From: an uncultured Planctomycetales bacterium
GTDB taxonomy: Bacteria > Omnitrophota > Gorgyraeia > Zapsychrales > Fredricksoniimonadaceae
DNA: 64,000 nt
Reading direction: 5' to 3'
Assembly (NCBI GenBank): GCA_964483785.1
Contig: CAZACW010000004.1
Span: 6,794-70,793 of the forward strand
Within the stretch, counting starts at the first letter, position 1; every line of letters begins with the position of its first letter. The translations under genes were made by a program, and so were the position numbers. Shown piece by piece: positions 1 through 64,000 of the stretch. The notes beneath the pieces are model-generated. The model was given only the letters and a program-made list of their open reading frames with translations, made no database searches and was not told the origin of the DNA.

Positions 1-576
1 GGCATCCAAACTTGTGATGGAAACCGTCACGCAGGCGCCTTGATACTCTGCCATGGATTTTAAAAGATCAATGTCGCGCGTGACCAGCTTATTCTTGGTG
101 ATGATGCCGACGGGGTTCCTGAAATCCAGGAGCACCGCGAGGCATTGGCGGGTGATCTGGAATTTGCGCTCAAAGGGCTGGTAGCAGTCGGTGACCCCGC
201 TCATCACGATGACCTGCGGTTTCCATTTGGGATGGGCCAGTTCTTGGCGCAAAAGCGAGGCGGCCTCGGTTTTGACAAAGATGATGGACTCAAAATCCTG
301 GCCTGAAGATAAACCGAAATACTCGTGGGTGGGCCTGGCGTAGCAATACACACAGCCGTGCTCGCAGCCGCGGTAGGGGTTGAGGCTGCATTCAAAGCCG
401 ATGTCCGGGCTGTCATTGTAGCTGATGATGGACTTTGAGCTGTCCTTGTAAAATTCCGTCTTGGGCGAAGGGTATTCCTCGTCGGGCAAATCCTCGTCCC
501 GCTCAAAGGCGATTTTCTCGAAGCGGTTGACCGGATTGCCCTGCGCGCCTCTGGCTGGAAGTTCCTTTTCAGGCAT
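1..576 (-). CDS. Radical SAM protein, PA0069/Rv2578c-like family. The gene is partial: the N-terminal 192 aa lie in the window and the 3' end runs off the window start.
   Basis: Manual translation of the reverse complement from ATG at 576-574 reads MPEKELPARGAQGNPVNRFEKIAFERDEDLPDEEYPSPKTEFYKDSSKSIISYNDSPDIGFECSLNPYRGCEHGCVYCYARPTHEY...SGVTDCYQP... and is open to position 1. The CxxxCxxC-type motif sits in an NPYRGCxHGCxYCYAR context typical of this family. The listed ORF 204..584 is a shadow in another frame. Confidence 0.8.
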   Translation of the reverse strand, partial: MPEKELPARGAQGNPVNRFEKIAFERDEDLPDEEYPSPKTEFYKDSSKSIISYNDSPDIGFECSLNPYRGCEHGCVYCYARPTHEYFGLSSGQDFESIIFVKTEAASLLRQELAHPKWKPQVIVMSGVTDCYQPFERKFQITRQCLAVLLDFRNPVGIITKNKLVTRDIDLLKSMAEYQGACVTVSITSLDA

Positions 577-583
577 ATTGCCA

Positions 584-650
584 CAACCCCGGAGGTTGTG
601 ATGGTTGACCATCACAACCTCCGGGGTTGTGGTGGTTCAATCACACATTA
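584..650. repeat. Pair of inverted REP-like palindromic units (core ATCACAACCYCCGGRGGTTGTGRTGG).
   Basis: The sequence ccacaaccccggaggttgtgatggt tgacc atcacaacctccggggttgtggtgg lies between mnmE and the upstream rSAM gene. The same palindrome recurs at 14366, 22548, 23455 and 29326. Confidence 0.85.
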
Positions 651-669
651 ACTGTTCATCATTAATGAA

Positions 670-2073
670 TTACTTGCCGATGCAGAATTCTGAAAAAATA
701 CGCTCTAACAGGTCTTCATCGATATTGCGGCCGGTGATGGCATCCAGCTGATTCACCGCGGCCTTGATCTCCTCGCAGATAAATTCCAGCGAAGCCCCTT
801 CCTGCATCAGGCGCAAGGCCCCTGATAAATTTTCCCGCGCCTCTTCCAAGGCCTTGATGTGCCGGATATTACTCAGCCAAAGGCCGTCTGTTTCCAAATC
901 CTTGTCCATACGGATCATTTCAATGATCTTACCCTCCAGCTGCGCGATAGAGGCCGGATCCAGCGCCGAGACCTTGATCACCTGCTTAAAGCCAAAGATC
1001 TTTTCAGCCGCTGTCATATCCAATTTAAGGGGCAGATCCATTTTATTGACCACAGCCAAGACCTTGGAGGATTTCAGCTGTTCCATCAAGAGCGTATCCT
1101 GCGCTTCCAAGGGACGGCTGTGGTCTAAGACCAAGAGCGCCAAATCCGCACCCTTAATAAAAAGACGGCTGCGCGCGACCGCTTCCTGTTCAATCAAATC
1201 GCGCGGCTCCAATATCCCCGCGGTATCGACGAGCGCCAGGGGAATGCCGCTCAATTGCGCCTGTTCCTCAAGCACATCGCGGGTGGTGCCGGCAATGGGC
1301 GTTACAATGGCGCGCTGCTCTTTGAGCAGGGCATTCCATAAGGATGATTTGCCGACGTTGGGCTTGCCGCAGAGCACAATGCGCATGCCTTCTTTTAAAA
1401 TGCGGCCGCCGCGGGATGATTCCAAGAGTTCGGCCACAGCTTGCTGCTGAAGGCCAAGGCCCTGCCCCAGGTCCTGGCGGCCCTGGGATTCAATGCCGTC
1501 TTCCGGAAAATTGATCAAGGCCTCGGCCGCGGTATAAAGTCTCAACAGCTCTTCCCTGATGGCCTTCAATCGCAGGGACAAGGCCCCTTCTAACTGATGC
1601 TGGCTTTGGCGCAGGAATTGCCCGGTCTTGGCCTGGATGATGTCGATCACGGCCTCGGCCTGGGTCAGGTCCATGCGGCCGTTAAGATACGCCCTCTTGG
1701 TAAATTCTCCCGGCTCTGCCAGCCTGGCCCCGGCATTCAGGAGAGCCTGCAGGATGGCTGTCAAGACCGTCATGCCGCCGTGGCCGCTGATTTCAACTGT
1801 ATCTTCTGCGGTATAGCTGTTGGGCGATCGCATCACTGTGACCAACACTTCATCGACGACAGCGCCGTTTGGCGCATCCAGGACCTTGCCGTAATGCACG
1901 GTATGGGATTTGCACTCCGCCAAAGTCAAAAGACCCTTGAGACGCACAATGGCCTGCGCGATCTGGAAAGCCTGTTGTCCGCTCAAGCGCACAATGCCAA
2001 TGGCCCCCTGACCCGCGGGGGTGGCTATGGCTGCTATCGTATCTTCCAAACCTTTATATTGATACATATCCAA
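670..2073 (-). CDS. mnmE: tRNA uridine-5-carboxymethylaminomethyl modification GTPase MnmE (TrmE).
   Basis: The 467-aa product has a G-domain with the GKPNVGKSSL P-loop and the C-terminal CIGK motif typical of MnmE. Confidence 0.9.
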   Translation of the reverse strand: MDMYQYKGLEDTIAAIATPAGQGAIGIVRLSGQQAFQIAQAIVRLKGLLTLAECKSHTVHYGKVLDAPNGAVVDEVLVTVMRSPNSYTAEDTVEISGHGGMTVLTAILQALLNAGARLAEPGEFTKRAYLNGRMDLTQAEAVIDIIQAKTGQFLRQSQHQLEGALSLRLKAIREELLRLYTAAEALINFPEDGIESQGRQDLGQGLGLQQQAVAELLESSRGGRILKEGMRIVLCGKPNVGKSSLWNALLKEQRAIVTPIAGTTRDVLEEQAQLSGIPLALVDTAGILEPRDLIEQEAVARSRLFIKGADLALLVLDHSRPLEAQDTLLMEQLKSSKVLAVVNKMDLPLKLDMTAAEKIFGFKQVIKVSALDPASIAQLEGKIIEMIRMDKDLETDGLWLSNIRHIKALEEARENLSGALRLMQEGASLEFICEEIKAAVNQLDAITGRNIDEDLLERIFSEFCIGK

Positions 2074-2101
2074 TAATGCCGTGCCGCGCGCTCACCCTCG
2101 A

Positions 2102-3382
2102 TCAACGCGGGTTGCTGTGCGCGGCGCCGCATTCTTCCCTCGCTTCCGCGACGATAAACAATGAACCTGTCACCACAATAACATCTTCCGGGCCGGCCAT
2201 GCGCAAGGCCTTCTCCAAGGCCTGCGGTAAATTCCCGATGAGCTCGCATGGTTTGCCTTTGAAATATTTTTCCCCTTCGGCCTTCACGAAAGAATAGGCC
2301 CGGCTGTGGACCGCCTTGGTCAAGATGATCTCTGCGGCCACGCTGTTGAGTTGAGCGCAGATGCCCTCCACATCCTTGTCCTTGGAAACGCCCAAAATCA
2401 GGACCACCCGCCGCCCGGGATATTCTTCCTTCAAGGTCTCAACTAAGGCCGAGGCCGAGGCCTTGTTGTGCGCTCCGTCGGCAATCACATCGGGCCGGGA
2501 AGCCAATAATTCAAAACGCCCTGGCCAAAAAACTTTTTTGAGCCCTTCCGCGATGGCGGCTGCGCTGATTTCAAATCCCATGCCGCTTAAAATATTAAGC
2601 GCGGCCAGGGCCGTGGCCGCATTAAGTTTTTGGTGCCTGCCTTTTAAGCCGGTCTTTAAATTTTCATGGCCTTGCAGGCTGACTACATGCGGCTGAATGC
2701 CGAATTCCCGGCAGCGGCCCAAAAGCACATCCATGGCCTCTTTGTCCTGCGGAGCGATCACCACCTTCTGAAGGGAATTTTTGATGATGCCGGCTTTCTC
2801 CACCGCGATCTTCTCTAAAGTCGGCCCTAAAATACCCACATGGTCCAGGCTGATCGGCGTGATGACCGCGATCAAGGAAGGGGCCGCGTTGGTTGCATCC
2901 AGGCGTCCGCCCAGGCCGGTCTCCAAAATGACCATATCCACCTTTTGCCCGGCGAAAAACAACAAGGCCGCCACGGTCAGGATCTCGAAATAGGTGATGA
3001 TATGGCCTTCATTCTGGACGGCCGCGGCCAAAGGCCGCAGACGCGTCAGGACAACGGCCAATTCCTCGTCGGAGATACAGCCGTCCCCCGGCCTGTGGTC
3101 CAAAACGCGGATGCGCTCGTTGACACGGTGCAAATGCGGCGAGGTGTATAAGCCGACCTTGTAGCCCGCCTGGTGCAGAATGGAGGCCAAAAAAGCGCAG
3201 GTGGAACCCTTGCCCTTGGTGCCGGCCACATGGATGATTTTTAAATGCTTGGCCGGGTCGCCGGCCAAATCCAGCAATTCCCTGATGCGGTCGAGGTTAA
3301 AATCCACCGCATGCATTTTATCCAGCTTGGATTCAAAATTGACAAAGGAATTAAGATAGGGGCTGACTTGTGCGGGGTCCAT
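2102..3382 (-). CDS. folC: Bifunctional folylpolyglutamate synthase/dihydrofolate synthase (Mur ligase family).
   Basis: The 426-aa product carries the HVAGTKGKGST P-loop of Mur ligases and has FolC-like length and domain order. Confidence 0.85.
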   Translation of the reverse strand: MDPAQVSPYLNSFVNFESKLDKMHAVDFNLDRIRELLDLAGDPAKHLKIIHVAGTKGKGSTCAFLASILHQAGYKVGLYTSPHLHRVNERIRVLDHRPGDGCISDEELAVVLTRLRPLAAAVQNEGHIITYFEILTVAALLFFAGQKVDMVILETGLGGRLDATNAAPSLIAVITPISLDHVGILGPTLEKIAVEKAGIIKNSLQKVVIAPQDKEAMDVLLGRCREFGIQPHVVSLQGHENLKTGLKGRHQKLNAATALAALNILSGMGFEISAAAIAEGLKKVFWPGRFELLASRPDVIADGAHNKASASALVETLKEEYPGRRVVLILGVSKDKDVEGICAQLNSVAAEIILTKAVHSRAYSFVKAEGEKYFKGKPCELIGNLPQALEKALRMAGPEDVIVVTGSLFIVAEAREECGAAHSNPR

Positions 3383-3424
3383 AGGAGATTCCCCACCGGG
3401 TTCCCGCGCGCGGGAAGCTTGGGA

Positions 3425-4984
3425 TCAATGTTTAAAATGCCTGATGCCCGTAAAAACCATGGCGATTTTTTTCTTGTCAGCTTCCTTGATCACGGCCTCA
3501 TCCATGATGGACCCTCCGGTCTGGATGATGGCCTTGACCCCGGCCTTGGCCGCGATGGTCACGGTATCGGGTTTAGGGAGAAAGGCGTCGGAGACCAGCA
3601 CGCTGCCGCGGGCCGATGCACCTGCCCGGCGGATGGCCTCAACCGCGGCATCCACGCGGCTGGTCTGGCCGCAGCCGATGCCGAGGGTCTGCGTGCCCTT
3701 GACCAAGACGATGGCGTTGCTTTTGACATGTTTGATCAGGGCCCAGCCGAAGCCCATGGCGTCCCGCTGGGCCTTGGTAGGCTTGACCTTGCTGACCGTC
3801 TTCATCTCTTCTGTTTTCAGCGAGCGGTTGTCTTTCTCCTGCAGCAGCAGGCCGCCGGAGACTTTTTTGAAATCATAACGCTGGGCGCGCAGGTCCTTGA
3901 CATTCAAGACGAGCAGGCGCAGGTTCTTCTTGGGCATAAACAGTTCCTGGGCCCTCTTGGAAAATCCCGGGGCAATGACGCATTCCATGAACCCGCTTTT
4001 GAGCACGGCGGCCGCGGTTTTCTCGTCGACTTCGCGGTTAAAGCCGATGATCCCGCCAAAGGCCGAGAGCGGATCGGATTGATGGGCCTTGAGATAAGCC
4101 TGCTGCAGCTGCGGGGCCGAAGCCACACCGCAAGGATTATTGTGCTTGATGATCACGGCCGCCGGCGCGTCGAATTCATGGACAATGCTGACGGCCGCAT
4201 CCAGGTCCAAAATATTGTTGAAGGAAAGCTCCTTGCCCTGCAATTGCTCGAGCCTGGCCAGGCCCTCGGGCCGGGCGCTGTCCCTGTAAAAGGCCGCGGC
4301 CTGGTGCGGGTTTTCGCCGTAGCGCAGGTCCTGCGCTTTATTGAAGGAAAAGGCAAGGTCAATGGGAAAATTGGAAAAGGAATTGTCGGCCTTGAAGCGA
4401 TTGTTCAAATACCCATAAATGGCCGCGTCATAGTGCGAGGTGCGCTCAAAGACCTCAATGGCCAGGCTGGTCAAGACCTTGTCCGAAAGAAGGCCGCCGT
4501 TGTTGTCAAGCTCCTGCAGGACCTCGGCGTAACGGTTGACATCGCAGATGACGGCCACACTCTTATAGTTCTTGGCCGCGGAGCGCAGCATGGACGGCCC
4601 GCCGATGTCGATGTTCTCAATGCATTCTTCCAGGGATATGTTTTTTTTCTGGATGGCTTTCTCGAAAGGGTAAAGATTGACCACCACCATGTCGATGGTG
4701 CCGATGCCGTGGGCCGCGATCTGCTTCATGTGCTCGGGATTGTCACGCAGGGCCAGCAGGCCCCCGTGGATCTTAGGATGCAGGGTCTTGACCCGGCCGT
4801 CGAGCATTTCCGGGAAACCCGTGTAATCACAGACCTCGCGGACCTCGATGCCGCTCGAGCGCAATAGCGCGGCTGTGCCTCCGGTGGAGAGAATTTCCAC
4901 GCCGAGTCTTGAAAGTCCCTTGGCAAATTCCACCAAACCGGTCTTGTCTGAAACGGAAATTAACGCGCGTTTGACCTTGATCAT
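3425..4984 (-). CDS. purH: Bifunctional AICAR transformylase/IMP cyclohydrolase PurH.
   Basis: The product begins MIKVKRALISVSDKTG (MGS-like domain) followed by the AICARFT domain. The start is set at ATG 4984 rather than 5011 because 5000-5035 is the rpsU terminator hairpin. Confidence 0.9.
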   Translation of the reverse strand: MIKVKRALISVSDKTGLVEFAKGLSRLGVEILSTGGTAALLRSSGIEVREVCDYTGFPEMLDGRVKTLHPKIHGGLLALRDNPEHMKQIAAHGIGTIDMVVVNLYPFEKAIQKKNISLEECIENIDIGGPSMLRSAAKNYKSVAVICDVNRYAEVLQELDNNGGLLSDKVLTSLAIEVFERTSHYDAAIYGYLNNRFKADNSFSNFPIDLAFSFNKAQDLRYGENPHQAAAFYRDSARPEGLARLEQLQGKELSFNNILDLDAAVSIVHEFDAPAAVIIKHNNPCGVASAPQLQQAYLKAHQSDPLSAFGGIIGFNREVDEKTAAAVLKSGFMECVIAPGFSKRAQELFMPKKNLRLLVLNVKDLRAQRYDFKKVSGGLLLQEKDNRSLKTEEMKTVSKVKPTKAQRDAMGFGWALIKHVKSNAIVLVKGTQTLGIGCGQTSRVDAAVEAIRRAGASARGSVLVSDAFLPKPDTVTIAAKAGVKAIIQTGGSIMDEAVIKEADKKKIAMVFTGIRHFKH

Positions 4985-4998
4985 GATCAAAAAAAAGG

Positions 4999-5035
4999 GG
5001 ACGTCTCCCATTTAATTAAATGGGAGACGTCCCTA
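4999..5035 (-). terminator. Rho-independent terminator downstream of rpsU.
   Basis: A perfect inverted repeat gggacgtctccca-tttaattaaa-tgggagacgtccc is followed on the minus strand by a T-run (plus-strand aaaaaaaag at 4990-4998). Confidence 0.7.
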
Positions 5036-5039
5036 TTAT

Positions 5040-5195
5040 TTAACGTTTACCTTTTTTGCGTTTGCGTTCGGAAGGCTTGGAATAAAAGCGGCGCTCTTTG
5101 AGCTCGACAAGAAAGCCGTCTTTCTGGCATTGCTTTTTGAACAAGCGCATTGCCTTTTCAAAACTGTTCTTGTCATTGACCTTGACTTCTAACAT
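5040..5195 (-). CDS. rpsU: 30S ribosomal protein S21.
   Basis: Manual translation gives MLEVKVNDKNSFEKAMRLFKKQCQKDGFLVELKERRFYSKPSERKRKKGKR (51 aa), a canonical bS21 with its basic C-terminus. It is missing from the ORF track because it is under 60 aa. Confidence 0.85.
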   Translation of the reverse strand: MLEVKVNDKNSFEKAMRLFKKQCQKDGFLVELKERRFYSKPSERKRKKGKR

Positions 5196-5242
5196 GACGT
5201 CTCGCGTCTCCTTGAGGGTTTAAATTGGTTTTTAGGGTTTGT

Positions 5243-5270
5243 ATTATAGTATATGCCGGGTGAAAGTCAA
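5243..5270 (-). promoter_or_regulatory. Putative sigma70-type promoter for rpsU (TTGACT-N16-TATAAT).
   Basis: On the minus strand, TTGACT lies at 5270-5265 and TATAAT at 5248-5243 with a 16-nt spacer, about 50 nt upstream of the rpsU start. Confidence 0.4.
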
Positions 5271-5334
5271 CCTCAATCCGGCCCGGCCGCGGCCCGCGGG
5301 GCCCTGGGACTGACAGAGCGGCAGCGACGGTTTT

Positions 5335-6519
5335 TTAATAGGTCGGGTCAACGTAGGTGTAGAGTTCCCCCGCGAAATTACGCAAGGTGTAGCGGCCGTT
5401 TTCCTTGGACACCAGATAATCCGGGTTGACGGGGATCTTGCCGCCCCCGCCGGGCCCGTCGATCACGTAGGTCGGCACCGCGTAGCCGGTAGTGTGCCCG
5501 CGCAGGTTTTGGATGATATTGATGCCGGTCTCGACCGAAGTACGGAAATGCCTGGAGCCGACGATGGGGTCGCACTGGTAAATGTAGTAGGGCCGAACGC
5601 GGATCTTCAAGAGCTCATGGAAAAGCTTTTTCATAACCTCGGGGGAATCGTTCACCCCGCGCAAGAGCACGGTCTGGCTGCCCATGGGGATGCCGGCATC
5701 CGCAATCATGTTGCAGGCATGCTTGACGCGCGGGGTCACTTCCTTGGCGTGGTTAAAATGCACGCTCATCCACAAGGGCGTATACTTTTTGAACATCGCG
5801 ATAAGCTCCGGCGTGACCCTTTGGGGCAGGGTCACCGGAATGCGGGTGCCGATGCGGACAAATTCCACGTGCGGGATGGCCTTGACCGAGGAGATCAAAT
5901 ACTCTAGCATCCGATCCCCCAGGGTCAAAGGATCGCCGCCGGAGATCAGCACATCGCGGATTTCCTTGTGCGCGCGGATATAATTGAGCGCGGCATCATA
6001 GGTGGAGGTGTTGAGGGTATGGTTGCCGTCGCCCACCATGCGCGAGCGGGTGCAATAGCGGCAGTACATGGCGCACATCTCATTGACCAGAAAAAGCACG
6101 CGGTCCGGATAACGATGGACCAAGCCGTGCACCGCGGAGGATTTGTCTTCCCCGCAAGGGTCAAGCATTTCTTCCGGCGCGGTCTCGAATTCGTAATCCA
6201 GGGGCACGGACTGAAGGCGGATGGGACAGCCGGGGTCGTTCTCGTCGATCAAGGCGGCAAAATACGGCGGGATGGACATGGTGAGCTTGTCCCCCGCGCC
6301 TTTGACCCCGCGCTCCTCCTGCGGGGTCAAACTCATCAGCTTCGCGATCTGGTCCAGGGTGCGGATGCGGTTTCTGATCTGCCAGCGCCAATCTTCCCAG
6401 TCATTGAGCGTCGCTCCGGGAAACAGCTTGATGACGCGCTCTTCCTCAGGTGATAAGGGGATGTTGGGGCCGCCGGAGGAGGCCATTTCTTCTTTGATAA
6501 GTGCGGATGTCGGGCTCAT
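5335..6519 (-). CDS. kamA: Lysine 2,3-aminomutase (radical SAM, KamA family).
   Basis: The 394-aa product has the CAMYCRYCTRSR radical SAM cluster motif and KamA-like N- and C-terminal regions. Its start overlaps the upstream ATP-grasp stop by 4 nt. Confidence 0.8.
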   Translation of the reverse strand: MSPTSALIKEEMASSGGPNIPLSPEEERVIKLFPGATLNDWEDWRWQIRNRIRTLDQIAKLMSLTPQEERGVKGAGDKLTMSIPPYFAALIDENDPGCPIRLQSVPLDYEFETAPEEMLDPCGEDKSSAVHGLVHRYPDRVLFLVNEMCAMYCRYCTRSRMVGDGNHTLNTSTYDAALNYIRAHKEIRDVLISGGDPLTLGDRMLEYLISSVKAIPHVEFVRIGTRIPVTLPQRVTPELIAMFKKYTPLWMSVHFNHAKEVTPRVKHACNMIADAGIPMGSQTVLLRGVNDSPEVMKKLFHELLKIRVRPYYIYQCDPIVGSRHFRTSVETGINIIQNLRGHTTGYAVPTYVIDGPGGGGKIPVNPDYLVSKENGRYTLRNFAGELYTYVDPTY

Positions 6520-7532
6520 TTTTTGTATGCGGTCTCCTTTATCCCCAAACGCTTCAGGGCTTCTTCCAAGATTTGGTTGATCACTTGATTATACGACAAA
6601 CCTTTGATTTTGGCAAAAAGCATAAACACATCATCAGGACTTAGGTTTGGCAAGGGATTGATTTCCAAAACAAAGGGATGCCCCGCCTCATCCACACGAA
6701 AATCCACGCGCCCGAAATCCCGGCAATCCACGGCCTGGTAGGCCCTCTTCGCCAGCTCCTGCAGGCGGTGGGCCAATGCGGCCTCGATGGGCGCCGGGCA
6801 GATGTGTTCCACCAATTTCTCCGCCACGTGGCGGTAGGAATAAAACTCATTGCCCAGATGCGTCTTGCCGCCGATGGCGTACTGCACCACGGGCATGGCC
6901 TCAGGCGGCCGGTTGCCGATGATGCCGACGGTAAATTCCGTGCCCTTGATGAATTCCTCGACCAAGGCAGGCTGATGGTAGAGCCGGTTGATATGCGCCA
7001 CCTGGGCCTTTAACTGCTCCAAATTTTCCACGCGCGAGGCCTGGGTGATCCCCTTGGAAGTGCCCTCGTGCAGGGTCTTGACAAACAACGGATAGCCGAT
7101 GGTGTTTAAGGCCTTAAGGTCATCCTCTTCCCAGGCCTTGAAATAGCGCGCCGTCGGGATGCCTTCGGCCATGAAGCACTTTTTGGCCATCACCTTATCC
7201 AGGGTGACGCCCAAGGTCAGCGCGTCCGCGCCGACAAAAGGGATGGCGTACACATCCAAAATGGCCGGCACCTGCGATTCGCGGTTGCGGCCCTTAAAGC
7301 CTTCGGCAATGTTAAATACGATCTCAGGCCTGGCTGCGCCGCTTTCCAGATAAGCGATGAGCTTTTGGGCCCCGCCGATGGCAATGGTCCTGTGCCCGGC
7401 GGACTCCAATGCGGCCGTGAGGCAGGCGATGGTCTTGTGCCCGTCGAGCTCGGCCGCAGCGTCGATAGGATCATCCGCGGATTTCAGCCAGTCTGTCTTT
7501 AAATCAAAGGTCAAGCCTATAATTTTACCCAT
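6516..7532 (-). CDS. ATP-grasp ligase of the D-alanine--D-alanine ligase family.
   Basis: The 338-aa product has Ddl-like N-terminal, central and ATP-grasp domains (EGxxxxRY, GYPLFVK, EINPLPN-like motifs). It is co-operonic with kamA. Confidence 0.65.
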   Translation of the reverse strand: MGKIIGLTFDLKTDWLKSADDPIDAAAELDGHKTIACLTAALESAGHRTIAIGGAQKLIAYLESGAARPEIVFNIAEGFKGRNRESQVPAILDVYAIPFVGADALTLGVTLDKVMAKKCFMAEGIPTARYFKAWEEDDLKALNTIGYPLFVKTLHEGTSKGITQASRVENLEQLKAQVAHINRLYHQPALVEEFIKGTEFTVGIIGNRPPEAMPVVQYAIGGKTHLGNEFYSYRHVAEKLVEHICPAPIEAALAHRLQELAKRAYQAVDCRDFGRVDFRVDEAGHPFVLEINPLPNLSPDDVFMLFAKIKGLSYNQVINQILEEALKRLGIKETAYKK

Positions 7533-7574
7533 ATTTTCGTCCTCAATTTATCAAAAATCCACCAAAAAGCCATA

Positions 7575-7647
7575 AAAAACTGGGACACATTGAAAAAACT
7601 GGGACACATTGACTTTTCTTAAAAAATTCAATGTGTCCCAGTTTTTT
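7575..7647. terminator. Hairpin terminator downstream of nth, built from a direct repeat plus an inverted copy.
   Basis: The unit aaaaactgggacacattga occurs twice (7575-7612) and its reverse complement tcaatgtgtcccagtttttt lies at 7628-7647, directly after the nth stop. T-runs are present on both strands. Confidence 0.6.
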
Positions 7648-8319
7648 CTAACGGCTGGTGAAGACCTTCACGCGGCGGCAGATTTTTTGGACGGGGCAGG
7701 CGGTGCACAGCGGCGAGATGGGCTTGCAGACATTCTGGCCCCAGGTCACCAGCATGGCATTGTAATCGATCCAGAATTTGGGCGGCAGTTTTTTTCTGAG
7801 GGCGAATTCGGTTTGTTCCGGGGTCTTGGTTTGGACATAGCCCAGGCGGTTGGAAATACGGTGCACATGGGTATCCACACAGATGCCCGGCTTGCCGAAG
7901 CCTTCGGTCAAGACCAAATTGGCTGTTTTGCGTCCCACGCCTTTTAAGGTCAAAAGCTCATCAATGGTCTCCGGCACCCGGCCGTGGAAGCGATGGATGA
8001 GGTCCCTGCAAATTTCGTGGATGCGCAGCGCCTTGGTCTTATAAAAGCCCACGGGATAAATCAATTTTTGGATTTCAGCGACGGGAATTTCAAGCATGCC
8101 TGACATGGTGGCGGCGCGGCCAAAAAGGCGCTCAGAGGCCGGCAGGGTCGTTTCATCGCGGGTACGCAGGCTCAAGAGGCAGGAGATCAGGACCAAGAAC
8201 GGGCTCTTGAATTTTTTGCCGACCAGCGTGACCGAGGGGTCCGGCAGATCACGCATGGCCTTCTGCAGGCGCTTGATCACTTCAGCGATCTGTTTATTGT
8301 CCAAAAGTTTGTTAGTCAT
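7648..8319 (-). CDS. nth: Endonuclease III (DNA glycosylase/AP lyase).
   Basis: The 223-aa product has an HhH-GPD fold and the C-terminal 4Fe-4S motif CKPISPLCTACPVQKIC. Confidence 0.9.
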   Translation of the reverse strand: MTNKLLDNKQIAEVIKRLQKAMRDLPDPSVTLVGKKFKSPFLVLISCLLSLRTRDETTLPASERLFGRAATMSGMLEIPVAEIQKLIYPVGFYKTKALRIHEICRDLIHRFHGRVPETIDELLTLKGVGRKTANLVLTEGFGKPGICVDTHVHRISNRLGYVQTKTPEQTEFALRKKLPPKFWIDYNAMLVTWGQNVCKPISPLCTACPVQKICRRVKVFTSR

Positions 8320-8345
8320 GATCGATTAAGATAAAGTATATGTTC

Positions 8346-8676
8346 TTTTGACGACTGTAAAATTTTTAGGCAACGCAAAGGATGAAGGGCATGCTTTTTT
8401 GACGACTGTAAAGTTTTTAGCCAACGTAAAGGATAAAGGATATGTTTTTTGACGACTGTCATCGTTTTTGCTGCCTTTCTAGAAAATTTTTGTGGAAGGC
8501 AGCGACGCCAACGGTCTCATGATGCTTCGGCGGCTGAAAAACTCGTCCCGAAGTTCTCTGGAACTTCGGGACTCGAACATTTCAGCCGCCCCTCGGCCTT
8601 CGCCTCGGGGTTCCCTCGCATCATGAGCTGCGTTGGCTAAAAACTTTACAGTCGTCAAAAAACATATCCTTTATCC
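8346..8676. repeat. Composite intergenic element: 2.5 direct copies of a ~49-bp unit, a ~170-bp GC-rich hairpin-rich core, and one inverted copy of the unit.
   Basis: Copies of ttttttgacgactgtaaaRtttttagScaacgYaaaggat... start at 8346, 8395 and 8445. The reverse-complement copy ttggctaaaaactttacagtcgtcaaaaaacatatcctttatcc lies at 8633-8676. The core has nested hairpins such as ggcggctgaaa...tttcagccgcc and gtcccgaagttc-cagaga-acttcgggac. Confidence 0.6.
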
Positions 8677-8694
8677 TAAAGATTTCAAATATAT

Positions 8695-9618
8695 TTACAT
8701 CTCGCCAAAAATATACCCCATCTCTTCCAGGGCGGAATGGTCCTCCCTCCAGCGGGAAGCGATTTTGACAAACAGCTCCAGAAAAACTTTTTGCCCCACC
8801 AGCGCTTCCAGGTCCTTGCGCGCCTCGGTCCCCACCTGCTTCAACACGGCCCCGGCCTTGCCGATGACGATTTCCTTTTGCGAATCGCGCTCGACTAAAA
8901 TCGTCGAACGGATATGCAGGACCTTGCCGCGTTTAGGCTTGACGCTGTCAATCAGGACCGCAATGGAATGCGGCACTTCCTGGCGCATCAATTTGAAAAG
9001 TTTTTCGCGGATCAAGTCCGCCATGGCCATGCGCCTGGGAAAATCCGTGATCACATCCTCGGGATACAAAAAAGGCCCGGAAGGCATCAGCCCAAACAAA
9101 AGGTCGAGCAATTTCGGGACATGCGTCCCTTGAAGGGCCGAGATGGGCAATAAAGTCAAGTCATCCATGTCCGTGATGGGTTTGCCGCGGACCTCTTCCC
9201 AAAGCCGGATATACTCCGGGACAAATTTGCCCTTGGTGATGTCGATTTTATTCAAGGCGATGATGATGGGCCGGCCGCACCGGTTCAGGCGGCCGATTAC
9301 ATGCTCTTCTTCGGGGCCGGTCTTTTCGCTGGCATCCACCATATGGATCACCGCGTCGACGGAATCGATGCTGCCGATCGAGGCGCGGTTCATGTACTTG
9401 TCGAGCTTGTCGCGGCCGGCGTGCAGGCCGGGCGTGTCGATGAAAACAATCTGGCCGCGCTTCTCGGTGTGGATGGCCTTGATCTGCTGGCGCGTGGTCT
9501 GCGGCACGTCGGAGACGATGGAAATTTTTTCGCCCACAATGGCATTGACCAGGGTCGATTTGCCGACATTCGGCCTGCCGACAATGGCCACCATGCCGCT
9601 TTTAAGTTTTTTTTCCAC
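8695..9618 (-). CDS. era: GTPase Era.
   Basis: The 307-aa product has the GRPNVGKSTL G1 motif, DTPG, NKxD, and a C-terminal KH domain. Confidence 0.9.
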   Translation of the reverse strand: MEKKLKSGMVAIVGRPNVGKSTLVNAIVGEKISIVSDVPQTTRQQIKAIHTEKRGQIVFIDTPGLHAGRDKLDKYMNRASIGSIDSVDAVIHMVDASEKTGPEEEHVIGRLNRCGRPIIIALNKIDITKGKFVPEYIRLWEEVRGKPITDMDDLTLLPISALQGTHVPKLLDLLFGLMPSGPFLYPEDVITDFPRRMAMADLIREKLFKLMRQEVPHSIAVLIDSVKPKRGKVLHIRSTILVERDSQKEIVIGKAGAVLKQVGTEARKDLEALVGQKVFLELFVKIASRWREDHSALEEMGYIFGEM

Positions 9619-9877
9619 GGGGCTTCCGATATTTTATGACCGTGAAAACCACGGCGGTAAACAAGGCCAGATTGACGACATTAAAACAGCGCCAGACCAG
9701 GTCCTTGGAGGTAAACCCGGACGGCGCCATCACCAGGCAGCAGACCCAGACGCCCAGGGCCCAGCTCATCGAAATATCCTCGGAGGAGCGGCGCTGGATG
9801 ATCCTGATGATCAGGGGGATGTTAAACAAGGGCATGATGATGGAAGCTGCAAGCCCCATGTCCTGGATGATGTTCAT
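9602..9877 (-). CDS. SemiSWEET / PQ-loop (MtN3) three-helix transporter protomer.
   Basis: The 91-aa product has 3 predicted TM helices. Its motif NIPLIIRIIQRRSSEDISMSW matches the SemiSWEET PQ-loop consensus (aPQiikvlktrsardiSl), with L in place of Q. Confidence 0.6.
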   Translation of the reverse strand: MNIIQDMGLAASIIMPLFNIPLIIRIIQRRSSEDISMSWALGVWVCCLVMAPSGFTSKDLVWRCFNVVNLALFTAVVFTVIKYRKPRGKKT

Positions 9878-10131
9878 ACGTTTCCTTTGCGGTATTTAAG
9901 CACCGCGGCCAAAACCGCTGTCAGCATGGCCACGTTCATCGTGTTAAAGCCCATGGCCAGGATGTCCCTCGAGACAAAGGCGCTCGGGGCCATGAAGAGT
10001 GACGCGCCCCAAAGTCCAAAGATCCAGGCCAGGGAAATGTCTTGGGAGGAACGCCGGCGGACCATCCGCACGATCAAGGGAATGTCCCATAAGGGCAGGA
10101 CAACCGCCGCCCAAAAGCCGAGGGTTTTCAC
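9874..10131 (-). CDS. SemiSWEET / PQ-loop transporter protomer, paralogous to the adjacent gene.
   Basis: The 85-aa product carries DIPLIVRMVRRRSSQDISLAW and is about 40% identical to the neighbour. It overlaps the neighbour's start by 4 nt. Confidence 0.6.
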   Translation of the reverse strand: MKTLGFWAAVVLPLWDIPLIVRMVRRRSSQDISLAWIFGLWGASLFMAPSAFVSRDILAMGFNTMNVAMLTAVLAAVLKYRKGNV

Positions 10132-10148
10132 GATAGCCTCCTTGGGGT

Positions 10149-11051
10149 CTACACAGCGAAAAATTTGACCAGGGTCTTGAGGCGGCCCTCCACCTCGCGC
10201 ATGGTCAGCGACGCGGTCTGGGCCATGCCGAAGCCCTGCACATTGAAAGAGGCCACGGTGGTGGCATACAGCAGGGCCTTGCGCAGGGTCTTCTCATCCA
10301 GGCGGTTGGTCTTGCTTAAATACCCCATGAGCCCGCCGGCAAAGGTGTCCCCGGCGCCGGTGGGGTCCACGACCTTCTGCACCGGATAGGCGGGAAAAGC
10401 GAACATCACCTGGCTGCTGTAAAACAGGACCCCGTGCTCGCCTTTTTTGATGACGATCATCCGCGGCCCCATGGACCTTAGGGCACGGGCCGCCATGATC
10501 AGGTTTTGTTCCCCGGTCAGGGCCCTGGCTTCCCCGTCGTTGGCCACGAACAAATGCACCATCTTCATCAGGCGCCGCAGGGACTTTTGCTTATGGGTGA
10601 TCCATAAATTCATGCTGTCCAAGCCGATCAGCCGCGGGGAGCGCAGGTGCTTTAACAGCATCACCTGCAGATCGGGATCGAAATTGGCCAGGAAAATATT
10701 GGGCAGATGCCGTTGATGGGACATCAGTTCAGGGACATAGGTCTCCAGGACCCCCAGTTCCGTGGCCAGGGTCAGGGCCGAATTCAAGTCCCCCTGTTTG
10801 TACTCGCCGCGCCAGCGAAAGGTCTTGCCGTTGCTGATCTTCAACGAGGAAAGGTCGATCCCCTTGCGTTTCAAAAAGCCCAAATGCTTGGAGGGAAAGT
10901 CCCTGCCCACCACGGCCACCAGATGCACGTCGGTAAACAGCCGCGCGGACATGGCAAAATGCGCGGCCGAGCCGCCCAGCATGTCCTTTTTAACGCCCGA
11001 GGGCGTCTTCACATGGTCCAAAGCCACCGTGCCTAAAACCACCAGGCTCAT
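10149..11051 (-). CDS. PfkB-family carbohydrate kinase (ribokinase/fructokinase-like).
   Basis: The 300-aa product has the N-terminal GG dipeptide and the C-terminal DPTGAGDTFAGG PfkB signature. Confidence 0.8.
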   Translation of the reverse strand: MSLVVLGTVALDHVKTPSGVKKDMLGGSAAHFAMSARLFTDVHLVAVVGRDFPSKHLGFLKRKGIDLSSLKISNGKTFRWRGEYKQGDLNSALTLATELGVLETYVPELMSHQRHLPNIFLANFDPDLQVMLLKHLRSPRLIGLDSMNLWITHKQKSLRRLMKMVHLFVANDGEARALTGEQNLIMAARALRSMGPRMIVIKKGEHGVLFYSSQVMFAFPAYPVQKVVDPTGAGDTFAGGLMGYLSKTNRLDEKTLRKALLYATTVASFNVQGFGMAQTASLTMREVEGRLKTLVKFFAV

Positions 11052-11052
11052 A

Positions 11053-11472
11053 TCATGCTCCTATGATTTTGATCAATACGCGTTTGTCCCTGCGTCCGTC
11101 GAATTCCCCGTAAAAAATCTGTTCCCAGGGCCCGAAATCCAGGCGCCCCTGCGTGATGGCGACCGTGACTTCGCGGCCCATCACCTGGCGCTTCAGGTGC
11201 GCGTCCGCGTTGTCCTCGCCGGTGGCATTGTGCCGGTACTGCCCGACGGGCGCGTGCGGCGCCAGTTTCTCCAGCCAGGCATCGTAATCCTCTAAGAGCC
11301 CGCTCTCGTCGTCATTGATATAGACGCTGGCGGAAATGTGCATGGCATTGACCAGGCACAATCCCTCCTTAATGCCGCTTTCATCCACCGCCTTTTGCAC
11401 CTGGTCCGTGATATTGATGTACGCCCGGCGGGTCTTGGTATGAAACATCAACTCTCGGCGGAAAGCTTTCAC
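11053..11472 (-). CDS. yjbQ: YjbQ/UPF0047 family protein (secondary thiamine-phosphate synthase-like).
   Basis: The 139-aa product is YjbQ-like along its full length (e.g. ...[15 protein letters not shown]...HLKRQVMG...). Confidence 0.75.
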
Positions 11473-11867
11473 TTTTTTTTCTTTTCCAGCTGCCTGAGGT
11501 ACTGCTGAAACTGCGTGTCTTTCAAAAGATTGTCCAGGTCCGCATCGCCCTTCAAATACTCAAAATCATCATACCCGTAGTCGATGGCGCGGGTCAGGGC
11601 GCCCAGGGCCGCGCGGGTCTGGTTTAAAAGCGCGTAGGAGCAGGCCAGATTGTAATGCACGATGGCATCCTCGGGCCTGAGTTTGGCCAATTTCAAATCC
11701 ACTTCCAGGCCCTTCTGCCACAGCCCGGCCCTGGTGTACAGATCGCCGATGGCGCTTAAGGCCTCGATGAACTGCGGGGCGTTTTTCAGGATATTCTCGT
11801 AAAAAACGATCTCAAAATCAATGTCTTCCTTCTTGCGGGACAATTTAGGCGCGTGGTCCTTGCGCAT
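11469..11867 (-). CDS. Tetratricopeptide-repeat protein.
   Basis: The 132-aa product has TPR-like Ala/Tyr/Leu periodicity ([24 protein letters not shown]...). Confidence 0.6.
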
Positions 11868-11890
11868 AGGGGTCCTTTCGTCAAAGCGGC

Positions 11891-13042
11891 CTATTTCTTC
11901 TTTAAATAGCTGCCGATGCGCGCGACGGCCTCGACGAGATTGTCGTAGCTCGAGGCATAGGAAATCCGCACGTAATCGGCGCAGCCGGCTCCGAAGGCAT
12001 TGCCCGGCACCAGGGCCACTTTTTGCTTGAGCAGTAAATTCTTGGCAAAATCCATGGAGCTCTCGCCCGTGGACTTCACCGAGGGAAACGCGTAAAAAGC
12101 GCCCTGCGGCATATGGCAGGCAAGCCCTAGTTCGTTTAAGGCGCCGACGATGAAGCGCCGGCGGCGGTCATACTCTTTTTTCATGGCCTGCACGTCGGAG
12201 GCGGCATTTTTCAAGGCCTCGATGGCGGCCATCTGGCCCGTGATCGGCGCGCAAAGCAGGGTGTACTGGTGGATCTTGGTCATGGCGCCCACGATGTCCG
12301 CGGGGCCGCAGGCATAGCCGACCCGGAATCCCGTCATGGCGTAGCTTTTCGAAAGTCCATTGAGATAGATGACGCGGTTGCGCATCTGCGGCACGTTAAA
12401 AAACGGCGTGTGCTCGAAATCATAGCTTAACTCGTCATAAAGCTCGTCGCTGATGACCAAAAGGTCATGCTTTTTGATGACGCGGCCCAATTCCTCCAGT
12501 TCTTGCCGGGTGTAGGAGGTGCCGGTGGGGTTGCAGGGATAGCCCAAGAGAAGGCCGCGCACGCCGCGGCTGATCGAGGCTTCGATCTGCTTGGGCGTCA
12601 CCTTAAAGCCCGTCTCGATCTTAGTCTCCAAAAAAACCGGCTCGCCGCCGGCCAAGGCCACCACCGGGCCGTAGGCCACATAATAAGGCTCAGGCACGAG
12701 GATCTTCTCGCCGGGATTGAGGATGGCCCGCATGGCCAAATCCAGGCCTTCGCTGACGCCGGCCGTGATCAGGACCTCTTCTTGCGGGTCATAAACGGCC
12801 TGATAGCGTTTTTTAAGGAAGGCGGTGATTTCCCGCCGCAATTCGATCATGCCCTTGTTGGAGGTGTAGGAGGTGTAGCCCTGCTCGAGGGACTCGATGG
12901 CCTTGGCGCGCACGTGCCAGGGGGTCACGAAGTCCGGCTCCCCCACGCCGAGGGAGATCACGTCCTTCATGCCCAGCACTAAATCAAAAAAGGCCCGGAT
13001 GCCTGAAGGGGCCAGTTCATCAACACGTCTGGAAATTCTCAT
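11891..13042 (-). CDS. PLP-dependent aminotransferase, class I/II (aspartate/aromatic aminotransferase-like).
   Basis: The 383-aa product has the SKSYAMTGFRVGYA PLP-lysine motif and the fold-type I layout. Confidence 0.8.
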   Translation of the reverse strand: MRISRRVDELAPSGIRAFFDLVLGMKDVISLGVGEPDFVTPWHVRAKAIESLEQGYTSYTSNKGMIELRREITAFLKKRYQAVYDPQEEVLITAGVSEGLDLAMRAILNPGEKILVPEPYYVAYGPVVALAGGEPVFLETKIETGFKVTPKQIEASISRGVRGLLLGYPCNPTGTSYTRQELEELGRVIKKHDLLVISDELYDELSYDFEHTPFFNVPQMRNRVIYLNGLSKSYAMTGFRVGYACGPADIVGAMTKIHQYTLLCAPITGQMAAIEALKNAASDVQAMKKEYDRRRRFIVGALNELGLACHMPQGAFYAFPSVKSTGESSMDFAKNLLLKQKVALVPGNAFGAGCADYVRISYASSYDNLVEAVARIGSYLKKK

Positions 13043-13045
13043 AGT

Positions 13046-13381
13046 TCAGTATGAAATGTTCTGCCGGCGTTCATGTTTGGCATGCTTGAACACCTGGCCT
13101 TCTTCCTTATATTTGCGCAAAAGAAAATGGGTGGCGGTCTGGCGCACGTTGGCCATGGACGAGAGCTTCGCGGCCACAAAATCCGCCACGGTCTGGATGC
13201 TTTCACCCTCGACGATGACCAGCAAGTCATAGCCGCCGGAGAGAAGATAACAGCTTTTCACCTCGGGAAAGGCGTAGATCCGCTCGGCGACGCTGTCAAA
13301 GCCTAGGTCTTTCTGCGGCGTGATCGAGACCTCGATCAGGGCGCGCACGGCCGGCGGGGCCTTGGTTTTCACTTTAGACAT
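13046..13381 (-). CDS. Stand-alone Lrp/AsnC ligand-binding (RAM) domain protein with no HTH.
   Basis: The ~110-aa product aligns to the C-terminal RAM domain of Lrp/AsnC regulators (...SCYLLSGGYDLLVIVEGESIQTVADFV...). It sits immediately downstream of the aminotransferase. Confidence 0.55.
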   Translation of the reverse strand: MSKVKTKAPPAVRALIEVSITPQKDLGFDSVAERIYAFPEVKSCYLLSGGYDLLVIVEGESIQTVADFVAAKLSSMANVRQTATHFLLRKYKEEGQVFKHAKHERRQNISY

Positions 13382-13391
13382 ACGGACTCCT

Positions 13392-14279
13392 TTATAGCGC
13401 GTCTTTCACTTGGACAAAATCCGCGCGGCGCTCCAATTTGGCGATCTGGTCCCTCAGGACGTCAATGTCTTCCTTCAGGCCCTTGATCTGGGAGCGCATC
13501 TGATTGTTGCGGGCATCGATGAGCACCATCCTGTGCACCAAGGTCTTTTTCATCAAGGGCCAGGAAAGGCCCATCAGGGAACTGTCCCTCAAATCTTCCA
13601 GGCGCAGGACATTGGCATAGATCTCCCGCTTAAGCTCTTGTTTGTGCGCGTTTAAATCTTTGAGGGTCGGCGCGCTGTACGTCCCCCCTTTTTTCAGGGC
13701 CGCAAGAATATTTTCCAAAAGCACCTCCTGCGTGCTTTCATCCTCGAGCTGCTGGCGCAGCTGGCCCAGCTGGGGATCAGGGTCATCGCCCCTTTGCCCA
13801 GGCAGGGCATCAATCTGTTCTTTCTGATTAAGCCGGACAAGTTCCCGTCCGCGGACCGCATACTTTATGGCCTGGACCTTGTGCTCACTCTCTGACCGTC
13901 TTCGTCTTAAATCCCGCAGCTGCAGCGCGTAGTCCTTGAGACGCTGGTTCTTGGCCCTGATGCTTTCGTTAAGCTCGATGATACGCAGGTCCTGGTCTGT
14001 CTGGCCGTGGCGTTCCTGCAAAATGGCTGCGCTCTGCGCATTTTTGTCCCTTTGCTGGTCAATGGCCTGCCTTAATTCATCGGCCTTTTCCACCAATTGC
14101 TGGTATTCGTCTTTAAGGCCGTCATTTTCAACGCCCAGTGACTGGGCCTTGGCCTTGATCACGTCCAGGGTCAATTGCCATTGCTCGGGCATGGACGAAG
14201 GTCCGGCCGACAGCTGGGCCCTGGCCTCGCCCAAGAGGCAAATGAGAGGCAAAAGCAAAACAAAGACATAAAAACGCAT
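13392..14279 (-). CDS. Secreted coiled-coil protein (hypothetical).
   Basis: The product has an N-terminal signal peptide (MRFYVFVLLLPLICLLGEARAQ) followed by long heptad-rich, charge-rich segments. No catalytic domain is evident. Confidence 0.55.
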   Translation of the reverse strand: MRFYVFVLLLPLICLLGEARAQLSAGPSSMPEQWQLTLDVIKAKAQSLGVENDGLKDEYQQLVEKADELRQAIDQQRDKNAQSAAILQERHGQTDQDLRIIELNESIRAKNQRLKDYALQLRDLRRRRSESEHKVQAIKYAVRGRELVRLNQKEQIDALPGQRGDDPDPQLGQLRQQLEDESTQEVLLENILAALKKGGTYSAPTLKDLNAHKQELKREIYANVLRLEDLRDSSLMGLSWPLMKKTLVHRMVLIDARNNQMRSQIKGLKEDIDVLRDQIAKLERRADFVQVKDAL

Positions 14280-14344
14280 GGCTTCATTATACCCGGTTAT
14301 GCCCGATGGGGCAAGGACGGGAACATAAAAGTTATGGATAGGGA

Positions 14345-14394
14345 ATGTTTAACAGACCGTCGGATACCATCACAACCCCGGGGGTTGTGATGGT
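14345..14394. repeat. REP-like palindromic element (single unit) with a conserved 5' flank aacagaccgtcgg.
   Basis: The sequence accatcacaaccccgggggttgtgatggt (14366-14394) is preceded by tgtttaacagaccgtcgg. The same flank precedes the units at 22530 and 29283. Confidence 0.8.
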
Positions 14395-15023
14395 ATGGGC
14401 TTGATGAAAACAAAGCCCTGAACGCGTCCGGTGGCGGGATCTGCGAGGCGGGAACTCATTTTATCGGCATCTGTGTCAGACAACTGGTCCTCAAAGGCAA
14501 CGATCAATTTGCGGCTGGGCTGGGAGCGGTTATGCACCTTGGCCACCGGCTCCTGGCCCAAAAAACAGCCCTTCGTATAGGACGTATAATCATGCTCGTG
14601 CACATTGAGGATAAACTCATCCGCCTGATAGTCGATGCCCATCAAGGGCATCCTATGCTCCAGGCGAAACCGCGTAAATTCCTCTTCACGGACGCTGTCG
14701 GGAAAATTTTCCGAAGACCAGATGATTTGCGCCGTGTCCAAATCAATCCAACAGCCCTGCGGGTCCGGCGTGATGGTCACATGCGCCAATTTTGCGTAGC
14801 GCTGTAAATGTTGAAGAAGTTGTCCGGCCGCGGCATTTGGAACGCTGATCAAGAATTCCTCGTCGCTGATCTTCTTCTGGCGAAAGGTGGCGATGATGCG
14901 CCCGTGCTGGTTTAAAAAAGCATTGAGCGGGGCATCCAGGACATTCGAAGATATCCCATTTAAGAAGGCTTCTACCTTGCCTTTGACGCTTAAAACAGTT
15001 TCCGGTAATTTATACAGGCGCAT
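14370..15023 (-). CDS. YgfZ/GcvT-like folate-binding protein.
   Basis: The product has an aminomethyltransferase-like fold with a C-terminal KGCFLGQEPVAKVHNRSQPSRKL motif as in YgfZ. The start is moved to ATG 15023 (MRLYKLPE...) to avoid overlapping the upstream CCA gene. The C-terminal codons run into the REP palindrome. Confidence 0.6.
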   Translation of the reverse strand: MRLYKLPETVLSVKGKVEAFLNGISSNVLDAPLNAFLNQHGRIIATFRQKKISDEEFLISVPNAAAGQLLQHLQRYAKLAHVTITPDPQGCWIDLDTAQIIWSSENFPDSVREEEFTRFRLEHRMPLMGIDYQADEFILNVHEHDYTSYTKGCFLGQEPVAKVHNRSQPSRKLIVAFEDQLSDTDADKMSSRLADPATGRVQGFVFIKPIPSQPPGL

Positions 15024-15054
15024 GAGTATGACGCGCCGCCCGACGTATCCTAAA

Positions 15055-16485
15055 TTAATTCGGGTCAGGCCGGGCGGCCGCGCATTTTTGGGCCAAGTCA
15101 AGGGCCTCTTGCTTTGTTTTAATTTTCCCCAAGGCTGCTTCTTCCTCAATCTTGGCCAGGATCATGCCAAAAACCGGCGAGGGCTTGAGTTTCAAGACCT
15201 TGATCAGATCATGTCCGGTCAGAAGCCGCTCCTTGGGCTTGTGTTCCTGCTTGACAAAAAACCGGTCGATGAGCATGCGGCAGGTCTTGGCATGATGAAG
15301 GGCCTTGCCCTTGGTGGTCAATCGTCCCCGGGTCGCGGCCTGGTCCGCCATGGCCAAGATCGCCAGGGACGCGGCCTCTTGTCCGGCATCGCGCATAAAC
15401 CTGAATACGGCCTTTGCGCTGGGGCGCTTGAAATTCGACAGATACCCCGGCCTCAGATGCAGGCGCACCGCGTTCTCTAAAAAGTAGCGTTCCTTGACGG
15501 AGAGCTTCAGCTGCTTGGCAGCCTGGCGCGTGATCTTTTCGCCGGCATACTCGTGGCCGTGAAAGGTCATGCGGCCGGCGGCTTGACGCTTTGTCTCGGG
15601 TTTGCCGATATCATGCAGAAGGGCCGCCATTTTTAACAGGGCGGCGCGCGTATGATGGCCGCCGATGATTTCCTGCAGATAGGATTGGACCTTCTCGTCG
15701 CTGGCCATCTTTTCCATGATCTTTTCCAGCTGCCTGAGGACCTCCAGGGAATGCCGCCAAACATCCAAATGATGATAGCCGCCCTGATAGACGCCGTACA
15801 TCACCGTGATCTGCGGCAGAACCTGCGGCAAAAGCCCCGCCTTGTCCATGGATTCAAAACTTTCGGCGGCCCTGGGCGATGTGAGGACCTTAAACAATTC
15901 CTCCCGTATTCTTTCCGCGGCCGCCTGGCTGATTAAATGCGCGTCCTTCTTGATTTGGGCCAAGGTGCGCGCATCCATTCTAAATCCAAGGGCAGCTTGC
16001 AGGGCAAAGGCGCGCAGTAATCTTAACGGATCATCCTTAAAAACCCGGGGAGAAACCATGCGCACCACCCCGGCTTTAAGATCGCGGCGGGCCCCCTTGG
16101 CTTCCAGCACCTTGTCCGGCTGAGGCCCGTGTTCAACGAAGTCCCAAGCCAGGGCATTGACGGTAAAATCGCGGGAATCCAGGTCTTTTTGGATGCTGAC
16201 AGCCCGCCAATCGGCAAAATCGAAAGTGAAGATCTGCCCGCCGATGGTCTTGACGACACGCGCGCAGCCGCGCTCCTTGTCCAGAAGCACAAACGAGCCC
16301 TTGATCCGGCGGGCCAGCCGGCGGCCGAGGGCAATGCTGCCTTTTTCCACGGCAAAGTCAAAATCCACGCCGCGCCGGCCGAGAAAATAATCGCGCAGGG
16401 CGCCGCCCACCAGATAAATCCGCGGCTTGCTATGTTGAAGGGCCTCCAAAATAAGGGCCAAGGATGGATAATAGGTCAGCAGCAT
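15055..16485 (-). CDS. cca: CCA tRNA nucleotidyltransferase / poly(A) polymerase family protein with an HD domain.
   Basis: The product has a GG...RDxD nucleotidyltransferase head (LVGGALRDYFLGRRGVDFDFAV) and an HD domain (HDIGKP). The start is set at ATG 16485 (MLLTYYPS...) to abut the upstream gene. Confidence 0.8.
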   Translation of the reverse strand: MLLTYYPSLALILEALQHSKPRIYLVGGALRDYFLGRRGVDFDFAVEKGSIALGRRLARRIKGSFVLLDKERGCARVVKTIGGQIFTFDFADWRAVSIQKDLDSRDFTVNALAWDFVEHGPQPDKVLEAKGARRDLKAGVVRMVSPRVFKDDPLRLLRAFALQAALGFRMDARTLAQIKKDAHLISQAAAERIREELFKVLTSPRAAESFESMDKAGLLPQVLPQITVMYGVYQGGYHHLDVWRHSLEVLRQLEKIMEKMASDEKVQSYLQEIIGGHHTRAALLKMAALLHDIGKPETKRQAAGRMTFHGHEYAGEKITRQAAKQLKLSVKERYFLENAVRLHLRPGYLSNFKRPSAKAVFRFMRDAGQEAASLAILAMADQAATRGRLTTKGKALHHAKTCRMLIDRFFVKQEHKPKERLLTGHDLIKVLKLKPSPVFGMILAKIEEEAALGKIKTKQEALDLAQKCAAARPDPN

Positions 16486-16486
16486 C

Positions 16487-16891
16487 TTAGGCAGGGGGCA
16501 TGGAAGATTTCTGCAGGATCTCTTCCATGACAAAGATCGGGGCTTTGCAGCGCACCGCCAGGGCCACACTGTCCGACGGACGGGCATCGACGCTCTTGGT
16601 CTGGCCTTCCTTGGTCTTGATGTCCAGCTTCGCGTGAAAGGTGTTGTTGATAAGCTTGTCGATGACCACGCGCTGAAGCTCGGCACCCAGGCCCCTCATC
16701 ACGCTGATCAAAAGATCATGCGTCATCGGCCGCGGCACGTCCACCCCGGAGATCTTGATCTTGATGCTGGAGGCCTCGAGGAAACCGATGACAATGGGGA
16801 TCTGGCGCTCCCCGTCCTTTTCCTTGAGCACAATCACCTGGTCCTGGCGCTTTTCATCGATGATGATGCGGGAGAGTTCGACTTGGATCAT
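16487..16891 (-). CDS. Bifunctional nuclease family protein (DUF151/BFN domain).
   Basis: The 134-aa product resembles DUF151 along its full length (...IPIVIGFLEASSIKIKISGVDVPRPMTHDLL...). Confidence 0.7.
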   Translation of the reverse strand: MIQVELSRIIIDEKRQDQVIVLKEKDGERQIPIVIGFLEASSIKIKISGVDVPRPMTHDLLISVMRGLGAELQRVVIDKLINNTFHAKLDIKTKEGQTKSVDARPSDSVALAVRCKAPIFVMEEILQKSSMPPA

Positions 16892-17394
16892 AAGCGTTTT
16901 TTGGTTTTGGGCCTTTTCTGTTTTTTTAATTTTTTAAGTTTGTTCTTGGTCAAAATGTTCTGCAAGGCGCTCATGAACTGGTTGACGTCGCGAAACTGCC
17001 GGTACACCGAGGCAAAGCGCACATAGGCCACCTCATCCAGGACGGAGAGGCGCGTCATGATCATCTCGCCGATGTCCTTGGACGAGATTTCGCGGTCGTA
17101 TTTGCGGCGGATGGCATGCTCCACATCATCCACCATGTCCTCGATCTGCTCGACGCTGACCGGCCTTTTCTCGCAGGCCTTGATCAGCCCCCCCAGCACC
17201 CGGGTGCGGTCAAAGGGCTGGCGGCGTCCGTCGCGCTTGATGACCATCAGGGGCACTTCTTCGATGTACTCGTAAGTGGTGAAGCGCTCCTCGCACTTGG
17301 CGCACTGCCGCCGGCGGCGGATGGACGTCCCGTCGCTGTTAAGCCTTGAATCCGTCACGTTGGTCCCTTTGTAACTGCAGGCGGGGCAGCGCAT
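16888..17394 (-). CDS. nrdR: Transcriptional repressor NrdR.
   Basis: The product begins MRCPACSYKGTNVTDSR with a zinc ribbon and continues with an ATP-cone. A Lys-rich C-terminal tail follows. Confidence 0.9.
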   Translation of the reverse strand: MRCPACSYKGTNVTDSRLNSDGTSIRRRRQCAKCEERFTTYEYIEEVPLMVIKRDGRRQPFDRTRVLGGLIKACEKRPVSVEQIEDMVDDVEHAIRRKYDREISSKDIGEMIMTRLSVLDEVAYVRFASVYRQFRDVNQFMSALQNILTKNKLKKLKKQKRPKTKKRL

Positions 17395-17397
17395 AGG

Positions 17398-18639
17398 CTA
17401 AAAACCAGCGTATATGGGAAACGCGCCGGCCAGCGCCTGCACGTCCTTTTGGACCCTGGCCAGGGCGGCCTCATCCCCCCGGCTGACGACGCAGCGGTCG
17501 ATGCATTCTGCGATCTGCTGCATCTGGGCCTCCTTCATGCCGCGGGTGGTCACGGCCGGCGTGCCGATGCGGACCCCGCTGGCCACCGTCGGCGGCTGCG
17601 GGTCGAAAGGAATGAGGTTTTTGTTGACCGTGATCTGCACGCGGTCAAGCAAAGACGCCGTCTCCTTACCCGTGACGGACTTCGGCCTTAAATCCACCAT
17701 GAACAAATGATTGTCCGTGCCGCCGGAGACGATGCGAAACCCCCTTTGGCTTAAGGCCTGGGCCATGGCCTGGGCATTGGCGATCACCTGTTTTTGGTAT
17801 TGCTTAAACTCAGGCGCCAAGGCCTCCTTGAAGGCCACGGCCTTGGCCGCGATGATATGCATCAAGGGACCACCCTGGATGCCTGGAAAAATGGCGGCGT
17901 CGATTTTCTTGGCGAATTCTTCCCGGCAGATGATCATGCCGCCGCGCGGCCCCCGCAGGGTCTTGTGGGTCGTGGTGGTCACAAAATGGGCGTGGGGCAC
18001 GGGATTAGGATGCAGGCCGGCCGCGACCAGGCCCGCAAAATGGGCCATGTCCACGAATAAATAAGCGCCCACGCCATCTGCGATCTCGCGGAAACGCTTG
18101 AAATCCAGGATGCGCGAATAGGCGGAATACCCGGCCACGATCATCTTAGGTCTATGTTCTCCGGCGAGGCGCTCGACCTCATGCATGTCGATCCTCTCGG
18201 TCTTGGCATCCACCTTGTAGGAAACGAATTGGTAGAGACGCCCGGAAATATTGATTTTAAGGCCATGGGTCAGGTGCCCGCCGCAGGCCAGGTCCAGGCC
18301 CAACACCGTGTCCCCGGGTTTTAACGCCGCAAAATACACGGCGGTATTGGCCTGGGACCCTGAATGCGGCTGCACGTTGATGTGGTCTCCGCCGAAGAGC
18401 TGTTTGGCCCTTTGGATGGCCAGGTTTTCCGCCTCATCGACATATTCACAGCCGTTGTACCAGCGGGCCGCCGGATAACCTTCGGCGTATTTGTTGGTCA
18501 GCACACTGCCGGCCGCTTCCAGCACGGCGGGCGAAACGATGTTTTCCGAGGCGATCAATTCCAGATTGTTCTTCTGGCGCGTCAGTTCATGTTCAACGGC
18601 CTTGGCGATTTCAGGGTCCGTCCCTGTCAGATGCTTCAT
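17398..18639 (-). CDS. glyA: Serine hydroxymethyltransferase.
   Basis: The 413-aa canonical SHMT carries the ...[13 protein letters not shown]... PLP-lysine motif. Confidence 0.95.
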
Positions 18640-19091
18640 GATAAAAACTTCCTTTCCATGTCCTGGATCAAGGCCTTGCGGCGCGTGTGGCGCCCGCCTT
18701 CAAAGGCGGTGTTGAGCCAAACCTTGATGATCTTCATCGACTCCGCCTGGGTCGTGTATTTGGTGCCGATGACCAGCACATTGCTGTCATTGTGCTGGCG
18801 GGCGAGCGCGGCCATTTCCTCGTCGCGGACCAGGGCGGCATAGATGCCCGGGACCTTATTGGCCGCGATGGTCTGACCGATGCCGGTCATGCACAAAAGG
18901 ATCCCGCGGCTGTCAGGATGGGCCTTGACTTCACGGCCGACCTTCAGGGCGATCTCGGGATAATCGCAGGCCTCGGTTTCCGAATGGGAACCCAGGTCCA
19001 TGGCCTCATGGCCCATGGCCTTAAGCGCCTCCACAATGGCCTTTTTGTAAGTGACGCCGCGATGGTCTGAGCCCACAAAAACCTTCATCAC
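18636..19091 (-). CDS. rpiB: Ribose-5-phosphate isomerase B.
   Basis: The 151-aa product begins [11 protein letters not shown]...; RpiB/LacAB family. Confidence 0.85.
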
Positions 19092-20155
19092 AGCAGCCTT
19101 TCAATTTTTTCCACGGCTTCCTCGATGGTCAGCATGCATTCCTGGTAGGCGGAATGCGGCTGGCCGATGGGATCAGGCACGTCCAAGTCCGCCTCATACC
19201 CGCGGTGGGTGCTGCCGAATTCTTTCAAGAGATAAAGCCTTTTTTCCACCGACGGGACGCGCTCCAGGATTTGACTGCGGTGCGCGCGGGTCATGGCGAA
19301 AATCAAATCGGATTTCTTGAGCATGATGCCGCCCAAAGGCCTGGACACGTGCGCCGCGGCGTTGATCCCCCGCTCGCGCAGGACGGTCATGGTCTCCTGG
19401 CTTGCCGCGGACTTAAAATAAACGCTGGTGCCGGCCGAATGCACCTCCACATCGTCGCGGCCGATCAATTTGGCCTTAAGCGAATACTCGGCCATCACCG
19501 AGCGGCAGCTGTTGCCCGTGCAGACGAACAGGACGCATTTTTTGCTGATGGTGCGGTCCACGTCCGGCTGGGTGATGACGCCGTCGCGGGTCACCGTGGG
19601 ATGGGTCATGGTGAAATCTAAGATCGTCGAGGAGATCCCGAAATCCACCGGCCCGCCGTCCAGGGCCAGGTCCACGTGGCCGTCCAAATCTTTTAAGGCC
19701 TCCTGGCAATTGGTCGGCGCCTTTTTGCCTTCCAGGTTGGCCGACGGGGCCGCGAGGGAGCAGCCGCTTTCTTCCACCAGGCGAAGCGCCACGGTATGGT
19801 CCGGCATGCGGATGCCGATGGTCTCGCCCTCATGCTTGGCCGGCACGATCACGGTCAAGGGCCCGGGCCAGTACTTGTCGATCACCTTGTACAGGTTCGG
19901 GTGCGTGTAGGTGGAATAATTCTCGATGATCCCCCGCTGGGCGATCAGGATGGAAAAGAGCTTGCCGTCCGTGCGGTGCTTCACCGCGCGCAGGCGGTCC
20001 ATGGCCTTGGGGTTGTTGGAATCCGCCGCGATGCCGTACACCGTCTCCGTCGGAAAAATCACCAGCCCGCCCTGGCGCAGGATGCGGGCGGCTTCGGCGA
20101 TTTTCTCCGGTTCCGGCAAGGCGGAATTGACCTTCAAGACCTTGGTGGCGGCCAT
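19088..20155 (-). CDS. Fusion protein: L-threonylcarbamoyladenylate synthase (TsaC/YrdC/Sua5-like) N-domain plus a low-molecular-weight protein tyrosine/arginine phosphatase C-domain.
   Basis: The N-terminus has the YrdC fold (PTETVYGIAADSNNPKA) and the C-terminus has the LMW-PTP signature CVLFVCTGNSCRSVMAE plus a DP loop. The gene order mirrors Bacillus ywlC-ywlE-ywlF(rpiB)-glyA. Confidence 0.8.
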   Translation of the reverse strand: MAATKVLKVNSALPEPEKIAEAARILRQGGLVIFPTETVYGIAADSNNPKAMDRLRAVKHRTDGKLFSILIAQRGIIENYSTYTHPNLYKVIDKYWPGPLTVIVPAKHEGETIGIRMPDHTVALRLVEESGCSLAAPSANLEGKKAPTNCQEALKDLDGHVDLALDGGPVDFGISSTILDFTMTHPTVTRDGVITQPDVDRTISKKCVLFVCTGNSCRSVMAEYSLKAKLIGRDDVEVHSAGTSVYFKSAASQETMTVLRERGINAAAHVSRPLGGIMLKKSDLIFAMTRAHRSQILERVPSVEKRLYLLKEFGSTHRGYEADLDVPDPIGQPHSAYQECMLTIEEAVEKIERLL

Positions 20156-20176
20156 AATGAAATGAAAGACAGCACC

Positions 20177-21478
20177 CTATTTTTGCTTCTGCGTTTGCCG
20201 GACAAAATGGGGCGTTGTCCCCATTTTGCCCCCGATGTCACGGCGGAAAAACATATGGTCAAATTCAATTTGGCTGACGGCATTATACGCCTTTGTCACC
20301 GCGGCTTCAAGGTTTCTGCCTAAGGCGGTCACGCCCAGCACCCGTCCGCCGCTGGTGACCAAACGGCCGCCGTCGTTTTTGGTGCCGGCATGAAACACCA
20401 CCGTGTCTTCATCCTTGATCCGGTCCAGGCCCTGGAGGGCAAAGCCGCTTTTGTACGGGCCCGGATAGCCGCCGGAGGCGATCACGACGCAGGCGCAGGG
20501 CCGCTCGTCCCATTGGGCCTTGACTTCGTGCAGGCGGCCGTCGCAGGCGGCCTGCACAATGTCCACGATATCCGTGTGCAGGCGCGGCAGAATGCACTGG
20601 GTCTCGGGATCGCCGAAGCGCACGTTGAATTCCAGGGCCTTGGGGCCGTCCAAGGTCAGCATCAGGCCGGCGAACAAAACGCCCTTAAAAGGGTTTCCCT
20701 CCTGGTACATGCCGCGCACCGCCGGCTCGATGATGCGGGCGATGATCTGGTTTAAAATCTCGGGATTGACCTTGGGATTCGGGGAAAAAGCGCCCATGCC
20801 GCCGGTGTTGGGGCCGATATCATCGTCAAAAATCCGCTTATGGTCCTGGGCCGTGGGCAGGACGAGAAAATGCCTGCCGTCGCAGACCGCGAGCACCGAG
20901 GCTTCCGGGCCTTGAAGGCATTCCTCGATGACGATCTTGTCTCCTGCCGCACCGAAGAGCTTTTTGACCATGATATCCTCGACCGCGGTCTTGGCCGCCT
21001 TCAGGTCCGGGCAGACATACACGCCCTTGCCCGCGGCAATGCCGTCGGCCTTGACCACCAGGGGAAACTGCGCCTTTTCCACAAAGGCCAGGGCGGGTTC
21101 AGCCAGGTCAAAAATCTTATAGACGGCCGTGGGGATATTGCGGCGGTGCATGAATTCTTTCGCAAAGACCTTGCTGCCTTCCAGCCTGGCCGCGGCCTGA
21201 TTAGGCCCGAATATTTTCAGGCCTTTGGCCGTGAACGCATCCACCATCCCGGCCACCAGCGAGGCTTCAGGGCCGACGATGGTCAGGTCGATTTTCTTCT
21301 GAAGGGCATACTGCAAAAGCAAGGGCACATCATCCACAGCGATGTCCGCGCATTCCGCGATCTGGGCGATGCCGCCGTTGCCCGGCGCGCAAAAGAGGCG
21401 CTTGACCTTGGGCGATTGCTTGATTTTCCAGCACAGGGCATGTTCCCTGCCCCCGGCACCGATGACTAAGACATTCAT
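20177..21478 (-). CDS. purD: Phosphoribosylamine--glycine ligase.
   Basis: The 433-aa ATP-grasp GARS protein begins MNVLVIGAGGREHAL. Confidence 0.95.
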   Translation of the reverse strand: MNVLVIGAGGREHALCWKIKQSPKVKRLFCAPGNGGIAQIAECADIAVDDVPLLLQYALQKKIDLTIVGPEASLVAGMVDAFTAKGLKIFGPNQAAARLEGSKVFAKEFMHRRNIPTAVYKIFDLAEPALAFVEKAQFPLVVKADGIAAGKGVYVCPDLKAAKTAVEDIMVKKLFGAAGDKIVIEECLQGPEASVLAVCDGRHFLVLPTAQDHKRIFDDDIGPNTGGMGAFSPNPKVNPEILNQIIARIIEPAVRGMYQEGNPFKGVLFAGLMLTLDGPKALEFNVRFGDPETQCILPRLHTDIVDIVQAACDGRLHEVKAQWDERPCACVVIASGGYPGPYKSGFALQGLDRIKDEDTVVFHAGTKNDGGRLVTSGGRVLGVTALGRNLEAAVTKAYNAVSQIEFDHMFFRRDIGGKMGTTPHFVRQTQKQK

Positions 21479-22479
21479 GTAAAGATAACCTTGTGTTGGG
21501 AATCCTGGATGACCCGGCCTATGACAAAGGACTCTGTTTTTTGAGACCGTAAAAAGGCCTGGACAGCGACGACATCATCAGGGGCCGCGACCAGGGCAAA
21601 GCCGATGCCCATATTGAAGGTGCGGTACATATCATGGTCCGGCACACGGCCTTTGTCCTGAATGAGCTCAAAAATCCGCGGCACGGGCCAGCTTCCCTGC
21701 GTGACCGCAAAACAAAGGCCCTTGGGCAGGACCTTGGTCAATTTTTCGTACCAGGCCCCGCCGGTCATATGCGCCATGCCCTTGACCCTGATCCGCTCGA
21801 GCAGGGCCAGCACCGGCTTGACATAGATGCAGGTGGGTTTTAATAAAATCTGCGCGTAGCGTTTCTGTTCCTCCTTAGTCAGCGCCTTGCGGACCAGGGA
21901 AAATCCGTTGGCATGCAGGCCCGAAGAAGGCAGGCCGATCAACACATCACCGGCTTTGATCCCGGACCCGTCTATGATCCCCTTGGCCTCGACCACACCG
22001 ACGGTGAATCCGGCCAAATCATAATCCTCGCCCTTGTACATGTCCGGCATTTCCGCGGTCTCACCGCCGATCAGGGCACAGCCGGCCAAGCGGCAGCCGG
22101 CCACCATGCCTTTCATCACGTCCTTCATGGTCTTGGGATTGAGTTTGCCCGTGGCGATATAATCCAAAAAAAACAGCGGCTTAGCACCCGTGCAAAGCAC
22201 ATCATTGACGTTCATGGCCACCAGGTCAATGCCCACCGTGTCATGCTTATTGGCCAAATGGGCGATCAATAATTTGGTGCCAACTCCGTCGGTGGAAGAA
22301 ACCAGAACCGGGTCCTTGTACTTTAAGAATCCCGGATCAAAGAGGGCGCCGAAGGAGCCGGGCCGGCGGAGAACCCCGCGGCCCTTGGTCGGGGCTGACA
22401 TCTGCTGGATGGCCTCCACAAAGCGGTTGGCCTTGGCAATGTCTACACCTGCTTTTTTATAGGTCAAGGATCGGGTCAT
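21475..22479 (-). CDS. purM: Phosphoribosylformylglycinamidine cyclo-ligase.
   Basis: The 334-aa product has AIRS N/C domains. Its start overlaps purD by 4 nt. Confidence 0.9.
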   Translation of the reverse strand: MTRSLTYKKAGVDIAKANRFVEAIQQMSAPTKGRGVLRRPGSFGALFDPGFLKYKDPVLVSSTDGVGTKLLIAHLANKHDTVGIDLVAMNVNDVLCTGAKPLFFLDYIATGKLNPKTMKDVMKGMVAGCRLAGCALIGGETAEMPDMYKGEDYDLAGFTVGVVEAKGIIDGSGIKAGDVLIGLPSSGLHANGFSLVRKALTKEEQKRYAQILLKPTCIYVKPVLALLERIRVKGMAHMTGGAWYEKLTKVLPKGLCFAVTQGSWPVPRIFELIQDKGRVPDHDMYRTFNMGIGFALVAAPDDVVAVQAFLRSQKTESFVIGRVIQDSQHKVIFT

Positions 22480-22529
22480 ATCATTGAGTCAACCGTCTGC
22501 TTGCATTCGCAATCACAGCGAATACTCGT

Positions 22530-22612
22530 GAATGTTTGGCAGACCGTCGGGCCCCACCACAACCTCCGGGGTTGTGATGGTTAACCATCACAACCCCGGA
22601 GGTTGTGGTGGG
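22530..22612. repeat. REP-like element made of two inverted palindromic units plus the 5' flank tgtttggcagaccgtcgg.
   Basis: The sequence ccaccacaacctccggggttgtgatggt-taacc-atcacaaccccggaggttgtggtgg lies between purM and purQ. Confidence 0.85.
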
Positions 22613-22636
22613 GCCCTATGGATCGCTAAACATCAT

Positions 22637-23425
22637 TTACAAATGCTCTTTCACATAATCTATGCCGTTGGCGAAAATCCGGGCGCCCTCCCCGAGCTTT
22701 TCCCGTTTGGCCAGGCGGGTCCAGTACGGGTGCTGTTCAAAAAGAAAATGCCTTTCCGGGTGCGGCATCAGGCCCAGGACGCGTCCGGTCGTATCGCAGA
22801 TGCCGGCGATGTCCTGCGTCGAGCCGTTGGGATTTTCCGGATAGACCGGCACAGCTCCCTGCGCCGTGCAATAGCGCAAAACGATTTGCTGATTGGCTTT
22901 CAGGGCCTTCATGACCTCGGGGTCCCGCGGGATGAATTTGCCCTCGCCGTGGGCCACCGGCAGATAGATCAATCCTGTCATGCCCTTGGTCCATACGCAG
23001 CGGCCCTCCACCTTCATATGCACCCAGCGGGCCTCGAATTTCCCGGAATCATTATAAAATAAAGTCGCTTCCTGTCCAATGTTCAAACCCAAACCCGGCA
23101 AAATGCCGGCCTTGACTAAGATTTGAAAGCCGTTGCAGATGCCGATGATCAATTTGCCGTCCTTGATGAACTGCCGGATATCCTGGGCCAGTTTCAGGCG
23201 CAATTCATTGGCCAGGATGCGGCCCGAGGCGATATCATCGCCGTAGCTAAAACCGCCGGGCAAGGCCAGGACATGGAAATCAGCAAGCTTGGGCGCGCCG
23301 GACAACAAGGCCTTGATATGCACCTGTTCGACCTCAGCCCCCAAACTGCGGAAGGCAAAGGCCGTCTCCTCGTTGCAATTGGTCCCGGCGGTGCGGACCA
23401 CGATGACTTTTACATGTTTAGGCAT
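22637..23425 (-). CDS. purQ: Phosphoribosylformylglycinamidine synthase I (glutaminase subunit).
   Basis: The product has a class I glutamine amidotransferase fold (GICNGFQIL...). The start is set at ATG 23425 (MPKHVKVIVV...). Confidence 0.85.
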   Translation of the reverse strand: MPKHVKVIVVRTAGTNCNEETAFAFRSLGAEVEQVHIKALLSGAPKLADFHVLALPGGFSYGDDIASGRILANELRLKLAQDIRQFIKDGKLIIGICNGFQILVKAGILPGLGLNIGQEATLFYNDSGKFEARWVHMKVEGRCVWTKGMTGLIYLPVAHGEGKFIPRDPEVMKALKANQQIVLRYCTAQGAVPVYPENPNGSTQDIAGICDTTGRVLGLMPHPERHFLFEQHPYWTRLAKREKLGEGARIFANGIDYVKEHL

Positions 23426-23445
23426 AAAATAAATGACGTCCGTTT

Positions 23446-23512
23446 GACATAACCTCCACAACCCCGGGGGTTGTGATGGTTACCATCGCAACCCCGGGGG
23501 TTGCGGAGGTCC
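23446..23512. repeat. REP-like element made of two palindromic units.
   Basis: The sequence cctccacaaccccgggggttgtgatggttaccatcgcaaccccgggggttgcggagg lies between purQ and the LOG gene. Confidence 0.85.
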
Positions 23513-23514
23513 AA

Positions 23515-24183
23515 TTATTTTCTTTTCGCATAAAAGGCCTTGATGAGCCTGACCACATCCTCCGGCTTGTCGACCACCCGGATGATGTCCAGGTCCTTCA
23601 AATCGATACAGCCCTCGTGGAGCATGGGGCCTTTGAACCAATCCAGGAGGCCTTTCCAATATTTGCTCCCGTAAAGGATCACCGGAAATTTGTCCATGCG
23701 CTCGGTCTGGATCAAGGTGATGCTTTCCGACAGTTCATCCAGGGTGCCGTAGCCGCCGGGAAAAATCACAAAGGCCTTGGCGTATTTGACAAAGCAGACC
23801 TTGCGGCAGAAAAAATAATGGAAATTGACTAAGTGATTGATGTAATTGTTGGGCTTTTGCTCAAAAGGCAGGTCGATGTTCAGCCCAATGGAATGCCCGC
23901 CGGCCTTGGCCGCCCCTTTGTTGCCCGCTTCCATGATGCTGGGGCCGCCGCCGGTGATCACCGCATAGCCTGCCTTGACCAGCAGTTCCGCCGTCCTTTG
24001 CGCCGCGTCATAGTAGGAATGCAGGGTGTGGATGCGCGACGACCGGAAGTTGCTTACCGCCGGGCCGCATTCTTTTGGTTCTTGCAAACCGTCGACAAAT
24101 ACCGCCATGATGCGGAAAATGAGCCAGGGGTCTTCCATCATTTCCAGATCAGGTACTTGGGGGTGTTTTTTGATTTTGGCCAT
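23515..24183 (-). CDS. LOG family protein (TIGR00730; cytokinin riboside 5'-monophosphate phosphoribohydrolase / PpnN-like nucleotide nucleosidase).
   Basis: The 222-aa product has the GGGPSIMEAGNKGA and PGGYGTLDEL signatures. Confidence 0.8.
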   Translation of the reverse strand: MAKIKKHPQVPDLEMMEDPWLIFRIMAVFVDGLQEPKECGPAVSNFRSSRIHTLHSYYDAAQRTAELLVKAGYAVITGGGPSIMEAGNKGAAKAGGHSIGLNIDLPFEQKPNNYINHLVNFHYFFCRKVCFVKYAKAFVIFPGGYGTLDELSESITLIQTERMDKFPVILYGSKYWKGLLDWFKGPMLHEGCIDLKDLDIIRVVDKPEDVVRLIKAFYAKRK

Positions 24184-24196
24184 GGTTTTTCCTTTT

Positions 24197-27088
24197 TTAT
24201 CGTAAGGGTGCTTTCCAGATTTCCTTCAAGGCATCGATGCGGGCATGCACGATCGGCCTCTCTTTTAATCCGTAAATCAAAAATTCAGGGCTCTCTTCCA
24301 CCCTGCCGATCTTGGCCAAGGCAAGGCCTTTGAATAATTTGGCCAGAGCTTTTTCATGCTCCGGGGGCGCTTCCGCGATGAAGCGCGTATTGCTTTCCGA
24401 AAAAAGCAGGACATCTTCCCGGCGCGCGCTTCCCTTATAGGGAAGATTCTTTAACAATACAGTGGCGCCAAGCCCGCCGGCCATGGCCATTTCAGCCAGG
24501 GCCACGCCTGCGCCCCCTTCGGAGCAATCATGCAGGGAAGAGAACAGGCCTGCCTGATTGGCCTTGGCCGCGGCCCGGTAGATTTTGACCGCGGTTTTAA
24601 AATTGACGCGTGGCACCTGCCGGCCCAATTGCCCTGCATTTTCAAGATAGATGGAACCGCCCAATTCATCAGCGGTTGTCCCGATCATGTAAATACTGTT
24701 GCCGGCTTTTTTAAAATCCATGGTCACACAGCGGCGGACATCCTCGATAATGCCGATGGATGAAATCAAAATGGTCCCGGGGATGGCCAGGCTCCTGCCT
24801 TTTTGGGTGTATTCATTGTACAAACTGTCCTTGCCGGAGATAAAGGGCGTGCCAAAAGCCAAAGCAGCCTGATAACATCCCTTGGCACAACGCACGAGAG
24901 CACCCAGCCTGTCCGGCTTGTCCGGGTTGCCCCAGCAGAAATTATCCAAAAGGGCGATGCGCTCCAGGTCCCCGCCCACGGCGATGATCTGGCGGATGGC
25001 CTCATCTATGCAGGATGCGGCCATCCAGAACGGGTCCAGTTTGCCGAAGCGGGGATTGATGCCGTTGGCCACTGCAATGCCGCGCACGGAATCAAGCCTT
25101 CCCCGGATCACCGCCGCGTCCGACGGGCCGTCAGCCGCAGGCCCTACCAAGGGCTTGATCACGCTGGCACCCTGCACTTCATGATCATAAACGCGGATCA
25201 CGCTTTCCTTAGAGGCCACATTATAATGGCTTAAAGCCGCGCAGAGTTCTTGAGTCAGGTCCGGCGTGAGGCGGGGCTTTTTTTCCTTCCTTAAAACCGG
25301 CGGATGGTACACCGCTTCCTTGGTGATTTTGGGCAGGCCGTCATGGATAAAGTCCATGTCCAGATCCGCCACCTGCTGGCCGTGGAAAAACAACTGCAGG
25401 CGGCCGGAGCCGTCAAATTCGCCCAGAACCGCGGCTTCCACGTTTTCATCGGCGAAAACCTGCTTCAGGGCGTCGATCTTGGCCGGCGGTACGGAAAGTA
25501 CCATGCGCTCCTGCGCTTCGGAAATCCATATTTCATGATATTTGAGCCCCTGGTATTTCAAAGGCGCCTTGTCAAGATCAACGCGGGCGCCGGTCTGGGC
25601 GCCCATTTCCCCGACGGCCGATGAAAATCCGCCGGCCCCGCAATCCGTGATGGCGGAATACAGGCCGGCCTCCCTGGCCCGCAAAAGCGCGTCCAAAACT
25701 TTTTTTTCCTCGATGGGATTGCCGATCTGCACCGCGCCCGAGGAAACGGTCTGGGAGGCGCCGGTCAATTCGCCCGATGAAAAGGTGGCGCCGTGAATGC
25801 CGTCCCTGCCGGTGCGGCCGCCCACAGCCACGATCAAATCGCCCTTGTGGACGCGTTTGTTTTCCTTGCCCTTAGGGATAAGGCCGATATTGCCGCAAAA
25901 CACCAGGGGATTGCCCGCGAACTGCTCATCAAAGACAATGGCCCCATTCACCGTCGGGATCCCCATTTTATTGCCGTAATCGCGCACGCCTGCAACCACC
26001 CCCTTCATCACCCGCTTAGGATGCAGGGCACCGGCCGGCAGGCGGGCCAGGGGCATGTCAGGAGGGCCGAAGCAAAACACGTCGGTGCTGCACAAGGGCC
26101 TGGCCGCAAGCCCGGTGCCTAAGGTATCGCGGATCACGCCCCCTACACCGGTATTGGCCCCGCCAAACGGCTCCAGGGCCGAGGGATGATTATGGGTCTC
26201 GACTTTAAAGCAGACATGAAAATCCTCATCAAAGGCAATGACCCCGGCATTGTCGTGAAAAACCGAAATGCACCATTTTTTCTTTAATTTGAGCGTCGGC
26301 ACCGCGATATAGGTCTTGAAAAGACTGCGGATGGTCTCAGTTTTTGGGCTTCTGCCTTCGCGGTAACGGATCAGGCCGCGAAAGGTCTTATGGCGGCAAT
26401 GCTCGCTCCAGGTCTGGGCAATGGTCTCGAGTTCAACATCCGTCGGGTTGCGCCGTTCCTTTTGAAAATAGGCCTGGATCTGGCGCATCTCGGCCAAATT
26501 CAAATACAACTGGCCTTGCCGGGATATTGCGGCGAGCTTTTTGTCCGTGGCGTTTTGCAGATCCACGATGTTCACGTCAAAGGTCGAGGCGGAAGTGCCG
26601 GCCACCGACAGCATCGAGGGGACATGGGCAAAGTCAGGGACCTTGTGCTGGATGAGCTTGTTCATCAGCACGCGGTCCGTGATCATGGCCAATTGTTTGG
26701 GGTTGAGGCGGCCGAAGAGATGGTATTGCTTGGCCGTGCGCACGGCGCTGATGCCCGCGATGCCAAGGTCCTTTATCCCTTTCAGAGTCGAGGCCTCGAC
26801 CGGGTCCATGACGCCGGGATTATAGGCGATTTCAACAATATGGTGACGGGCATCCTTAGGCGCAAGTTTAAGATCAAAGCTGTATGCTTCGACCAAAGGA
26901 TCGGTGAGCAATTCGTCGCAGATGCGCTTAAGCTCCGCGCTGCTGGCGCGGCCTTCTAAAAGGAAGACCGAGACCACCTGCACCTGGGAAAGCTCGCCCA
27001 GCTTCAATTCCTGTATGTCCCGGGCCACCGCGGTGCCAACAGGGTCAAGGACCCCGTCTTTGTGTTTGACTTCAACGCGCCAAATCAT
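24197..27088 (-). CDS. purL: Phosphoribosylformylglycinamidine synthase II (PurL) with an N-terminal PurS-like domain, i.e. a PurS-PurL fusion.
   Basis: The ~960-aa product begins MIWRVEVKHKDGVLDPVGTAVARDIQEL, which is PurS-like, and continues with PurL AIRS-type domains. The start is set at ATG 27088, overlapping purC by 17 nt. Confidence 0.8.
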   Translation of the reverse strand: MIWRVEVKHKDGVLDPVGTAVARDIQELKLGELSQVQVVSVFLLEGRASSAELKRICDELLTDPLVEAYSFDLKLAPKDARHHIVEIAYNPGVMDPVEASTLKGIKDLGIAGISAVRTAKQYHLFGRLNPKQLAMITDRVLMNKLIQHKVPDFAHVPSMLSVAGTSASTFDVNIVDLQNATDKKLAAISRQGQLYLNLAEMRQIQAYFQKERRNPTDVELETIAQTWSEHCRHKTFRGLIRYREGRSPKTETIRSLFKTYIAVPTLKLKKKWCISVFHDNAGVIAFDEDFHVCFKVETHNHPSALEPFGGANTGVGGVIRDTLGTGLAARPLCSTDVFCFGPPDMPLARLPAGALHPKRVMKGVVAGVRDYGNKMGIPTVNGAIVFDEQFAGNPLVFCGNIGLIPKGKENKRVHKGDLIVAVGGRTGRDGIHGATFSSGELTGASQTVSSGAVQIGNPIEEKKVLDALLRAREAGLYSAITDCGAGGFSSAVGEMGAQTGARVDLDKAPLKYQGLKYHEIWISEAQERMVLSVPPAKIDALKQVFADENVEAAVLGEFDGSGRLQLFFHGQQVADLDMDFIHDGLPKITKEAVYHPPVLRKEKKPRLTPDLTQELCAALSHYNVASKESVIRVYDHEVQGASVIKPLVGPAADGPSDAAVIRGRLDSVRGIAVANGINPRFGKLDPFWMAASCIDEAIRQIIAVGGDLERIALLDNFCWGNPDKPDRLGALVRCAKGCYQAALAFGTPFISGKDSLYNEYTQKGRSLAIPGTILISSIGIIEDVRRCVTMDFKKAGNSIYMIGTTADELGGSIYLENAGQLGRQVPRVNFKTAVKIYRAAAKANQAGLFSSLHDCSEGGAGVALAEMAMAGGLGATVLLKNLPYKGSARREDVLLFSESNTRFIAEAPPEHEKALAKLFKGLALAKIGRVEESPEFLIYGLKERPIVHARIDALKEIWKAPLR

Positions 27089-27788
27089 GCGTAACCCTGC
27101 GCAACACTTCCTGATAGGCCCCTTCGACATCGCCCAGGTCCCGGCGGAAACGGTCCTTGTCCAGCTTATTGCCGGTGCCGATTTCCCACAGGCGGCAGGT
27201 GTCGGGAGAAATTTCGTCAGCCAAAATGATGCGGTCCTTGATGCGTCCGAATTCCAGCTTGAAATCTATGAGCTCGATGTTCAAATTCAAAAAATATTTC
27301 TTCAAGACCTCGTTGATCTTAAAGGCCAAAGAGGTGATCCGGCGCACCTCCTCATCCGCCGCGAAATTCAAGGCGCGGATATGGTATTCATTGACCTGCG
27401 GGTCGCCCAGGGCGTCGTTCTTGTAGCAGAATTCCAGCGTCGGGCAGGCCAGGTTGGCCCCTTCGGCCAGGCCCAGCAGACGGCACAGGGAGCCGGCGGC
27501 GCGGTTGCGCACGATGGTCTCCAGGGGCACGATCTCAACGCGCTTGATGAGCATTTCGCGGTCGCTGAGCCACTGCACAAAATGCGACTCGATGCCCTTG
27601 GCTTTCAAATGCTCGAAGATCTTGGCGGCGATGAGATTGTTCATGATGCCCTTTTGCGCGATGGTGCCGCGCTTCTGGGCATTAAATGCGGTGGCATCGT
27701 CCTTGAAATACTGGATCAACAGGCCGGGGTCCTCGGTGGTGTAAAGGATCTTGGCCTTGCCTTCGTAAATTTTTTCCAATTTCTGCAT
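27072..27788 (-). CDS. purC: Phosphoribosylaminoimidazole-succinocarboxamide synthase.
   Basis: The 238-aa product begins MQKLEKIYEGKAKILYTTEDP..., the SAICAR synthetase signature. Confidence 0.95.
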   Translation of the reverse strand: MQKLEKIYEGKAKILYTTEDPGLLIQYFKDDATAFNAQKRGTIAQKGIMNNLIAAKIFEHLKAKGIESHFVQWLSDREMLIKRVEIVPLETIVRNRAAGSLCRLLGLAEGANLACPTLEFCYKNDALGDPQVNEYHIRALNFAADEEVRRITSLAFKINEVLKKYFLNLNIELIDFKLEFGRIKDRIILADEISPDTCRLWEIGTGNKLDKDRFRRDLGDVEGAYQEVLRRVTHDLAR

Positions 27789-27845
27789 AAATTCAGACCA
27801 CCGGACCCTGCCCCGCCTGCCCTGCCGCGCCCTCTCGAGGCTGTG

Positions 27846-29141
27846 CTATTTGATGCCTGCCTGCTTGAAAATTTTGTCCCTGTGGCGGATGTAGTATTTG
27901 ATGTCGAAGCAGGCATTGATCTCGTTTTGCGAGAGAAATTTGCGCACCTTGCGGTCCCTGAAAAGCACGTCCTTGAATTCCGTGCTTTCCTGCCAGACCT
28001 GCATGGCGCAGGCCTGGATGATCTCGTAGGCCGCGTCCCTGGTGAGGCCTTTTTTCATCAATTCCAGCAGAATGCGCTGGGAATAAATCAGCCCCCGGGT
28101 CTTGGAGAGATTGGCGATCATGTTTTTGGGATACACCAGCAGGCCTTCGATGATGGGCAGGAATTTGTTGAGCATGTAATTCAAGGCGATGGTCGAATCC
28201 GGAAGGATCACGCGCTCCGCCGAGGAATGGCTGATGTCGCGCTCGTGCCAGAGATTGATGTTTTCCATGGCCACGATGGAATTGGCGCGCAGGATGCGCG
28301 AAAGGCCGCAGATGCGCTCGCAGGTGACGGGATTGCGCTTGTGCGGCATGGCCGAGGAGCCGATCTGGCCCTTGAAAAACGGCTCTTCCACTTCCAGAAG
28401 CTCGGTTTTCTGCAGGGCCCGGATTTCCGTGGCGAATTTTTCGAGCGAAGAGCCGATGATGGCCAGCACCATGAGAAAATGCGCGTGCGGGTCGCGCTGG
28501 ATGATTTGGGTCGCCACATTGGCGGGCTTAAGGCTGAGCTGCTGGCAGACATATTCTTCCACATGCGGGTCGATGTTGGCGTAGGTCCCGACGGCGCCGG
28601 AGAGTTTGCCGAAGCGCATGCCTTCGCGGGCCGCCTGCAGGCGCTCCAGGTTGCGGTTCATCTCGTCGTACCAGATGGCCATTTTCAGGCCGAAGGTCGT
28701 GGGCTCCGCGTGCACGCCGTGGGTACGGGCGATGCATACCGCGTCCTTGTACTTTTTGGCCTTGTCTTTTAAGGCCGCTGTGATTTTCTTGATGTCCGCA
28801 ATCAGGATGTCCGCCGCCTCGACGCATTGGATGGACAGCGAGGTGTCCAGAAGGTCCGAGGAGGTCATGCCCATGTGCAGGTACTGGGCCTCGGGGCCCA
28901 GGCTTTGGCCGACGCTTTGGATAAAGGCCACCACATCGTGCTTGGTGCGCTCTTCCAGGCGCCGCACCTCTTCCAGGTCGAATTTCGCGTTTTTGCGGAT
29001 CTTTTCCATGGCGGCTTTGGGGATAAGCCCTAATTTGGTCATGGCTTCACAGGACAGCACCTCGATCTTGAGCATGATTTCCATCTTATGCTCATCAGAC
29101 CAAATACGGCTCATCTTGGACAGGGAATAACGGTCGATCAT
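27846..29141 (-). CDS. purB: Adenylosuccinate lyase.
   Basis: The 431-aa product belongs to the fumarate lyase superfamily (GSSAMPHKRNP motif). Confidence 0.95.
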   Translation of the reverse strand: MIDRYSLSKMSRIWSDEHKMEIMLKIEVLSCEAMTKLGLIPKAAMEKIRKNAKFDLEEVRRLEERTKHDVVAFIQSVGQSLGPEAQYLHMGMTSSDLLDTSLSIQCVEAADILIADIKKITAALKDKAKKYKDAVCIARTHGVHAEPTTFGLKMAIWYDEMNRNLERLQAAREGMRFGKLSGAVGTYANIDPHVEEYVCQQLSLKPANVATQIIQRDPHAHFLMVLAIIGSSLEKFATEIRALQKTELLEVEEPFFKGQIGSSAMPHKRNPVTCERICGLSRILRANSIVAMENINLWHERDISHSSAERVILPDSTIALNYMLNKFLPIIEGLLVYPKNMIANLSKTRGLIYSQRILLELMKKGLTRDAAYEIIQACAMQVWQESTEFKDVLFRDRKVRKFLSQNEINACFDIKYYIRHRDKIFKQAGIK

Positions 29142-29282
29142 GAACTCTCTCCTTCTGGACTTAACATATTGTGGGAGTAGGGGAAATCAAAGGCGGGTGA
29201 TACTATAACAGAGAAAAAATGGAAGGTCAATCTAAAAAAATGCAGTAAATACCTAAACTATTGGGAATTAATGGTTTAAGTA

Positions 29283-29355
29283 ATTTTGTTTGGCAGACCA
29301 TCCGGACCTGTCCTGGACATAAAAAACCATCACAACCCCGGGGGTTGTGATGGTT
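29283..29355. terminator. REP-like palindrome acting as a probable bidirectional intrinsic terminator.
   Basis: The sequence aaaaaacc-atcacaaccccgggggttgtgat-ggttttttg has an A-run and a T-run flanking the perfect palindrome. It is preceded by the family flank tttggcagaccatccgg. Confidence 0.6.
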
Positions 29356-29361
29356 TTTTGA

Positions 29362-30039
29362 TCAGGCGCCTTGCTTGACTTCCGGAAATTTTTCTTCCAT
29401 ATATTTGACGCTTTCCTGCACGCTTTCCTTCATGAGAATGGGCAGGGTATTGATCAATTTCTTGCCCTCATCCGACCCGTAAAAAGAAATGAAAGCCTTC
29501 AGGTCATCACTGGAAAAATTGCGGTCATATAAAGGCAGAAGACGGTCAATGATTTCATCGACCTTGACGCGCTGGCGGATTTTTTGGGCCTCGTCCGGCT
29601 TTTCTTTTTCGATTTGTGAGAGCATCGCGTCAAAATTATTGATCAGGGCCTGGCGGGTGCCGAAGACCTCGATGAATTTCAAAATCAGGGCCTTTTTGTC
29701 AGGGTCCATGCTCCCGGCGGTATTGGCCGGCGCTGCTGTTTCCGTTGGCTGGGCCGCGGCGTCAGGGGCCTCCGGCGCTGCTGCTGCGGGTGCCGCCGGT
29801 GCAGCCGCCGGTGCGGCGGCTGCGGCCCCAAAGGCCTGCCCGTCGACGTCCTTGATTTCGTCGGCATAATAGGTCATGGTGACCCCGTCCACGCTGATCT
29901 GCAGGCTTTTATTGTCCTGCTTGATGATATCGCCCTGCACCGAACGTCCGTCGTTAAGATTGACCGTCACGGCCAAGGCCAAGGCCGGCGGGCAGATTAA
30001 AAAAACAGAGATCAAGGCCGTTCCTAAAAAATTGCGCAT
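29362..30039 (-). CDS. Secreted protein with an Ala/Pro-rich linker; the C-terminal domain is possibly DUF2059-like.
   Basis: The signal peptide MRNFLGTALISVFLICPPALALA is followed by a (A/P)-rich low-complexity tract and a helical C-domain. The start is set at ATG 30039. Confidence 0.5.
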   Translation of the reverse strand: MRNFLGTALISVFLICPPALALAVTVNLNDGRSVQGDIIKQDNKSLQISVDGVTMTYYADEIKDVDGQAFGAAAAAPAAAPAAPAAAAPEAPDAAAQPTETAAPANTAGSMDPDKKALILKFIEVFGTRQALINNFDAMLSQIEKEKPDEAQKIRQRVKVDEIIDRLLPLYDRNFSSDDLKAFISFYGSDEGKKLINTLPILMKESVQESVKYMEEKFPEVKQGA

Positions 30040-30115
30040 AAAAACCTCTTTCTTAATAAAGAAGGGATATAAGGAATATTTGTGATAAACCAAGCTGTAT
30101 GATACACTATCGGCC

Positions 30116-31198
30116 ATGATTGAGCAAATACGAAAAAATATTGACCGCAGCCTTTCCTCGTTTCTTGACACGGTCAAGCGCGACTACAAACTGCATTTGG
30201 TCTCTCCCATCCTGTTTGAGAGCATCCGCGAATTCACCCTGCGGGAAGGCAAGCGCCTGCGGCCCCTGCTTTTGGTCTTGACCTACAAAGGCTATGCCCC
30301 GGCCTCCAAAAAAATTTCCCGCAAGCTCTACAACGCCTCCACCTGCATGGAATTCCTGCACAATTTCATGCTGATCCACGACGATATCATCGACCGCTCG
30401 GACCTGCGCCGCGGCCGGCCCACCATGCACAAGGTGCTGGAAGCCACGGTCAAAAGCAGCGCCCCGCAAAAATTGGGCATCGATTTGGGGATCATCGCCG
30501 GGGACATTGTCTATGCCCTGGCCATCGACGCCTTTCTGTCCATCGACGAGAAGCTCCAGCGCAAGGAGCGGGCCCTGAAATATTTCATCCAGACCGCGGC
30601 CTTCACGGCCATGGGCGAATTCATCGACACGGTCAGCGGCGTCAAGCCCATCGCCGAGGTGGATGAAAAAGAGGTCTTTCTCAATTACACCCTCAAGACC
30701 GCCCGCTACACCTTTGACTGCCCCATGGTCACCGGCGCCATCCTCTCCGGCGCCGACGACCGCGAAATCGAAAAAATATCGCGCTTCGGCATCCTCATCG
30801 GCCAGGCCTTCCAGGTGCAGGATGATATCATCGGGATCTTTGAGACCGAGGCCAATATCGGCAAATCCATTTTAAGCGATCTGGCGGAAGGCAAGAAAAC
30901 CCTGCTGGTGACCCATGCCTTCAGTGTTTTGCCTAAAAGGCCACGGGCCAGGTTCTTGAAGATCTTCGCCAAGAAAACCAAGACGCTCAAAGACCTGGAA
31001 ACAGTCAAAAAAATCTTTGTAGAGGCCAAAAGCCTGGATTACGCTTTAAACGCCATTAACCGCAGGCTCGACGAAGCGCAGACAATCCTCGAGGCCTTAA
31101 AAATGAACCCCGAATCCAAGGGCCTGCTGAAAGCTTCCCTGCTTAAACTCTTCAACCATTCCCAAAGGATCGCCGCCTCATATCAAGCGGCTGGATAA
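30116..31198 (+). CDS. Polyprenyl diphosphate synthase (trans-isoprenyl diphosphate synthase; GGPP/FPP synthase-like).
   Basis: The product has the first Asp-rich motif LIHDDIIDRSDLRRGRP and a second DDxxD region (FQVQDDIIG). Confidence 0.8.
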   Translation: MIEQIRKNIDRSLSSFLDTVKRDYKLHLVSPILFESIREFTLREGKRLRPLLLVLTYKGYAPASKKISRKLYNASTCMEFLHNFMLIHDDIIDRSDLRRGRPTMHKVLEATVKSSAPQKLGIDLGIIAGDIVYALAIDAFLSIDEKLQRKERALKYFIQTAAFTAMGEFIDTVSGVKPIAEVDEKEVFLNYTLKTARYTFDCPMVTGAILSGADDREIEKISRFGILIGQAFQVQDDIIGIFETEANIGKSILSDLAEGKKTLLVTHAFSVLPKRPRARFLKIFAKKTKTLKDLETVKKIFVEAKSLDYALNAINRRLDEAQTILEALKMNPESKGLLKASLLKLFNHSQRIAASYQAAG

Positions 31199-32263
31199 TT
31201 CATCCAGCACCAGGCGGCCGCGGCCGGTGGCCTGCAAACGGCCGTCCTTTAAAACGAAAAATCCGTCGCGGATCCAGTCCTTGACCTTGGACTGCCTGTC
31301 TTGCGGCAATAAATCCCAGGGCACGCCCTCATTCATTCTCAGGCCAAAAAGCACCTGTTCCATCCGCCGCTGGTCCTCATTCAAATCCTCATGGCCTTCG
31401 CGCGCATCAGAGCCTTTGTCCATGCGCTCAAGATACTCCTTGAGCCGGGGCGTGTTCCAGTATCGGCGGCGTCCGTCGAAACCATGGGCGCCGACCCCAA
31501 GGCCGATATAGGCGCCGCCCTGCCAGTAATTCCGGTTATGCCGGGATTCAAAACCCGGCCTGGAAAAATTGCTGATCTCATACTGCGCAAAGCCGCTTTC
31601 AGAGAGCATGGTTTCGATCAGCTGAAAATGTCCGGCCAGGGTTTCCTCATCATCTAATTTCATCTGCACGGCGCCGAAGCGGCTGTCAGGCTCAATGGTC
31701 AGGGCATACAGGGAGATATGCTTAGGATCCAGGGCCGTAATGGCCCGGACATCCTGCTGTAAATCCTGGCGCGTCTGGCCCGGAAACGCATACATTAAAT
31801 CCACATTGATATTGCTCAATCCCGCTTCGCGCACGATGGCCACGGCCTCTCTGGCGCGCGCGGGCCCATGGCCCCTTCCTAAAAATTTCAGATACCGCGC
31901 GTCCATGCTTTGCACCCCTAAGCTGACGCGGTTAAACCCAAATTTTTTAAAAATCGCGGCTTTCGCGGCATCGATGCTTTCGGGATTGGCTTCGATGGAT
32001 ATTTCCGCATCGGCATCGATCACAAAATTTTTCCGGACCGCCTCCATCAATATTTCAAAATGATTTTCTTCAAGCAGACTCGGGGTGCCGCCTCCGCAAT
32101 AAAGCGTCTTCAGGCGCTGACCCTGGTGCGGCCCCATTTCTTGGACCAGGGCCCGCACATACTCTTCCCGTCGGTGTTCCTGGCCCACGGCGATGGTGAA
32201 CGAACAGAAGAGACATTTGCGGCTGCAGAAGGGAAGATGGATGTACAACGAGGCAGGCGGCAT
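31178..32263 (-). CDS. hemW: Radical SAM family heme chaperone HemW (HemN-like oxygen-independent coproporphyrinogen oxidase family).
   Basis: The product begins MPPASLYIHLPFCSRKCLFCSF..., with a CxxxCxxC motif and the HemN fold. It is 361 aa long. Confidence 0.8.
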   Translation of the reverse strand: MPPASLYIHLPFCSRKCLFCSFTIAVGQEHRREEYVRALVQEMGPHQGQRLKTLYCGGGTPSLLEENHFEILMEAVRKNFVIDADAEISIEANPESIDAAKAAIFKKFGFNRVSLGVQSMDARYLKFLGRGHGPARAREAVAIVREAGLSNINVDLMYAFPGQTRQDLQQDVRAITALDPKHISLYALTIEPDSRFGAVQMKLDDEETLAGHFQLIETMLSESGFAQYEISNFSRPGFESRHNRNYWQGGAYIGLGVGAHGFDGRRRYWNTPRLKEYLERMDKGSDAREGHEDLNEDQRRMEQVLFGLRMNEGVPWDLLPQDRQSKVKDWIRDGFFVLKDGRLQATGRGRLVLDELSSRLI

Positions 32264-32349
32264 AAAAATTTATGAAAAAATTTTTTGCATATAAATGAAT
32301 TAATGGTAATATCTTAATAACAAATCAATCTTTAAGAAAGGAGCTATTC

Positions 32350-32397
32350 ATGGCTACCAAGAAAAAAGCAAAAAAGAAAACAGCTAAGAAGAAATAA
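32350..32397 (+). CDS. 15-aa lysine-rich micro-ORF (MATKKKAKKKTAKKK).
   Basis: An ATG with a good SD (aaggagctattcATG) lies in an AT-rich promoter-like region, and a hairpin terminator follows directly at 32418-32452. The ORF is too short to be called by composition alone. Confidence 0.35.
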   Translation: MATKKKAKKKTAKKK

Positions 32398-32417
32398 CTG
32401 TTAGTGGATCAAGCATT

Positions 32418-32452
32418 TTCATAAAACCCTTTGAATGATTTCAGAGGGTTTT
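32418..32452 (+). terminator. Hairpin terminator after the micro-ORF.
   Basis: The sequence aaaaccctttgaa-tgatt-tcagagggtttt is followed by a T-rich run (atgtttgtgg). Confidence 0.5.
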
Positions 32453-32481
32453 ATGTTTGTGGCCTCCCTACCGGCCACTCC

Positions 32482-33213
32482 TTACGGTCGTGGTCTCCCT
32501 ACCGGCCACTCCCGACGGTCGTAGAAAACCCCCACAAAAACAATTCCCAATTCATATAAGAGAAGCAGAGGCAGGGCCAGGACCATCATGGACACGATGT
32601 CCGGCGGGGCGAGCAAGGCCGCGACGACGAGGATGATCAGCACGGCGTGGCGCCTCATCTGGCGCAGGTATTCCGGCGAGGCGATGCCGATCTTGGCCAG
32701 AAAGGCCAGCACCAGAGGAAGCTCAAAGGCCGCACCGAAGGCCACGATCATGTGCCCCAAAAACCCGAGATAATTTTTGACCGTCACCATCGGCACCAGA
32801 TACGCGGAAGAAAAACCCATCAAGAATCCGTAGGCCCTGGGCACGGCGATGAAATACGCGAACGCGGCGCCTGCCAAAAAAAACAAAAGGGAGAGCGGTG
32901 CAAAAACCACGACGAATTTTTTTTCGGAAGGCTTGAGGGCCGAGGCCACAAAGGCCCAGGCCTGGTAACAAATAAACGGCGAGGCCAAAAGCAGGGCCAT
33001 GACCGTGCCCACCGTCATGTAGGTCGAAAACGCCTCCGTCGGCGCTGTAAACACCAGACGGCCGGCAGGCGCGATCAGCACCGGGATGAGCTTGCCGATA
33101 TACCCCCAGCAAAAACAGAAGGCCAGAACAAAAGCGCCCGCGGACTTTAATGTCCGCGAGCGCAATTCTTCCATGTGCTTGAAAAAGGACTGGAATAAGG
33201 ACTGAAACGTCAC
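32482..33213 (-). CDS. tatC: Twin-arginine translocase subunit TatC.
   Basis: The 243-aa product has 6 TM helices and TatC-like N-terminal H(L/M)xELRxR (HMEELRSR). It starts at a GTG that overlaps the tatA stop (GTGA). Confidence 0.85.
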   Translation of the reverse strand: MTFQSLFQSFFKHMEELRSRTLKSAGAFVLAFCFCWGYIGKLIPVLIAPAGRLVFTAPTEAFSTYMTVGTVMALLLASPFICYQAWAFVASALKPSEKKFVVVFAPLSLLFFLAGAAFAYFIAVPRAYGFLMGFSSAYLVPMVTVKNYLGFLGHMIVAFGAAFELPLVLAFLAKIGIASPEYLRQMRRHAVLIILVVAALLAPPDIVSMMVLALPLLLLYELGIVFVGVFYDRREWPVGRPRP

Positions 33214-33383
33214 TTGGCGCCGGGTTCGACGGGCTTTTTGATTTCCTCTTCGGCCCCCTGCAGGTTCTTTTTGAATTCACGGATGGCGCGGCCCAGGGAA
33301 GCCCCCACTTCCGGCAGTTTCTGGGCGCCGAACAGAAGAATAAACACGGCCAAGATCAATATCAATTCAGGCAAACGTCCCAT
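33210..33383 (-). CDS. tatA: Twin-arginine translocase subunit TatA/E.
   Basis: Manual translation gives MGRLPELILILAVFILLFGAQKLPEVGASLGRAIREFKKNLQGAEEEIKKPVEPGAK (57 aa). It is absent from the ORF track because it is under 60 aa. Confidence 0.85.
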   Translation of the reverse strand: MGRLPELILILAVFILLFGAQKLPEVGASLGRAIREFKKNLQGAEEEIKKPVEPGAK

Positions 33384-33458
33384 AAACGGTCTCCTTTGGG
33401 AATTTATGTTCTATTGGCTGGTATTTTATAAGGAATGGCGCCGGGCGACAAGGAAAAT

Positions 33459-35177
33459 TTATTTCTGGGCCTGCAGTTTTTTGACCTTGTCCTGCAAAGC
33501 ATCGACTTGGTTTTGTAACCCATTGACCTGCGCTTTTAGCTCCTTGATGGACTGCAGAAGGACTGCGGAGAATTTACCGTAATCAATGCCCAGATATTCC
33601 TGCCCGTTGATCTTGTTGGAGGCCACCAATTCCGGATAAACCTTCTGCAGTTCCTGGGCAAGCAAGCCGATGCTTTTTTGGCCTGGCTTAAGTCCTATGT
33701 TACGGGACAACTGGTTCCATTCAAAGGACACGCCATGCAATTGGTTGATTTTGGACAATGTATCCGGCAATGAAACTATGTTCTGTTTTAAACGCATGTC
33801 CGAAGCGCCGGTGACGGTGCCTGAGGCCCAAATATTGCCCGTAACGCTCATGTTACCCGTCTGGTTATAGCTGCCGTTAACGATTAAATTGCTGTTGAGA
33901 TTAAGGTTATTGAGAGTGTCAAATAAAGCTTGGCTGGCAGGGTTATTAGCGACACGAAAAACTATATCGTTTCCTGCCGGCCGGTTTAAATAAAGATGCT
34001 GGTCCGTAGGACTGCTCAAAATATTGTATTGGACGCATCCAGCCGAGGTGGCGGTCTGCCCCAGCGTCAAGCCCACATAATTAGGACCGCAGCCCGCGGT
34101 CCCGATTTGGGCCACGCCTGTTCCCTCGCCTTTGACAGAGAGCGTATTGATGGGAGATGCATAGTCAATGCCTAAATTGCCGCTGCCATTGACATAAAGG
34201 CTGTTGGCCGGAGCATTCCAGGCCACGCCAAACTGAGAAGTAGCGCTGCCCATATCAAAAAAACCGAAATTATAACTCGCATCATAACCCAACACCATCT
34301 GCCGGCACCCTGCCGGACAGGTTGCCCCGGAAGTCCTGCCTATGGACACCTGCCCATTGACTGCGGCGGGGGCATTAAATGCGCCGACCTGGAGCATGTA
34401 GGCAGGGGCAGTTGCCCCGATGCCGACATTGCCGTTGGTGTCGATGCGCATGCGTTCTGTGGGCGTTCCGCCGGGCGATGAGTTCGTACTGGGCGAGGTT
34501 GAAAATGTCAGAAACCCGCCCCATCCCCCGGAATCAACTCCGCTGATTTGGGCCATATTAAGGACATCATTATTGTTGGTAAAAAGAATGGAGCTTCCAT
34601 TGCCGCCATTTCCGTTCACAGAATTTAATCTAAGCAAGTTCCCTAAAGTGGCGTTGCCGGTATCATGGGTGATTTCCAACGAAGCTTGGGGTGTTGTATT
34701 ATTCCCAATGCCGACATTGTTTAAGTAGGTCCCGAAGACCAATTGGGCCGCAGGATTGGTGCCAATGACAAAGGGTGATCCCGCAGGACCATTCAGGTTA
34801 AATACCCTAAATCCCGCATCAGCGGCATCTCCGTCCCAATTTAAATAGACATTAAATATATTCCATTGGCCGGTCAAATCAAGGTTTCCCGTAGCACCGT
34901 CCATGAAAAACGTCCATGGGCTATCAAAATTATTTCCGATGGTCAATGGAGTCCCCCAAGTGGCCGTGGGTGATTCCAGAACAGATGAACCTAAAACATC
35001 CAGCACGTCCGTCCCGACAAAGGTGCCGATGCCGACATTATTGGAAGAAAGGTGATTGTAATTGCCGCTGGGGGCAGGGTAATACGTGGTGAGGGTGGTC
35101 GTTCCGGCATAGACCGCAAGAGCGCCAAGCATTAAAAAAGCCGCTGTGCTAAACAAAAGGCCAAGCTTTTTCATCAA
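33459..35177 (-). CDS. Secreted Gly/Asn/Thr-rich fibre protein with a C-terminal peptidase S74 (intramolecular chaperone auto-processing, tail-fibre/endosialidase-type) domain.
   Basis: The product has a signal peptide and a long G/N/T/S-rich beta-helix-like body. Its C-terminus, ...ASDMRLKQNIVSLPDTLSKINQLHGVSFEWN...IGLLAQELQKVYPELV..., matches the S74 chaperone domain (SD-RLK-NI motif) and ends in a coiled coil. Confidence 0.75.
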   Translation of the reverse strand: MMKKLGLLFSTAAFLMLGALAVYAGTTTLTTYYPAPSGNYNHLSSNNVGIGTFVGTDVLDVLGSSVLESPTATWGTPLTIGNNFDSPWTFFMDGATGNLDLTGQWNIFNVYLNWDGDAADAGFRVFNLNGPAGSPFVIGTNPAAQLVFGTYLNNVGIGNNTTPQASLEITHDTGNATLGNLLRLNSVNGNGGNGSSILFTNNNDVLNMAQISGVDSGGWGGFLTFSTSPSTNSSPGGTPTERMRIDTNGNVGIGATAPAYMLQVGAFNAPAAVNGQVSIGRTSGATCPAGCRQMVLGYDASYNFGFFDMGSATSQFGVAWNAPANSLYVNGSGNLGIDYASPINTLSVKGEGTGVAQIGTAGCGPNYVGLTLGQTATSAGCVQYNILSSPTDQHLYLNRPAGNDIVFRVANNPASQALFDTLNNLNLNSNLIVNGSYNQTGNMSVTGNIWASGTVTGASDMRLKQNIVSLPDTLSKINQLHGVSFEWNQLSRNIGLKPGQKSIGLLAQELQKVYPELVASNKINGQEYLGIDYGKFSAVLLQSIKELKAQVNGLQNQVDALQDKVKKLQAQK

Positions 35178-35313
35178 TTCTAATATACCCTATTTAGAGG
35201 ATTGAAGCAAGTAATCCCGGTTTTAATTAGGAAACCCTTTCAAGGCCGGTCAAAGAGCGTCACGGCGCTTTCTTGATTGCCATATCTTCTTTTCTCATAT
35301 AAACTTAGCTCTT

Positions 35314-36357
35314 ATGACCCCAACTCTTTTCAGGCCTTTGGCCCGCTTAAATGCCGATAATCTGTATTTTGACCAGAGGAAATTTGACCCTACCCATCAA
35401 GAAATCACCAAGGTCTGCGCTTTCTTCGGATTGGGTAGACTCCAAGGGTTTGAAAAGGAGAAAAACATCGCGTTTTCCCATTCCAATTTCATTGTTTTTG
35501 CCCAAACATCTAAAGGCTGCTTTGCCCTCAAATTTTATCCGCCGTATGCGCTTCAATCCATCAAAACAGAATGGGTCATCAACCAAATCCTCATCAGACA
35601 GAGTTTCCCCACCCCAGCCATGTACTCAAACCCGGGGAAGGGCCCTTGCATTGCGTGCCATGGCCGGCTGGCCGCCTGTTATTCCTATATAAAGGGACAA
35701 CCCGCCTGGCAAATTTTAAACAAACGGGGTCTTTTCCCTAATATAATCGGAATACTCTTTGTTCTAAAGAATCTCTTGTCCCGCCATGCCGCCAAAATCC
35801 CTTTACCATTCTCAAAGGACCTGGCCTTGACGATCAGCGATTTGACCCGGGAATCTAAGGATCTTATGCCTTATGATCATCAAGAACTGGTTCAATCCAT
35901 CTTGATCAACAGTTTGAAAAGCTTTCGCCAAAACCGGGGTTCGTTCATCTGCCAAGGGCTCCATAATAATGCTTCATTATCCAATTTCATCCTTAACGCC
36001 AAAGGCCTTTATGCCTTGGACCTGGCCCACGTCCAAGAAGACTATAGAGGCAAGGACCTTGTCTCTTTATGCGTTTCCTGTCTGTTCTTTGGACTTTCCC
36101 AAGGGGCCATCAGGACCATCGTCAAACAATACTTCCTCATCCATGGCCTAAAGCCGGAATATCATACGGTATTTCAAACGCTTTTCGATGTGGATTTGAT
36201 TAAGGAATATTTAAAAAATGTCCGGCGCGAAAAGGCCGTGGATGGCCAACAAGCATCGCAATATATCCGCCAATACCGCTTGGCACTCGCCCAACGAAAA
36301 AAATCGATCACCGGCCTATGGAAGAAATCCAGCAGATCTGCCGCTTTTTTGATTTAG
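35314..36357 (+). CDS. Aminoglycoside phosphotransferase (APH)/homoserine kinase II-like kinase-fold protein.
   Basis: The 347-aa product has the catalytic-loop/Brenner motif (...QGLHNNASLSNF...YALDLAHVQEDYRGKDL) of the APH/ChoK family. Confidence 0.65.
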   Translation: MTPTLFRPLARLNADNLYFDQRKFDPTHQEITKVCAFFGLGRLQGFEKEKNIAFSHSNFIVFAQTSKGCFALKFYPPYALQSIKTEWVINQILIRQSFPTPAMYSNPGKGPCIACHGRLAACYSYIKGQPAWQILNKRGLFPNIIGILFVLKNLLSRHAAKIPLPFSKDLALTISDLTRESKDLMPYDHQELVQSILINSLKSFRQNRGSFICQGLHNNASLSNFILNAKGLYALDLAHVQEDYRGKDLVSLCVSCLFFGLSQGAIRTIVKQYFLIHGLKPEYHTVFQTLFDVDLIKEYLKNVRREKAVDGQQASQYIRQYRLALAQRKKSITGLWKKSSRSAAFLI

Positions 36358-37265
36358 GCAGGCCCTTGCATTTTGAAAACAAAATGAGCGGGCTTCCCCA
36401 TGCCCATGGCCTGGGCCTGGCCAAGACTTCCAAGGGAAAATTTGTCATTAAATGTTATCCGGCTTATGCGGCCCAAAGAATCAGCTTGGAATACGCCATC
36501 AACCGCATCTTGACCCAACGCCGTTTCCCGACTCCGGCCATGCATGCGGGCCCGCCGCATCGTCCATTTTGCAGGATCAGCCACCAGCTCTTTTGCTGCT
36601 ACGATTTTATCGACGGTGACCATGCCTGGCAAAGCATCCAAAGCAGGGACACCTTCCGCCAGATCAATGGCAACTTGATCGGCATCAAAAACACCCTTGC
36701 TCCGCTTAAAGGACGCCTGCCTTTTTTAAGGCAGGAAAGCCTGGCGGCCAAGATCAAGGACCTGTCCCAAAAATCTAAAATCTTAAAAACCTATGACCAC
36801 AAAAATTTGATCGAAGGCCACTTGAAAAACATATGCCGCGCCTTTGAAAGTCAGCGCCGCGCCTTTGCCCGGCAATGGCTGCACAATTGCGCCACCCTGA
36901 CCAATTTTCTAAAATTCAAAAGCAAAATCTATGTGATTGATCTGGAACACGTACGTGAGGATTATGTTCTGGCGGACCTGGCCAGCCTTGTTTTGTCCTG
37001 CCTGTCGGTGGATGTCAAAAAAGATGTTCCGCTGTTCACCATCCAGGCCGTGATCAAAGACCATTATGCCCAGCTGCGGCCGTCTGAAGAAGACCTGGCC
37101 GTTGTTCGTGCCCTCTTTTTGCTTGGCCTGGTCAAGGAATATCTGCATTACATCCGGGCATGCCGATTGCCTGGTCCTGCTTCACAACAGTTGAGTTTAA
37201 AACAAGCCCGCGCCTTCCATCTTTTGGCTGACTCCAAAGCCCTGACGAAATTATGGCTGCCTTGA
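36318..37265 (+). CDS. APH-like kinase-fold protein, paralogous to the preceding gene.
   Basis: The 315-aa product is collinear with the previous product (FFDLGRP...KTSKGKFVIKCYP...RFPTPAMH...HNCATLTNF...VIDLEHVREDY). Confidence 0.65.
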   Translation: MEEIQQICRFFDLGRPLHFENKMSGLPHAHGLGLAKTSKGKFVIKCYPAYAAQRISLEYAINRILTQRRFPTPAMHAGPPHRPFCRISHQLFCCYDFIDGDHAWQSIQSRDTFRQINGNLIGIKNTLAPLKGRLPFLRQESLAAKIKDLSQKSKILKTYDHKNLIEGHLKNICRAFESQRRAFARQWLHNCATLTNFLKFKSKIYVIDLEHVREDYVLADLASLVLSCLSVDVKKDVPLFTIQAVIKDHYAQLRPSEEDLAVVRALFLLGLVKEYLHYIRACRLPGPASQQLSLKQARAFHLLADSKALTKLWLP

Positions 37266-38075
37266 TTGTTCTGACCAAATGCCCTGCACAATCCGGCGTA
37301 ATTTTTGATCATCAGAACATGAGTCATTGTCATCGGCCGTCGCCGCCGAAGGCTTGGCCCTGTGACCATACGTCTTGATCAAGAGTTTCCTTACGACGGC
37401 AGGGACCTGCAGTTCACGGGGCGCGCCGCGCAAAGGAAAAAATTGCCCTGCTGACAGGGAACGCAGCGATGATTTGCCTATTTTTAGTTCATCAGGCATG
37501 GAAAGGGAAAGGGCAATCATTTCCTTGGTTAAAAAGGGAAAGACAAATTCCAATCCGTGGGCCTGGGCCGCCTGATGATGGGCCTCTTCATCAAGCTTGG
37601 TCCTTGCCAGGCGCGCTTCAAGGCCTCCGGGATAAGGCTTTAACGCATCATCCCCAAACCATTGGTCCGCCCCCATGCCGGAGATGAACACATCCCCGGC
37701 GATTTTGCGATCATATTTTTTTAAAGCCGCGTACACCACCGCCAAATCAAGATCCAGCAAAGGTTCCAGCGTCATACGCGCGACGGTCTCAAAGGCAGAT
37801 AAAAATTCAGCGGTCTTGACATGAAGGATATGATGCTGCAGTCCCGCTTCCCTGGCTGTCAAGGAAGCGCCGGCCACGGTCAACGGGTTAAAATCTTCAA
37901 ATTGGACGGTCACAGCCGCAACCTTGGCCCCTTGCCGCCGGGCCAAGGAAGCCATCAACAGCGAATCAAAACCGCCGCTGAACATCACCGCCCTGGGCCG
38001 GCCTTTGATATCACCCAAGGCATGTTCAAGGGCCTGTTGGAGCTGATCAGAAACTTGTTCAATGGGCGCGGGCAT
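37251..38075 (-). CDS. PP-loop ATP pyrophosphatase (asparagine synthetase C-domain-like adenine nucleotide alpha-hydrolase).
   Basis: The 274-aa product has the SGGFDS PP-loop (AVMFSGGFDSLLMASL). It lacks the QueC-type Cys cluster. Confidence 0.6.
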   Translation of the reverse strand: MPAPIEQVSDQLQQALEHALGDIKGRPRAVMFSGGFDSLLMASLARRQGAKVAAVTVQFEDFNPLTVAGASLTAREAGLQHHILHVKTAEFLSAFETVARMTLEPLLDLDLAVVYAALKKYDRKIAGDVFISGMGADQWFGDDALKPYPGGLEARLARTKLDEEAHHQAAQAHGLEFVFPFLTKEMIALSLSMPDELKIGKSSLRSLSAGQFFPLRGAPRELQVPAVVRKLLIKTYGHRAKPSAATADDNDSCSDDQKLRRIVQGIWSEQSRQP

Positions 38076-38084
38076 GGGGGCAGA

Positions 38085-39062
38085 TCAGGCGTTTCTCACC
38101 CTTTGATAGGCTTCCATCTGCCCGGCGATCTCACGGTTTCGCCAGGCCACGCGGCAATTGATGCAGTGATGGTAAGTTCTAAAAGGTTCGCCGCCGTTTA
38201 AGGCCAACGCGCGGGCCTGTGTATAGCTTGCAGATTCCCAAACTGCCTTGAAGCCGGATTCATACGCGTTGCCGACCTTCACCGCCTGCATGAAACAGCA
38301 GACATTCACGTCCCCGTTGAATTTGATGGCGCTGTTAAACCAGCCGTGAAAACACGGGGGCCACTCGCCGCTGATCTCGGCTTTGTCCTGGTGCTGCTGC
38401 AGCTGTATGTGCCGGTTTTGCTCGCTCACTTCCAAGACCCTTTTTTGCACCACATTGGCGCCAATTTTACGGACCAGGTTTTCTGTTTTCAAAAGGTTCT
38501 GCGCGTTTAACCGCGTCATCACCAAAAGCACCTCAATGCAAAAATTCGGATTGTACAAGCTCCGCAGCCTGGCCAGTTCCCTGATATTTTTGATCACCTT
38601 GACAAAGAGGTCCTTGCCCATCAAGGCGCGGTAGGATTCCCGGTCCGCCTCTCCCATATTGATCACGATATGGTCGGCCCGTAAGATGTCGCGGCAGCGC
38701 TCGATGGGAAAGGTCCCGTTGGAAATCAGATTGATGGAAAAATCCGGCTCCAGATGCCGGAGCATATCATAAAACCGCGGGTGCAGGGTGGGCTCGCCCT
38801 GGCCGGAAAGGTAGATGGTATCCACCTGAAGCTCCTTGCATTCCAGGCTTAGCCTTTCAAATAATTCATAAGGCATGAAATTTTCGCCGCTTTTGACATG
38901 GGTGCTGCCCGGGCCGTGATAATAGCAGTACTGACAGGTCAGATTGCACAGCTCCGTGATATGAAACTGCACCATGGCAGGGCCGATCAGGGGACGGCCG
39001 GACTCGACGCCTTTTAACCGCAGCAATAATCTGCGCTTCTGCTCCCGATGGTTTAAGATCAC
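38085..39062 (-). CDS. Radical SAM protein with a SPASM/twitch-like Cys-rich C-terminus (rSAM #1).
   Basis: The product has CNLTCQYC (CxxxCxxC), a GQGEP motif and the C-terminal cysteines CFHGW...VNVCCFMQ...HCINCR. The start is set at GTG 39062, overlapping the upstream stop (GTGA), by homology to rSAM #2 (VILNHREQKRRLLLRLK). Confidence 0.75.
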   Translation of the reverse strand: MILNHREQKRRLLLRLKGVESGRPLIGPAMVQFHITELCNLTCQYCYYHGPGSTHVKSGENFMPYELFERLSLECKELQVDTIYLSGQGEPTLHPRFYDMLRHLEPDFSINLISNGTFPIERCRDILRADHIVINMGEADRESYRALMGKDLFVKVIKNIRELARLRSLYNPNFCIEVLLVMTRLNAQNLLKTENLVRKIGANVVQKRVLEVSEQNRHIQLQQHQDKAEISGEWPPCFHGWFNSAIKFNGDVNVCCFMQAVKVGNAYESGFKAVWESASYTQARALALNGGEPFRTYHHCINCRVAWRNREIAGQMEAYQRVRNA

Positions 39063-40054
39063 TTGACAGCCCCCAGAGCTGATCGTCTTAATCGTTGATA
39101 ATTCTGCAGATGCCCGGCAATCTCTTGGTTGCGGCCGGCCGCGCGGCAATTGATGCAGTCATGGTCTTTTCTGAAAGTCGGCCCGCCCAGCAGGGCACCG
39201 CTGCGGGCATCGGCATAGGCCTTGGACTCCCAGATTTCCTTAAACGGCTTCTCAAAGACATTGCCGATGGTCAAGCTTTGCATATAACAGCAGACATTGA
39301 CCCCGCCGTCCAATTTAATGGCGCTGTAAAACCAGCCGTGATAACAAGGCGGCCACTCGCCGTCAATTTCTGTATGCTCTGCTTGGCCTTTGAGCATAAG
39401 ATTACGGTTGTGCGATGCGGGCTCAAAGGTCTTTTTCTGCACCACATCAGCGCCGAGCCGCAGGACCAGGCGCTCGGTCCTTAATAGATGCTCATCATTG
39501 AGATTGGTCATGATAAAAACCACTTCAATCTTAAAGTCAGGATTGTACAGGGGCCGCAGTCTGGCCAGTTCCTTGATGTTCCTGATCACCCGTCCAAAAA
39601 GGTCCTTGCCCTGCAAGGCGCGGTAGCTGTCCCTGTCCGCGGCGCCTAAATTGATGATGATGCGGTCCGCCCGCAGCACATCGCGGCAGCGCTCCAAGGG
39701 AAAGGTGGCGTTGGTAAAAATCGTGACCGCAAAATCATGCTCCAGGCGTTTGAGCATGTCATAAAATCGGGGATGAAGGGACGGATCGCCTGTGCCGGAG
39801 AGATTGACCGTATCCACCTGCAAATCCGCGCAGTCCCGGGCCAATTGCTCAAAAAGCTCGAAAGACATATGGTTTTTTCCCGACGGGCGCAAGGGGCTTC
39901 CTGGGGAATAGTACCAACAGTACGGGCAGGCCAGATTGCAAAGGTCGGTGATCCTCAGATGCACCGTGGCCGGACCGATCAAGGCGCGCTGTTCTTCGAT
40001 GCTTTTCAGACGCAAAAGCAGCCTGCGTTTTTGTTCCCGGGGCTCAAGGATCAT
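39059..40054 (-). CDS. Radical SAM/SPASM-like protein (rSAM #2), paralogous to #1.
   Basis: The product begins MILEPREQKRRLLLRLKSIEE... and has CNLACPYC, SGTGDP and the C-terminal cysteines CYHGW...VNVCCYMQ...DCINCR. It is about 55% identical to #1. Confidence 0.8.
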   Translation of the reverse strand: MILEPREQKRRLLLRLKSIEEQRALIGPATVHLRITDLCNLACPYCWYYSPGSPLRPSGKNHMSFELFEQLARDCADLQVDTVNLSGTGDPSLHPRFYDMLKRLEHDFAVTIFTNATFPLERCRDVLRADRIIINLGAADRDSYRALQGKDLFGRVIRNIKELARLRPLYNPDFKIEVVFIMTNLNDEHLLRTERLVLRLGADVVQKKTFEPASHNRNLMLKGQAEHTEIDGEWPPCYHGWFYSAIKLDGGVNVCCYMQSLTIGNVFEKPFKEIWESKAYADARSGALLGGPTFRKDHDCINCRAAGRNQEIAGHLQNYQRLRRSALGAVK

Positions 40055-41202
40055 AAGGGGTCATGGGCGGCCAGCCGCAATTTTTCGTTTAATTTTTTGT
40101 TGATCGGCACATAACTGCAATGGCGGCATTCACGCCATTTGGATGAACAGGCATGGATCCCGGCAGATGCTTCGCGAAGCGTATCATGCAAAAAATCATT
40201 GTCGAACCAGATGTCCTTATACCGGCGCTCATTGACATTGCCGGCCACACAAACGCCCACCCCGTCGCAGGGGGCCACCACCTGGCCGTTCTCATCGATA
40301 TAGCTGTAAAACCAGCCCACCTGGCAGTTGACCTTCACTCCCGCGGTCGCATCATAGACAAGCAAGCGGTCATTGTTGGTTTTCGTAGGCGTCATGGTAT
40401 GGACATTGTCATTGTAATGGCCGTTGACGATAATGTTCTTTAAGTTTTCCAAATTATGGACAAAAGAATACCCTGCGCCCAGGGCCTCTTCCACCATGAC
40501 TTTTAATGCGCTCAAATGTTCCTCGGAAAAAACTAAATCCTTCATCTCTTCGGTGGCTTTAAAAAAACGGATGTAGACCTGGTCCACCCCCCTGTCCTGG
40601 GCCAAATCAAGAAAGGCCGGCATTTCCTTGTAGTTATGGTCATAAACAATGAAGGTCAAAACGATTTCCGGCTTGCCGTATTTACGGCGGGCAGCGAGGA
40701 GCCGGTCCAAATGCTTCAATAAATTCGCTAAAGAGCCGCTGGTCTTGCCGTGCACCCGGCGGTAGGAAATTTCATTCATGGCCGAGAGATTCACGATCAG
40801 GCGGTCCGCCAGGCAAAGATAACGCAGATGCTTGCCGTCAAAATCCAGGTGGCTGTAGGCCCGCAGGCGCATTCCCAATTCCTTGACCTTACGGAAGGCC
40901 TGCTCGGCAAAGGGGTAAAGGACGATTTCGCCCCCCTCCAGGTTGATCTCATTGACCCCGATCTCATGGCAATCTTCAAGGACGCCTTCCAGCACCTGAT
41001 AATCCAGCATCACGCGCTTCGGGGGGTTGGATATCAGCGGCGAAAAATACCAGCAGAACGCGCATTTGCGGTCGCAAGCCTGGATGGCATGGATATTGAC
41101 CGACTGCGGGCCGATGAGGGGCCTGCCCAGCAGGGCGCTTTTGGCCCTTAATTTGTCCTTCACGGCAGGAGACAATGATTTTAAGGATTCTGTATTGAGC
41201 AT
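40051..41202 (-). CDS. Radical SAM protein with a Cys-rich C-terminus (rSAM #3).
   Basis: The product has CDRKCAFC (CxxxCxxC) and the C-terminal cysteines CQVGW...APCDGVGVCVAG...HACSSKWRECRHC. Confidence 0.75.
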   Translation of the reverse strand: MLNTESLKSLSPAVKDKLRAKSALLGRPLIGPQSVNIHAIQACDRKCAFCWYFSPLISNPPKRVMLDYQVLEGVLEDCHEIGVNEINLEGGEIVLYPFAEQAFRKVKELGMRLRAYSHLDFDGKHLRYLCLADRLIVNLSAMNEISYRRVHGKTSGSLANLLKHLDRLLAARRKYGKPEIVLTFIVYDHNYKEMPAFLDLAQDRGVDQVYIRFFKATEEMKDLVFSEEHLSALKVMVEEALGAGYSFVHNLENLKNIIVNGHYNDNVHTMTPTKTNNDRLLVYDATAGVKVNCQVGWFYSYIDENGQVVAPCDGVGVCVAGNVNERRYKDIWFDNDFLHDTLREASAGIHACSSKWRECRHCSYVPINKKLNEKLRLAAHDPL

Positions 41203-41912
41203 GGTTGAGCAGTTTCCAATTGCGAAAACAATAAAGCGCGTAATTCCCGGCGTGCGGTCAAGGCCTTGAGCAGGTCCAAAAAATGGGTCAGTGCCCGCCG
41301 GTCTTGAACGGATTTAAAATCCGCGTGGTGTGTCAGCACGCCGGTGAGGATTTTAAGCTTGATGCTTTGGATCAGGGCTTTAAATACATCTTCAGCCTTG
41401 TACGTACTTGTTGTGCCAAGATCATAGCGGCTGAAGGACACCTGGGCCGGGAGATCTAAAAAATCTGCCTGTATCTTAGGCTTATGCGCCCCGGCTGAAA
41501 AATATTTGAACCCCTCTTCTTCTAAGATTGAAACCGTGTTTTGATCAAACCCGTGATAAGGCGGAACAAAGCCCGGCGTAAAATCTTCTCCAAAGGCCCG
41601 GTGCATCCTGCTTTTTCCTTCCCGGATATCTGCTTGCTGGTCCGTCCATGCCCGGGAGGCCCCGAACTCATATTTGCCCTGGCCCGGCGGGGCATGGTTT
41701 TTATGCAGCCAACCGTGCTGGACAATGTCGAGCAATTGGGGCGATTTTTGTTTGGCGTCCCGTAAAAATTTGACCAGGGCAGGTTCCATGGCCCCGGGGA
41801 TCACGGCCTGCACCACGGGAAGGCCGCGCTCAAAAGCCGCATCAAAAAAATAGCGGAAGGGCCCATCCAGGGTCCAGACATCATCGTTACGTATAAAAAC
41901 CCGTGCATTCAT
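41181..41912 (-). CDS. Polysaccharide deacetylase-like (CE4-like) protein.
   Basis: The product has CE4-like motifs: IRNDDV (motif 1), HGWLHKNH (motif 2) and FVPPYHGF (motif 3). It is 243 aa long. Confidence 0.5.
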   Translation of the reverse strand: MNARVFIRNDDVWTLDGPFRYFFDAAFERGLPVVQAVIPGAMEPALVKFLRDAKQKSPQLLDIVQHGWLHKNHAPPGQGKYEFGASRAWTDQQADIREGKSRMHRAFGEDFTPGFVPPYHGFDQNTVSILEEEGFKYFSAGAHKPKIQADFLDLPAQVSFSRYDLGTTSTYKAEDVFKALIQSIKLKILTGVLTHHADFKSVQDRRALTHFLDLLKALTARRELRALLFSQLETAQPCSIQNP

Positions 41913-41945
41913 GAGGCAAATCAGTATACTATTGTTTTACTTCCC

Positions 41946-43157
41946 ATGCGCGTCTTATTCCATTACACCCACAAGCAGACCCTCGGACATACGACAAGGT
42001 CCGTGGCGCTGGTCACGGCCCTCTGCCGCCATGGCGCCGAGGTCCTCGTCTTGCAGGGCGGGCTGCCCCAGCCTTTTGTCCAATTCCCTAAGAATGCCAA
42101 GGTGCTGGATCTTCCCCTGCCCTTTGACGGCCGGGGCAGTTTTCAGGCCCATGCCGCCCCTGTTTCAGCGGCGCAGCGCGCCCCATTTATCCTGAAAACA
42201 GCGGCAGATTTTAAGCCGGATGTCTTCATCACGGAATTTTTTCCATTCGGCCGGCTTTCTTATACGCCGGAATTGCTGCCGACCCTGCGCTTCCTGCGCA
42301 AAAAAGGCGTAAGGATTTTAGCCAGCATCGGATACCCGCTGTTGATTGACCTGGAGCGGTTTCAGGACCCCCGATTTTGCGCTTTGCACAAATCCATCTT
42401 TGCCTTCTTTGACACCTTCCTGATCCACACGCCGGACAAACTTGAAACAGCCTATATCCAAAAGACCATCCCTTCCGAGGCGCTGGCCAAACTGTATTTC
42501 AACCTGTTAAAAGAACTCGAACCAAGGACCAAGTACACCGGGTATGTCTATCCGCAACCCATGATCAGTGATACCGGCAAACCTCGGGCCGTTGCCAAGA
42601 ACAAAACCGTTGTCATCAGCCGCGGCGGCGGGGCCGTGTATCCGAAGCTCATCACTTTAAGCATCGAGGCGAAACGCTTACTGGCCCCTGACATTCATCT
42701 GATCATCGCCTGCGGTCCAGCCACAACAGCAAAAGAAATGGCCTTGTTCCAATCCTGCCTTAAGCCCAAAGACCAATCCAAAATATTTCTCACGCAAAGG
42801 ATCTCAGACCTGGATGATTATTTCAAAGACTGCCTGGCCTCGGTCAGCCTCTGCGGCTACAATACCTCGGTCCAATTGATGCGTCACGGCACACCCTCAG
42901 TCCTGGTCCCTTATCAAAACAATCTCTCCCGCGACAAGGTCTTAAAAACCAATACCAATGACCAGATTGCCCGCGCCCGTCTGCTCAAAGAACGCTTTTG
43001 CGGCCTCATCCTGGACTATGACCTGATGACCGCCTCTAATTTGGCTGAGGCCATTACCCAGCAAATCCACGCCCCCCGTCCTGCCCCTGCCCCCCAGGCC
43101 TGGTTTAACGGGGCTGATCTGACAGCACGCCTGGTGCTTGAAGGTAGTCCAAATTGA
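41946..43157 (+). CDS. GT-B fold glycosyltransferase (MurG/GT28-like C-domain), copy 1.
   Basis: The 403-aa product has N-terminal ...LGHTTRSVAL..., mid-region KPDVFITEFFPFG and a C-terminal VISRGGGAVYP...SVSLCGYNTSVQLM...PSVLVPY donor-binding region. Confidence 0.6.
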   Translation: MRVLFHYTHKQTLGHTTRSVALVTALCRHGAEVLVLQGGLPQPFVQFPKNAKVLDLPLPFDGRGSFQAHAAPVSAAQRAPFILKTAADFKPDVFITEFFPFGRLSYTPELLPTLRFLRKKGVRILASIGYPLLIDLERFQDPRFCALHKSIFAFFDTFLIHTPDKLETAYIQKTIPSEALAKLYFNLLKELEPRTKYTGYVYPQPMISDTGKPRAVAKNKTVVISRGGGAVYPKLITLSIEAKRLLAPDIHLIIACGPATTAKEMALFQSCLKPKDQSKIFLTQRISDLDDYFKDCLASVSLCGYNTSVQLMRHGTPSVLVPYQNNLSRDKVLKTNTNDQIARARLLKERFCGLILDYDLMTASNLAEAITQQIHAPRPAPAPQAWFNGADLTARLVLEGSPN

Positions 43158-44121
43158 ACTTTTTCAAAAAGCCGTGATACGCAAAACAGCCCGGACAATG
43201 GCCTTGGGCCGCCTCTTGAGATAATTTCCGCCGCACTTGATTTAAAGCTTGGGGCAATTCTCCGTTTGACCCTAACTGTCCTGCCGGCTCCATATAGAGG
43301 CACGGATAGACCTTGCGCCGGGAATTGATAAACAAGGACCGCGCCGGTGTGGCGCAGGCACGTATGCAGTCCCGCCCGCCTTCGAGCAAAATGAGCATGG
43401 CTTCGGTGAGCTTACGGTCAACGCCCGCATAACCCTCATCCAAGATTTGACTGATTTGCCGGCGGACAACTTCGATCATCGCGGGCGTCAGGGTCGACAA
43501 GGCGCCGGCCTGCGGCATCTCGTGGCGATGATAATAATCCGAAACGCCGGATTCCATGATCTTGGGGAAAAACCTGGCCTTATAACGGCGGGCCAGCTGA
43601 TAAACCTCATGGATCTCGGCAAAATTCATTTGATTGATGGTGAATTTGAAATCCAAGGTAATCTTTTGGCCATAATTGTCATGGAGCCATCCCATGGTCT
43701 TTAATGTCTTTTGATAAGCGCCTTCCCCCCGCAAGAGATCATGGGTCTTTGGCCCTCCGTCGATGCTGATGCCCATGTACATGCCTTTAAGATAAGGACC
43801 ATAGGCGGTGAACACCCGGCGCACCCCTTCAAAATAAGCGGCGTTGGAATAGACGCCGAATTCATCGATGTCGCCGCGCTCGCGCAGCAGCGCCAGGGAC
43901 TTTAACAATCGGCCGCAATTGCGGTTGAGAAACGGCTCCCCACCGGTGACAGACACGAATTTCAATTTAAATTCCTGGGTCAGGTTTCTGATCATGCGCA
44001 CCACCAGGGAAGCGGTCATCTCATGGCGTTCTTTCTCCGCCCAGATCCCGCAATGCTGGCAATGCAGCTGGCAATGATTGGTGATCTCGACCGTTATATC
44101 ATTAAGAACAGGCTTTTTCAT
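43105..44121 (-). CDS. Radical SAM protein (rSAM #4).
   Basis: The product has CQLHCQHC (CxxxCxxC) and TGGEPFL, with additional C-terminal cysteines (CIRACA..., CPGC). Confidence 0.75.
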   Translation of the reverse strand: MKKPVLNDITVEITNHCQLHCQHCGIWAEKERHEMTASLVVRMIRNLTQEFKLKFVSVTGGEPFLNRNCGRLLKSLALLRERGDIDEFGVYSNAAYFEGVRRVFTAYGPYLKGMYMGISIDGGPKTHDLLRGEGAYQKTLKTMGWLHDNYGQKITLDFKFTINQMNFAEIHEVYQLARRYKARFFPKIMESGVSDYYHRHEMPQAGALSTLTPAMIEVVRRQISQILDEGYAGVDRKLTEAMLILLEGGRDCIRACATPARSLFINSRRKVYPCLYMEPAGQLGSNGELPQALNQVRRKLSQEAAQGHCPGCFAYHGFLKKFNLDYLQAPGVLSDQPR

Positions 44122-45094
44122 TCTGCAGGGTTTCTTTCAAGTCTTCGGCCCGCTGGACATTCTCATCATAATAAGGGCAGGTCTTGCAGGCTGTGTGCAT
44201 TTTTTGGATTTGTCCGTATTTGCCCAAGAGCCGCATGTTCATCATTTGAGGCGAATGCCAAAGCCCTTTCAATGACCATCGGTCCTGATGCGTCAAACGC
44301 ATCTGCGGGATGCGGCAGCAGATGCTGGTATTTTCATCATCGGACTTGACCACCATCTCAAACCAGCCGTTCAGGCACTGGGGCGGTGTCTGATCGTCTT
44401 CGCCCATCTCCGGTGCCGGGCCTTGCGGCAAGGCAATGCTTTGATTGTGCGCATGCACGTTCATCTTCTTAAAGTAAACGGAATTGACCTTCCAGCGCGA
44501 GGCCAAATCCCGCATCATAGGCCTTTGTTTGATGTTTTTGGCGTTGACGATATAAACAATGTCGATGAGAAAGTCAGGCTTGACGGAATCTCTTAAAGAC
44601 ACCAAGCGCTCGATGTTGGCGATGACGCGATCAAAGAGGTCCTTGCCCTGGATTTCAAGATATTGCAGACGGTCCACTGCGCTTAAATCGACAACCACCT
44701 GATCGGCTTTGATCACATCCTGGCAGGCCTCCAGCGGGAAGGTGGCATTGGTGAAAAGCTTGACGAACAGCGGCTGGTCTTGCAAATACCGCATCATGCG
44801 GCCAAACTGCGGATGCAAGGACGGTTCTCCGGAACCTGTGATATGGACTTGGTCCACGTTTAGCTCAACACAGTCCTTGATGGTGCCGCTGAATTTTTCC
44901 CACGACAAATAATGGGCCTTGTCAAAATGGGCGGGATTGCCCGGCGCATGGGTCCAGCAGTATTGGCAGCTTAAATTGCAGGAATTATTGATATGAATGT
45001 CAACGATTTCCGGGCCGATGTAGACCTTCTTGTCGCGCACGCCGGCGATGCGTTTTTGATACCGCTGTTCCAATTGCAAGACATCTAAAATCAT
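44102..45094 (-). CDS. Radical SAM/SPASM-like protein (rSAM #5), paralogous to #1 and #2.
   Basis: The product has CNLSCQYC, TGSGEP and the C-terminal cysteines CLNGW...TSICCRIP...ACKTCPYY. Its N-terminal QKRIAGVRDK resembles the EQKRRLLLRLK of #1/#2. Confidence 0.75.
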   Translation of the reverse strand: MILDVLQLEQRYQKRIAGVRDKKVYIGPEIVDIHINNSCNLSCQYCWTHAPGNPAHFDKAHYLSWEKFSGTIKDCVELNVDQVHITGSGEPSLHPQFGRMMRYLQDQPLFVKLFTNATFPLEACQDVIKADQVVVDLSAVDRLQYLEIQGKDLFDRVIANIERLVSLRDSVKPDFLIDIVYIVNAKNIKQRPMMRDLASRWKVNSVYFKKMNVHAHNQSIALPQGPAPEMGEDDQTPPQCLNGWFEMVVKSDDENTSICCRIPQMRLTHQDRWSLKGLWHSPQMMNMRLLGKYGQIQKMHTACKTCPYYDENVQRAEDLKETLQNEKACS

Positions 45095-46038
45095 GGGGAC
45101 CTTCTTGAGAATAACCAGCTGCCGCTTTCCTGCATCTTCTTATACCATTGGCATTGTGCGCAGGGAATGTCCTTGCGCTCTGGTTTTTTGCCGCGCAGCA
45201 TGGCCCTGGCGTAATTCATTTTCTCATTATTAAGGATTCCCTTCAAATCATCCTCAAAGGCGTTGCCGTAATCAGCCCAATAATTGACGGAACATCCCAG
45301 GACCCTGCCGTCGGTGTTGATCTGGGGCTGCAGCCAAAGCTGGGAACAGATTTTTTCCGCCTGATAAATCCTGCCGTATTTGTCCTGGTATTCCCGGCGG
45401 TTGACAGCCCCTGTGCCGGACAGCCGCCTGATCAAGGCGGGATTTTTCAAGGGGGAGAATTCATCCCAGGACAGTTTCACAAAAAAATCCATGTCCAGCG
45501 CCCTGGCCATGCGCCTGGCCAGAGGAATTTCATGTTCATTGTGGCCGAAAGCAATGAACTGCCAACACAGTTTGGGAAAGATCGATTTGTACCTGGCCTT
45601 GTGCGCGTTGATGGTCTTGATGTGCGCCATGACCTGGTTAAAATCCCCGCCTTTCCGGTAAATCCCATAGGTGTCTTGGCTGGCGCCGTCGATGGAGCAG
45701 GTGATGCGGCCGAAGCGGTATTGGACCAGTCCTTCCAGCATGGCTTCACTGGCTGTATTAAGATTTGTCCCCGTGGCCGCGTTTAAGGCCACCTTCTTCT
45801 CATGCGCGTAAGCGGCGATGGCCAGAAGATCAGGATTTAAAAAAATCTCCCCCCAACTGCTTAATTCAATGCTCTTGACCCAGGGATTGGCATCGACAAA
45901 TCTTTTGAAATCCCTGAATTTCAAAAGCTCCGTCCCCAGTTCCCGGGCGATCTCTCCCTTGGCGGTCGGGCACGTGGGGCACTTCAACTGACATGCCGTT
46001 GATGCGTCGAGCCGCACGCTGACAGGGTTGATTCTCAT
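45091..46038 (-). CDS. Radical SAM protein (rSAM #6).
   Basis: The product has ACQLKCPTC (Cx3Cx2C) near the N-terminus and a C-terminal CAQCQWY motif. It is 315 aa long. Confidence 0.65.
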   Translation of the reverse strand: MRINPVSVRLDASTACQLKCPTCPTAKGEIARELGTELLKFRDFKRFVDANPWVKSIELSSWGEIFLNPDLLAIAAYAHEKKVALNAATGTNLNTASEAMLEGLVQYRFGRITCSIDGASQDTYGIYRKGGDFNQVMAHIKTINAHKARYKSIFPKLCWQFIAFGHNEHEIPLARRMARALDMDFFVKLSWDEFSPLKNPALIRRLSGTGAVNRREYQDKYGRIYQAEKICSQLWLQPQINTDGRVLGCSVNYWADYGNAFEDDLKGILNNEKMNYARAMLRGKKPERKDIPCAQCQWYKKMQESGSWLFSRRSP

Positions 46039-47180
46039 GCTTTTATCTCCGTCCTAAATTGCCGGCAGGCATCGGCAACGGTCCTGGCCTTGTCCAGACC
46101 CATGAACGAATGCAGGGGCAGATGAAGAGCGCTTTCGGCATACCAATCGCTCACCGGAAACTTCTTTTGACTTTTGCCCCGGAATATCGCCAATCGATGC
46201 AGCGGCACGTAAGGCCTTTGCACCATGATGCCTTGGTTTTCCAAAAACCGCATCAGCCCGTCCCTGTCCTGGGCGCAGACAACAAAATTCTGCGCTACGC
46301 TTTGTGTGTGTGCCGGGTCTTTAAAAATCGTAAGACCCTGGGTCCCGGTCAAATGTTCTTCATAATAGCTTTTAATCAGATGCCGCGATTTGATGATTTC
46401 CTTGAGGCGGGAAAATTTCACCCGCAAGGCGATCAGGTCCAGGAAGCCCATGGGAGCAAATCTCTGGCCCATGTTCAAAAGTTCCGCGTCACTGCGCCAG
46501 TCTTCCATCCAGCGCCTGATCCGCTCCTCCTGCTGTTTTGGACAAATGACCATGCCTCCCCCACCGCCGCAGGAAGACAAAGGCTTATAATAAGAGAAGG
46601 AGAACGCTGCCAGGTCTCCAAAGGCCCCAAGCTTGCGGCCTTGATAGGTCGAGCTTTCCGCCTGGCAGACATCCTCGATCAAAACTATTTTCCTTTTACG
46701 GCAAATCCCTTTGATCGTCTCTATGGCGCAGGCGCGGCCGAACATATGGGCCGCGATCACGGCCTTTGTTTTTTTGGTCACGGACCGCTCAAGAGCTTCA
46801 GGGTCCATCTGCAAATCATCGGCCTTGGCTTCCACAGGGACAGGTTTGGCCCCGGCATAAATCACGGCCAGGGCCACGGCCTGATAGGTCAAATTGGGCA
46901 CCAGGACTTCGTCCTTGGGCTTGACCCCCGCGGCCAGCAGGCACATTTTAAGCGCGTCGCTTCCGGAATTGACGGCCACGGCATGTGCAACGCCGATATA
47001 CTGCGCAAACGTATGTTCAAATTCCCGGACCAGGGTCTTGATTTCATTAAGACCCTTCAGGCTTTTAAGTACACGCTCCGTTTCAGCAGCATATTCACGG
47101 CAAAGCGCCTGCTCAACCAGGAGGCTCTCGTACCTTATCGCTGCCATGCGGCTGTCCCTAAAATCTTGCGGTCTATCCAT
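46035..47180 (-). CDS. DegT/DnrJ/EryC1/StrS-family PLP-dependent sugar aminotransferase.
   Basis: The 381-aa product is DegT-like along its full length (...AVNSGSDALKMCLLAAGVKPKDEVLVPNLTY...). The start may be the downstream ATG at 47147. Confidence 0.8.
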   Translation of the reverse strand: MDRPQDFRDSRMAAIRYESLLVEQALCREYAAETERVLKSLKGLNEIKTLVREFEHTFAQYIGVAHAVAVNSGSDALKMCLLAAGVKPKDEVLVPNLTYQAVALAVIYAGAKPVPVEAKADDLQMDPEALERSVTKKTKAVIAAHMFGRACAIETIKGICRKRKIVLIEDVCQAESSTYQGRKLGAFGDLAAFSFSYYKPLSSCGGGGGMVICPKQQEERIRRWMEDWRSDAELLNMGQRFAPMGFLDLIALRVKFSRLKEIIKSRHLIKSYYEEHLTGTQGLTIFKDPAHTQSVAQNFVVCAQDRDGLMRFLENQGIMVQRPYVPLHRLAIFRGKSQKKFPVSDWYAESALHLPLHSFMGLDKARTVADACRQFRTEIKA

Positions 47181-48166
47181 TCAATGCTTTCACAAAGATC
47201 GATATAATGTCTCACTCTGTCTTCGTATTTGCGGCCAGGCATGGTCTTGACCGCCTGCAGGGCGTTAAAATTGCTGATGCTGCGGTAGCTGCACTGGGGA
47301 TGCCGGGACAAATGTTCCTGCAAATCCCCAAAATACCGCCGGGCCGCAGGCAGCAAGGCCCCGGATGCATTTTTCGCGAAATCCATGAGATACAGCTCTT
47401 CCCGCACTTCTTCAGGAAAGGAAAGCAAAAGCCAATTGGCCAAAATTTTGCCGCTGGGAACAGAAAGCAAGTCCCAAGAACCCCTCGAGGGCTCGCTATA
47501 GCCGCGGCCGATCAGGCCTTGCAGGCTGTTCTTCAATTCCCAGGCACAGGCCTGGCGGTACTGATCCATAAAAATGCCTGAAGCTTCCTCGTCCCAAATC
47601 TCAAGAAAGGCCGGATGCACTTCAATGGACTTAAGCCCCATGGCAGCCAGGCATTTTAAATTATCCAACAATCTCATAACACTGGAAGGATGCACGGTCA
47701 TGGTGGCTGTCAAAGGGCCGCGGGCATTGAGCGCCAGGGACACGCCTTTGAGAATGTCCGCGTAATAATAAGGCCCGATCCCCGGACGGTTGCGCTGGGT
47801 GGTTTTTTCATCGCCGTCAATACCCACTTCCAAATTGACATCATGATGTAAAAAGAAATCCATCAGCTCTTCATTGAGCAGGGTCGCGTTGGTCTGTACG
47901 GAAATGTAACGGCTTAAATTGTCCCGGCGGATGCGGGTGATCATGGCCTGAAGCACGTCCTTGTCCATCAACGGCTCTCCGCCGGAGAAGACAAATTCAA
48001 GGGGCGATGCGGGGCGGATGTAATCCAAAATATTCTCAAACGTGTGAAGTGTGATCACCTGCCGCTGGCTGCGGTATTTATAAAAACAATAGCCGCAGCC
48101 TAAATTGCAGCGGTCCGTGAAAAAAAGCCAGACATGATTGATCTGATCGATCAAGGATTCGCTCAT
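47135..48166 (-). CDS. Radical SAM protein, anaerobic sulfatase-maturase-like (rSAM #7).
   Basis: The product has CNLGCGYC and SGGEPLM. It is 343 aa long. Confidence 0.75.
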   Translation of the reverse strand: MSESLIDQINHVWLFFTDRCNLGCGYCFYKYRSQRQVITLHTFENILDYIRPASPLEFVFSGGEPLMDKDVLQAMITRIRRDNLSRYISVQTNATLLNEELMDFFLHHDVNLEVGIDGDEKTTQRNRPGIGPYYYADILKGVSLALNARGPLTATMTVHPSSVMRLLDNLKCLAAMGLKSIEVHPAFLEIWDEEASGIFMDQYRQACAWELKNSLQGLIGRGYSEPSRGSWDLLSVPSGKILANWLLLSFPEEVREELYLMDFAKNASGALLPAARRYFGDLQEHLSRHPQCSYRSISNFNALQAVKTMPGRKYEDRVRHYIDLCESIEWIDRKILGTAAWQR

Positions 48167-48195
48167 AAATCAGCAGTGCGGCGTCTTAGACCTCT

Positions 48196-49290
48196 TTACC
48201 TTGGGAAATGATTGATGGTGCTCAAGGATGAAGAACGGCCATGATGGGACCCAAATTTTCCCAATCCCAATGTCAAGTGCGTGCGCGTCTGAAAACGCAT
48301 AATGTCATTGATCGCCCAGGTGTTCATGTAGGGCTCGCCCATCATGGCATTCATCAGATCAAAGCTGTGGCAGACATGTTCGCGGTAAGGCAATTTGGCA
48401 TGTTTTCGGTGCATTTTATCATACGCTTTCTGATAAAAACCAAGCACCTCGGGCCTAAATAATCCCGTGGCCGGGTCCCAGAGCGTAAACTCAATCCGCT
48501 TATGTTCCGGCAGGCAGAGAAAGGCGTCCCCCCCAAACAGATAATTCGGCGGATGAAGGCTTAAGTCCATCACGCCCGGACTGATCCACTGGATGTCTTC
48601 GTTGGCATACATCATCCGCCGCAGTTCAGGACGTTTGGCCATGCTGAGATAATTTTTCTTGAAGGACGCCACGGTTTCAGGGGTCCAGGGCATGAAGGCC
48701 GCAGGCGTGATGTCGACGTGCGGGATGCCCAATGCTCTTAAAATATCCAGACCCTGCTCCATATGCTCAATTTCATGCGGATGCACCGTCATGGATGATC
48801 CACAGCCGATGCCGGCCTTGAGGCAGGCCTTGATGGTGTCAGCCAGTTTTTGATAGGACGCGGGCTTAAGGCCGCAACGGTGCCGGGCCGTCTGCTCCTG
48901 GCCGCCGTCGATGCCAAACTCCAATGACACCTTCAAACGCGCCAGTTTTTCAATGTCCTCATCATTGATCAAAAGGCCATTGGTCTGGATATGCAGGGAA
49001 ATCCCGGGAAATCGAACGCTGGCCTCTTGCATGATCCTAAAAAGGTTCTCCTTGGCCAGAAAGGCCTCGCCGCCGCTGAAAATCAAGGTGGAGGGCACGG
49101 TTGCTTCCCGCTCAAAGAGCAAAAAAAGCTGCTCGACGGCATCCAAGGAAACTTCCCGCCCCATCATGTGGCGAAAAAAGCAGTAATCGCAATGAAGATT
49201 GCAGCGCTCGGTGACATAGATCCAGGTGGAATTGACCTTGAATTTTTTAAGCGCTTTTTCTGGTGTCGATAAAATATTTGATCTTGCCAT
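48196..49290 (-). CDS. Radical SAM protein (rSAM #8), paralogous to #7.
   Basis: The product has CNLHCDYC and SGGEAFL. The start is tentatively the ATG at 49290 (MARSNILS...), which overlaps the upstream gene by 44 nt; a non-ATG start is possible. Confidence 0.65.
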   Translation of the reverse strand: MARSNILSTPEKALKKFKVNSTWIYVTERCNLHCDYCFFRHMMGREVSLDAVEQLFLLFEREATVPSTLIFSGGEAFLAKENLFRIMQEASVRFPGISLHIQTNGLLINDEDIEKLARLKVSLEFGIDGGQEQTARHRCGLKPASYQKLADTIKACLKAGIGCGSSMTVHPHEIEHMEQGLDILRALGIPHVDITPAAFMPWTPETVASFKKNYLSMAKRPELRRMMYANEDIQWISPGVMDLSLHPPNYLFGGDAFLCLPEHKRIEFTLWDPATGLFRPEVLGFYQKAYDKMHRKHAKLPYREHVCHSFDLMNAMMGEPYMNTWAINDIMRFQTRTHLTLGLGKFGSHHGRSSSLSTINHFPR

Positions 49291-50413
49291 TTGAGGTCCT
49301 TGGGACTTCCCCGGGATGGGCCCGAAGAAAAACGTGAAAGTTGATCCCCAGCCTTTGCACCAGGGCGGCTTGAACAGCGCTGGCCTTGGGCAGGGTTGCG
49401 CCGGCCACATTGATAATGACTCTATCATAATATTTCAGCGGGTGCTTATCAACCACAAAAAAGAAGCCCGGCTTGCCCAGATAATCATGAACGGCCTTGA
49501 TCAATTCCTGCTTCCAAACGACCGCCCCATTGAGCAATAGGCTCTCCTGGATGCGGCCGAGAACCTTGATGCCCAAGGACCCTTTCTGGCGCACCAGTTC
49601 CACCCTATCACCAAGACGATAACGCAAAAATGGCATGCATGTGTTGTTTAAATCGGTCACCACCAAGTCTCCCTGACCTAAAACGGACGTCTTTCCGGAG
49701 CCGTCCAATACTTCCAACAATAATCCGTCATCAAATACCTTCATATATTCATCTTGCGGCTTGATGGCGACGCTTAAAGCAGAAATTTCATTGGCGCCAT
49801 AATGGTCATGGACCTTGACCCCGGACATATGCTCCATATTCCTGCGGTATTGCGGCCACAATGGTTCGCCGCAAGCCAAGCCTATTTTTAAGGAATGACG
49901 CCGGCCTATCACGGCAAATAAATCATAAAGTTGATTGGCATAGGCGTTGACCATGTTCGGCCTTAACGTTTTGACCATTTGAGCGGCATCCATCGCCTGG
50001 GCCGGTGAAGTGATGGGGCCGAAGGGAATGACGCCGGCACCCGCAGCTTTCAGGCCTGCTTCCATCATGCGCCCCGGGCTATTTAATGCATAGGAGCACA
50101 GGTTTAAGCATAAGATGCCGGGTTTGACGCCGATACTGCGGTAGATCTTGACGAGGCGGCCCAAGTGTGACTCATACGCTTCGCGCGAATGAAGAATCAC
50201 CAGCTTCGAGGCCGTGGAACCTGAAGTGGCTATCATGTTAAAGGGTGCAGACAATCGTTGGGAACCGGCAAAACTTTTAAGCGACTCGCGATGGGAAATA
50301 GGAATGCGCTTAAAATCGTCCCACGATTTTAAGCGCAGGCGATAGCGGGCATCATGCCTGGCCCAGAGGGAACAAAGTTTCAAGACTTTTTTAAAGGACG
50401 TCCGGCTCAACAT
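49247..50413 (-). CDS. Phenylacetate-CoA ligase (PaaK)/F390 synthetase/CapK-like adenylate-forming enzyme.
   Basis: The product has the PaaK-family layout (SGSTASK... P-loop-like AMP-binding motif and a C-terminal ...GKIKY). The start is set at ATG 50413 (MLSRTSF...), 4 nt after the upstream stop. Confidence 0.65.
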   Translation of the reverse strand: MLSRTSFKKVLKLCSLWARHDARYRLRLKSWDDFKRIPISHRESLKSFAGSQRLSAPFNMIATSGSTASKLVILHSREAYESHLGRLVKIYRSIGVKPGILCLNLCSYALNSPGRMMEAGLKAAGAGVIPFGPITSPAQAMDAAQMVKTLRPNMVNAYANQLYDLFAVIGRRHSLKIGLACGEPLWPQYRRNMEHMSGVKVHDHYGANEISALSVAIKPQDEYMKVFDDGLLLEVLDGSGKTSVLGQGDLVVTDLNNTCMPFLRYRLGDRVELVRQKGSLGIKVLGRIQESLLLNGAVVWKQELIKAVHDYLGKPGFFFVVDKHPLKYYDRVIINVAGATLPKASAVQAALVQRLGINFHVFLRAHPGEVPRTSNGKIKYFIDTRKSA

Positions 50414-50417
50414 AGGT

Positions 50418-51470
50418 TCACAAGCCCGTTTCAGCCGCCTTGCACAGCAGGCAGGGGCGCCACCAGGACTTAGAAACATCCAAGATGGGCTCGAAATCTT
50501 TGCGTTCAGCCGCGATTTCCCCAAAATCCTGGGACATCAAATTCCCGAAATAAAACGGGTCTTGGGCGATGTCCAGGCCATTCACCGCGCGGTAAGGATT
50601 GTAACATCCATAGCAATCTCCATTGCCGTCAATAAATAACACCTGACGGTGCACCTGGCATGTGTAGTGACAGGTTTGGGATGAGGCATCCGATTGGGCC
50701 GGCCCATCAGACAAGCGGTTTAAGCGTTCGATCAATTTTTCCGTCTTTTGGATGAAATCCAAAATATTGGTATGATCCAGCAGGAATTTGTGTTGACGGT
50801 TGATCCGGGCCCAAAGCAGGACCTTCTTCAAGCCATGCAGATCGAACCCAAGATTAGACGGTGTTTTGATATAATTGTACACATATTGATAGGACACATA
50901 AAAACAGCGCTGTTCTGACAAGGCGCTTCCCAGCAATCGGCGCACTTTGAGAGGGAAGGAAAAAGCGTCCTTAACGGATTGTTTGGTCACAACATAATTG
51001 GTCCTTAAATTGATCCCCAAATTTTTTTCAGAAATGGCGCTGACCACATTCTTGACCAAGGCGCTGCAGCGATCAAAGTTGAACCCGGGATAAGGCGAAT
51101 GGATTTTGTGCAATCCTTGCTCATCAACGGCATTCAGGTTCACGGTCAACTGGCGCAGGCAGGGCAAAATCTCAATGATCTCCTTATCCTGAAGGGCGTT
51201 TGACAAGAGTTCGATCTCAAAACCCAGGGCGCGGGCTTTTTTAATGATCCGGGTGAATGCCGGATTGAGCGTCGGTTCGCCCCTGCCCCCTACTTCCAAG
51301 ACCCTAAACCCTTTTTCGAAAGCCTGGGCTATGACCGTGTGCCATTGTTCCTCAGTCATGGTTTCTTTTCGGCTCAACGGCTGGGCCTCTTTGACATAGC
51401 CGTACATGCAGAACCCGCAGCGGTATTGGCAGCCATCATAGAGGGAAACAAGCAGGCGTTTTTCGTTCAT
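50418..51470 (-). CDS. Radical SAM/SPASM-like protein (rSAM #9).
   Basis: The product has CQYRCGFC, GGRGEP and the C-terminal cysteines CHYTCQVH...GDCYGCYNPY...CLLC. Confidence 0.75.
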   Translation of the reverse strand: MNEKRLLVSLYDGCQYRCGFCMYGYVKEAQPLSRKETMTEEQWHTVIAQAFEKGFRVLEVGGRGEPTLNPAFTRIIKKARALGFEIELLSNALQDKEIIEILPCLRQLTVNLNAVDEQGLHKIHSPYPGFNFDRCSALVKNVVSAISEKNLGINLRTNYVVTKQSVKDAFSFPLKVRRLLGSALSEQRCFYVSYQYVYNYIKTPSNLGFDLHGLKKVLLWARINRQHKFLLDHTNILDFIQKTEKLIERLNRLSDGPAQSDASSQTCHYTCQVHRQVLFIDGNGDCYGCYNPYRAVNGLDIAQDPFYFGNLMSQDFGEIAAERKDFEPILDVSKSWWRPCLLCKAAETGL

Positions 51471-51533
51471 GAGCGTCTTGGACTTTTAAACGATTCTGGA
51501 GGAGAGATGGTTTTTATTATAATGCGCCGGGCA

Positions 51534-52895
51534 TTAAAAATCAAAATATATGAACGCCCTGGCCCCGTCGATGGACAGGACCTTGCTTAAAATCATCAGC
51601 CCGATCGACCCAGCGACGATCAGCGCCCCCGGAAGCTTCTTGGCGGCCCTGATCTCTAAAGATAAACGGTCCCAAGGATGGGCCAGGAAAGCCAGGATGA
51701 TCAATAGGACAGGAAATAATGTCATTGAAAATAAAGAAAAGCCCCCCCATTGGGAAAACCCGCCCAGCACATGTTTCAGCTGTCCCCAATCCCTGGACCT
51801 AAAGAGCATCCACGCCAAAGCCACCGCATGAAAGGTGATGAGCTTAGCCAGCCACAAAGGCATTTTAACCGATGGCCATAGGCGGGAAAAAACGCGCTCC
51901 ACGACCAAATAAAGGCCATGGCAAATTCCCCAAAGCACGAACATCCATGAGGCCCCGTGCCAAAGACCGCCTAAGGCCATGGTGACCATGATATTCAAAA
52001 GCCTCCGGCCAAAGCCCCGCCGGTTGCCTCCCAACGGAATATACAGGTAATCCTTGAGCCAACGCGAAAGCGTGATGTGCCATCGCCGCCAAAAATCCCT
52101 GACAGAGCGCGCGGCATACGGCCGGTTGAAATTCAAAGGAAGGCGGATGCCCATCATGAACGCCAGCCCGTAGGCCATATCCACATAGCCGCTGAAATCG
52201 CAATAAATCTGGACGGCAAAACCATAAAAGGTGAATAAACTCTGATAGAAATTCAATGAGTCCTGCGCGCCGTAAAACCTGTCCACGTAAAATCCGATTT
52301 GATCGGCAAACACCATCTTCTTAAGCATCCCGATGGCAAAAAGCGAAAGGCCCAATTTAAAAAACCTCTGTTGAACAGCCAAATGCCCCAATTGGGGCAA
52401 AAGTTCCCTGGCCCGCATAATGGGGCCGGCGATCAGATGGGGAAAGAAAGAGACGAAAACGCAATAGCGCAAGAATCCTTGTTCAGGCTGGATCAGTTTC
52501 TTTCGGACATCGATCAAATACGAAGCAACTGTAAAGGTGATGAAAGAAATCCCGATGGGCAAGGCCCAACGGCCATGGCTGGCCCATTGTTCCGCCCAGC
52601 GATCAGAAACGTTTTGAAGAATGAAAGAAGCATATTTATAAAAAATCAGAGGCGAGAAGACCAGCAGGAGTGTTGCCGCAAATTGCCAACGCGGCATACG
52701 CGGCACTTTAAAAGCGCCATAATAGCTTAAAAGGACAAGGGCAAGCAGCAGGAATATATAGAAAGGGCACCACCAGGCGTAAAAAATACAGCTGGCTAAA
52801 AATACCGCCCCTAACCGCCATGGGGCCGGAACCATGCTCCATAGGAACATGAAGACCGCAAAAAAAATGAGGAAGGTATTGGAATAAAAGAGCAT
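51534..52895 (-). CDS. MBOAT-family membrane-bound O-acyltransferase (AlgI/DltB-like), copy 1.
   Basis: The 453-aa polytopic membrane protein has the MBOAT His region (...RRWHITLSRWLKDYLYIPLGG...). Confidence 0.85.
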   Translation of the reverse strand: MLFYSNTFLIFFAVFMFLWSMVPAPWRLGAVFLASCIFYAWWCPFYIFLLLALVLLSYYGAFKVPRMPRWQFAATLLLVFSPLIFYKYASFILQNVSDRWAEQWASHGRWALPIGISFITFTVASYLIDVRKKLIQPEQGFLRYCVFVSFFPHLIAGPIMRARELLPQLGHLAVQQRFFKLGLSLFAIGMLKKMVFADQIGFYVDRFYGAQDSLNFYQSLFTFYGFAVQIYCDFSGYVDMAYGLAFMMGIRLPLNFNRPYAARSVRDFWRRWHITLSRWLKDYLYIPLGGNRRGFGRRLLNIMVTMALGGLWHGASWMFVLWGICHGLYLVVERVFSRLWPSVKMPLWLAKLITFHAVALAWMLFRSRDWGQLKHVLGGFSQWGGFSLFSMTLFPVLLIILAFLAHPWDRLSLEIRAAKKLPGALIVAGSIGLMILSKVLSIDGARAFIYFDF

Positions 52896-52901
52896 GGCTG
52901 A

Positions 52902-53873
52902 TCAATGCCTCGATAAACTTGCTTTCACCGCCGGCCCAATGGCCTCGGCCATGATCTGCAGGCCTTGGGCATTATAATGAGGGTCTGAGGGCATAATCCA
53001 TAATTGCGCTTGAGGGACAAGCTGCAATGACGGGGTAAAATCAACCGTCATCCAGCCCAACCGGCTCCCTAAATTTTTAATCTTGTCATATTCCCTCTTA
53101 TAAGGAAAATCCGCCAAATCGTGGCTGTCCGGCGTGACCGCCAAAATCACCTTAAACCCGTCTTCTTTCGCCATGGCATCCAATCTCTGGAAAGCGGCGA
53201 CCATGTCAAGATATCCCTTGAAATCGTCCTTGTATAAATTCTTGTAATAGCCAATCCGGCCTTTCCTGCTTGCGGTCCCCATTTGAAACATGTCCAGGGC
53301 CTCCACCCATTTAACCGCCAACTCACTGTGCCGCAGTAAAAAATTGCCTCCCTCAGGCCCCAGGACCTTGGCGTCGCTGATGAAAAAATGCACGATCACC
53401 AGATCCGGCTTCAAGGCCCTTAGCCTGGTCTCAAAAAGATGCACATACCGCACCGCATTGTAATTGCCGATGCCGCCGTTAAGGACTTCTGCCTCCCGGC
53501 CCATTTCCTTTTGAAGATCAGCGGGCAGGGTGCTGTTTTCCTCGACCCCCCATCCTAAGGTATTGGAACTGCCCAAAAATAGGACCCTTAAATGATGCCG
53601 CTGTCCCTGCGTCTGGATCTCAGGCCCGCGCAGGCCGAAACTATTGATGCGGACCATGACGCCTTCAAGTTTGGCAGAGCTCCCCGGCCTGTGCACATGA
53701 CCCAACACAGGATCAGGGCTTATCATCTTAAGCAATTTGGCATAGCGCCACATTTCAATGCTGTAGTCTGATTGGTCCAGGTTTTTCAAGCGCAGAAGCC
53801 CCTCGGTGAGGATGAGGGCCGCCAGCAAAACCGCGAAAAAAACCGCCGCTTCTTTAATTAATCTGATAAACAA
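52902..53873 (-). CDS. SGNH/GDSL hydrolase-like protein (AlgJ/AlgX-type acetylation partner), copy 1.
   Basis: The product has an N-terminal TM helix and the LFLGSSNTLGWGV SGNH block I. The tracked start is a TTG. Confidence 0.6.
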   Translation of the reverse strand: MFIRLIKEAAVFFAVLLAALILTEGLLRLKNLDQSDYSIEMWRYAKLLKMISPDPVLGHVHRPGSSAKLEGVMVRINSFGLRGPEIQTQGQRHHLRVLFLGSSNTLGWGVEENSTLPADLQKEMGREAEVLNGGIGNYNAVRYVHLFETRLRALKPDLVIVHFFISDAKVLGPEGGNFLLRHSELAVKWVEALDMFQMGTASRKGRIGYYKNLYKDDFKGYLDMVAAFQRLDAMAKEDGFKVILAVTPDSHDLADFPYKREYDKIKNLGSRLGWMTVDFTPSLQLVPQAQLWIMPSDPHYNAQGLQIMAEAIGPAVKASLSRH

Positions 53874-53985
53874 ATCCGCCCTCCGGGGCGCTCTTTGTCA
53901 TGAGCGTCAGCCATAAGGTCCCGGCGCCCAAAATCAGCACCCCTATGACCCAATAGAGCCAGTATCTTTTTATAAAATCGTTCAT
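53854..53985 (-). CDS. 44-aa single-TM micro-protein (MNDFIKRYWLYWVIGVLILGAGTLWLTLMTKSAPEGGFVYQIN).
   Basis: Manual translation shows the ATG overlaps the stop of the upstream SGNH gene (ATGA). The product has a W-rich N-region plus one TM helix. It is not in the ORF track because it is under 60 aa. Confidence 0.45.
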   Translation of the reverse strand: MNDFIKRYWLYWVIGVLILGAGTLWLTLMTKSAPEGGFVYQIN

Positions 53986-54962
53986 GGCTTCAGCGGGCTT
54001 GGATATAACCCTTTTTTGATAAAATCAAAAGTGAACTCCGCGATCAACTGATGGGCCTTGCCGTTCGGGTGCGGGTCATCCGAAGCCACCCACAAATCTC
54101 CTGGCCTCTCCCATGGGGAAAACATAGAAGTGATATCCAGGACATCGATGCCGTTATTCTTTAAAAAATCCGCCATCATGCGCTGTTCTTGCTTGAAAGG
54201 ATAATGAGCCAAATCATGGAACTCCGGAATGAACACCACTTGCAATAAAATACCGTTCTTGGCACAGATGTCCCTTAACAACAGAAAGGCTTCTTTCGCG
54301 CGCGCAAGTCCCGGCCGGCCCTCCTGGTACAAATCCGCGTAATAAGTTTTATAATTTTTAGCCGGGTCCAGCCGCAATGACCAAGCATGCAGCCTTGACC
54401 AATATAAAGTCAGCAGCTGAGAATAGCCTAAAAACCACCATGATGACTTATGCTGGGTGAGCTGGACACTGTTAATGACAAAAAACATCACCACCTTGTC
54501 CGGATGGTATTGCAACCCTTTTTTAATGAAATGATGGACCTGCTGTTCGGTGGTATAATTGCCTGTCCCGGTATTGATGATCTCCGTCGGATAAATCCTG
54601 CTCAATTCCTTTTCCAGGATATCATGAAAGGTCTCTTCTTCCTTCACCCCCCATCCCAAGGTGAAGGAATCGCCTAAAAACATAATCCTTTTTTGATTGG
54701 TCCTGGCCACTAGACAATCGCGGCCGCGAAACCCGTCCGCATTGGTATGGATCATGACCCCCATCAAACGCGCCGATGCATTCGGCTTATGGACATGGTC
54801 AATGAAAGGGTCCGGGTCATCCTGTTTAAGGCCCATCGCGTATTTTGTCATCTCGACATCATAGACCAAATAATGATTGAGGCAGGCCCTTGTCAGCAGT
54901 TCGAGGGCCAGGAAGCACAAGACAATTGCGATGAACGGCTGGAGGCCTAATTTAGAGAACAT
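53982..54962 (-). CDS. SGNH/GDSL hydrolase-like protein, copy 2.
   Basis: The product has an N-terminal TM helix and the MFLGDSFTLGWGV block I. It is paralogous to 52902..53873. Confidence 0.65.
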   Translation of the reverse strand: MFSKLGLQPFIAIVLCFLALELLTRACLNHYLVYDVEMTKYAMGLKQDDPDPFIDHVHKPNASARLMGVMIHTNADGFRGRDCLVARTNQKRIMFLGDSFTLGWGVKEEETFHDILEKELSRIYPTEIINTGTGNYTTEQQVHHFIKKGLQYHPDKVVMFFVINSVQLTQHKSSWWFLGYSQLLTLYWSRLHAWSLRLDPAKNYKTYYADLYQEGRPGLARAKEAFLLLRDICAKNGILLQVVFIPEFHDLAHYPFKQEQRMMADFLKNNGIDVLDITSMFSPWERPGDLWVASDDPHPNGKAHQLIAEFTFDFIKKGLYPSPLKP

Positions 54963-55996
54963 GGGTTCCCTTCTTGTTTCAACATACGTTCCAAGACCTC
55001 GTTCCTGACATGGCTCTCATCATAGAAATCCTTCTCATCAAGGCCGCAGACCTCCGAATTAAAGGAGCCTTTGATTTTGACATTCAATCTGCGCGCAAGA
55101 GCGCGGAAATCATTCTCGATACCGGCCAGGTCCAGGGCCCCGGGGTTGCGCTGGGGATCCAGAAAATAATGATAAAGTATGGGGTGAAAAGGAGGCACAT
55201 AACAGGTGACCTGCACGTGACGCGAAGTTAAATAACCGACGAATTTCTCTAAAATGTCCTCCAAATTCCGGCTGAACTTCAGCTGCCTCATCAATGGCGA
55301 TGCCGGCCCATGGTCCATGTCCCTCACCGCCGCCCTTCGGCTTTGCGGCACGTCCCTTAGGTAATAGGCCCTGTCCCATAAATACCGGCCATCCTTGAAA
55401 AACATTTTTTCGTCGTTTCTCTGCATCCATCGGTCCACTGCCATTTGAAAACGATGAAAAGACAAAATACGCTGCCATGAGGGCGGAATCAGCGGCCCCC
55501 TGATTTCTTCCCGGCTCACCCCTAAACGGTCCATCATGCCATAGACATCCTGTTTGATGAAGAGCCAATCCGGCGGCATGTCGGGAGAAAGGACCAGTTG
55601 CGCATTGAGAACAAATATAATCTTCTTAGGGAGCATGTTCTTTTGTTCGTACTCCTGGACAAGGCCCATATAATCGGCAAGCACAGCCCCCAATAAAGAA
55701 TGATTCAAGACCTTATCCGGGGCAAAAATGTTCTCGCCGATCCATGACGTATTGCTTGACCCCAGCACCATAATATCAGGAGCAGAGCTTAAATGTTCAA
55801 TCCAATATTTGAAGAGCAGCCGGTCGTTGATGGGACGGTTAAAGGAAACATTAAACCCGTCAGCCAACAGGCTCGCATAACGGCGTTCATCGCTCCCTGC
55901 CGGATCGGCCCCTAAAGGCAAAACCGCCTGAGGATCCATGGCTATGTTCACCGCTGCCACCAACAACAGAACCGGGACAAAGCCAATCAGTTTCAT
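54947..55996 (-). CDS. DltD-like SGNH-related protein.
   Basis: The product has the signal/TM segment MKLIGFVPVLLLVAAV and the MVLGSSNTSW block. Its size and position right after an MBOAT gene mirror DltB-DltD. The start is set at ATG 55996; the tracked start at 56056 would overlap the MBOAT. Confidence 0.55.
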   Translation of the reverse strand: MKLIGFVPVLLLVAAVNIAMDPQAVLPLGADPAGSDERRYASLLADGFNVSFNRPINDRLLFKYWIEHLSSAPDIMVLGSSNTSWIGENIFAPDKVLNHSLLGAVLADYMGLVQEYEQKNMLPKKIIFVLNAQLVLSPDMPPDWLFIKQDVYGMMDRLGVSREEIRGPLIPPSWQRILSFHRFQMAVDRWMQRNDEKMFFKDGRYLWDRAYYLRDVPQSRRAAVRDMDHGPASPLMRQLKFSRNLEDILEKFVGYLTSRHVQVTCYVPPFHPILYHYFLDPQRNPGALDLAGIENDFRALARRLNVKIKGSFNSEVCGLDEKDFYDESHVRNEVLERMLKQEGNPCSLN

Positions 55997-56021
55997 GAAC
56001 AGACGCCTTGCGCTTTGCCTT

Positions 56022-57395
56022 TCAGAACTGGAAATAGTAAAATGGATTTTGTCCATGGTCTCCCCAAAACAGGATGCTTAAAACAAGCCCGTAATAGTAC
56101 GCCCATCGCACCCAAGGCCTGTCCTTGGCAAAGATAAAATGCCCGCCGGTATTCTGCAGCAATAATTCTAAAAAGATCAGGGCAATGATCAATTCGATGG
56201 AAAGGACCCACCATTTGATATTAAAACCGAAAGACCTGTAACTCTCTGCCCAGGCACCTTTTCCCCATCCGCGTCCTAAATGGCCTACGATAAAAAGGGC
56301 GTCCGCCATGTCCCTGGCCCTTAAAAAAATGTTGGAAAAGCCGACTAAAGCGAGCGTCAAAAACACCTGGGCTGTCCGGACGAATACACTGCTTTTAAGA
56401 CCGGATTTTCTGCCGGGGCTCATGATCACATATAGTCCGTTGAGCACGCCCCAGACCATCAGCGTCGGGGAGGAGCGCTGCCCCAAGGCGCTGATCACAA
56501 AGACCACAATAATGTTCAAACACCATCGCCATGCAGGACATCGATGACCTCCTAAGGGCAGATAGACATAGTCTTTCAGCCATTGCGCATAGGTGACGCT
56601 CCAGCGCCGCCACCATTCAGCGGCCGAAGTGGAAAACAAGGGGAAATTGAAATTATCCGGCAAGCGAAAACCCAGGACTTTCGCCGCCCCTACAGCCATG
56701 TCGCAATATCCGGAAAAATCGCAATATAACTGCACCATGAAAAACAAGGCCGCCACAATGAATTGGGGCCCTTGATGACTGGGCACATCCCTGAAAACTT
56801 CATCCACCAAGACGGCCAAACGGTCCGCAATGACAACTTTTTTAAACAAGCCCCAGGCCATGAGCTTCAAGCCGTCGGCAATCCTCTGATAATCCACCTC
56901 ATGCCTCTCATGAAATTGAGGGATCAAGCGGTAGGACTTTTCCAAAGGCCCGGCCGCCAGTTGGGGAAAAAACATCACATAAAGGGCATAAATCCCCCCA
57001 TGCCGTTCTGCCCTCTGGCGTCCCCTGTAGACTTCAATGACATAAGAAAGGTTCTGCATCACATGGAAGGTCAGGCCGACCGGTATGATCCAATTGAGCA
57101 TGGACAGATTGAAATATTTGAAAACGAACAAAAAACTGCACGTGAGGATGATGCTTAGGACCAGATACGGCTTGGCGTTGCGATTTTTGAGGCGGGCCCC
57201 TTCGATCCAAAGGCCTGCCCAAAAGTTGATGATGATCATCAAAAGCAGAACCAGCAGATACGGCGGGAAAAACCACATGTAAAAGACGCAGCTGGCGGCC
57301 AGCAGCAGGGCCCAGCGCCAGGGGTGAGGGCACAAAAAATAAGACACGGACACAGCGAAGAAAAAAAACAAAAATGGGGCGGAATTAAAAAACAT
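56022..57395 (-). CDS. MBOAT-family O-acyltransferase (DltB/AlgI-like), copy 2.
   Basis: The polytopic product has the MBOAT His region (WRRWSVTYAQWLKDYVYLPLGG). The start is set at ATG 57395 (MFFNSAPFLFFFF...). Confidence 0.8.
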   Translation of the reverse strand: MFFNSAPFLFFFFAVSVSYFLCPHPWRWALLLAASCVFYMWFFPPYLLVLLLMIIINFWAGLWIEGARLKNRNAKPYLVLSIILTCSFLFVFKYFNLSMLNWIIPVGLTFHVMQNLSYVIEVYRGRQRAERHGGIYALYVMFFPQLAAGPLEKSYRLIPQFHERHEVDYQRIADGLKLMAWGLFKKVVIADRLAVLVDEVFRDVPSHQGPQFIVAALFFMVQLYCDFSGYCDMAVGAAKVLGFRLPDNFNFPLFSTSAAEWWRRWSVTYAQWLKDYVYLPLGGHRCPAWRWCLNIIVVFVISALGQRSSPTLMVWGVLNGLYVIMSPGRKSGLKSSVFVRTAQVFLTLALVGFSNIFLRARDMADALFIVGHLGRGWGKGAWAESYRSFGFNIKWWVLSIELIIALIFLELLLQNTGGHFIFAKDRPWVRWAYYYGLVLSILFWGDHGQNPFYYFQF

Positions 57396-57460
57396 GGGCA
57401 AGCTCCAAGGCCCTGCAGAAATCATGTTCACAAATTTTTGATAATACATTACTATAAGGC

Positions 57461-58375
57461 ATGGTGTTGCCCCCACCAACCATTATTCTTTTTGTGCTCA
57501 TCCTCCTGATAGGCATCTTCACCACCATCACGGACCTCAAAAGCCAGAAAATCTACAATGGCCATCTCCTGGCCGGTGCCATCTTAGGGCTCGGGGCCAT
57601 GATTTACGCCCTCATGTTGCAGGACCGGCAGGTCCTATCCCATGTCATCAACGGCGCGGTTGCTTTTATCCTCGGCTTCTTGCTGCACAGGTCCGCCGTC
57701 TGGAAAGGAGGCGACGCCAAATTATTCACGCTGTACGCCTTCCTCATGCCGGAGCCGGTGTACAATCAAGTCCCTTGCCCGCCGGTCGTAAACCTTTTTG
57801 CCTGTTCTTTTATTTCTGCGATGCTCATCCTCTTCCCATTTTTTATCAAAGATCTCATCATGCACCATCGGGCCATCGTTCTTGACCTGACCCGGCCCGT
57901 CAAGGTCCAGGCCTCCTTCAGGGCCATCGGAAGGACCGTATGCATATCCTGGATGCTCTTCCCGGTCTATTATCTTGCAAGAATGGCCAACCCTGTTATG
58001 ATCTTGACTGTAACCTACCTGATTTTCAACAAAGGCTATTCCGTCAAAAGTGAAGCCAAAAAACATTATATCGTGGATTTTTTAAAAAAGGAGTTCGTCG
58101 GGCTGTCGATCGGCATGGTCCTGGGATTGGGCCTGCGCCTTTGGCTGTCGCCCCATTCCCTGACCTTGCGCTCGCTGGCTGTGTTCTTGGCCATGATCAG
58201 CGTCTCAACGGCCATCTCGACGTGCATTCATACCGCCTTGCAGCATTTTAAGAATTACCATGAGCGCGTATCTTTTGCCCCCCTCCTTTTGTTCGGATGC
58301 TTGTTAAGTTATACCCCTTTCTTGACAATATTGACGCATTGGACTGCCCAATGGAACGTCCTCCTTTACCATTAG
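57461..58375 (+). CDS. A24-family (prepilin peptidase-like, CpaA/TadV-type) aspartic peptidase membrane protein with an extended C-terminal TM region.
   Basis: The first catalytic Asp context (TITDLKSQKIYN) and the second Asp motif (WKGGDAKLF, cf. GxGDxKLL) are both present. The 304-aa product is about twice the size of CpaA. Confidence 0.6.
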   Translation: MVLPPPTIILFVLILLIGIFTTITDLKSQKIYNGHLLAGAILGLGAMIYALMLQDRQVLSHVINGAVAFILGFLLHRSAVWKGGDAKLFTLYAFLMPEPVYNQVPCPPVVNLFACSFISAMLILFPFFIKDLIMHHRAIVLDLTRPVKVQASFRAIGRTVCISWMLFPVYYLARMANPVMILTVTYLIFNKGYSVKSEAKKHYIVDFLKKEFVGLSIGMVLGLGLRLWLSPHSLTLRSLAVFLAMISVSTAISTCIHTALQHFKNYHERVSFAPLLLFGCLLSYTPFLTILTHWTAQWNVLLYH

Positions 58376-59340
58376 AGATCATCATCGAGATCACCGGCAA
58401 ATGCAGGCTCTTATGCCCTTATTGCACAGGCCCGCGGACCGCCGATGTTCCTTTGCGTGAGATCCAGGAAACCATGGATGAGGCCGGCCGTCTTGGGATC
58501 GGCGCCGTGCGCATCACCGGAGGGGAACCGCTGATCCATCCGGACATCCAAAAAATTTTGGCCTATGCCAAATCCAAAAAATTCAAGGTCCTTTTAAATA
58601 CCGCCGCTGAAAACATCAGCCCCTCCCTGATGAAGTCGATCATCGCCAATGTCGATATAGCCCTCATCTCTGTGCAGGGGCATGATGAGGCATCCAACCT
58701 TGCCTACACCCGCACGCGGCATCCCTTTCTGGATAAAATCAAGAACATATTCCTTTTAAAATCCTATCTGCCGACCCTGTGGCTCGCCACGGTCATCACG
58801 CCTCTCATGGCCGGGTCATTTAAAAAATTCATGCCGCTGGTCAAAACGATCAATCCAGCGGCATGGACCTTGCTGCGCCCGATCAGCGCCATGAATGACG
58901 ATTTAAAACAAATGGATGCGGGTTTTTACCGCCGCCTGTCGCTTCAGATCCTCAAGGCCCGCCGAGAACAGGTCAATGTTTTTATTGCGAACCCCATCCC
59001 CTTATGCTTGACGGGGAACTTGAATATAGGCCGGGAAATTTTTTTCGGCGCCAGTTTCGATGACGGCCATGTCCGCATCGTGCGCAGCGCACAAGGGTAT
59101 TTCAAGCCGAGCTATTTTGTAGAACGGGATTTGGGCCGCAGCATCCAGGAAGCTTGGGACCATCCCTTCTTGAAAGAACTTGACCGCACTGATTATCTGC
59201 CCCAGGAATGCCAACGCTGCCCGGTCCATGAGATTTGCCGCGGCGGCTGCAGGGCCATGGCCGAGAAGGCGTTCCAAACTGCCCTGGCGCCGGATCCTTT
59301 GTTCGATTCAAAGCTGGCCCAAAAAGCCCTGTCAAAATAA
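58351..59340 (+). CDS. Radical SAM/SPASM-like protein (rSAM #10).
   Basis: The product has CRLLCPYC, TGGEPLI and the C-terminal cysteines CQRCPVHEICRGGC. The start is set at ATG 58351, which overlaps the peptidase gene by 25 nt. Confidence 0.7.
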   Translation: MERPPLPLEIIIEITGKCRLLCPYCTGPRTADVPLREIQETMDEAGRLGIGAVRITGGEPLIHPDIQKILAYAKSKKFKVLLNTAAENISPSLMKSIIANVDIALISVQGHDEASNLAYTRTRHPFLDKIKNIFLLKSYLPTLWLATVITPLMAGSFKKFMPLVKTINPAAWTLLRPISAMNDDLKQMDAGFYRRLSLQILKARREQVNVFIANPIPLCLTGNLNIGREIFFGASFDDGHVRIVRSAQGYFKPSYFVERDLGRSIQEAWDHPFLKELDRTDYLPQECQRCPVHEICRGGCRAMAEKAFQTALAPDPLFDSKLAQKALSK

Positions 59341-59490
59341 AGCGTAAATGAACGGCGCGCTGGCTGAGCCCTGGGTCAAAACAATGATCAGCCCCATCAA
59401 GACCATGATCAAAACGATGGGCAGCAGCCATAACCGCTTTCTGACTGTTAAAAACTGCCAAAATTCTTTTAAAACACTTAATTTGGACAT
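59332..59490 (-). CDS. SxtK-like (DUF5989-type) 52-aa membrane micro-protein.
   Basis: Manual translation gives MSKLSVLKEFWQFLTVRKRLWLLPIVLIMVLMGLIIVLTQGSASAPFIYALF. This pattern is typical of the small proteins that follow NodU/CmcH carbamoyltransferases. It is not in the ORF track because it is under 60 aa. Confidence 0.6.
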   Translation of the reverse strand: MSKLSVLKEFWQFLTVRKRLWLLPIVLIMVLMGLIIVLTQGSASAPFIYALF

Positions 59491-59499
59491 TGATGGACC

Positions 59500-59769
59500 C
59501 TAAAATTGGTTTAAATACCGCTGCTTAACGTCGGACGATGCCTCAACCGGGCTCCAGTAAGAAGGCCTTCGATCATCCCAGGTTCTTTCCATAAAATCCT
59601 TGCCCCTAAGGCGAAGCAGGAGGGCTATGGGTGTCAACACCATCAAATATAGGATGGTCAGCAATACAAAACTGATTACCGCCTGCACCCATCCTGCCGC
59701 CTTGATTGCGGCATCCAAAATATATTTTAAGTCGCCCGAAAAATTTTCCTGAAATGGCCTTTTCATCAA
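59500..59769 (-). CDS. SxtJ-like small membrane protein.
   Basis: The 89-aa product has one TM helix and lies immediately downstream of the carbamoyltransferase with a 4-nt overlap. It follows the known carbamoyltransferase + SxtJ + SxtK trio arrangement. Confidence 0.5.
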   Translation of the reverse strand: MMKRPFQENFSGDLKYILDAAIKAAGWVQAVISFVLLTILYLMVLTPIALLLRLRGKDFMERTWDDRRPSYWSPVEASSDVKQRYLNQF

Positions 59770-61520
59770 TCCAGCTCCACGGCGATTAACTCACGGTTAT
59801 AGCTCCCCTGGCCGGGCTGCTTTTGGCGGTCAAAAAGACACTGCCCCACCAAAAGATAATCCATTTCCGTGCTCATAAAACAGCGGTAACTGTCCAGGCT
59901 TGAGCAGACCACGGGTTCTCCCCTGACGTTAAATGAGGTGTTGATCAAAACAGCACAGCCTGTCAGTTGCTCAAAAGCTTTCAGGATGCTGTAAAAAAAC
60001 GGATGATCATGCTCATCCACGGTCTGGACCCTGGCGGAATGGTCCACATGGGTCACCGCCGGAATTTGCTCGCCCTTCACAGGGGCCGTCAAAAGCATGT
60101 AGGGACTCTCCTGTTGGAGGTCAAAATAATCCCGGCAGCGTTCCTTTAGCACCACCGGAGCAAACGGACGAAAAGGCTCCCGAAACTTGATCTTCAGGTT
60201 CAATTTCGCCGCCATCGCCTCATCGCGCGGGTCTGCGATGATGCTGCGCGACCCTAAGGCGCGGGGGCCGAATTCCATCCTGCCGCGGCAAATGCCCACC
60301 ACCTTCTGCTCATTAAGGAGGCCGGCTATTCTTTGCGGCAGCTTTTCTTCATCCACATGCTCATAGACCCAGCCGTTTTGATCGGCCATCGTTCGGATAT
60401 CCTCTTGCCGGGGCCCCAACAAAGACCCCTGCTGAAGATCGTGAACTCCGTCGGCAAAGCGGGGCCTCTCTAAAAAATGGTGCCAGGCCAGCATGGCGGC
60501 GCCCAGGGCGCCGCCGGCATCGCCGGAGGCCGGCTGGATCCAAATCTTTTCAAAACCGGCCTCCTTTAAAATTTTAGCATTGGCCACGCAATTAAGGGCC
60601 GCGCCTCCGGCCAAGCAGAGATTTTTTGCTCCAGTCAGCGCCCTGGCATGCCCGGCCATTTTCAGCATCACCTCCTCGGCGATCTCCTGGATGGAGCGCG
60701 CCACATCCATGTGAAACTGTTCAATCTTTTCTTCGGGCCGTCGCGCCGGGTTTCCCAAAAGCCCTTCGAAAGCGCTGTTGATCATGGTGAGCCCGCAGGG
60801 GAATCCAAAATATGTCACGTTCAGGCGAAAGGACCCGTCCTCCTTGATATCGATCAAATGCCGCCGGATCAAATCCGCATAGACAGGACGGCCGTAGGGT
60901 GCCAGGCCCATCAATTTATATTCCCCGGAATTGACGCGAAAACCGACGTAATAGGTGAAGGCCGAATACAAAAGTCCCAGCGAATGCGGAAATTTCATCT
61001 CTTGAAGCAAGGTCATTTTATTCCCCCGGCCCTCACCGATGCTGGCCGTTGTCCATTCTCCCACTCCGTCCAAGGTCAGGACCGCGGCCTCCTTAAAAGG
61101 AGACGGGAAAAACGCGGAGGCCGCGTGGGACTCATGGTGGAGAGGGAATAAAACCGGTTTGCGGACGCCCAAGGCGGAAAGGATTTCTTCTTTTAAAAAA
61201 ATCCTTTCTTTAAGCCAAAGAGGCATGGCTTTGACAAACGAGGACAACCCCAAGGGTGCAAAGGACAGGTAGGTCAGTAAAAGGCGTTCAAATTTTAAAA
61301 ACGGCTTTTCATAAAACGCCACATAATCGATTTCGTCCGTGCCGATGCCCGCTTCTTTCAGGCAGTAGTCAATCGCCCTTCGGCAAAAAGCGGCATCATG
61401 TTTTTTGCGGGAAAACCGCTCCTCCTGGGCCGCGGCCACAATAGCGCCGTCTTTAAGCAGACACGCGGCGCTGTCATGATAGTATGCGGAAATGCCTAAT
61501 ATATAAACAGGCTTAATCAT
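59766..61520 (-). CDS. NodU/CmcH/TobZ-family carbamoyltransferase.
   Basis: The 584-aa product begins MIKPVYILGISAYYHDSAACLL..., a Kae1/ASKHA-like N-domain, and has a YrdC-like C-domain. Confidence 0.85.
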   Translation of the reverse strand: MIKPVYILGISAYYHDSAACLLKDGAIVAAAQEERFSRKKHDAAFCRRAIDYCLKEAGIGTDEIDYVAFYEKPFLKFERLLLTYLSFAPLGLSSFVKAMPLWLKERIFLKEEILSALGVRKPVLFPLHHESHAASAFFPSPFKEAAVLTLDGVGEWTTASIGEGRGNKMTLLQEMKFPHSLGLLYSAFTYYVGFRVNSGEYKLMGLAPYGRPVYADLIRRHLIDIKEDGSFRLNVTYFGFPCGLTMINSAFEGLLGNPARRPEEKIEQFHMDVARSIQEIAEEVMLKMAGHARALTGAKNLCLAGGAALNCVANAKILKEAGFEKIWIQPASGDAGGALGAAMLAWHHFLERPRFADGVHDLQQGSLLGPRQEDIRTMADQNGWVYEHVDEEKLPQRIAGLLNEQKVVGICRGRMEFGPRALGSRSIIADPRDEAMAAKLNLKIKFREPFRPFAPVVLKERCRDYFDLQQESPYMLLTAPVKGEQIPAVTHVDHSARVQTVDEHDHPFFYSILKAFEQLTGCAVLINTSFNVRGEPVVCSSLDSYRCFMSTEMDYLLVGQCLFDRQKQPGQGSYNRELIAVELD

Positions 61521-62743
61521 GGCTTGGCATGATTCAGCTGTTGGACCAACACCTTGTCGAAAAATTCCCTGCCGCCAAACTCTGCCTTAAGCAGGGGCCT
61601 GCCCTGGGGCGGACTGGCAGCGGCTTTTTGAACAGCTGATTTTAAATGTGCGGCGGTCAATGCCTGGATGGGAATGATCTCGGCCCCGATCCTTTCTTTT
61701 AACAAGGCCGCGCGGGCAAGCTGCTCCTGGATTGATTTGTCCCCATAACCGGCAAAAGGGACCACGACGGATTTTTTATGATATTTCAGCAGCATCACCG
61801 AAGTGTGGTAGGAGGCCAGGGAAACGCAAACATCGCTTTGCGCGATCAAACCTTCATAGTCACGGACCGCTCTCATCAAAAGAAGATTATGGGTTTTCTT
61901 TTGGGCGGCCAGCTTAGTAAAATAACGCCATTCCTGTAAGGTGGTCGAGGGGCCTGCCACCCCCGTCCAAAAATACTCATTGCCCAAAAGCTCGCTGGCC
62001 CGGATCGCCTGCGCGATCACCTTAGGATAGACCGCCCCGCCCCCGCGCAGCACAGCCACCTTGCAGGCGCCCCGGGGAATGGATGGCCGGGCCACAGGGC
62101 CGCCTTCATCCTGACGGATGACATTCTGTTGAGGCAGCAGATAGCCTGCAAAGGTGATTTTGGAGGCATGCCGGTCAAAAAAATCCAGATAGGCCCGCCG
62201 GACAGAAAAAGGCAGCTGTCGGGCCATATATTCTTTTTCCGACGGCGGGGAAAAAATAATGATCCGTTGGTATAAACCCAGGATCTTCTCCCTCCATCCA
62301 TGGCTGGCTCCGGTCAATAACGGATAGCCGGCCACGGCCCACAACAAGGCCCCTTGGCGAAACGCTTGAACAAGCGGCGGAATCAGGCTGTGGCGGCATT
62401 CTTCATTGCCCAAGGGAAAAAACTCTGTCACAAACAAGTCCGGCTTGATACGCCTCAATAGGTCCAGGTGCATGCCACAGTTCATGAGCGCATCCGCCGG
62501 CGCCTTCGCAAGGAGATGTCTAAAATGCCGGCGGTCAGCCATGGGCCCTGGACTCGCCTGCACCCGTCCCCATTCCTGAAGGCGGGCCTTGACCTGCCGT
62601 CTGCCCCTTTGGATAAAAAAAAGATCCCCGCCAGGGAATCTTTTTTTAAAGACTTCGCTCATGGCCAAGACGCGGGACGTATGGCCTAAACTATCATAAT
62701 GGGAAAATGAAATGACCGCCCTGGGGCACAGATTACTGGCCAT
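61517..62743 (-). CDS. GT-B fold glycosyltransferase (MurG/GT28-like), copy 2, paralogous to 41946..43157.
   Basis: The product is collinear with copy 1 (ISFSHYDSLGHTSRVLA / KPDLFVTEFFPLG / VLRGGGAVYPKVI / VCVSLASYHTSVML...VVVPF). The start is set at ATG 62743 (MASNLCPR...). Confidence 0.6.
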   Translation of the reverse strand: MASNLCPRAVISFSHYDSLGHTSRVLAMSEVFKKRFPGGDLFFIQRGRRQVKARLQEWGRVQASPGPMADRRHFRHLLAKAPADALMNCGMHLDLLRRIKPDLFVTEFFPLGNEECRHSLIPPLVQAFRQGALLWAVAGYPLLTGASHGWREKILGLYQRIIIFSPPSEKEYMARQLPFSVRRAYLDFFDRHASKITFAGYLLPQQNVIRQDEGGPVARPSIPRGACKVAVLRGGGAVYPKVIAQAIRASELLGNEYFWTGVAGPSTTLQEWRYFTKLAAQKKTHNLLLMRAVRDYEGLIAQSDVCVSLASYHTSVMLLKYHKKSVVVPFAGYGDKSIQEQLARAALLKERIGAEIIPIQALTAAHLKSAVQKAAASPPQGRPLLKAEFGGREFFDKVLVQQLNHAKP

Positions 62744-63488
62744 ATTGGGCCAGTGGACGGGGCGCTTTGGGGGCCTTGCAGGCATCGCGCATCTCGGCGT
62801 TGGCAATGCGCTGGCATTGTCCGTCCAGCCAGAACGTAAAATCCTTCTCTTCATCTGCGCGGGTCCTTTGGCTGGCTAATAGGCGGCAGCCGGACATGTC
62901 CATATACCAATTATCGTTCCAAGCGGGGCCGTAAGGGCCGACAAAATCCTTGATATATTTCTGGCAGGCACCGGCATTACCCGCAAAAGCATATGTAAAA
63001 GCTGTCCCTTCGACCCAGCCTGATTCACTGCAGTCGGTAAAAATCTTCATCATGTCTTTTCTGGTCCGCTCCCCGGGGGATTGGACCATATGGCACAACC
63101 CATTATTCCCGGCCTTGTGCTGAGCATCACTCATGGTCCCCCAAAAAGTCTTGAGGCATTCCATCGGCTGGCGGTCCCCTTGTGCGCTGCAGGCATTGGC
63201 AATACAGGACCAGGCCTTGACCCAGGCCTTTTCTTTCGCATCACTGTCGCAATTCCCCTGGCAGCCTCCCGCATTTCCCTTGGTCTTGTCAAAGGCGTCC
63301 AGATACAAATAATCTATGGGATTTCGATTCGGCTGATTTTGAGGAAGCAGGCTCATGGGCGGTGCGGCCGGGTCCTGATTGTTTTGCTGGGCCCATACGC
63401 TCTTGGCATCGGCCGTGGCCAAGGCCAGGCTTAAGACCAGCCATGAAATCTTTTTCAAATGACATCCGTTCACGGCAACCTCACGCAA
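62733..63488 (-). CDS. Secreted Cys-rich hypothetical protein.
   Basis: The signal peptide (K)KISWLVLSLALATADA is followed by about 16 Cys. The likely true start is the TTG at 63458 (MKKISW...). Confidence 0.5.
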   Translation of the reverse strand: MREVAVNGCHLKKISWLVLSLALATADAKSVWAQQNNQDPAAPPMSLLPQNQPNRNPIDYLYLDAFDKTKGNAGGCQGNCDSDAKEKAWVKAWSCIANACSAQGDRQPMECLKTFWGTMSDAQHKAGNNGLCHMVQSPGERTRKDMMKIFTDCSESGWVEGTAFTYAFAGNAGACQKYIKDFVGPYGPAWNDNWYMDMSGCRLLASQRTRADEEKDFTFWLDGQCQRIANAEMRDACKAPKAPRPLAQYGQ

Positions 63489-63495
63489 TCAAACT

Positions 63496-63771
63496 TCAAT
63501 AAGAAGTGTGTGTGGCGACATTCGTATGGTTCACGCTCCCGCCCCCTAAGCCAAGGCAGGGCCCGCCGGCGCTGACGACATTGGTATGGGTTTGGGTGGA
63601 ACCGTTGTCCGCGATTGACCCCACCACGCCCAGCGCCGCGACCGTTGACAGCCCGACCTTCAGAATCGTCTCCTTACTGACAAAGCCGTCCTCATCCTTC
63701 ATCAACGCGCCCAGGCTCTTGGTCAGGGCCGGCTTCTTGGCGGCGGTCTTACCTTTGTTCTTCCTTTTCAT
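63496..63771 (-). CDS. Small secreted/ membrane-anchored hypothetical protein with a Gly-rich C-terminus.
   Basis: The start is set at ATG 63771 (MKRKNKGKTAAKK...) with an upstream aaggag SD. A hydrophobic segment VGLSTVAALGVVG is present. The product is 91 aa long. Confidence 0.45.
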   Translation of the reverse strand: MKRKNKGKTAAKKPALTKSLGALMKDEDGFVSKETILKVGLSTVAALGVVGSIADNGSTQTHTNVVSAGGPCLGLGGGSVNHTNVATHTSY

Positions 63772-64000
63772 GAGGGACTCCTTGATTGGTAAAATCCTGA
63801 CGGGTCCAGCGATGAAACACCTGCGCATAGGAGGGGTTCTCCAGCAAATAGGCAAACACGGTCCGAAACTGGTGCTTCAAAATCTGCAGGGACCGCGCGC
63901 CGCCCTGAGGGATCACATTGCCTTCCACGGCGTAATTGACCACGGGATCATAGCCCATCCACGGGCTGTAAACACTGCGGTCATGCCACAGGTCCGAACA
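63749..64000 (-). CDS. Hypothetical protein, 3' end only; the gene continues beyond the window end.
   Basis: An open frame runs to the window edge on the minus strand (...PWMGYDPVVNYAVEGNVIPQGGARSLQILKHQFRTVFAYLLENPSYAQVFHRWTRQDFTNQGVPHEKEEQR*). Confidence 0.4.
   Translation of the reverse strand, partial: CSDLWHDRSVYSPWMGYDPVVNYAVEGNVIPQGGARSLQILKHQFRTVFAYLLENPSYAQVFHRWTRQDFTNQGVPHEKEEQR

Follow-up and report, generated by a model that had tools for sequence, protein, structure and literature searches.

A probable expanded HXS-type RiPP island with ten radical SAM genes would specify a glycosylated exported peptide in Omnitrophota

A described system with which the locus analyzed here can be compared is the HXS antiphage system, in which HxsA blocks phage DNA entry in E. 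coli (PMC13128918). [quoted passage not shown] The 64,000-nt stretch of Omnitrophota DNA that we analyzed (the window) carries genes of an island that has the order HxsD, HxsB and peptide in common with canonical HXS but lacks canonical HxsC. We think it probable that ten radical SAM (rSAM) genes in the window form the tailoring arm of a 30- to 45-kb island built around an HxsA-like peptide and present in many Omnitrophota contigs. What it makes is likely a peptide that bears many modifications, probably with sugars among them, rather than an aminoglycoside-like sugar or a capsule.

The 91-aa HxsA-like precursor peptide is encoded at 63496 to 63771 (island features are on the minus strand unless marked +), 750 bp past the end coordinate (62743) of the locus as first delimited. 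The initial annotation had read the rSAM proteins as sugar-tailoring enzymes rather than as maturases of a short precursor peptide, and the discovery of this peptide, a find that the annotation itself had named as refuting, goes against that reading; sugar-type tailoring probably still occurs. The peptide leader is invariant (KSLGxLMKDEDGFVSKETILKVGLSTVAALG) and is followed by a hydrophobic stretch and by a variable core that is rich in His, Thr, Asn and Ser, contains three His-x-Asn/Ser motifs and has HTSY at its end, an arrangement of invariant leader and variable core that is RiPP-like. The HxsA3 model NF038309 matches the peptide over its full length with 22.3 bits, short of its cut-off of 65. 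Homologs of the peptide fall into at least 227 clusters (82 representatives when grouped at 50% identity), all unnamed, and the organism-attributed members of the family are all from Omnitrophota. Overlapping the peptide start is the C terminus of an HxsB-like rSAM/SPASM peptide maturase (63749 to 64000), which is cut by the window end and shows 58% identity to the HxsB of L074 by tblastn. The full HxsB-like gene is found on L111, a contig from the same sample with an identical peptide. It encodes 477 aa, aligns with TIGR03978 over its full length (359.5 bits vs. a cut-off of 370) and has an HxsD-like gene upstream, while the L074 ortholog exceeds the TIGR03978 cut-off with 377.9 bits. The HxsD-like proteins were identified by Pfam hits.

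Downstream of the peptide are a Cys-rich secreted protein (62733 to 63488), a glycosyltransferase (GT#2; 61517 to 62743) and a NodU/CmcH-type carbamoyltransferase (59766 to 61520; Carbam_trans_N 320.6 bits, Carbam_trans_C 230.8 bits). The Cys-rich protein has no Pfam or NCBIfam hit and is kept beside the peptide at 31 to 36% identity across loci, in places duplicated. GT#2 is called a glycosyltransferase solely as a paralogue of GT#1 in the rSAM operon (27% identity, E = 2e-43); in most loci one or two Cys-rich genes lie between it and the peptide, and in L115 the two are directly adjacent. As read from the coordinates, the HxsB end and peptide start overlap by 23 nt (in L111), an 8-nt gap separates the peptide from the Cys-rich gene, the Cys-rich gene overlaps GT#2 by 11 nt, and the GT#2 stop and the carbamoyltransferase start share 4 nt. 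Thus, the HxsD-like, HxsB-like, peptide, Cys-rich, GT#2 and carbamoyltransferase genes, in that order, form one translationally coupled operon. The peptide, the Cys-rich protein and the HxsB-like fragment at 63749 to 64000 had been left out of the initial annotation, as had the A24 peptidase described below.

All ten ORFs initially named as rSAM genes pass the Pfam gathering threshold for PF04055 Radical_SAM (30.7 to 81 bits vs. 29.5), each harbors exactly one CxxxCxxC motif, and the shorter starts that had been chosen (39062 for rS1, 49290 for rS8 and 58351 for rS10) agree with ortholog alignments and the L001 gene calls. None of the ten reached a curated NCBIfam family cut-off; they belong neither to a housekeeping family nor to any other curated one, and none has an RRE domain. 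PF13186 SPASM scores above threshold in rS1, rS2, rS3, rS6 and rS9, and rS4, rS5 and rS10 carry C-terminal CxxC clusters that get no SPASM score; rS7 and rS8 have just two C-terminal Cys each.

rS1 (38085 to 39062; Radical_SAM 49.9 bits, SPASM 40.9 bits) and rS2 (39059 to 40054) are 60% identical and constitute one paralogue group with rS5 (44102 to 45094). Homologs of rS2 number 71, and those with an organism name are all from Omnitrophota. The AF2 model of rS2 (pLDDT 83) has BlsE as its top PDB fold match (TM 0.64), yet it is about equally like BlsE, SkfB, MoaA, SuiB, BtrN, anSME, DesII and EpeE, and the fold matches of this predicted structure do not discriminate between enzymes that act on sugars and those that act on peptides. 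The most conserved of the ten is rS3 (40051 to 41202), with 82 to 85% identity in L002 and L004 and a 36% identical ortholog in L007. rS4 (43105 to 44121) has orthologs in L002, L004, L007 and L115, rS6 (45091 to 46038) has counterparts of 66% identity in both L002 and L107, and rS9 (50418 to 51470) has orthologs in L080, L084, L090, L093, L112 and L113 and a 32% identical version in L007. The radical core of rS7 (47135 to 48166) is nearest to PapB/HxsB-type peptide maturases, with 32% identity to the HxsB core over 117 aa, and rS8 (48196 to 49290) is its paralogue. rS10 (58351 to 59340, +) combines a PqqE/AhbD-like core with a C-terminal CxxCx5Cx3C motif.

The inventory of accompanying enzymes given initially proved correct: a DegT aminotransferase, two GT-B glycosyltransferases, a deacetylase, PaaK-like and AsnS-like enzymes, two MBOAT/SGNH sets, the carbamoyltransferase and two APH-like kinases. 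Four of these calls (GT#2, APH-like kinase a, the SGNH protein at 52902 to 53873 and the PaaK-like ligase) are based on paralogy or on matches outside Pfam. APH-like kinase a (35314 to 36357, +) has no Pfam hit and was assigned only by its 37% identity to its neighbor, APH-fold kinase b (36318 to 37265, +; PF01636 APH, 33.1 bits vs. a cut-off of 23.2). L002 has three orthologous copies of kinase a, L007 an embedded ortholog and L084/85 one beside rS10; kinase b falls outside the curated NCBIfam resistance families, and sequence comparison with the PDB gave no relative. The AsnS-like PP-loop adenylating enzyme (37251 to 38075; PF00733, 77.8 bits) consists of the synthetase domain only, without a glutaminase domain; its orthologs in L002 and L004 are 54 to 55% identical, and L007 encodes an AsnS-like protein (Asn_synthase, 37 bits). 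The protein at 41181 to 41912 is a putative DUF2334 deacetylase (PF10096, 38.7 bits) with orthologs in L002, L004, L107 and L115. It is CE4-like, with a CE4 hit that stays sub-threshold. GT#1 (41946 to 43157, +) has a GT28-like C-terminal domain (PF04101 Glyco_tran_28_C, 30 bits) and counterparts of 63 to 68% identity in L002 and L004; two GT28-like genes are present in L007. The DegT-family PLP sugar aminotransferase (46035 to 47180; PF01041, 256 bits) has LegC, PseC and WecE as its best curated NCBIfam families, at 130 to 174 bits and all under their own cut-offs, and a 49% identical ortholog in L007. The PaaK-like adenylate-forming ligase (49247 to 50413) matches PaaK in the PDB (E = 7e-18), falls under the cut-offs of Pfam AMP-binding and of the NCBIfam DVU_1553 and PaaK families, and is 43% identical to its L007 ortholog.

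Beyond rS9 lies a variable accessory block (51534 to 57479) that encodes MBOAT1, SGNH1, SGNH2, a 369-aa membrane-anchored protein and MBOAT2. Pfam scores are 87.7 and 67.1 bits for the two MBOATs and 49.8 bits for GDSL_2, and the protein at 52902 to 53873 was called SGNH from its 33% identity to that at 53982 to 54962. L075 and L102 also have the pair of MBOAT2 and the 369-aa protein; elsewhere this place in the locus is occupied by ketosynthases, ACP, B12-rSAM, ApbA or HTTM. Next is an A24-family membrane aspartyl peptidase (57461 to 58375, +; PF01478, 33 bits vs. a cut-off of 26.5), which is CpaA/TadV-like, lacks the methyltransferase domain and has an extra C-terminal domain. Across 27 sequences there is no variation at D25 and G83-G84-D85, which include the catalytic Asp residues. 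rS10 is translationally coupled to this peptidase, and the A24-rS10 pair is present in at least 10 loci. In the distant loci L007, where A24 adjoins DegT, and L107, A24 is embedded among DegT, GT and rSAM genes with no pilus genes nearby. Two small membrane proteins, a 52-aa DUF5989 protein and an 88-aa protein, are encoded downstream of the carbamoyltransferase (59332 to 59766; L001 gene calls and translation).

The gene order is repeated at 50 to 85% protein identity in many independent contigs; the density of rSAM genes is therefore not due to chance, and the initial judgment that it is exceptional is upheld. Collinear architecture is seen in L073, L074, L075, L080, L084/85, L089, L090, L093, L102, L106, L112 and L113, and L112 and L002 form a single island of ~45 kb on one NCBI contig. 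The rSAM/DegT/GT#1/DUF2334/PaaK/AsnS operon, the A24-rS10 pair and the peptide operon are linked across many contigs; of the 11 contigs with a length of 100 kb or more and an rS2 homolog, 10 have the peptide too. L115 is rearranged and encodes HxsD, HxsB, the peptide, GT#2, an rS5 ortholog (53%), an rS4-like enzyme, DUF2334 (49%) and an rS1/2/5-like SPASM enzyme; because rS5, rS4-like and DUF2334 genes stand straight after peptide-GT#2, the linkage survives rearrangement. A search of the DNA within 10 kb of the remote versions L007 and L107/L108 gave no homolog of the peptide. As all close examples come from one phylum, the collinearity could be partly inherited gene order rather than functional coupling. 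The homologs are all unnamed or "hypothetical," and the island is, as initially supposed, undescribed so far.

Collectively, we favor an expanded HXS-type RiPP island that would produce a glycosylated, multiply radical-modified exported peptide. We infer every enzymatic step of its route. HxsB and HxsD would bind the leader and alter the His-x-Ser/Asn motifs. The core would be glycosylated by GT#2 and GT#1, on Thr/Ser or on a conserved N-[VI]-T sequon, and the scaffold sugar would be deacetylated by the DUF2334 protein. The compact twitch/SPASM rSAM enzymes would oxidize, epimerize or deoxygenate this sugar, DegT would aminate the resulting keto group, the PaaK-like and AsnS-like enzymes would acylate or amidate the sugar, and the carbamoyltransferase would add a carbamoyl group. 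Such on-scaffold tailoring by GT, deacetylase, radical oxidation and DegT amination, with the peptide rather than a cyclitol as aglycone, is plausible. Some rSAM enzymes, for instance those with peptide-maturase-like cores (rS7, rS8 and rS10), may work on the peptide itself. The leader may be removed by A24 at G29|F30, a proposal weakened by the residues following the conserved Gly, which are not pilin-like in the broader peptide family; alternatively, signal peptidase would cut past the hydrophobic stretch. The product would be exported, with O-acylation outside the membrane by the MBOAT/SGNH pairs.

To our knowledge, characterized DegT-family enzymes all use sugars or inososes. Given these substrates and BlsE, a sugar-nucleoside enzyme, as the top fold match of the rS2 model, the core operon could make a free or lipid-linked glycan. 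A small HXS module (HxsD, HxsB, the peptide and perhaps A24) might be the neighbor of an independent locus that tailors a glycan or glycolipid and whose rSAM, DegT and GT enzymes make an unusual surface sugar, the two sharing only inherited synteny, which we regard as possible though doubtful. DegT, GT-B, DUF2334, carbamoyltransferase and MBOAT/SGNH are classic carbohydrate-modifying families, PMT_2, GT2, UDP-glucose dehydrogenase and epimerases adjoin the core in some relatives, and the core genes of L007 and L107 have no detectable peptide in their flanks. However, the peptide gene shares its translationally coupled operon with GT#2 and the carbamoyltransferase, the GT paralogues are split between the rSAM and peptide operons, the L115 arrangement places core genes straight after peptide-GT#2, and A24, an enzyme that requires a protein substrate, lies amid the core genes in distant versions. 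Moreover, a scan of ORFs of 100 aa or more at 35 to 63.5 kb revealed no flippase or polymerase (Wzx/Wzy), initiating transferase or NDP-sugar synthesis gene. The aminoglycoside/aminocyclitol logic proposed initially (BtrN/BtrS/BtrM/BtrD/TobZ, with APH-type self-resistance kinases) is close to refuted. DegT, GT-B enzymes, a deacetylase, a carbamoyltransferase and APH-fold kinases are all there, and the rS2-family C-terminal domain weakly matches the auxiliary-cluster domain of BtrN (E = 6e-6), with a TM of 0.65 normalized on BtrN for the rS2 model. This reading fails because a cyclitol-forming enzyme is lacking: Pfam detected neither a 2-deoxy-scyllo-inosose synthase (DHQ-synthase-like) nor an inositol-phosphate synthase in any of 46 window ORFs (26 at 30 to 63.5 kb and 20 at 0.6 to 30 kb). 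In addition, the deacetylase belongs with DUF2334/CE4-like proteins and not with the LmbE type, the GTs resemble GT28 and not GT4, both APH-like kinases lie outside curated resistance families, BtrN is one of many about equally good rS2 fold matches, and a precursor peptide with HxsB and HxsD shares its operon with GT#2.

The other initial suggestion, that a glycan made by the locus decorates the adjacent secreted fibre protein (33459 to 35177; C-terminal S74 chaperone domain), is very improbable. The fibre gene adjoins the APH genes, and L002 has a Gly-rich protein of 548 aa in the corresponding place, but these two show no homology (best BLASTP E = 3.4) and no such gene lies beside the AsnS or APH end in L004/L005 and L007. 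For want of conservation of the fibre this reading fails; the conserved protein-type substrate of the island is the 91-aa peptide. That this peptide, once matured, acts as the His-rich component of an elaborated HXS antiphage system, blocking phage DNA entry from the periplasm or surface, would be compatible with our main reading and is unlikely. The HxsB and HxsD-like genes, their order, HxsD-HxsB-peptide, which fits canonical HxsD-HxsB-HxsC-HxsA (PMC13128918), and the hydrophobic export segment of the peptide are consistent with such a role. Nevertheless, the peptide has only three His-x-Asn/Ser motifs, no peptidoglycan-binding domain and none of the basic residues invoked for DNA binding (PMC13128918), the island lacks HxsC, PADLOC returned generic rSAM-core matches only, and, unlike a mobile defence island, the locus keeps a constant place across many contigs from a single phylum, one outside the Pseudomonadota that hold nearly all HXS systems (PMC13128918).

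For the expanded RiPP island that we favor, there are two leads on biological role: the type IV filament genes that neighbor the island in relatives, and the part that canonical HXS plays against phages.

All ten radical-SAM (rSAM) genes listed in the initial annotation, rS1 to rS10, were recovered between 38085 and 59340, each above the Pfam Radical_SAM gathering threshold and with one CxxxCxxC motif, and ORF listing together with Pfam scans bore out the gene inventory as a whole. Five of the ten also pass the SPASM threshold, three further proteins harbor C-terminal Cys clusters that Pfam leaves unscored, and rS7 and rS8 contain almost no C-terminal Cys. The genes belong to an island that begins at ~33–35 kb, where G+C falls from ~0.56 to ~0.51. 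From 51470 down to 37251 most genes overlap or abut (largest gap, 34 nt), and the stretch thus reads as a single minus-strand operon interrupted by the plus-strand glycosyltransferase (GT) gene GT#1 (41946–43157). All-against-all BLASTP revealed paralogue groups among the rSAM proteins, with rS1 and rS2 at 60%, rS5 (32–35%) and rS3 (25%) joining them, and rS7 and rS8 at 28%; the GT, MBOAT, SGNH, and APH-like genes are also paired paralogues. With a KamA-like gene, a HemN/HemW-like gene, and an HxsB fragment, the window contains 13 rSAM genes. The KamA-like (lysine-2,3-aminomutase-like, LAM_C) gene (5335–6519, minus strand), which overlaps a D-Ala-D-Ala-ligase-type ATP-grasp gene (6516–7532, minus strand) by 4 nt, is unrelated to the island, and the HemN/HemW-like gene (31178–32263, minus strand; 106 bits, HemN_C domain) is a housekeeping gene adjoining TatC and polyprenyl synthase. 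By Pfam, the first 30 kb of the window are ordinary housekeeping (purine synthesis, SHMT, TsaC, CCA enzyme, and MnmE) and include two minus-strand gene fusions, PurS–PurL (24197–27130; 977 aa) and Sua5/TsaC with a low-molecular-weight phosphotyrosine phosphatase domain (19088–20155). Rfam gave no match in the whole window.

None of the ten rSAM proteins reaches the cut-off of any curated NCBIfam family, and thus the alternative raised in the initial annotation, that they are known housekeeping enzymes, does not apply; the best NCBIfam scores were 100 bits versus 380 (W_rSAM_matur) and 100 versus 340 (PapB). The cores of rS7 and rS8 are nearest to PapB/HxsB and that of rS10 to the PqqE/StsB type, and RRE domains are absent from the ten small rSAM proteins. 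PDB sequence searches returned only generic cores for the rSAM proteins and nothing useful for GT#1 and APH-b, and PADLOC gave only partial pVip-type rSAM-core matches. The window lies on an NCBI contig of 79,931 bp. Of ten proteins looked up, eight each stand alone in their cluster at 90% identity, and two have no entry under the starts used. In the suggested comparison with BtrN, the AF2 model of rS2 is confident (pLDDT 83) and BtrN is among its Foldseek matches, but BlsE, SkfB, MoaA, SuiB, BtrN, anSME, DesII, and EpeE match about equally, with BtrN (4m7t) at TMq 0.50 and TMt 0.65 and the seven others equal or better. The rS2–BtrN sequence match is confined to the auxiliary-cluster domain (E 6e-6). 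Because these structural matches mix sugar, nucleotide, and peptide enzymes, the fold does not decide between these substrate types.

The center of gravity of the locus is a ribosomal peptide encoded just beyond 62743, where the initial annotation had ended its cluster. That annotation had held that a short precursor peptide would mark the enzymes as RiPP maturases instead of sugar-tailoring enzymes, and a minus-strand gene at 63496–63771 encodes such a peptide, MKRKNKGKTAAKKPALTKSLGALMKDEDGFVSKETILKVGLSTVAALGVVGSIADNGSTQTHTNVVSAGGPCLGLGGGSVNHTNVATHTSY (91 aa). A profile search placed it in a family of at least 227 clusters, none annotated beyond "hypothetical" and, where an organism is named, all from Omnitrophota. 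In an alignment of 26 sequences, 29 columns are invariant, and nearly all of positions 18–48 of the leader (KSLGxLMKDEDGFVSKETILKVGLSTVAALG) are invariant or near-invariant. Both the length and the sequence of the C-terminal core differ among members, which keep only H62, N64, usually a Cys, H82, N84, TT, H88, S90, and Y91. Conserved leader and variable core together are a RiPP signature and, judged at the sequence level, the island would qualify as a RiPP cluster, a short precursor of this kind adjoining its maturase. An exhaustive profile search gave a wider family of 82 representatives at 50% identity, which share the leader motif DE[DS]G-x-[VI]-S-K-[ED], a hydrophobic stretch, and an AxA-like site, and contain genuine His-x-Ser/Asn repeats, mostly with HSSY at the end; one of them again has a 466-aa rSAM upstream. 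Two long repeat proteins matching the peptide profile, P0259 and P0292, were discarded as low-complexity artifacts.

The spacings from the peptide gene to that of a Cys-rich protein, to GT#2 (61517–62743, minus strand), and to the carbamoyltransferase gene are +8, −11, and −4 nt, which puts the peptide physically in one operon with two of the enzymes that the initial annotation had assigned to glycan synthesis. The Cys-rich protein (62733–63488, minus strand; ~250 aa) is predicted to be secreted, matches no Pfam or NCBIfam family, and has the conserved motif YIKDYVGxYGPxW...SGCR...EEKDF. Its gene adjoins the peptide gene in most loci (for example, at 2524–3324 and 8404–9210 of locus L073 and at 10289–11812 of L113), is duplicated in some, and lies apart from it in L115; the protein could assist the peptide as a partner or chaperone or confer immunity to it. 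In L073, a DDE transposase gene (5813–7132) is inserted between HxsD and a second A24/Cys-rich/peptide set, an arrangement suggesting that the peptide module was duplicated locally.

On its other side, the peptide gene is overlapped by the C terminus, the last ~83 codons, of an HxsB-like rSAM gene (63749–64000, minus strand) cut by the window end. L111, a 2.7-kb Logan contig from the same sample with an identical peptide, supplies a 140-aa HxsD-like protein and a 477-aa rSAM whose gene overlaps the peptide start. This rSAM aligns over positions 1–466 of 466 of the HxsB model TIGR03978 at 359.5 bits versus a cut-off of 370 (next family, 108 bits), and its L074 ortholog exceeds the cut-off at 377.9 bits. 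Evidence for HxsD is clear with precomputed Pfam PF27806 in L073, L074, L112, L113, and L115 and weak in L111; on TIGR03976 the L074 protein scores 32.5 bits versus a cut-off of 50, and the L111 protein has no NCBIfam match at E 1e-5. The peptide itself scores 22.3 bits versus a cut-off of 65 on NF038309 (HxsA3), a weak match, though the alignment is full-length.

The nearest named system is the His-Xaa-Ser (HXS) system HxsD–HxsB–HxsC–HxsA, defined by TIGRFAMs/NCBIfam and characterized in 2026 as a four-gene antiphage system of Pseudomonadota, in which HxsB, HxsC, and HxsD install a +8-Da change on SHRSS in Escherichia coli and are needed for N-terminal processing (PMC13128918). As in HXS, the island has a maturase, a probable HxsB-clade rSAM/SPASM protein aligned full-length to TIGR03978, a small HxsD-like protein upstream, and the gene order HxsD–HxsB–substrate, and the peptide combines an N-terminal export/processing region with C-terminal His-x-Ser-type motifs, its wider family having true HSSY-terminated HxS repeats. 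However, the island lacks HxsC: the window rSAM proteins score at best 47.4 (rS8) and 38.4 (rS4) bits on TIGR03977 (cut-off 267.9), and neither L111 nor the mapped loci have a gene between HxsB and the peptide, the canonical place. Moreover, characterized HxsA has a signal peptide and a peptidoglycan-binding domain, the second of which the 91-aa substrate lacks and has no room for, and canonical HxsA has five basic HxS repeats, compared with three His-x-Asn/Ser motifs in the window peptide, one of them H-x-S. Beyond the HXS-type genes, the island encodes DegT, an A24 peptidase, a carbamoyltransferase, two GT-B enzymes, MBOAT/SGNH pairs, and at least ten further rSAM proteins, and it is found in Omnitrophota, the characterized system in Pseudomonadota. 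Since membership fails on HxsC and on substrate architecture, we class the island as an expanded variant of HXS. In L112 (3140–7885; GCA_030688425.1), a second HxsD copy precedes genes for a MiaB/RimO-like rSAM, for a 516-aa protein that contains two rSAM domains, the C-terminal half being HxsC-like (75 bits), and for a 490-aa protein.

The locus is a real one of a rare kind and occurs widely across Omnitrophota contigs. It is undescribed; we found no paper linking Omnitrophota to it or describing it. Among 71 homologs of rS2, the named ones are all "Candidatus Omnitrophota/Omnitrophica", and two homolog neighborhoods mapped by tblastn keep the order rS8-rS7-DegT-rS6-rS5-rS4-GT(-)-DUF2334-rS3-rS2/rS1-AsnS-APH at 50–85% identity. 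When 185k species genomes were scanned using the rS2 alignment and a degenerate CxxxCxxC pattern, the matches listed included L006 as the sole close fragment and L007 as the sole remote locus; all others listed were unrelated rSAM genes. L007, from a MAG labeled Planctomycetia, is a deeply diverged version (25–49% identity) with DegT, two GT28-like, PaaK-like, AsnS-like, and APH genes, orthologs of rS3, rS4, rS7, rS8, and rS9, three rS1/2/5-like genes, and an A24-family peptidase gene adjoining an rS10-like gene. A metagenome scan with the A24 alignment gave 35 loci, which were mapped by tblastn, and more than 10 independent contigs share the architecture [DegT-rS7-rS8-PaaK-variable block], A24-rS10, GT#2-CysRich-peptide-HxsB-HxsD, frequently with T2SSF and two T2SSE genes behind it. 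The loci L112 and L002 lie 4.5 kb apart on one NCBI contig and together form a ~45-kb island with ~17 rSAM genes. The divergent Omnitrophica locus L115 has the order HxsD-HxsB-peptide-GT#2-rS5 (53%)-rS4-like-DUF2334 (49%)-...-rS1/2/5-like SPASM, and linkage that outlives such rearrangement points to function instead of synteny alone. Of the 11 contigs that are at least 100 kb long and have an rS2 homolog, 10 encode the peptide as well. Peptide homologs or other His-x-Ser-rich or prepilin-like small ORFs were not found in L007, L107, L098, and L086.

The block between PaaK/rS9 and A24 differs by genome (L075, 2028–6302; L090, 1–4035; L074, 3752–9892), with two ketosynthases, an ACP, and an MBOAT protein in some and an HTTM protein, an ApbA-type reductase, a B12-binding rSAM, and two uncharacterized 282–291-aa proteins in others. 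The B12-binding rSAM partially matches the "ladderane-type" model TIGR04072 (103 bits), and the block may be the source of the "ladderane" clusters that antiSMASH reports in Omnitrophota (PMC9902471). In L115 (4044–8081; GCA_028870995.1), the pilus genes and HxsD are separated by genes for a TonB-dependent receptor, a Peripla_BP_2 binding protein, a PP-loop protein, and a pterin-binding DUF4346 protein. Seen in one locus, this is a possible hint of metal binding or re-uptake of the His-rich peptide.

How the leader might be removed is suggested by a membrane aspartyl protease of the A24 (prepilin-peptidase) family (57461–58375, plus strand; 304 aa; PF01478 at 33 bits versus a cut-off of 26.5), whose gene is translationally coupled to rS10 (58351–59340, plus strand). 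Like TadV/CpaA, the dedicated peptidases of type IV/Flp pilins, which together with pilin glycosylation islands are among the systems closest to this one, it keeps both catalytic Asp residues, with D25 and GGD85 invariant in 27 homologs. The neighborhoods of its homologs show a small gene beside GT#2 and the gene for a secreted Cys-rich protein, with a 470-aa rSAM and a Pfam HxsD protein encoded ahead of it, and the right window edge has the same arrangement. The peptide resembles pilins in having Gly at −1 (G29), Phe at +1 (F30), and Glu at +5 (E34), followed by a hydrophobic helix; its predicted mature form of ~62 aa would resemble Flp/Geobacter-type mini-pilins. Because all 26 Omnitrophota sequences aligned have these three residues without exception and the peptide is the only window ORF fitting the prepilin pattern, A24 could cut at G29|F30. 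Unlike in pilins, however, the residues immediately preceding the Gly are acidic, the hydrophobic segment is broken by Lys at +4 and +9, and the wider family does not keep the G-F-x-x-x-E pattern. That the wider-family residues after the Gly are not pilin-like favors the other option, in which signal peptidase would cut after the hydrophobic stretch. The assembly ATPase T2SSE and platform protein T2SSF are absent from the 64-kb window; at least seven related loci have them next to the island. They occur beside HxsD in L073, L075, L089, L090, L093, L106, L113, and L115, and may be mere neighbors. L098 has two A24 copies within 12 kb (2562–3434 and 10302–11186), amid rS9, rS10, a B12-rSAM, and an uncharacterized 291-aa homolog; the peptide gene was not detected on its contig.

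The product very likely contains a sugar moiety, given the two GT-B enzymes, the DegT sugar aminotransferase, the CE4-like deacetylase, the carbamoyltransferase, and the MBOAT/SGNH pairs. The initial annotation found this set reminiscent of aminoglycoside/aminocyclitol logic, and its GT, deacetylase, twitch-type rSAM, DegT aminotransferase, and carbamoyltransferase do fit a plausible order of action like that of 2-deoxystreptamine aminoglycosides, with a GT (BtrM), a deacetylase (BtrD), oxidation (BtrN/BtrQ), transamination (BtrB/BtrS), and carbamoylation (TobZ); hopanoid cyclitol-ether synthesis likewise uses a GT (HpnI), a deacetylase (HpnK), and an rSAM (HpnJ). Unlike these routes, however, the island has no hopanoid genes, and no cyclitol synthase (DHQ_synthase-type 2-deoxy-scyllo-inosose synthase or inositol-phosphate synthase) was detected by Pfam in 26 ORFs at 30–63.5 kb or 20 ORFs at 0.6–30 kb. 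With none in these 46 ORFs, the defining test of an aminocyclitol cluster fails; moreover, the deacetylase is DUF2334/CE4-like and not LmbE, and the GTs match only Glyco_tran_28_C and not GT4. The aglycone is most likely the ribosomal peptide and not a cyclitol. As no NDP-sugar dehydratase is present, the keto group for DegT could be formed by a twitch-type rSAM dehydrogenase on a sugar already in place, the part of the aminosugar logic that survives. The alternative proposal of a glycan decorating an adjacent fiber was not supported. The fiber-like protein (33459–35177, minus strand; 572 aa; secreted, Gly/Asn/Thr-rich, with a C-terminal Peptidase_S74 chaperone domain and a terminal coiled coil) is phage tail-fiber-like and encoded between TatC and the island; its gene is not conserved, the Gly_rich_2 protein at the equivalent L002 site showing no homology to it.

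Collectively, these data confirm the initial observation and support its interpretation in part: the locus is rSAM-rich and undescribed, but its center is a ribosomal peptide. On balance, we favor the view that the ten rSAM proteins serve maturation of the 91-aa peptide. HxsB and HxsD would probably recognize the leader and act on the His-x-Ser/Asn motifs, and rS7 and rS8, with their PapB/HxsB-like cores, and the PqqE/StsB-like rS10 may act on the peptide itself. The main rival, an independent glycan or glycolipid locus beside a small HXS module, appears rather unlikely. It would sit with the sugar enzymes and with the ten small rSAM proteins lacking RREs, unlike known rSAM RiPP enzymes, and has against it the shared operon and the linkage across genomes. 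Furthermore, the judgment that the genes match no standard O-antigen or capsule locus was upheld: flippase, polymerase/ABC exporter, initiating phosphoglycosyltransferase, and nucleotide-sugar synthesis genes are absent from the Pfam-scanned ORFs of at least 100 aa at 35–63.5 kb, four of which match no Pfam family and could hide a divergent member.

Maturation of the peptide by the island enzymes would agree with rSAM RiPP clusters (sactipeptides, ranthipeptides/PapB, streptide/SuiB, epipeptide/EpeE), in which a conserved-leader, variable-core precursor is also found; a SPASM maturase likewise adjoins the island precursor, and rS7/rS8 and rS10 resemble enzymes of such systems. As in glycocins, a GT is encoded in the precursor operon, though glycocins use GT2 and the island GTs are GT28-like GT-B enzymes. 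Known RiPP clusters contain one to a few rSAM genes, compared with 11 to ~17 in the island. To our knowledge, no described RiPP class includes DegT, DUF2334, carbamoyltransferase, and MBOAT/SGNH, and we know of no more rSAM-rich peptide-centered gene cluster, if the peptide link holds. Tentatively, the island may represent a hitherto unrecognized class of hyper-modified ribosomal peptides in Omnitrophota, in which an HxsA-/pilin-like mini-protein would be modified by more than 10 rSAM enzymes and sugar-type tailoring (GT-B, DegT, deacetylase, carbamoyl/acyl transfer), processed by A24, and displayed or secreted by the type IV filament machinery encoded nearby.

If the link holds, the cluster, which has 11 rSAM genes here and ~17 in a relative, occurs in many contigs of an uncultured phylum, and is annotated just as "radical SAM protein" or "hypothetical protein", would widen the HXS family, so far characterized solely as a four-gene antiphage system of Proteobacteria, to include a glyco-modified product of far greater complexity. 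The link would also pair ~10 uncharacterized rSAM clades with a defined, expressible 91-aa substrate, making the chemistry directly testable in a heterologous host. A new RiPP/glycopeptide class, if true, would be a large reservoir of new radical chemistry. The lifestyle of Omnitrophota is inferred to be host-dependent (PMC10066038); the link would provide a candidate surface or secreted molecule for the phylum, and the proposed class, if true, may belong to the machinery by which these ultra-small bacteria interact with their hosts.

Follow-up and report, generated by a model that had tools for sequence, protein, structure and literature searches.

Twitch-type radical SAM paralogues of a conserved gene cluster and their possible role in carbohydrate tailoring

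[quoted passage not shown] BtrN, the 2-deoxy-scyllo-inosamine dehydrogenase of the butirosin pathway, is the prototype of the twitch radical SAM (rSAM) enzymes; it has a carbohydrate-like small-molecule substrate and a DegT-family aminotransferase as its partner, and dehydrogenases of its type withdraw two electrons from a secondary alcohol. BlsE, the cytosylglucuronic acid decarboxylase of the blasticidin S pathway, is a radical SAM enzyme working on a sugar nucleoside (PMC3715490). MoaA and TIGR04317 (the tungsten-cofactor oxidoreductase rSAM maturase) are also twitch-type and act on a nucleotide or cofactor, and the auxiliary cluster of MoaA, with its three Cys, leaves an iron site open, whereas four Cys are found in the enzymes described here. 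The SPASM RiPP maturases (anSME, SuiB, PqqE, CteB, SkfB, EpeE) possess two auxiliary clusters and a seven-Cys motif, with the exception of SkfB and EpeE, and they mostly employ RRE or leader-peptide binding.

The window studied here, a stretch of 64,000 nucleotides from an uncultured Planctomycetales bacterium, harbours 11 rSAM genes, three of which a preliminary description had regarded as paralogues. Their open reading frames were found where that description had placed them, all on the minus strand: rSAM#1 (38085-39062, 325 aa, a twitch-type radical SAM enzyme) and rSAM#2 (39059-40054, 331 aa) are the downstream and the upstream copy of a tandem pair, and rSAM#5 (44102-45094, 330 aa) is a member of a sister family. 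The paralogy was confirmed by BLASTP, since the similarities are far beyond chance: rSAM#1 and rSAM#2 are 60% identical over 325 aa (E 3e-156), while rSAM#5 shares 33% identity with rSAM#1 (E 3e-60) and 35% with rSAM#2 (E 7e-67). The other pairs among the 11 genes mostly gave E > 1e-5. A fourth, remoter paralogue was recognized in rSAM#3 (40051-41202, minus strand, 383 aa; 25-28% identity, E 1e-16 to 1e-22), the stop of which overlaps the rSAM#2 start as ATGA.

All three enzymes match PF04055 Radical_SAM with 48.7-55.7 bits (50 for rSAM#1, 56 for rSAM#2; cutoff 29.5), and they carry the CX3CX2C motif (CNLTCQYC, CNLACPYC, CNLSCQYC), in which C39, C43 and C46 are invariant across both families. 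A glycine-rich SAM-binding block is also present (SGQGEP, SGTGDP, GSGEP), with G89 and P91 invariant or nearly so, and C123 (C123/124) is a further conserved Cys of the core. Every invariant residue is retained in rSAM#1, #2 and #5; judged from their sequences, their catalytic apparatus is intact, and they represent two sister families of radical SAM enzymes of about 325 aa. The rSAM#5 family comprises about 85 clusters of its own, and the named relatives of both families are almost all Omnitrophota MAGs.

The C-terminal domain had been labelled SPASM, and this holds as far as the PF13186 match of rSAM#1 (41.2 bits) and rSAM#2 (44.5 bits; cutoff 21.5) is concerned; for rSAM#5 Pfam reported no PF13186 match, though many members of its family have a precomputed one. 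A two-cluster SPASM domain is not what the Cys pattern indicates. The invariant C-terminal Cys are C237, C255, C300 and C303 (rSAM#2 numbering), arranged as CX13GX4C ... CX2C; C254 is conserved in less than 90% of the rSAM#1/#2 family, and its counterpart in 67% of the rSAM#5 family. The canonical seven-Cys motif CX9-15GX4C ... CX2CX5CX3C ... C does not occur, nothing of it following the CX2C. Since only four C-terminal Cys are conserved, the domain is assigned to the one-cluster twitch type and not to the full SPASM type, and these four residues are predicted to provide all the ligands of one auxiliary [4Fe-4S] cluster.

When the window enzymes were compared with the known systems, the curated NCBIfam rSAM models (TIGR04317, MoaA, viperin, WgkB, ScmE/F, mycofactocin MftC and others) all scored far under their cutoffs. 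TIGR04317 was the best of them (73.6-101 bits, cutoff 380), and together with MoaA it scored best over the radical SAM core; however, the window enzymes reach just 50-100 bits with these two models, the cutoffs of which are 284-380, and the genomic context is unrelated. MoaA was also the sole sequence match in the PDB (phmmer, E <= 0.01), and with the same search and limit BtrN gave none. At the level of fold, BlsE (PDB 7vob) was the top match of both the rSAM#2 and the rSAM#5 model (E 1e-12 to 1e-13, TM 0.63-0.67, identity 13-15%); it is of the same size as the window enzymes (about 327 aa), but its curated model, TIGR04466, gives no match to rSAM#1, #2 or #5. The matches after BlsE are mixed, RiPP enzymes (SuiB, SkfB, anSME, EpeE) standing beside the small-molecule enzymes MoaA, DesII, BtrN and viperin; overall they lie at TM 0.5-0.67 and 12-18% identity and do not separate sugar- from peptide-modifying rSAM enzymes. 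BtrN shares the core plus twitch architecture of the window enzymes (TMt 0.65-0.71, TMq 0.48-0.50), but it is shorter (about 250 aa) and is devoid of their N-terminal Arg helix and long C-terminal helix. The SPASM RiPP maturases have in common with the window enzymes the overall fold and the CX13GX4C half-motif, but in the window enzymes four Cys are conserved, and neither an RRE nor a precursor gene was seen with them.

The preliminary description also emphasized sequence blocks shared by the three proteins. The blocks are indeed there; nevertheless two of them are not specific for the family. The SG(T/Q)G(D/E)P block is the 'GGE' SAM-binding motif after strand beta-2, general to radical SAM enzymes, and the C-terminal C-x-GW...CC...CxxC pattern is a generic SPASM/twitch motif. 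By comparison of the sequences, the N-terminal helix is the sole family-specific block among those shared. It is encoded by codons 1-29 of rSAM#1 (38976-39062) and by the equivalent segments of rSAM#2 (39968-40054) and rSAM#5 (45008-45094), all on the minus strand. In rSAM#1 the segment consists of a predicted helix (residues 5-21) with the invariant Arg11 and Arg15, followed by LIGP and strand beta-1. The AF2 models of rSAM#2 and rSAM#5 (pLDDT 93 each) have an identical order of secondary structure elements, and helix 5-21 reaches pLDDT 83-98 in both. The segment had been called unusual, but it is not confined to the three enzymes: its core motif, LRxxG...GP, is the hallmark of a superfamily that comprises about 630 clusters at 50% identity, and it occurs in 92 of the 98 single-domain representatives, single-copy loci included, and rSAM#3 carries the core as well (LRxxx...GP; LRAKSALLGRPLIGP). 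Moreover, rSAM#5 matches KRRLLLRLK loosely, with only R11, R15, G18, G27 and P28 retained. According to the models, the segment is an integral, confidently predicted helix.

The junction of the tandem pair (39059-39062, minus strand) was read in the sequence: rSAM#2 ends with ...GTC AAG TGA and rSAM#1 opens with GTG ATC TTA AAC, thus the GTG at 39062-39060 overlaps the TGA at 39061-39059, and the adjacency of the genes and the GTGA overlap noted earlier were verified. From this GTG, rSAM#1 reads (M)ILNHREQKRRLLLRLK, the rSAM#2 counterpart being MILEPREQKRRLLLRLK, and a GGGGG tract is located 8-12 nt upstream. The orthologous junctions are ATGA with G-rich tracts, so the orthologues begin at the same place; the reading frame of the relatives is closed just upstream of the start site; and codons 1-29 show 15-17 synonymous versus 4-7 nonsynonymous codon differences, which points to purifying selection on the codons upstream of the internal ATG. 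On these comparative grounds the GTG is the true start of rSAM#1, replacing the ATG of the orthologues, as had been supposed. The exact 325-aa product was called on a Logan contig, and the NCBI call of 296 aa, which starts from an internal ATG, is probably wrong. Translational coupling of rSAM#2 and rSAM#1 is plausible, the 4-nt overlap with its upstream G-rich tract being kept in five of the six loci that carry the pair. Four junctions in the window cluster are ATGA or GTGA and single-copy loci show the same junction type; the 4-nt overlap is the ordinary coupled junction of the operon and nothing special.

The genes belong to a conserved, uncharacterised cluster known from Omnitrophota-type bacteria, with the order rSAM8-rSAM7-DegT-(rSAM6)-(rSAM5 x0-5)-rSAM4-GT28-DUF2334-(rSAM3)-(rSAM1/2 x0-2)-AsnS-like, which holds five to ten rSAM genes per locus, the copy number of the paralogues ranging from 0 to 5. 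An AsnS-like PP-loop ATPase without a glutaminase domain (37251-38075, minus strand), recognized by Pfam and synteny, lies directly downstream in every locus with an rSAM#1/#2-type gene. It terminates the DUF2334-rSAM3-rSAM2-rSAM1-AsnS unit, of which the deacetylase-like DUF2334 gene (41181-41912, minus strand) is the first. The GT28-type protein (MurG/PseG-like GT-B; 41946-43157) is encoded on the plus strand, an arrangement kept in all related loci, and rSAM#5, upstream of it, is part of another transcription unit than rSAM#1/#2. On the minus strand follow rSAM#4 (43105-44121), which belongs to the conserved core and is not a close paralogue of rSAM#1, #2 and #5; rSAM#6 (45091-46038, 315 aa), which is a remote twitch-type relative, lacks the N-terminal helix and has ATGA junctions on both sides; a DegT/DnrJ/EryC1-type sugar or cyclitol aminotransferase of the conserved core (46035-47180, Pfam 256 bits); and rSAM#7 and rSAM#8 (47135-49428), a second paralogous pair (28% identity, E 6e-34), likewise in the core. 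The nearest solved relatives of the DegT protein are the QdtB transaminase (2oga), Gln:scyllo-inositol transaminase, perosamine synthetase and WbpE. MBOAT/GDSL and carbamoyltransferase genes are also present in the window cluster, and related loci add ArnT-like PMT_2, GT2, UDP-glucose dehydrogenase, NAD-dependent epimerase/dehydratases, YdjC, and sulfotransferases with APS kinase. Fused 3-4-module relatives adjoin NPCBM, sulfatase and GT1 genes, and one of these fused proteins, a distant relative, has a CBM6-like insert scoring 28.1 bits, just below the Pfam threshold of 28.9. This cluster probably decorates a sugar-based molecule.

Our working model, held with a little more confidence than doubt, is that rSAM#1, #2 and #5 are twitch rSAM enzymes derived from old duplications within the cluster, each of them modifying one carbohydrate-type intermediate; by analogy with the known enzymes, radical tailoring of a carbohydrate by dehydrogenase or epimerase chemistry would be their most likely role. 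Hydrogen abstraction by the individual paralogues would target different positions or residues of a single intermediate, which might be a nucleotide- or lipid-linked sugar or a cyclitol, and the fully ligated auxiliary cluster could serve as the electron sink, as in BtrN. The product might be a ketone for transamination by DegT; alternatively, the sugar might be epimerised or edited in some other way. The conserved core contains no SDR dehydratase or dehydrogenase that would supply DegT with a keto sugar; there is one DegT gene against many rSAM genes, therefore most of the paralogues cannot simply feed the transaminase. The number of paralogues would then set the extent of product editing, and the Arg helix, as a fixed part of the fold, may contact a feature common to the paralogues, for instance an anionic handle of the substrate or the acidic electron donor. 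The earlier idea of sequential action on one substrate is compatible with the copy-number variation and with the existence of fused multi-module relatives.

Other substrates have to be weighed against this proposal. RiPP maturation is the commonest task of SPASM/twitch rSAM enzymes (PMC9012708), CteB joins the RiPP enzymes among the fold matches, PapB-type models give the best scores for rSAM#7 and #8, type IV pilus genes stand beside the cluster in two loci (L057 and L142) and an A24-like peptidase is encoded at 57461-58375. On a RiPP-type reading the substrate would be a ribosomal peptide or else a secreted protein (for instance a pilin or the S74-domain protein encoded next to the cluster), in which the enzymes would form crosslinks or epimerise residues. 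We regard this as quite unlikely, because all models of such maturases score far under cutoff and the conserved partner genes encode sugar enzymes. Furthermore, strand beta-1 is preceded by just one helix of 28 residues in all, no RRE/PqqD-like domain was detected in any cluster protein scanned, and a PqqD-like gene is absent from the cluster. A precursor gene would find little space within the cluster, although one may lie farther away: the intergenic gaps from 35.3 to 59.3 kb all measure 108 nt or less, and the products of two small ORFs at 59332-59769, beside the carbamoyltransferase gene, are hydrophobic and resemble small membrane proteins more than precursor peptides. The cluster could also make a diffusible aminoglycoside- or aminocyclitol-like metabolite in place of an envelope glycan, with the rSAM proteins as tailoring enzymes of the BtrN, NeoN or AprD4 kind: the auxiliary site has four Cys like that of BtrN, DegT is near the Gln:scyllo-inositol and 2-deoxy-scyllo-inosose aminotransferases, two APH-family kinases are conserved adjoining the cluster, and the carbamoyltransferase (NodU/CmcH-type), the GT-B transferase and the deacetylase-like protein would also fit. 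However, neither a 2-deoxy-scyllo-inosose synthase nor an inositol-phosphate synthase turned up in the window cluster or the related loci; the PMT_2, GT2, UDP-glucose dehydrogenase and MBOAT/GDSL proteins of the relatives are typical of envelope glycoconjugates; and many lineages within a single phylum have retained the cluster, in the manner of a housekeeping surface structure. A diffusible product thus appears rather unlikely.

Concerning the origin of the pair, rSAM#1 and rSAM#2 had been considered recent tandem duplicates, with a basic N-terminal peptide as a possible docking element; their adjacency, the 4-nt overlap and the common N-terminal motif speak for it. The recent duplication was refuted. 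rSAM#1 falls into an orthologous clade with P0035, P0046 and P0048 (100% bootstrap), joined by P0027 (84%), and P0035, P0048 and P0027 are downstream copies adjoining the AsnS-like gene; rSAM#2 groups with P0003 and P0004 (82%). The two were sisters in none of 100 bootstraps, each has orthologues at 70-71% elsewhere (rSAM#1 is 70% identical to downstream-copy orthologues from other metagenomes), more than the identity between them, and the downstream-copy clade is kept in at least four other loci. Since they belong to different clades and were never sisters, the tandem duplications are, on this phylogeny, old and arose within the conserved cluster. With the superfamily-wide motif, present in single-copy loci too, and the rigidly predicted helix, recent duplication combined with docking is very improbable indeed. 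The two copies might be redundant, serving gene dosage or backup by the same reaction at the same position, in line with the mere six or so positions at which the downstream-copy clade consistently differs from the other family members and with the many genomes in which one copy suffices. But both copies have stayed intact in several diverged lineages despite 40% mutual divergence, and the clade-specific Y243N change is situated in the twitch domain, beside the conserved CxHGWF block; redundancy therefore looks distinctly improbable.

A bolder extension of the carbohydrate model, which we offer as doubtful, is an anaerobic 'radical glycan-editing' line, in which up to ten rSAM enzymes would take over the tasks of sugar dehydrogenases, epimerases and dehydratases that depend on NAD. 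Every paralogue of the twitch type would be responsible for editing a single C-H position in a surface glycan or pseudo-oligosaccharide, and the helix with Arg11 and Arg15 would grip the anionic carrier (nucleotide diphosphate or polyprenyl diphosphate) common to them. If this is true, surface-glycan diversity in Omnitrophota would be generated as paralogues are gained, lost and fused (0-5 copies, 3-4-module polyproteins).

The genes between 37.2 and 57.5 kb on the minus strand of the window are tightly packed in one array, which holds three radical SAM (rSAM) genes, rSAM#1 (38085-39062, read from a GTG), rSAM#2 (39059-40054) and rSAM#5 (44102-45094), all on that strand. Pfam Radical_SAM was matched by all three products, and Pfam SPASM by those of #1 and #2. 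Their paralogy was clearly demonstrated by BLASTP comparison of all eleven rSAM genes in the window: #1 and #2 share 60% identity (E 3e-156), and #5 is 33% identical to #1 (E 3e-60) and 35% to #2 (E 7e-67). rSAM#3 resembled each of the three at 25-28% (E 1e-16 to 1e-22), and rSAM#6 resembled #1 and #2 at 22-24% (E 1e-7 to 1e-14) and #5 at 22% (E 1e-2). By these alignments the paralogy is nested as ((#1,#2),#5), then #3, then #6. Meaningful similarity was absent from nearly all remaining pairs, the exception being rSAM#7 and rSAM#8, which form another pair of paralogues (28%, E 6e-34). These two genes (47135-49428, minus strand) are kept in all related loci; both products are devoid of C-terminal SPASM cysteines, their top-scoring models are of PapB type, far below cutoff, and the start of #8 is ambiguous (49428 or 49290). 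The blocks by which the preliminary description had grouped #1, #2 and #5 were of unequal value: the N-terminal segment is family-specific, while SG(T/Q)G(D/E)P, which we take to be the glycine-rich SAM-binding motif of the superfamily, and the C-terminal Cys pattern, a SPASM/twitch motif, are generic.

The tandem duplication of #1 and #2, supposed earlier to be recent, turned out to be old. Protein searches with #2 returned about 70 clusters at 48-71% identity, and those with #5 returned about 85 clusters at 48-67% that make up a family of their own. Few members of either family are named, and these are 'Candidatus Omnitrophota/Omnitrophica' MAG proteins. In the genome scan the sole close locus was L001, labelled Planctomycetales, and the remaining matches had about 25% identity. 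The metagenomes, scanned with the family alignment, gave mainly unrelated rSAM genes, with L061 and L062 as the only close loci, and exact look-ups of the #2 protein of the window returned no contig on record. In a neighbour-joining tree with 100 bootstraps #1 grouped with P0035, P0046 and P0048 at 100%, with P0027 joining at 84%, #2 grouped with P0003 and P0004 at 82%, and the two copies were sisters in 0 of the 100 replicates. Among these homologues P0027, P0035 and P0048 all occupy the downstream position in tandem pairs adjoining an asparagine-synthase-like (AsnS-like) gene, therefore the pair must be older than the split of at least four lineages. The copy number is variable: the #1/#2-type gene is single in L001, L054-56, L141 and L142, and it is missing from L059 (962-5972), where five #5-type genes stand in tandem instead.

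The start of #1 at a GTG overlapping the stop of #2 was confirmed. Since #2 ends with GTC AAG TGA and #1 begins with GTG ATC TTA AAC, the GTG (39062-39060) overlaps the TGA (39061-39059). Upstream of Met30 the only in-frame start candidates are TTG 39149, GTG 39062 and TTG 39026. The mechanical ORF extends to TTG 39149; this start was rejected, as it implies a 91-nt overlap with #2 and in the relatives the frame stays open for no more than 9-11 codons ahead of the start. The N-terminus M/V-x-L-D-x-x-E-x-KRR-x-LRLKG is common to all 60-odd full-length relatives. Furthermore, the ATG or GTG of the homologous gene overlaps the upstream stop as ATGA or GTGA, with a G-rich tract 6-9 nt before the start, in every related locus examined except for the downstream gene of the pair-bearing L060, which has a 26-nt gap in place of the overlap. 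Compared with three orthologues, codons 1-29 of #1 show 15-17 synonymous and only 4-7 nonsynonymous codon changes, therefore this segment is translated and purifying selection acts on it. An independent gene call also records the exact 325-aa product. In the NCBI annotation of the 79,931-bp source contig the gene starts at an internal ATG and encodes 296 aa; this version lacks a conserved helix and is probably wrong, the public start of #1 probably lying 29 codons too far downstream. There are four ATGA/GTGA junctions in this array, and in other genomes rSAM3 is joined to the single-copy #1/#2-type gene by the same type of junction. The 4-nt overlap of #2 and #1 is unremarkable for this array.

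The helix in question comprises residues 5-21; the AlphaFold2 models of #2 and #5 both predict it, at pLDDT 83-98. In the #1/#2 family E7, R10, R11, L14, L16 and K17 are conserved to at least 90%, and R15, G27 and P28 are invariant; the #5 family, with the pattern M-I-I-D-x-x-E-L-K-R-R-Y-L-Q-R-I-A-G, keeps R11 (98%), R15 (100%) and G18 (98%) together with G27 and P28. This shared N-terminus, called unusual in the preliminary description, is so only in part. A profile search over 1.84 billion representatives matched 629 proteins at E <= 1e-30. A GP dipeptide stands 8-12 residues before CX3CX2C in 92 of the 98 single-domain representatives inspected, and [LF]R[LI]xG-x7 precedes it in most sequences inspected, including rSAM#3-type proteins of 355-385 aa. 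The core of the segment is therefore a superfamily hallmark, and by this comparison the 325-aa subfamilies differ in it only by an additional E-x-KRR turn of their own. The LRxxG...GP motif could be used as a signature for this superfamily of about 630 clusters (50% identity). A role as membrane anchor is unlikely for a helix that is hydrophilic (mean hydrophobicity -0.4 to -0.6) and only weakly amphipathic (hydrophobic moment 0.25-0.35). R11 and R15 are adjacent, at the rim of its hydrophobic face. From the models we infer that the helix is a fixed structural element, the arginines of which might touch something common to all paralogues; the partner could be an anionic group of the substrate or of a carrier, or an acidic electron donor.

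Conservation read from the alignments of both families suggested a probable cofactor content. C39, C43 and C46 are invariant in both, as are C237, C255, C300 and C303, arranged as CX13GX4C ... CX2C in the C-terminal part. The core cysteine of E-R-C-R-D (C123/124) is conserved to at least 90-98%, and the 'CC' pair lacks conservation at its second cysteine (67% in the #5 family). The C-terminal pattern is not the SPASM motif of seven Cys and two clusters, and fits a truncated twitch domain with one auxiliary cluster. In twitch enzymes this cluster can be fully ligated by four Cys, as in BtrN, or held by three with an open iron site, as in MoaA (PMC9012708). AlphaFold2 models of #2 and #5 alike had a mean pLDDT of 93 and an identical order of secondary structures. 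Foldseek against the PDB put BlsE on top for both (TM 0.63-0.67), followed by SuiB, MoaA, DesII, SkfB, anSME, BtrN, EpeE and viperin at 12-18% identity; the models thus have the general fold of SPASM/twitch rSAM enzymes, and none of the solved structures is a close relative. In PDB sequence searches MoaA alone was matched (E 4e-3), none of the curated NCBIfam models came near its cutoff (best TIGR04317, 74-101 bits vs 380), and GT28, DUF2334, rSAM#4 and rSAM#7 as PDB queries gave nothing informative.

The related loci share the core order rSAM8-rSAM7-DegT-(rSAM6)-(rSAM5 x0-5)-rSAM4-GT28-DUF2334-(rSAM3)-(rSAM1/2 x0-2)-AsnS-like, where DegT is an aminotransferase, DUF2334 a deacetylase-like protein and GT28 a GT-B protein on the opposite strand, which separates #5 from the transcription unit of #1 and #2. 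A sigma-70 promoter scan was at chance (7 sites vs 6.5 expected). Two APH-family kinase genes are usually near the core; just past two such genes in the window lies the gene of a 572-aa protein (33459-35177, minus strand) with a C-terminal Peptidase_S74 domain (endosialidase/tail-fibre chaperone), a Gly/Asn/Thr-rich body and an N-terminus that is signal-peptide-like by eye. DegT is nearest to sugar/cyclitol aminotransferases (QdtB, the transaminase 2oga, Gln:scyllo-inositol transaminase, perosamine synthetase, WbpE), and no SDR-type enzyme to give it a keto sugar was found in the conserved core of the loci compared. Additional genes of the relatives encode ArnT-like PMT_2 and GT2 proteins, UDP-glucose dehydrogenase, NAD-dependent epimerase/dehydratases, YdjC, and sulfotransferases with APS kinase. 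The window has in addition a PaaK-like adenylating enzyme, two successive MBOAT+GDSL/SGNH modules (51534-57479, minus strand), which by family presumably resemble AlgI/AlgJ- or DltB/DltD-type O-acylation systems, and a NodU/CmcH-type carbamoyltransferase followed by two hydrophobic, membrane-protein-like small ORFs of 89 and 52 aa (59332-61520, minus strand; the ORFs at 59.3-59.8 kb). The modules, the carbamoyltransferase and the small ORFs are lineage-specific decorations, none of them being seen in the related loci examined.

Distant members of the superfamily are fused as polyproteins of 3-4 rSAM modules, e.g. P0160 (1444 aa), whose gene neighbours encode NPCBM, sulfatase and GT1 proteins and a second tri-rSAM fusion; an inter-module segment of P0160 reached 28.1 bits against CBM_6, a hint only at a cutoff of 28.9. 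In L146 two polyproteins (3712-8046 and 10122-14171), next to NPCBM, sulfatase and GT1 genes, contain three rSAM modules apiece, and one of them also has a B12-binding domain. L059 and L146 are extreme expansions of the same enzyme type.

We hold the paralogy, the age of the duplication and the start codon with high confidence. As a whole, we lean somewhat towards the explanation that #1, #2 and #5 are intact rSAM enzymes of twitch type with a tailoring role in a carbohydrate-type pathway, and that they arose by old tandem duplications and are kept in variable number. That their substrate is a carbohydrate is about evenly balanced, and for the specific chemistry our confidence is low. The most economical chemistry would be a BtrN-like two-electron oxidation, with the four-Cys auxiliary cluster as electron sink; this would also account for the keto substrate of DegT without an SDR enzyme; the conserved C123 would also be compatible with an epimerase-type mechanism. 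The product could be a diffusible aminoglycoside-like metabolite and not an envelope glycan, which we consider unlikely.

Still less probable is a role in RiPP or protein maturation, against which it speaks that the cluster enzymes have no RRE domain and that there appears to be no room for a precursor gene within the core, where the largest gaps are 108 and 63 nt. Simple redundancy of #1 and #2 is judged slightly more doubtful again. Only about six positions are fixed differently in the clade of downstream copies compared with the rest of the family, Y243N beside the CxHGWF block being among these clade-specific differences. We give very little credence to a recent duplication combined with a docking leader, as proposed at the outset; its recency part was refuted. 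The paralogues and the 4-nt overlap then pointed out are ordinary for an operon, and one of the conclusions drawn from them was wrong.

Antibiotic pathways contain the characterised sugar-modifying rSAM enzymes (BtrN, DesII, BlsE, AprD4, NeoN) one or two at a time; the present cluster keeps five to ten rSAM genes together with sugar enzymes across a poorly known phylum of very small, host-associated bacteria. This phylum-wide cluster is unusually rich in rSAM genes plus sugar enzymes, and it is without description in the curated libraries and in the literature searched (on Omnitrophota radical SAM, twitch enzymes with nucleotide sugars, and DUF2334). Two of its families are uncurated sisters with a distinctive Arg-bearing N-terminal helix; they grow and shrink via tandem duplication. 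If the enzymes edit a glycan, envelope biosynthesis would involve radical chemistry on a scale that is new, and novel enzymes for C-H functionalisation could be drawn from the cluster.

At neighbouring sites some further features were recognized. The 33-nt divergent spacer between GT28 (plus strand) and DUF2334 (minus strand), at 41913-41945, holds the palindrome AGTATACT within AAAATAGTATACT. It reads TATACT on either strand; L142, L054, L057 and L141 keep it, and L059 and L060 have variants of it, the flanking spacer having diverged. Both genes might share it as a bidirectional -10-like element with very short leaders, or it could be an operator. The convergent rSAM#4 (minus) and GT28 (plus) genes overlap by 53 nt at their 3' ends (43105-43157), and the corresponding overlap in L054, L057 and L142 is 26-53 nt; with this arrangement the two units could interfere with one another at the antisense or transcriptional level. 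In L057 (19941-20978) and L142 (18094-20978) the cluster has type IV pilus assembly genes (pilM, pilO, secretin) beside it, and an A24 prepilin-peptidase-like gene (57461-58375) stands at the upstream end of the cluster in the window; the association might be fortuitous or might point to pilin glycosylation. The housekeeping flank contains a PurS-PurL fusion (FGAM synthase; 24197-27130, minus strand) and a Sua5/YrdC protein fused with a low-molecular-weight phosphotyrosine phosphatase domain (19088-20155, minus strand), and the G+C content, 0.55-0.59 in this flank, falls to 0.49-0.54 in the cluster.

Follow-up and report, generated by a model that had tools for sequence, protein, structure and literature searches.

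[quoted passage not shown] The locus analyzed here lies at the end of a 64,000-nucleotide stretch of DNA, referred to below as the window. It resembles the HXS system in that it and its relatives encode an HxsB-type radical-SAM/SPASM enzyme (359–449 bits against TIGR03978), an HxsD-like small protein and a precursor with motifs of the His-Xaa-Ser type, for which N-terminal processing and export are predicted as well. In contrast to the HXS system, no HxsC was recognized (among the best 25 of 55 NCBIfam families of the second radical-SAM enzyme), and an unrelated SPASM radical-SAM enzyme is coupled to a peptidase; the precursor comprises 91 aa, lacks a peptidoglycan-binding domain and is HxsA3-like (22 bits compared to a cutoff of 65). 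The described HXS system also does not include the other components found here, namely a presumably dedicated A24 peptidase, a glycosyltransferase, a Cys-rich protein and the PilB/PilC motor seen in relatives, and the hosts are Omnitrophota or DPANN archaea.

Three further systems with A24-family peptidases come closest to this locus. As in the Tad pilus (type IVc filament), where TadV/CpaA act on Flp prepilins, the enzyme described here is peptidase-only without a methyltransferase domain, and its candidate substrate is small (<100 aa), with a leader that ends in F-[LMI]-K-D-E-[DS]-G and is followed by a hydrophobic helix, whereby position +5 is acidic. Unlike Flp prepilins, this substrate has neither an EY motif nor a Pfam Flp_Fap match, carries C-terminal His-x-Asn/Ser motifs and is encoded alongside HxsB/HxsD maturation genes; in addition, the peptidase has about 300 aa with extra helices, the motor of relatives is PilB/PilC-class and not TadA/B/C, and no secretin, TadZ or RcpA was seen. 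PilD/GspO, which process type IVa pilins and T2SS pseudopilins, likewise rely on a GxGD aspartic mechanism and cut between Gly (−1) and Phe (+1), the residues which flank the candidate site in our case, and relatives of the locus also encode a PilB/GspE-class ATPase with an MshEN domain and a PilC/GspF-class platform. In contrast to PilD/GspO, the peptidase here lacks the N-terminal Zn-finger/methyltransferase domain, the candidate leader has 29 aa instead of 5–7 aa, an FTLIE consensus is missing, and the substrate would be radical-SAM-modified. The archaeal preflagellin/prepilin peptidases FlaK and EppA are also peptidase-only A24 enzymes with an Asp-to-Asp spacing of about 60 residues, and related sets of A24, HxsB and precursor genes occur in DPANN-type archaeal MAGs. 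However, no archaellin or archaeal pilin genes were found with the module, and neither Foldseek nor a PDB sequence search matched the peptidase to the solved FlaK structure.

The A24 peptidase and its overlapping radical-SAM gene

The two genes under study are encoded on the forward strand:

57461..58375 (+), A24-family (GxGD) intramembrane aspartic peptidase, 304 aa, peptidase-only (Pfam PF01478)
58351..59340 (+), radical-SAM/SPASM enzyme, 329 aa counted from the Met at 58351 (Pfam Radical_SAM, 59 bits)

The first-pass annotation had described the 304-aa protein as an A24-like peptidase with both catalytic Asp motifs. This assignment was confirmed by a match of residues 13–122 to Peptidase_A24 (PF01478) with 33 bits compared to a gathering score of 26.5, and a precomputed A24 match is present in most of the homologues. 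The catalytic residues are D25 in TITDLKSQKIYN (codon 57533–57535) and D85 in WKGGDAKLF (codon 57713–57715). The annotation had also considered that a catalytic Asp might turn out to be absent on alignment; D25 and D85 are invariant in all aligned relatives (27 peptidase homologues), and D25 together with G83-G84-D85-A-K-L-F is kept in eight sequences from more distant bacterial and archaeal relatives. In total, the family comprises 58 full-length homologues, and every named one is from Omnitrophota. Lys and Arg residues flanking the catalytic Asp would fit a cytoplasmic location of the active site. Pfam and NCBIfam revealed no PilD-type N-terminal Zn-binding/methyltransferase domain and no further domain of any kind, with the A24 domain starting at residue 13. 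About 180 residues lie C-terminal to the Pfam domain, and the AlphaFold2 model (mean pLDDT 86.9) predicts approximately 11 helices. Since the final helix carries a conserved motif, FAPLLF.GC.LSYTPF, the true insertion amounts to about 140 residues (positions 125–265, approximately). The extra helical part, previously estimated at about 130 residues, comes to about 140–180 residues.

The radical-SAM enzyme carries a CX3CX2C motif at residue 36 and a SPASM-type CX2CX5CX3C motif at residue 305 (numbering of the 347-aa ORF) and has no match to Pfam SPASM at E<0.1. With the start at 58351, which is favored by relatives, its gene overlaps the peptidase gene by 25 nt; an alternative ATG at 58297 would give an overlap of 79 nt. 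Nine contigs show the 25-nt overlap, and at least four others have an overlap of 4 nt (at least 13 in total), a recurrence far beyond chance and in line with the translational coupling suggested earlier. It was also considered whether the enzyme is a further paralogue of the radical-SAM cluster at 38–51 kb, but BLASTP showed that it is no close paralogue of the ten other radical-SAM enzymes examined. HxsC did not appear among its best 25 of 55 NCBIfam families, and the module contains no second HxsB/C-like gene in related loci.

A prepilin-like 91-aa precursor and its neighboring genes

Between the radical-SAM gene and the end of the window, all annotated genes are located on the reverse strand:

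59332..59490 (−), DUF5989 protein (Pfam)
59500..59769 (−), SxtJ-like protein (Pfam)
59766..61520 (−), carbamoyltransferase (Pfam)
61517..62854 (−), GT28-like glycosyltransferase p445, 445 aa (weak Pfam Glyco_tran_28_C match, E 0.017)
62733..63473 (−), secreted Cys-rich protein p251 with a Sec-type signal peptide (translation, synteny)
63496..63771 (−), 91-aa precursor, HxsA3-like, candidate peptidase substrate (conservation, class-III-signal scan, hhalign)
63749..64000 (−), 3′ end of an HxsB-type radical-SAM/SPASM maturase, 477 aa in full (TIGR03978)

The first three genes (59332..61520) form an insertion specific to this genome and have no counterpart at this place in related loci, in which the radical-SAM and glycosyltransferase genes converge directly. 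The glycosyltransferase probably starts downstream of its first ATG; its orthologues in loci L002 and L004 score above the Pfam threshold, and it is kept in synteny in nearly all related loci with 43–59 % identity. The Cys-rich protein has no family match in Pfam or NCBIfam and occurs in one to three tandem copies in relatives, whereby no homology to the archaeal Cys-rich neighbor was detected. On the other side of the peptidase, upstream, MBOAT and GDSL genes and a large radical-SAM/sugar-modification cluster are located.

The HxsB-type gene overlaps the precursor start by 23 nt and runs beyond the window edge, where it is followed by an HxsD-like gene. This region was accessible from the Logan contig L027, which is 100 % identical to positions 63039–64000 of the window and continues for another 1789 nt. 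It was the only contig reaching past the window in exact-sequence look-ups and was obtained with the 91-aa ORF, which is identical to the public-collection protein P0059; neither the peptidase nor the 445-aa glycosyltransferase yielded a contig. Against TIGR03978 (cutoff 370), the HxsB protein of this genome scored 359.5 bits, with the next family at 108, and orthologues exceeded the cutoff in L002 (377.9 bits) and in the archaeal copies (403 and 449 bits). Against TIGR03976 (cutoff 50), the HxsD-like protein of this genome scored 25 bits, bacterial copies 25–32 and the copy from archaeal locus L025 51.2 bits, and a precomputed Pfam HxsD match is present for the HxsD-like genes.

The initial reading had found no pilin nearby, a statement that has to be revised, as a prepilin-like ORF is located approximately 5 kb from the peptidase within the same window. 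The proposed search for short ORFs with a class III signal identified this 91-aa precursor as the only small ORF passing in 64 kb, and it was also the only class-III-like small ORF in six related 20-kb loci. The precursor consists of a K-rich leader ending in LMKDEDG29, the segment F30-VSKE, a hydrophobic helix (about residues 36–53) and a variable region, followed by a C-terminal part in which H62xN, C79, H82TN and H88[TS]SY91 are invariant, as measured over 120 homologues. Leader positions were tallied over 259 family members and showed Gly at −1 in 100 %, Lys/Arg at +4 in 99 %, Glu/Asp at +5 in 78 % and Lys at +9 in 93 % of them. Position +5 is not universally acidic, with Lys in 13 % of the family; at +1, the archaeal precursors carry an Arg, a residue uncommon in class III signals, and the hydrophobic stretch is short (about 15–18 residues, with the Lys at +9). 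The leader motif F[LMI]KDE[DS]G resembles that of RefSeq Flp pilins (RFLKDESG/ATAIEY, with the slash at the cleavage position), and hhalign aligned the leader of the precursor family, including the Gly at the candidate cleavage site, and the +5 Glu with a RefSeq Flp pilin (P 1.6e-4). Pfam Flp_Fap gave no match to the precursor at E<0.1, and there is no Tyr at +6. The full-length match to NCBIfam HxsA3 is weak (22.3 bits compared to the cutoff of 65), and the wider family retrieved with the precursor profile includes unambiguous HxS repeats ending in HSSY. One further hit of this profile, P0182 (4220 aa, 33 partial matches), was set aside as it looks like low-complexity repeat noise. The AlphaFold2 model of the precursor is of low confidence (pLDDT 55) and was used for secondary structure only.

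Conservation of the module in relatives

The first-pass annotation had asked whether peptidase–radical-SAM pairs recur elsewhere together with a conserved small ORF. Such pairs do recur, and the precursor is the small ORF that accompanies them. In relatives, the gene order is two PilB-like genes, a PilC-like gene, HxsD, HxsB, precursor, Cys-rich protein and glycosyltransferase, and this row is convergent with the radical-SAM and A24 genes. The order from HxsD to the glycosyltransferase, convergent with radical-SAM and A24, was found in the A24-seeded genome loci and in all ten metagenome loci that were seeded with the precursor and have 4 kb or more of flanking sequence. The distant locus L066 contains an orthologue of the coupled radical-SAM gene (37 % identity) that again overlaps an A24-like gene, here by 4 nt, at a distance of 1.3 kb from the precursor, and in L068 an A24-like gene is located 2.6 kb away from it. 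In the archaeal locus L026, HxsD, HxsB and A24 are adjacent and accompanied by a convergent precursor with a DENG leader, and L025 harbors the same set; both loci belong to DPANN-type MAGs. In L067, the Hxs module is present with no A24 gene within 10 kb.

The two PilB-like genes and the PilC-like gene directly follow HxsD in at least ten related contigs and are absent from L002, L066, L067 and L068; the window and L027 both end before the place where relatives carry them. Of the four core components of a type IV filament system, the peptidase and a pilin-like ORF are located in the window, and the ATPase and platform genes were seen on contigs of relatives. Neither a further A24 gene nor a conventional pilin is encoded in the PilB/PilC operon of relatives, and a conventional G/FxxxE pilin (slash, cleavage position) was found in none of the loci examined. 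The motor genes are 74–89 % identical between MAGs whose peptidases are about 45–56 % identical, which suggests a core rather than an accessory function. Literature searches on Omnitrophota in connection with radical SAM, pili, prepilins or tight adherence, on HxsB, and on prepilin peptidases in connection with radical SAM and RiPPs yielded no description of the module. The peptidase–radical-SAM–precursor module is conserved and undescribed in the searchable literature, in agreement with the earlier remark that the pairing is not a described one.

Alternative explanations and proposed maturation pathway

It is highly improbable that a complete set of Tad/Cpa pilus genes lies just outside the window and that the enzyme is the ordinary CpaA/TadV belonging to it, a possibility that the first-pass annotation had raised while noting no Tad/Cpa genes nearby. 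JGI labels several homologues as “Flp pilus assembly protein protease CpaA,” and the peptidase, like CpaA, has no PilD methyltransferase domain. However, tadZ, tadA, tadB, tadC and rcpA are all missing from the window, and directly outside of it HxsB and HxsD are found and no tad genes. The next genes in relatives come near to such a locus but are of the PilB/GspE and PilC/GspF class, without TadA/B/C, TadZ or RcpA, and the peptidase is almost double the usual CpaA length and forms a subfamily of its own. An ordinary Tad locus is largely refuted by these findings and was rejected. With somewhat more reason, though still unlikely, the enzyme might be the housekeeping prepilin peptidase of the neighboring PilB/PilC-class machine and act on conventional (pseudo)pilins encoded elsewhere, whereby the His-motif peptide would be a separate, Sec-exported RiPP-like product cleaved by signal peptidase I and the genes would merely be co-located in one envelope-structure island. 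In many relatives, PilB/PilC-class genes do share an operon with HxsD, HxsB and the precursor, a Glu at +5 is not found throughout the family, and an AxA-like site follows the hydrophobic stretch in many precursor-family members, so that signal peptidase I could release the His-rich part. Against this, the link between A24 and Hxs genes is kept without PilB/PilC within 10 kb in L002, L066, L068 and the archaeal L025 and L026, conventional pilins are missing from the loci examined, and the Flp-like leader motif would be left unexplained.

It appears less probable again that the A24-like protein does not process the precursor N-terminus and is instead a signal-peptide-peptidase-like clearing enzyme, or a membrane scaffold or exporter partner of the coupled radical-SAM enzyme. 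The radical-SAM enzyme would then act on a lipid or glycan from the adjacent radical-SAM, aminotransferase, MBOAT and GDSL cluster. The upstream position of MBOAT/GDSL and of the large sugar-modification cluster would be in line with this, as would the approximately 140 extra membrane-helix residues with no assigned role and the coupled enzyme of this genome, in which no N-terminal RRE is recognizable. However, both catalytic Asp are strictly conserved, MBOAT and GDSL are not conserved neighbors in relatives whereas the precursor/HxsB side is, and SPASM enzymes of the coupled type are mostly peptide maturases according to their NCBIfam matches.

Overall, the explanation that we consider fairly probable is that the 304-aa protein serves as a leader peptidase dedicated to a conserved Omnitrophota module that matures a small His-motif, HxsA3-like and pilin-like peptide modified by radical-SAM enzymes. 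The first-pass annotation had proposed a leader-bearing or membrane-inserted substrate and a RiPP-like or modified-pilin-like product, and the comparative data support this proposal because a His-motif peptide with a Flp-like leader adjoins HxsB/HxsD in synteny with the peptidase, also in two archaeal loci. In such a pathway, the C-terminal HxN/HxS motifs of the precursor would be modified in the cytoplasm by the HxsB-type enzyme with HxsD, whereby the coupled radical-SAM/SPASM enzyme probably modifies the precursor as well, as a functional counterpart of HxsC. The hydrophobic helix of the precursor would then insert into the membrane, and cleavage by the A24 peptidase behind the invariant Gly (KDEDG/FVSKE) would remove the basic/acidic leader of 29 residues at the cytoplasmic face, analogous to TadV/CpaA acting on Flp prepilins. 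The resulting 62-residue product would probably be passed to the PilB/PilC-class motor encoded beside HxsD in relatives and, as a pilin-like subunit, be polymerized or expelled; the neighboring GT28-like enzyme might glycosylate it.

Omnitrophota are a widespread phylum whose members are very small, for the most part uncultivated and presumably host-dependent. More tentatively, it is conceivable that they, and in a reduced form some DPANN archaea, build an unrecognized type IV filament or secretion device from a radical-SAM-modified peptide. The subunit of such a “RiPP-pilin” would be modified (cross-linked or otherwise) by HxsB/HxsD and the coupled SPASM enzyme before its Flp-like leader is removed by a dedicated long A24 peptidase, and this would fill in two missing pieces of His-Xaa-Ser-type systems, the protease and the export route. 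If the proposed maturation is true, it would add a new class to the substrates of GxGD prepilin peptidases and tie together RiPP-type radical-SAM maturation, His-Xaa-Ser systems and type IV filament biogenesis, which so far have been treated apart, and it would suggest, in testable form, what a conserved surface structure of Omnitrophota might be.

The A24 peptidase and its coupled radical-SAM gene

57461–58375, plus strand: A24 peptidase ORF, 304 aa (Pfam Peptidase_A24)
58351–59340, plus strand: coupled rSAM ORF, radical-SAM by Pfam, with CX3CX2C and SPASM-type CX2CX5CX3C motifs

The 304-aa protein had been described in the first-pass annotation as a membrane protein with both catalytic Asp residues of prepilin peptidases, which was borne out by the database searches. 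Residues 13–122 match Peptidase_A24 with 33 bits (gathering score 26.5). All 27 aligned homologues retain D25 (TITDLKSQKIYN) and D85 (WKGGDAKLF), as do more remote relatives, two of them archaeal and the others bacterial. Among 5.8 billion proteins, 58 homologues were found, nearly all of them 283–311 aa long with 88–98% query coverage, whereby every organism-named one belongs to Candidatus Omnitrophota/Omnitrophica. No NCBIfam model matches the peptidase, and a PilD-type N-terminal domain was not found in Pfam and NCBIfam searches. The additional helices suggested earlier are present in the AlphaFold2 model (mean pLDDT 86.9), where approximately 11 helices are predicted, and the region C-terminal to the Pfam domain is as conserved as the domain itself. 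The motif FAPLLF.GC.LSYTPF in the last predicted helices resembles the PFGPF helix at the C-terminus of canonical A24 enzymes; should the two correspond, the extra part is better described as an insertion of ~140 residues.

With the rSAM start at 58351, which is favored by the relatives, the two genes overlap by 25 nt, as had been noted before; the same overlap was found in nine contigs, and at least four others have one of 4 nt. Given the A24 family membership, the invariant Asp residues, and the recurrent overlap, the peptidase-rSAM observation is confirmed and clearly non-random. At the other end, the listed ORF of an upstream MBOAT gene overlaps the peptidase start, whereby its true start probably lies ~80 nt further in (MFFNSAPF).

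A putative HxsA3-like precursor at the window end

3' of the pair, the following genes lie on the opposite strand, in this order:
59332–61520, minus strand: carbamoyltransferase, SxtJ-like, and DUF5989 genes
61517–62854, minus strand: GT28-like protein p445
62733–63473, minus strand: secreted Cys-rich protein p251
63496–63855, minus strand: small ORF as listed; according to homologues from related loci, translation of the actual product begins with the ATG at 63771

The first-pass annotation had proposed a search for short ORFs with class III signals. A simple scan requiring [GAS]|[FMLIVYA]xxxE together with a hydrophobic 16-mer and a basic leader returned a single small ORF from the 64-kb window and six related 20-kb loci, namely the 91-aa product from the 63771 start (hereafter precursor), for which an identical public protein exists (P0059). 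Among 120 homologues, L20–G48 (LGELMKDEDGFVSKETILKVGLSTVAALG) is near-invariant and followed by a variable region, with H62xN64, C79, H82-T-N84, and the C-terminal H88-[TS]-S-Y91 again invariant. The NCBIfam model HxsA3 (His-Xaa-Ser repeat protein) gives a weak, full-length match of 22.3 bits (cutoff 65). A profile of the precursor family found 88 small-protein clusters among 1.84 billion cluster representatives, which have the same N-terminal build and clear His-Xaa-Ser repeats with HSSY at their end. In 259 family members, the leader has a median length of 29 residues and Gly at -1 is universal, followed by K/R at +4 (99%), E/D at +5 (78%), and K at +9 (93%). With F-[LMI]-K-D-E-[DS]-G, the leader ends just as it does in Flp type IVb pilins annotated in RefSeq (RFLKDESG|ATAIEYGLI), and hhalign aligned the Gly and the +5 Glu of both families (P 1.6e-4, probability 51%).

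The public contig L027 (2.75 kb) is 100% identical to window positions 63039–64000 and continues for 1789 nt. On this contig, the window end falls within a radical-SAM gene encoding 477 aa, which is preceded by an HxsD-like gene and at its 3' end extends 23 nt into the start of the precursor gene. The 477-aa protein is HxsB-like (TIGR03978 with 359.5 bits, cutoff 370; the next family has 108 bits), with orthologues above the cutoff in the related locus L002 (377.9 bits) and in archaea (403 and 449 bits).

The module in relatives and the surrounding clusters

In loci retrieved with the peptidase, tblastn revealed a recurrent module consisting of A24 and rSAM on the plus strand, and GT28-like, one to three Cys-rich genes, precursor, HxsB, and HxsD on the minus strand. 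In several genomes, genes for a coiled-coil protein, a PilC/GspF-class platform, an MshEN protein, two PilB/GspE-class ATPases, and another MshEN protein precede HxsD on the same strand with gaps below ~110 nt. Loci were also retrieved via the precursor, which is a less biased linkage test. Here, all 10 contigs that extend 4 kb or more past the precursor contained the rSAM and A24 genes, and the PilB/PilC block was found upstream of HxsD in ten contigs.

Among the distant loci, L066 contains a 25%-identical A24-like gene that overlaps a 37%-identical coupled-rSAM orthologue by 4 nt; a precursor with true HxS repeats lies 1.3 kb from this pair. In L068, an A24-like gene and the precursor are 2.6 kb apart, and in L067 no A24-like gene was found within 10 kb. 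The Woesearchaeota MAG locus L026 shows the order HxsD-like, HxsB, A24-like with a convergent precursor (...FIEDENG|RMTKADVVKAGALIALGLASS...), and in the second archaeal locus, L025, HxsD and HxsB accompany a precursor (...FMLDEDG|RIDKHK...) and an A24 domain with a C-terminal fusion of ~300 aa that contains squalene-cyclase-like repeats (9986–11647; weak squalene/oxidosqualene-cyclase-like match of 27 bits), an architecture unusual for a prepilin-type peptidase. No PilB/PilC genes were found near the module in L066, L067, L068, L025, and L026. Thus, the motor is a feature of the window's clade, and the peptidase-Hxs association, which holds outside it, is older and more general.

The PilB/PilC-class operon of L001 (9696–16405) comprises two full ATPases, two stand-alone MshEN proteins (c-di-GMP-binding type), and a ~328-aa coiled-coil lipoprotein-like protein, with equivalents in L006, L008, L031, L037, L039, and L041. 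Its proteins are 74–89% identical between MAGs, the A24 peptidases of the same MAGs only ~45–56%. One Omnitrophota MAG (L001/L010, 1–9600) harbors a second, partly degraded copy of the segment, in which the A24 gene is full, the rSAM gene is a 40-codon fragment, and one Cys-rich and one precursor gene are present; the copy adjoins a DDE transposase, which indicates recent duplication or rearrangement of the module. An apparently decaying copy in L015 (10001–15311) has a frameshifted rSAM, a fragmented glycosyltransferase, three Cys-rich paralogues, and no precursor match; a 33%-identical A24 paralogue lies on another contig of that MAG (L022).

Upstream of the pair, the window contains the following regions:
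1–30 kb: housekeeping genes
33–57 kb: dense cluster with nine further radical-SAM genes, DegT aminotransferase, AMP-binding enzyme, GT28-like glycosyltransferase, two MBOAT, two GDSL-type esterase, and one S74-chaperone fibre-like protein

The nine radical-SAM genes (several SPASM) lie at 37251–51470 together with Asn-synthase-like, DUF2334/deacetylase-like, GT28-like, DegT, and AMP-binding genes. The block DegT, rSAM343, rSAM410, AMP-binding, rSAM350 is conserved in many relatives (57–74% identity), where it precedes the peptidase by a few kb, and in L026 an AMP-binding homologue adjoins the archaeal precursor. At 51534–57479 (minus strand), two MBOAT genes (DltB/AlgI-like) interleave with two GDSL/SGNH esterase-like genes and a 369-aa unknown, which looks like duplicated O-acyltransferase modules. 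The 572-aa fibre-like protein (33459–35177, minus strand) has a signal peptide followed by the motif TLTTYYPAPSGNY and a C-terminal Peptidase_S74 (endosialidase chaperone) domain. This motif is shared with ~180-aa proteins directly upstream of HxsD in distant Omnitrophota (L066 6445–7011, L068 4338–4880; 42% identity over 50 aa), and such proteins may belong to the system as a further conserved component. The carbamoyltransferase/SxtJ-like/DUF5989 trio, known from saxitoxin clusters as SxtI/J/K, is inserted between the coupled rSAM and the glycosyltransferase in this genome only; in relatives the two genes are directly convergent.

A candidate leader peptidase for Hxs precursors

An ordinary CpaA of a Tad locus is essentially excluded by the HxsB-like and HxsD-like genes beyond the window and the PilB/PilC-class genes in relatives. 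Judged from sequence, the simplest interpretation is that members of this A24 subfamily act as leader peptidases of HxsA3-like precursors. The precursor would be modified by cytoplasmic radical-SAM enzymes before its C-terminal part crosses the membrane, namely by HxsB with HxsD and probably by the peptidase-coupled SPASM enzyme in place of HxsC, which is absent from the module and from the best 25 of 55 NCBIfam families matching the coupled rSAM. The peptidase would then cut at the putative site after the invariant Gly on the cytoplasmic face, giving a putative peptide of 62 residues that starts with a helix and is about as large as mature Flp pilins. Within the clade of the window, the precursor is the only pilin-like gene in the PilB/PilC operon and the A24 protein the only peptidase nearby; precursor, two PilB-like proteins, PilC-like protein, and A24 would together provide all four core components of a type IV filament system.

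This reading has weak points, which keep alive that the A24 protein is a housekeeping prepilin peptidase or has a non-canonical role. An acidic residue at +5 is not found throughout the family, +1 is Arg in the archaeal precursors, and the hydrophobic segment is short. In many relatives, this segment is followed by an AxA-like site, so that signal peptidase I might release the His-rich part. Furthermore, Pfam Flp_Fap does not match the precursor, its AlphaFold2 model is poor, no secretin was seen, and the PilB/PilC motor is known from the loci of relatives only. Against the housekeeping role stand the Flp-like leader end and the A24-Hxs linkage in loci that have no PilB/PilC genes nearby, and against the non-canonical role the strict conservation of both catalytic Asp residues.

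Full-text searches revealed no paper linking prepilin peptidases to the maturation of peptides by radical-SAM enzymes, and none on the Omnitrophota A24/rSAM/Hxs module. HxsA3, HxsB, and HxsD are already modelled in NCBIfam. The module appears to be assembled from parts of familiar kinds; that it includes a filament subunit of a truly new type is possible but less likely than not. In the antiphage His-Xaa-Ser (HXS) system of enterobacteria, the one such system studied, HxsA first undergoes rSAM-dependent modification and is then N-terminally processed and exported by as yet unknown means (PMC13128918). The Omnitrophota module offers plausible candidates for HxsA-type N-terminal processing and export.
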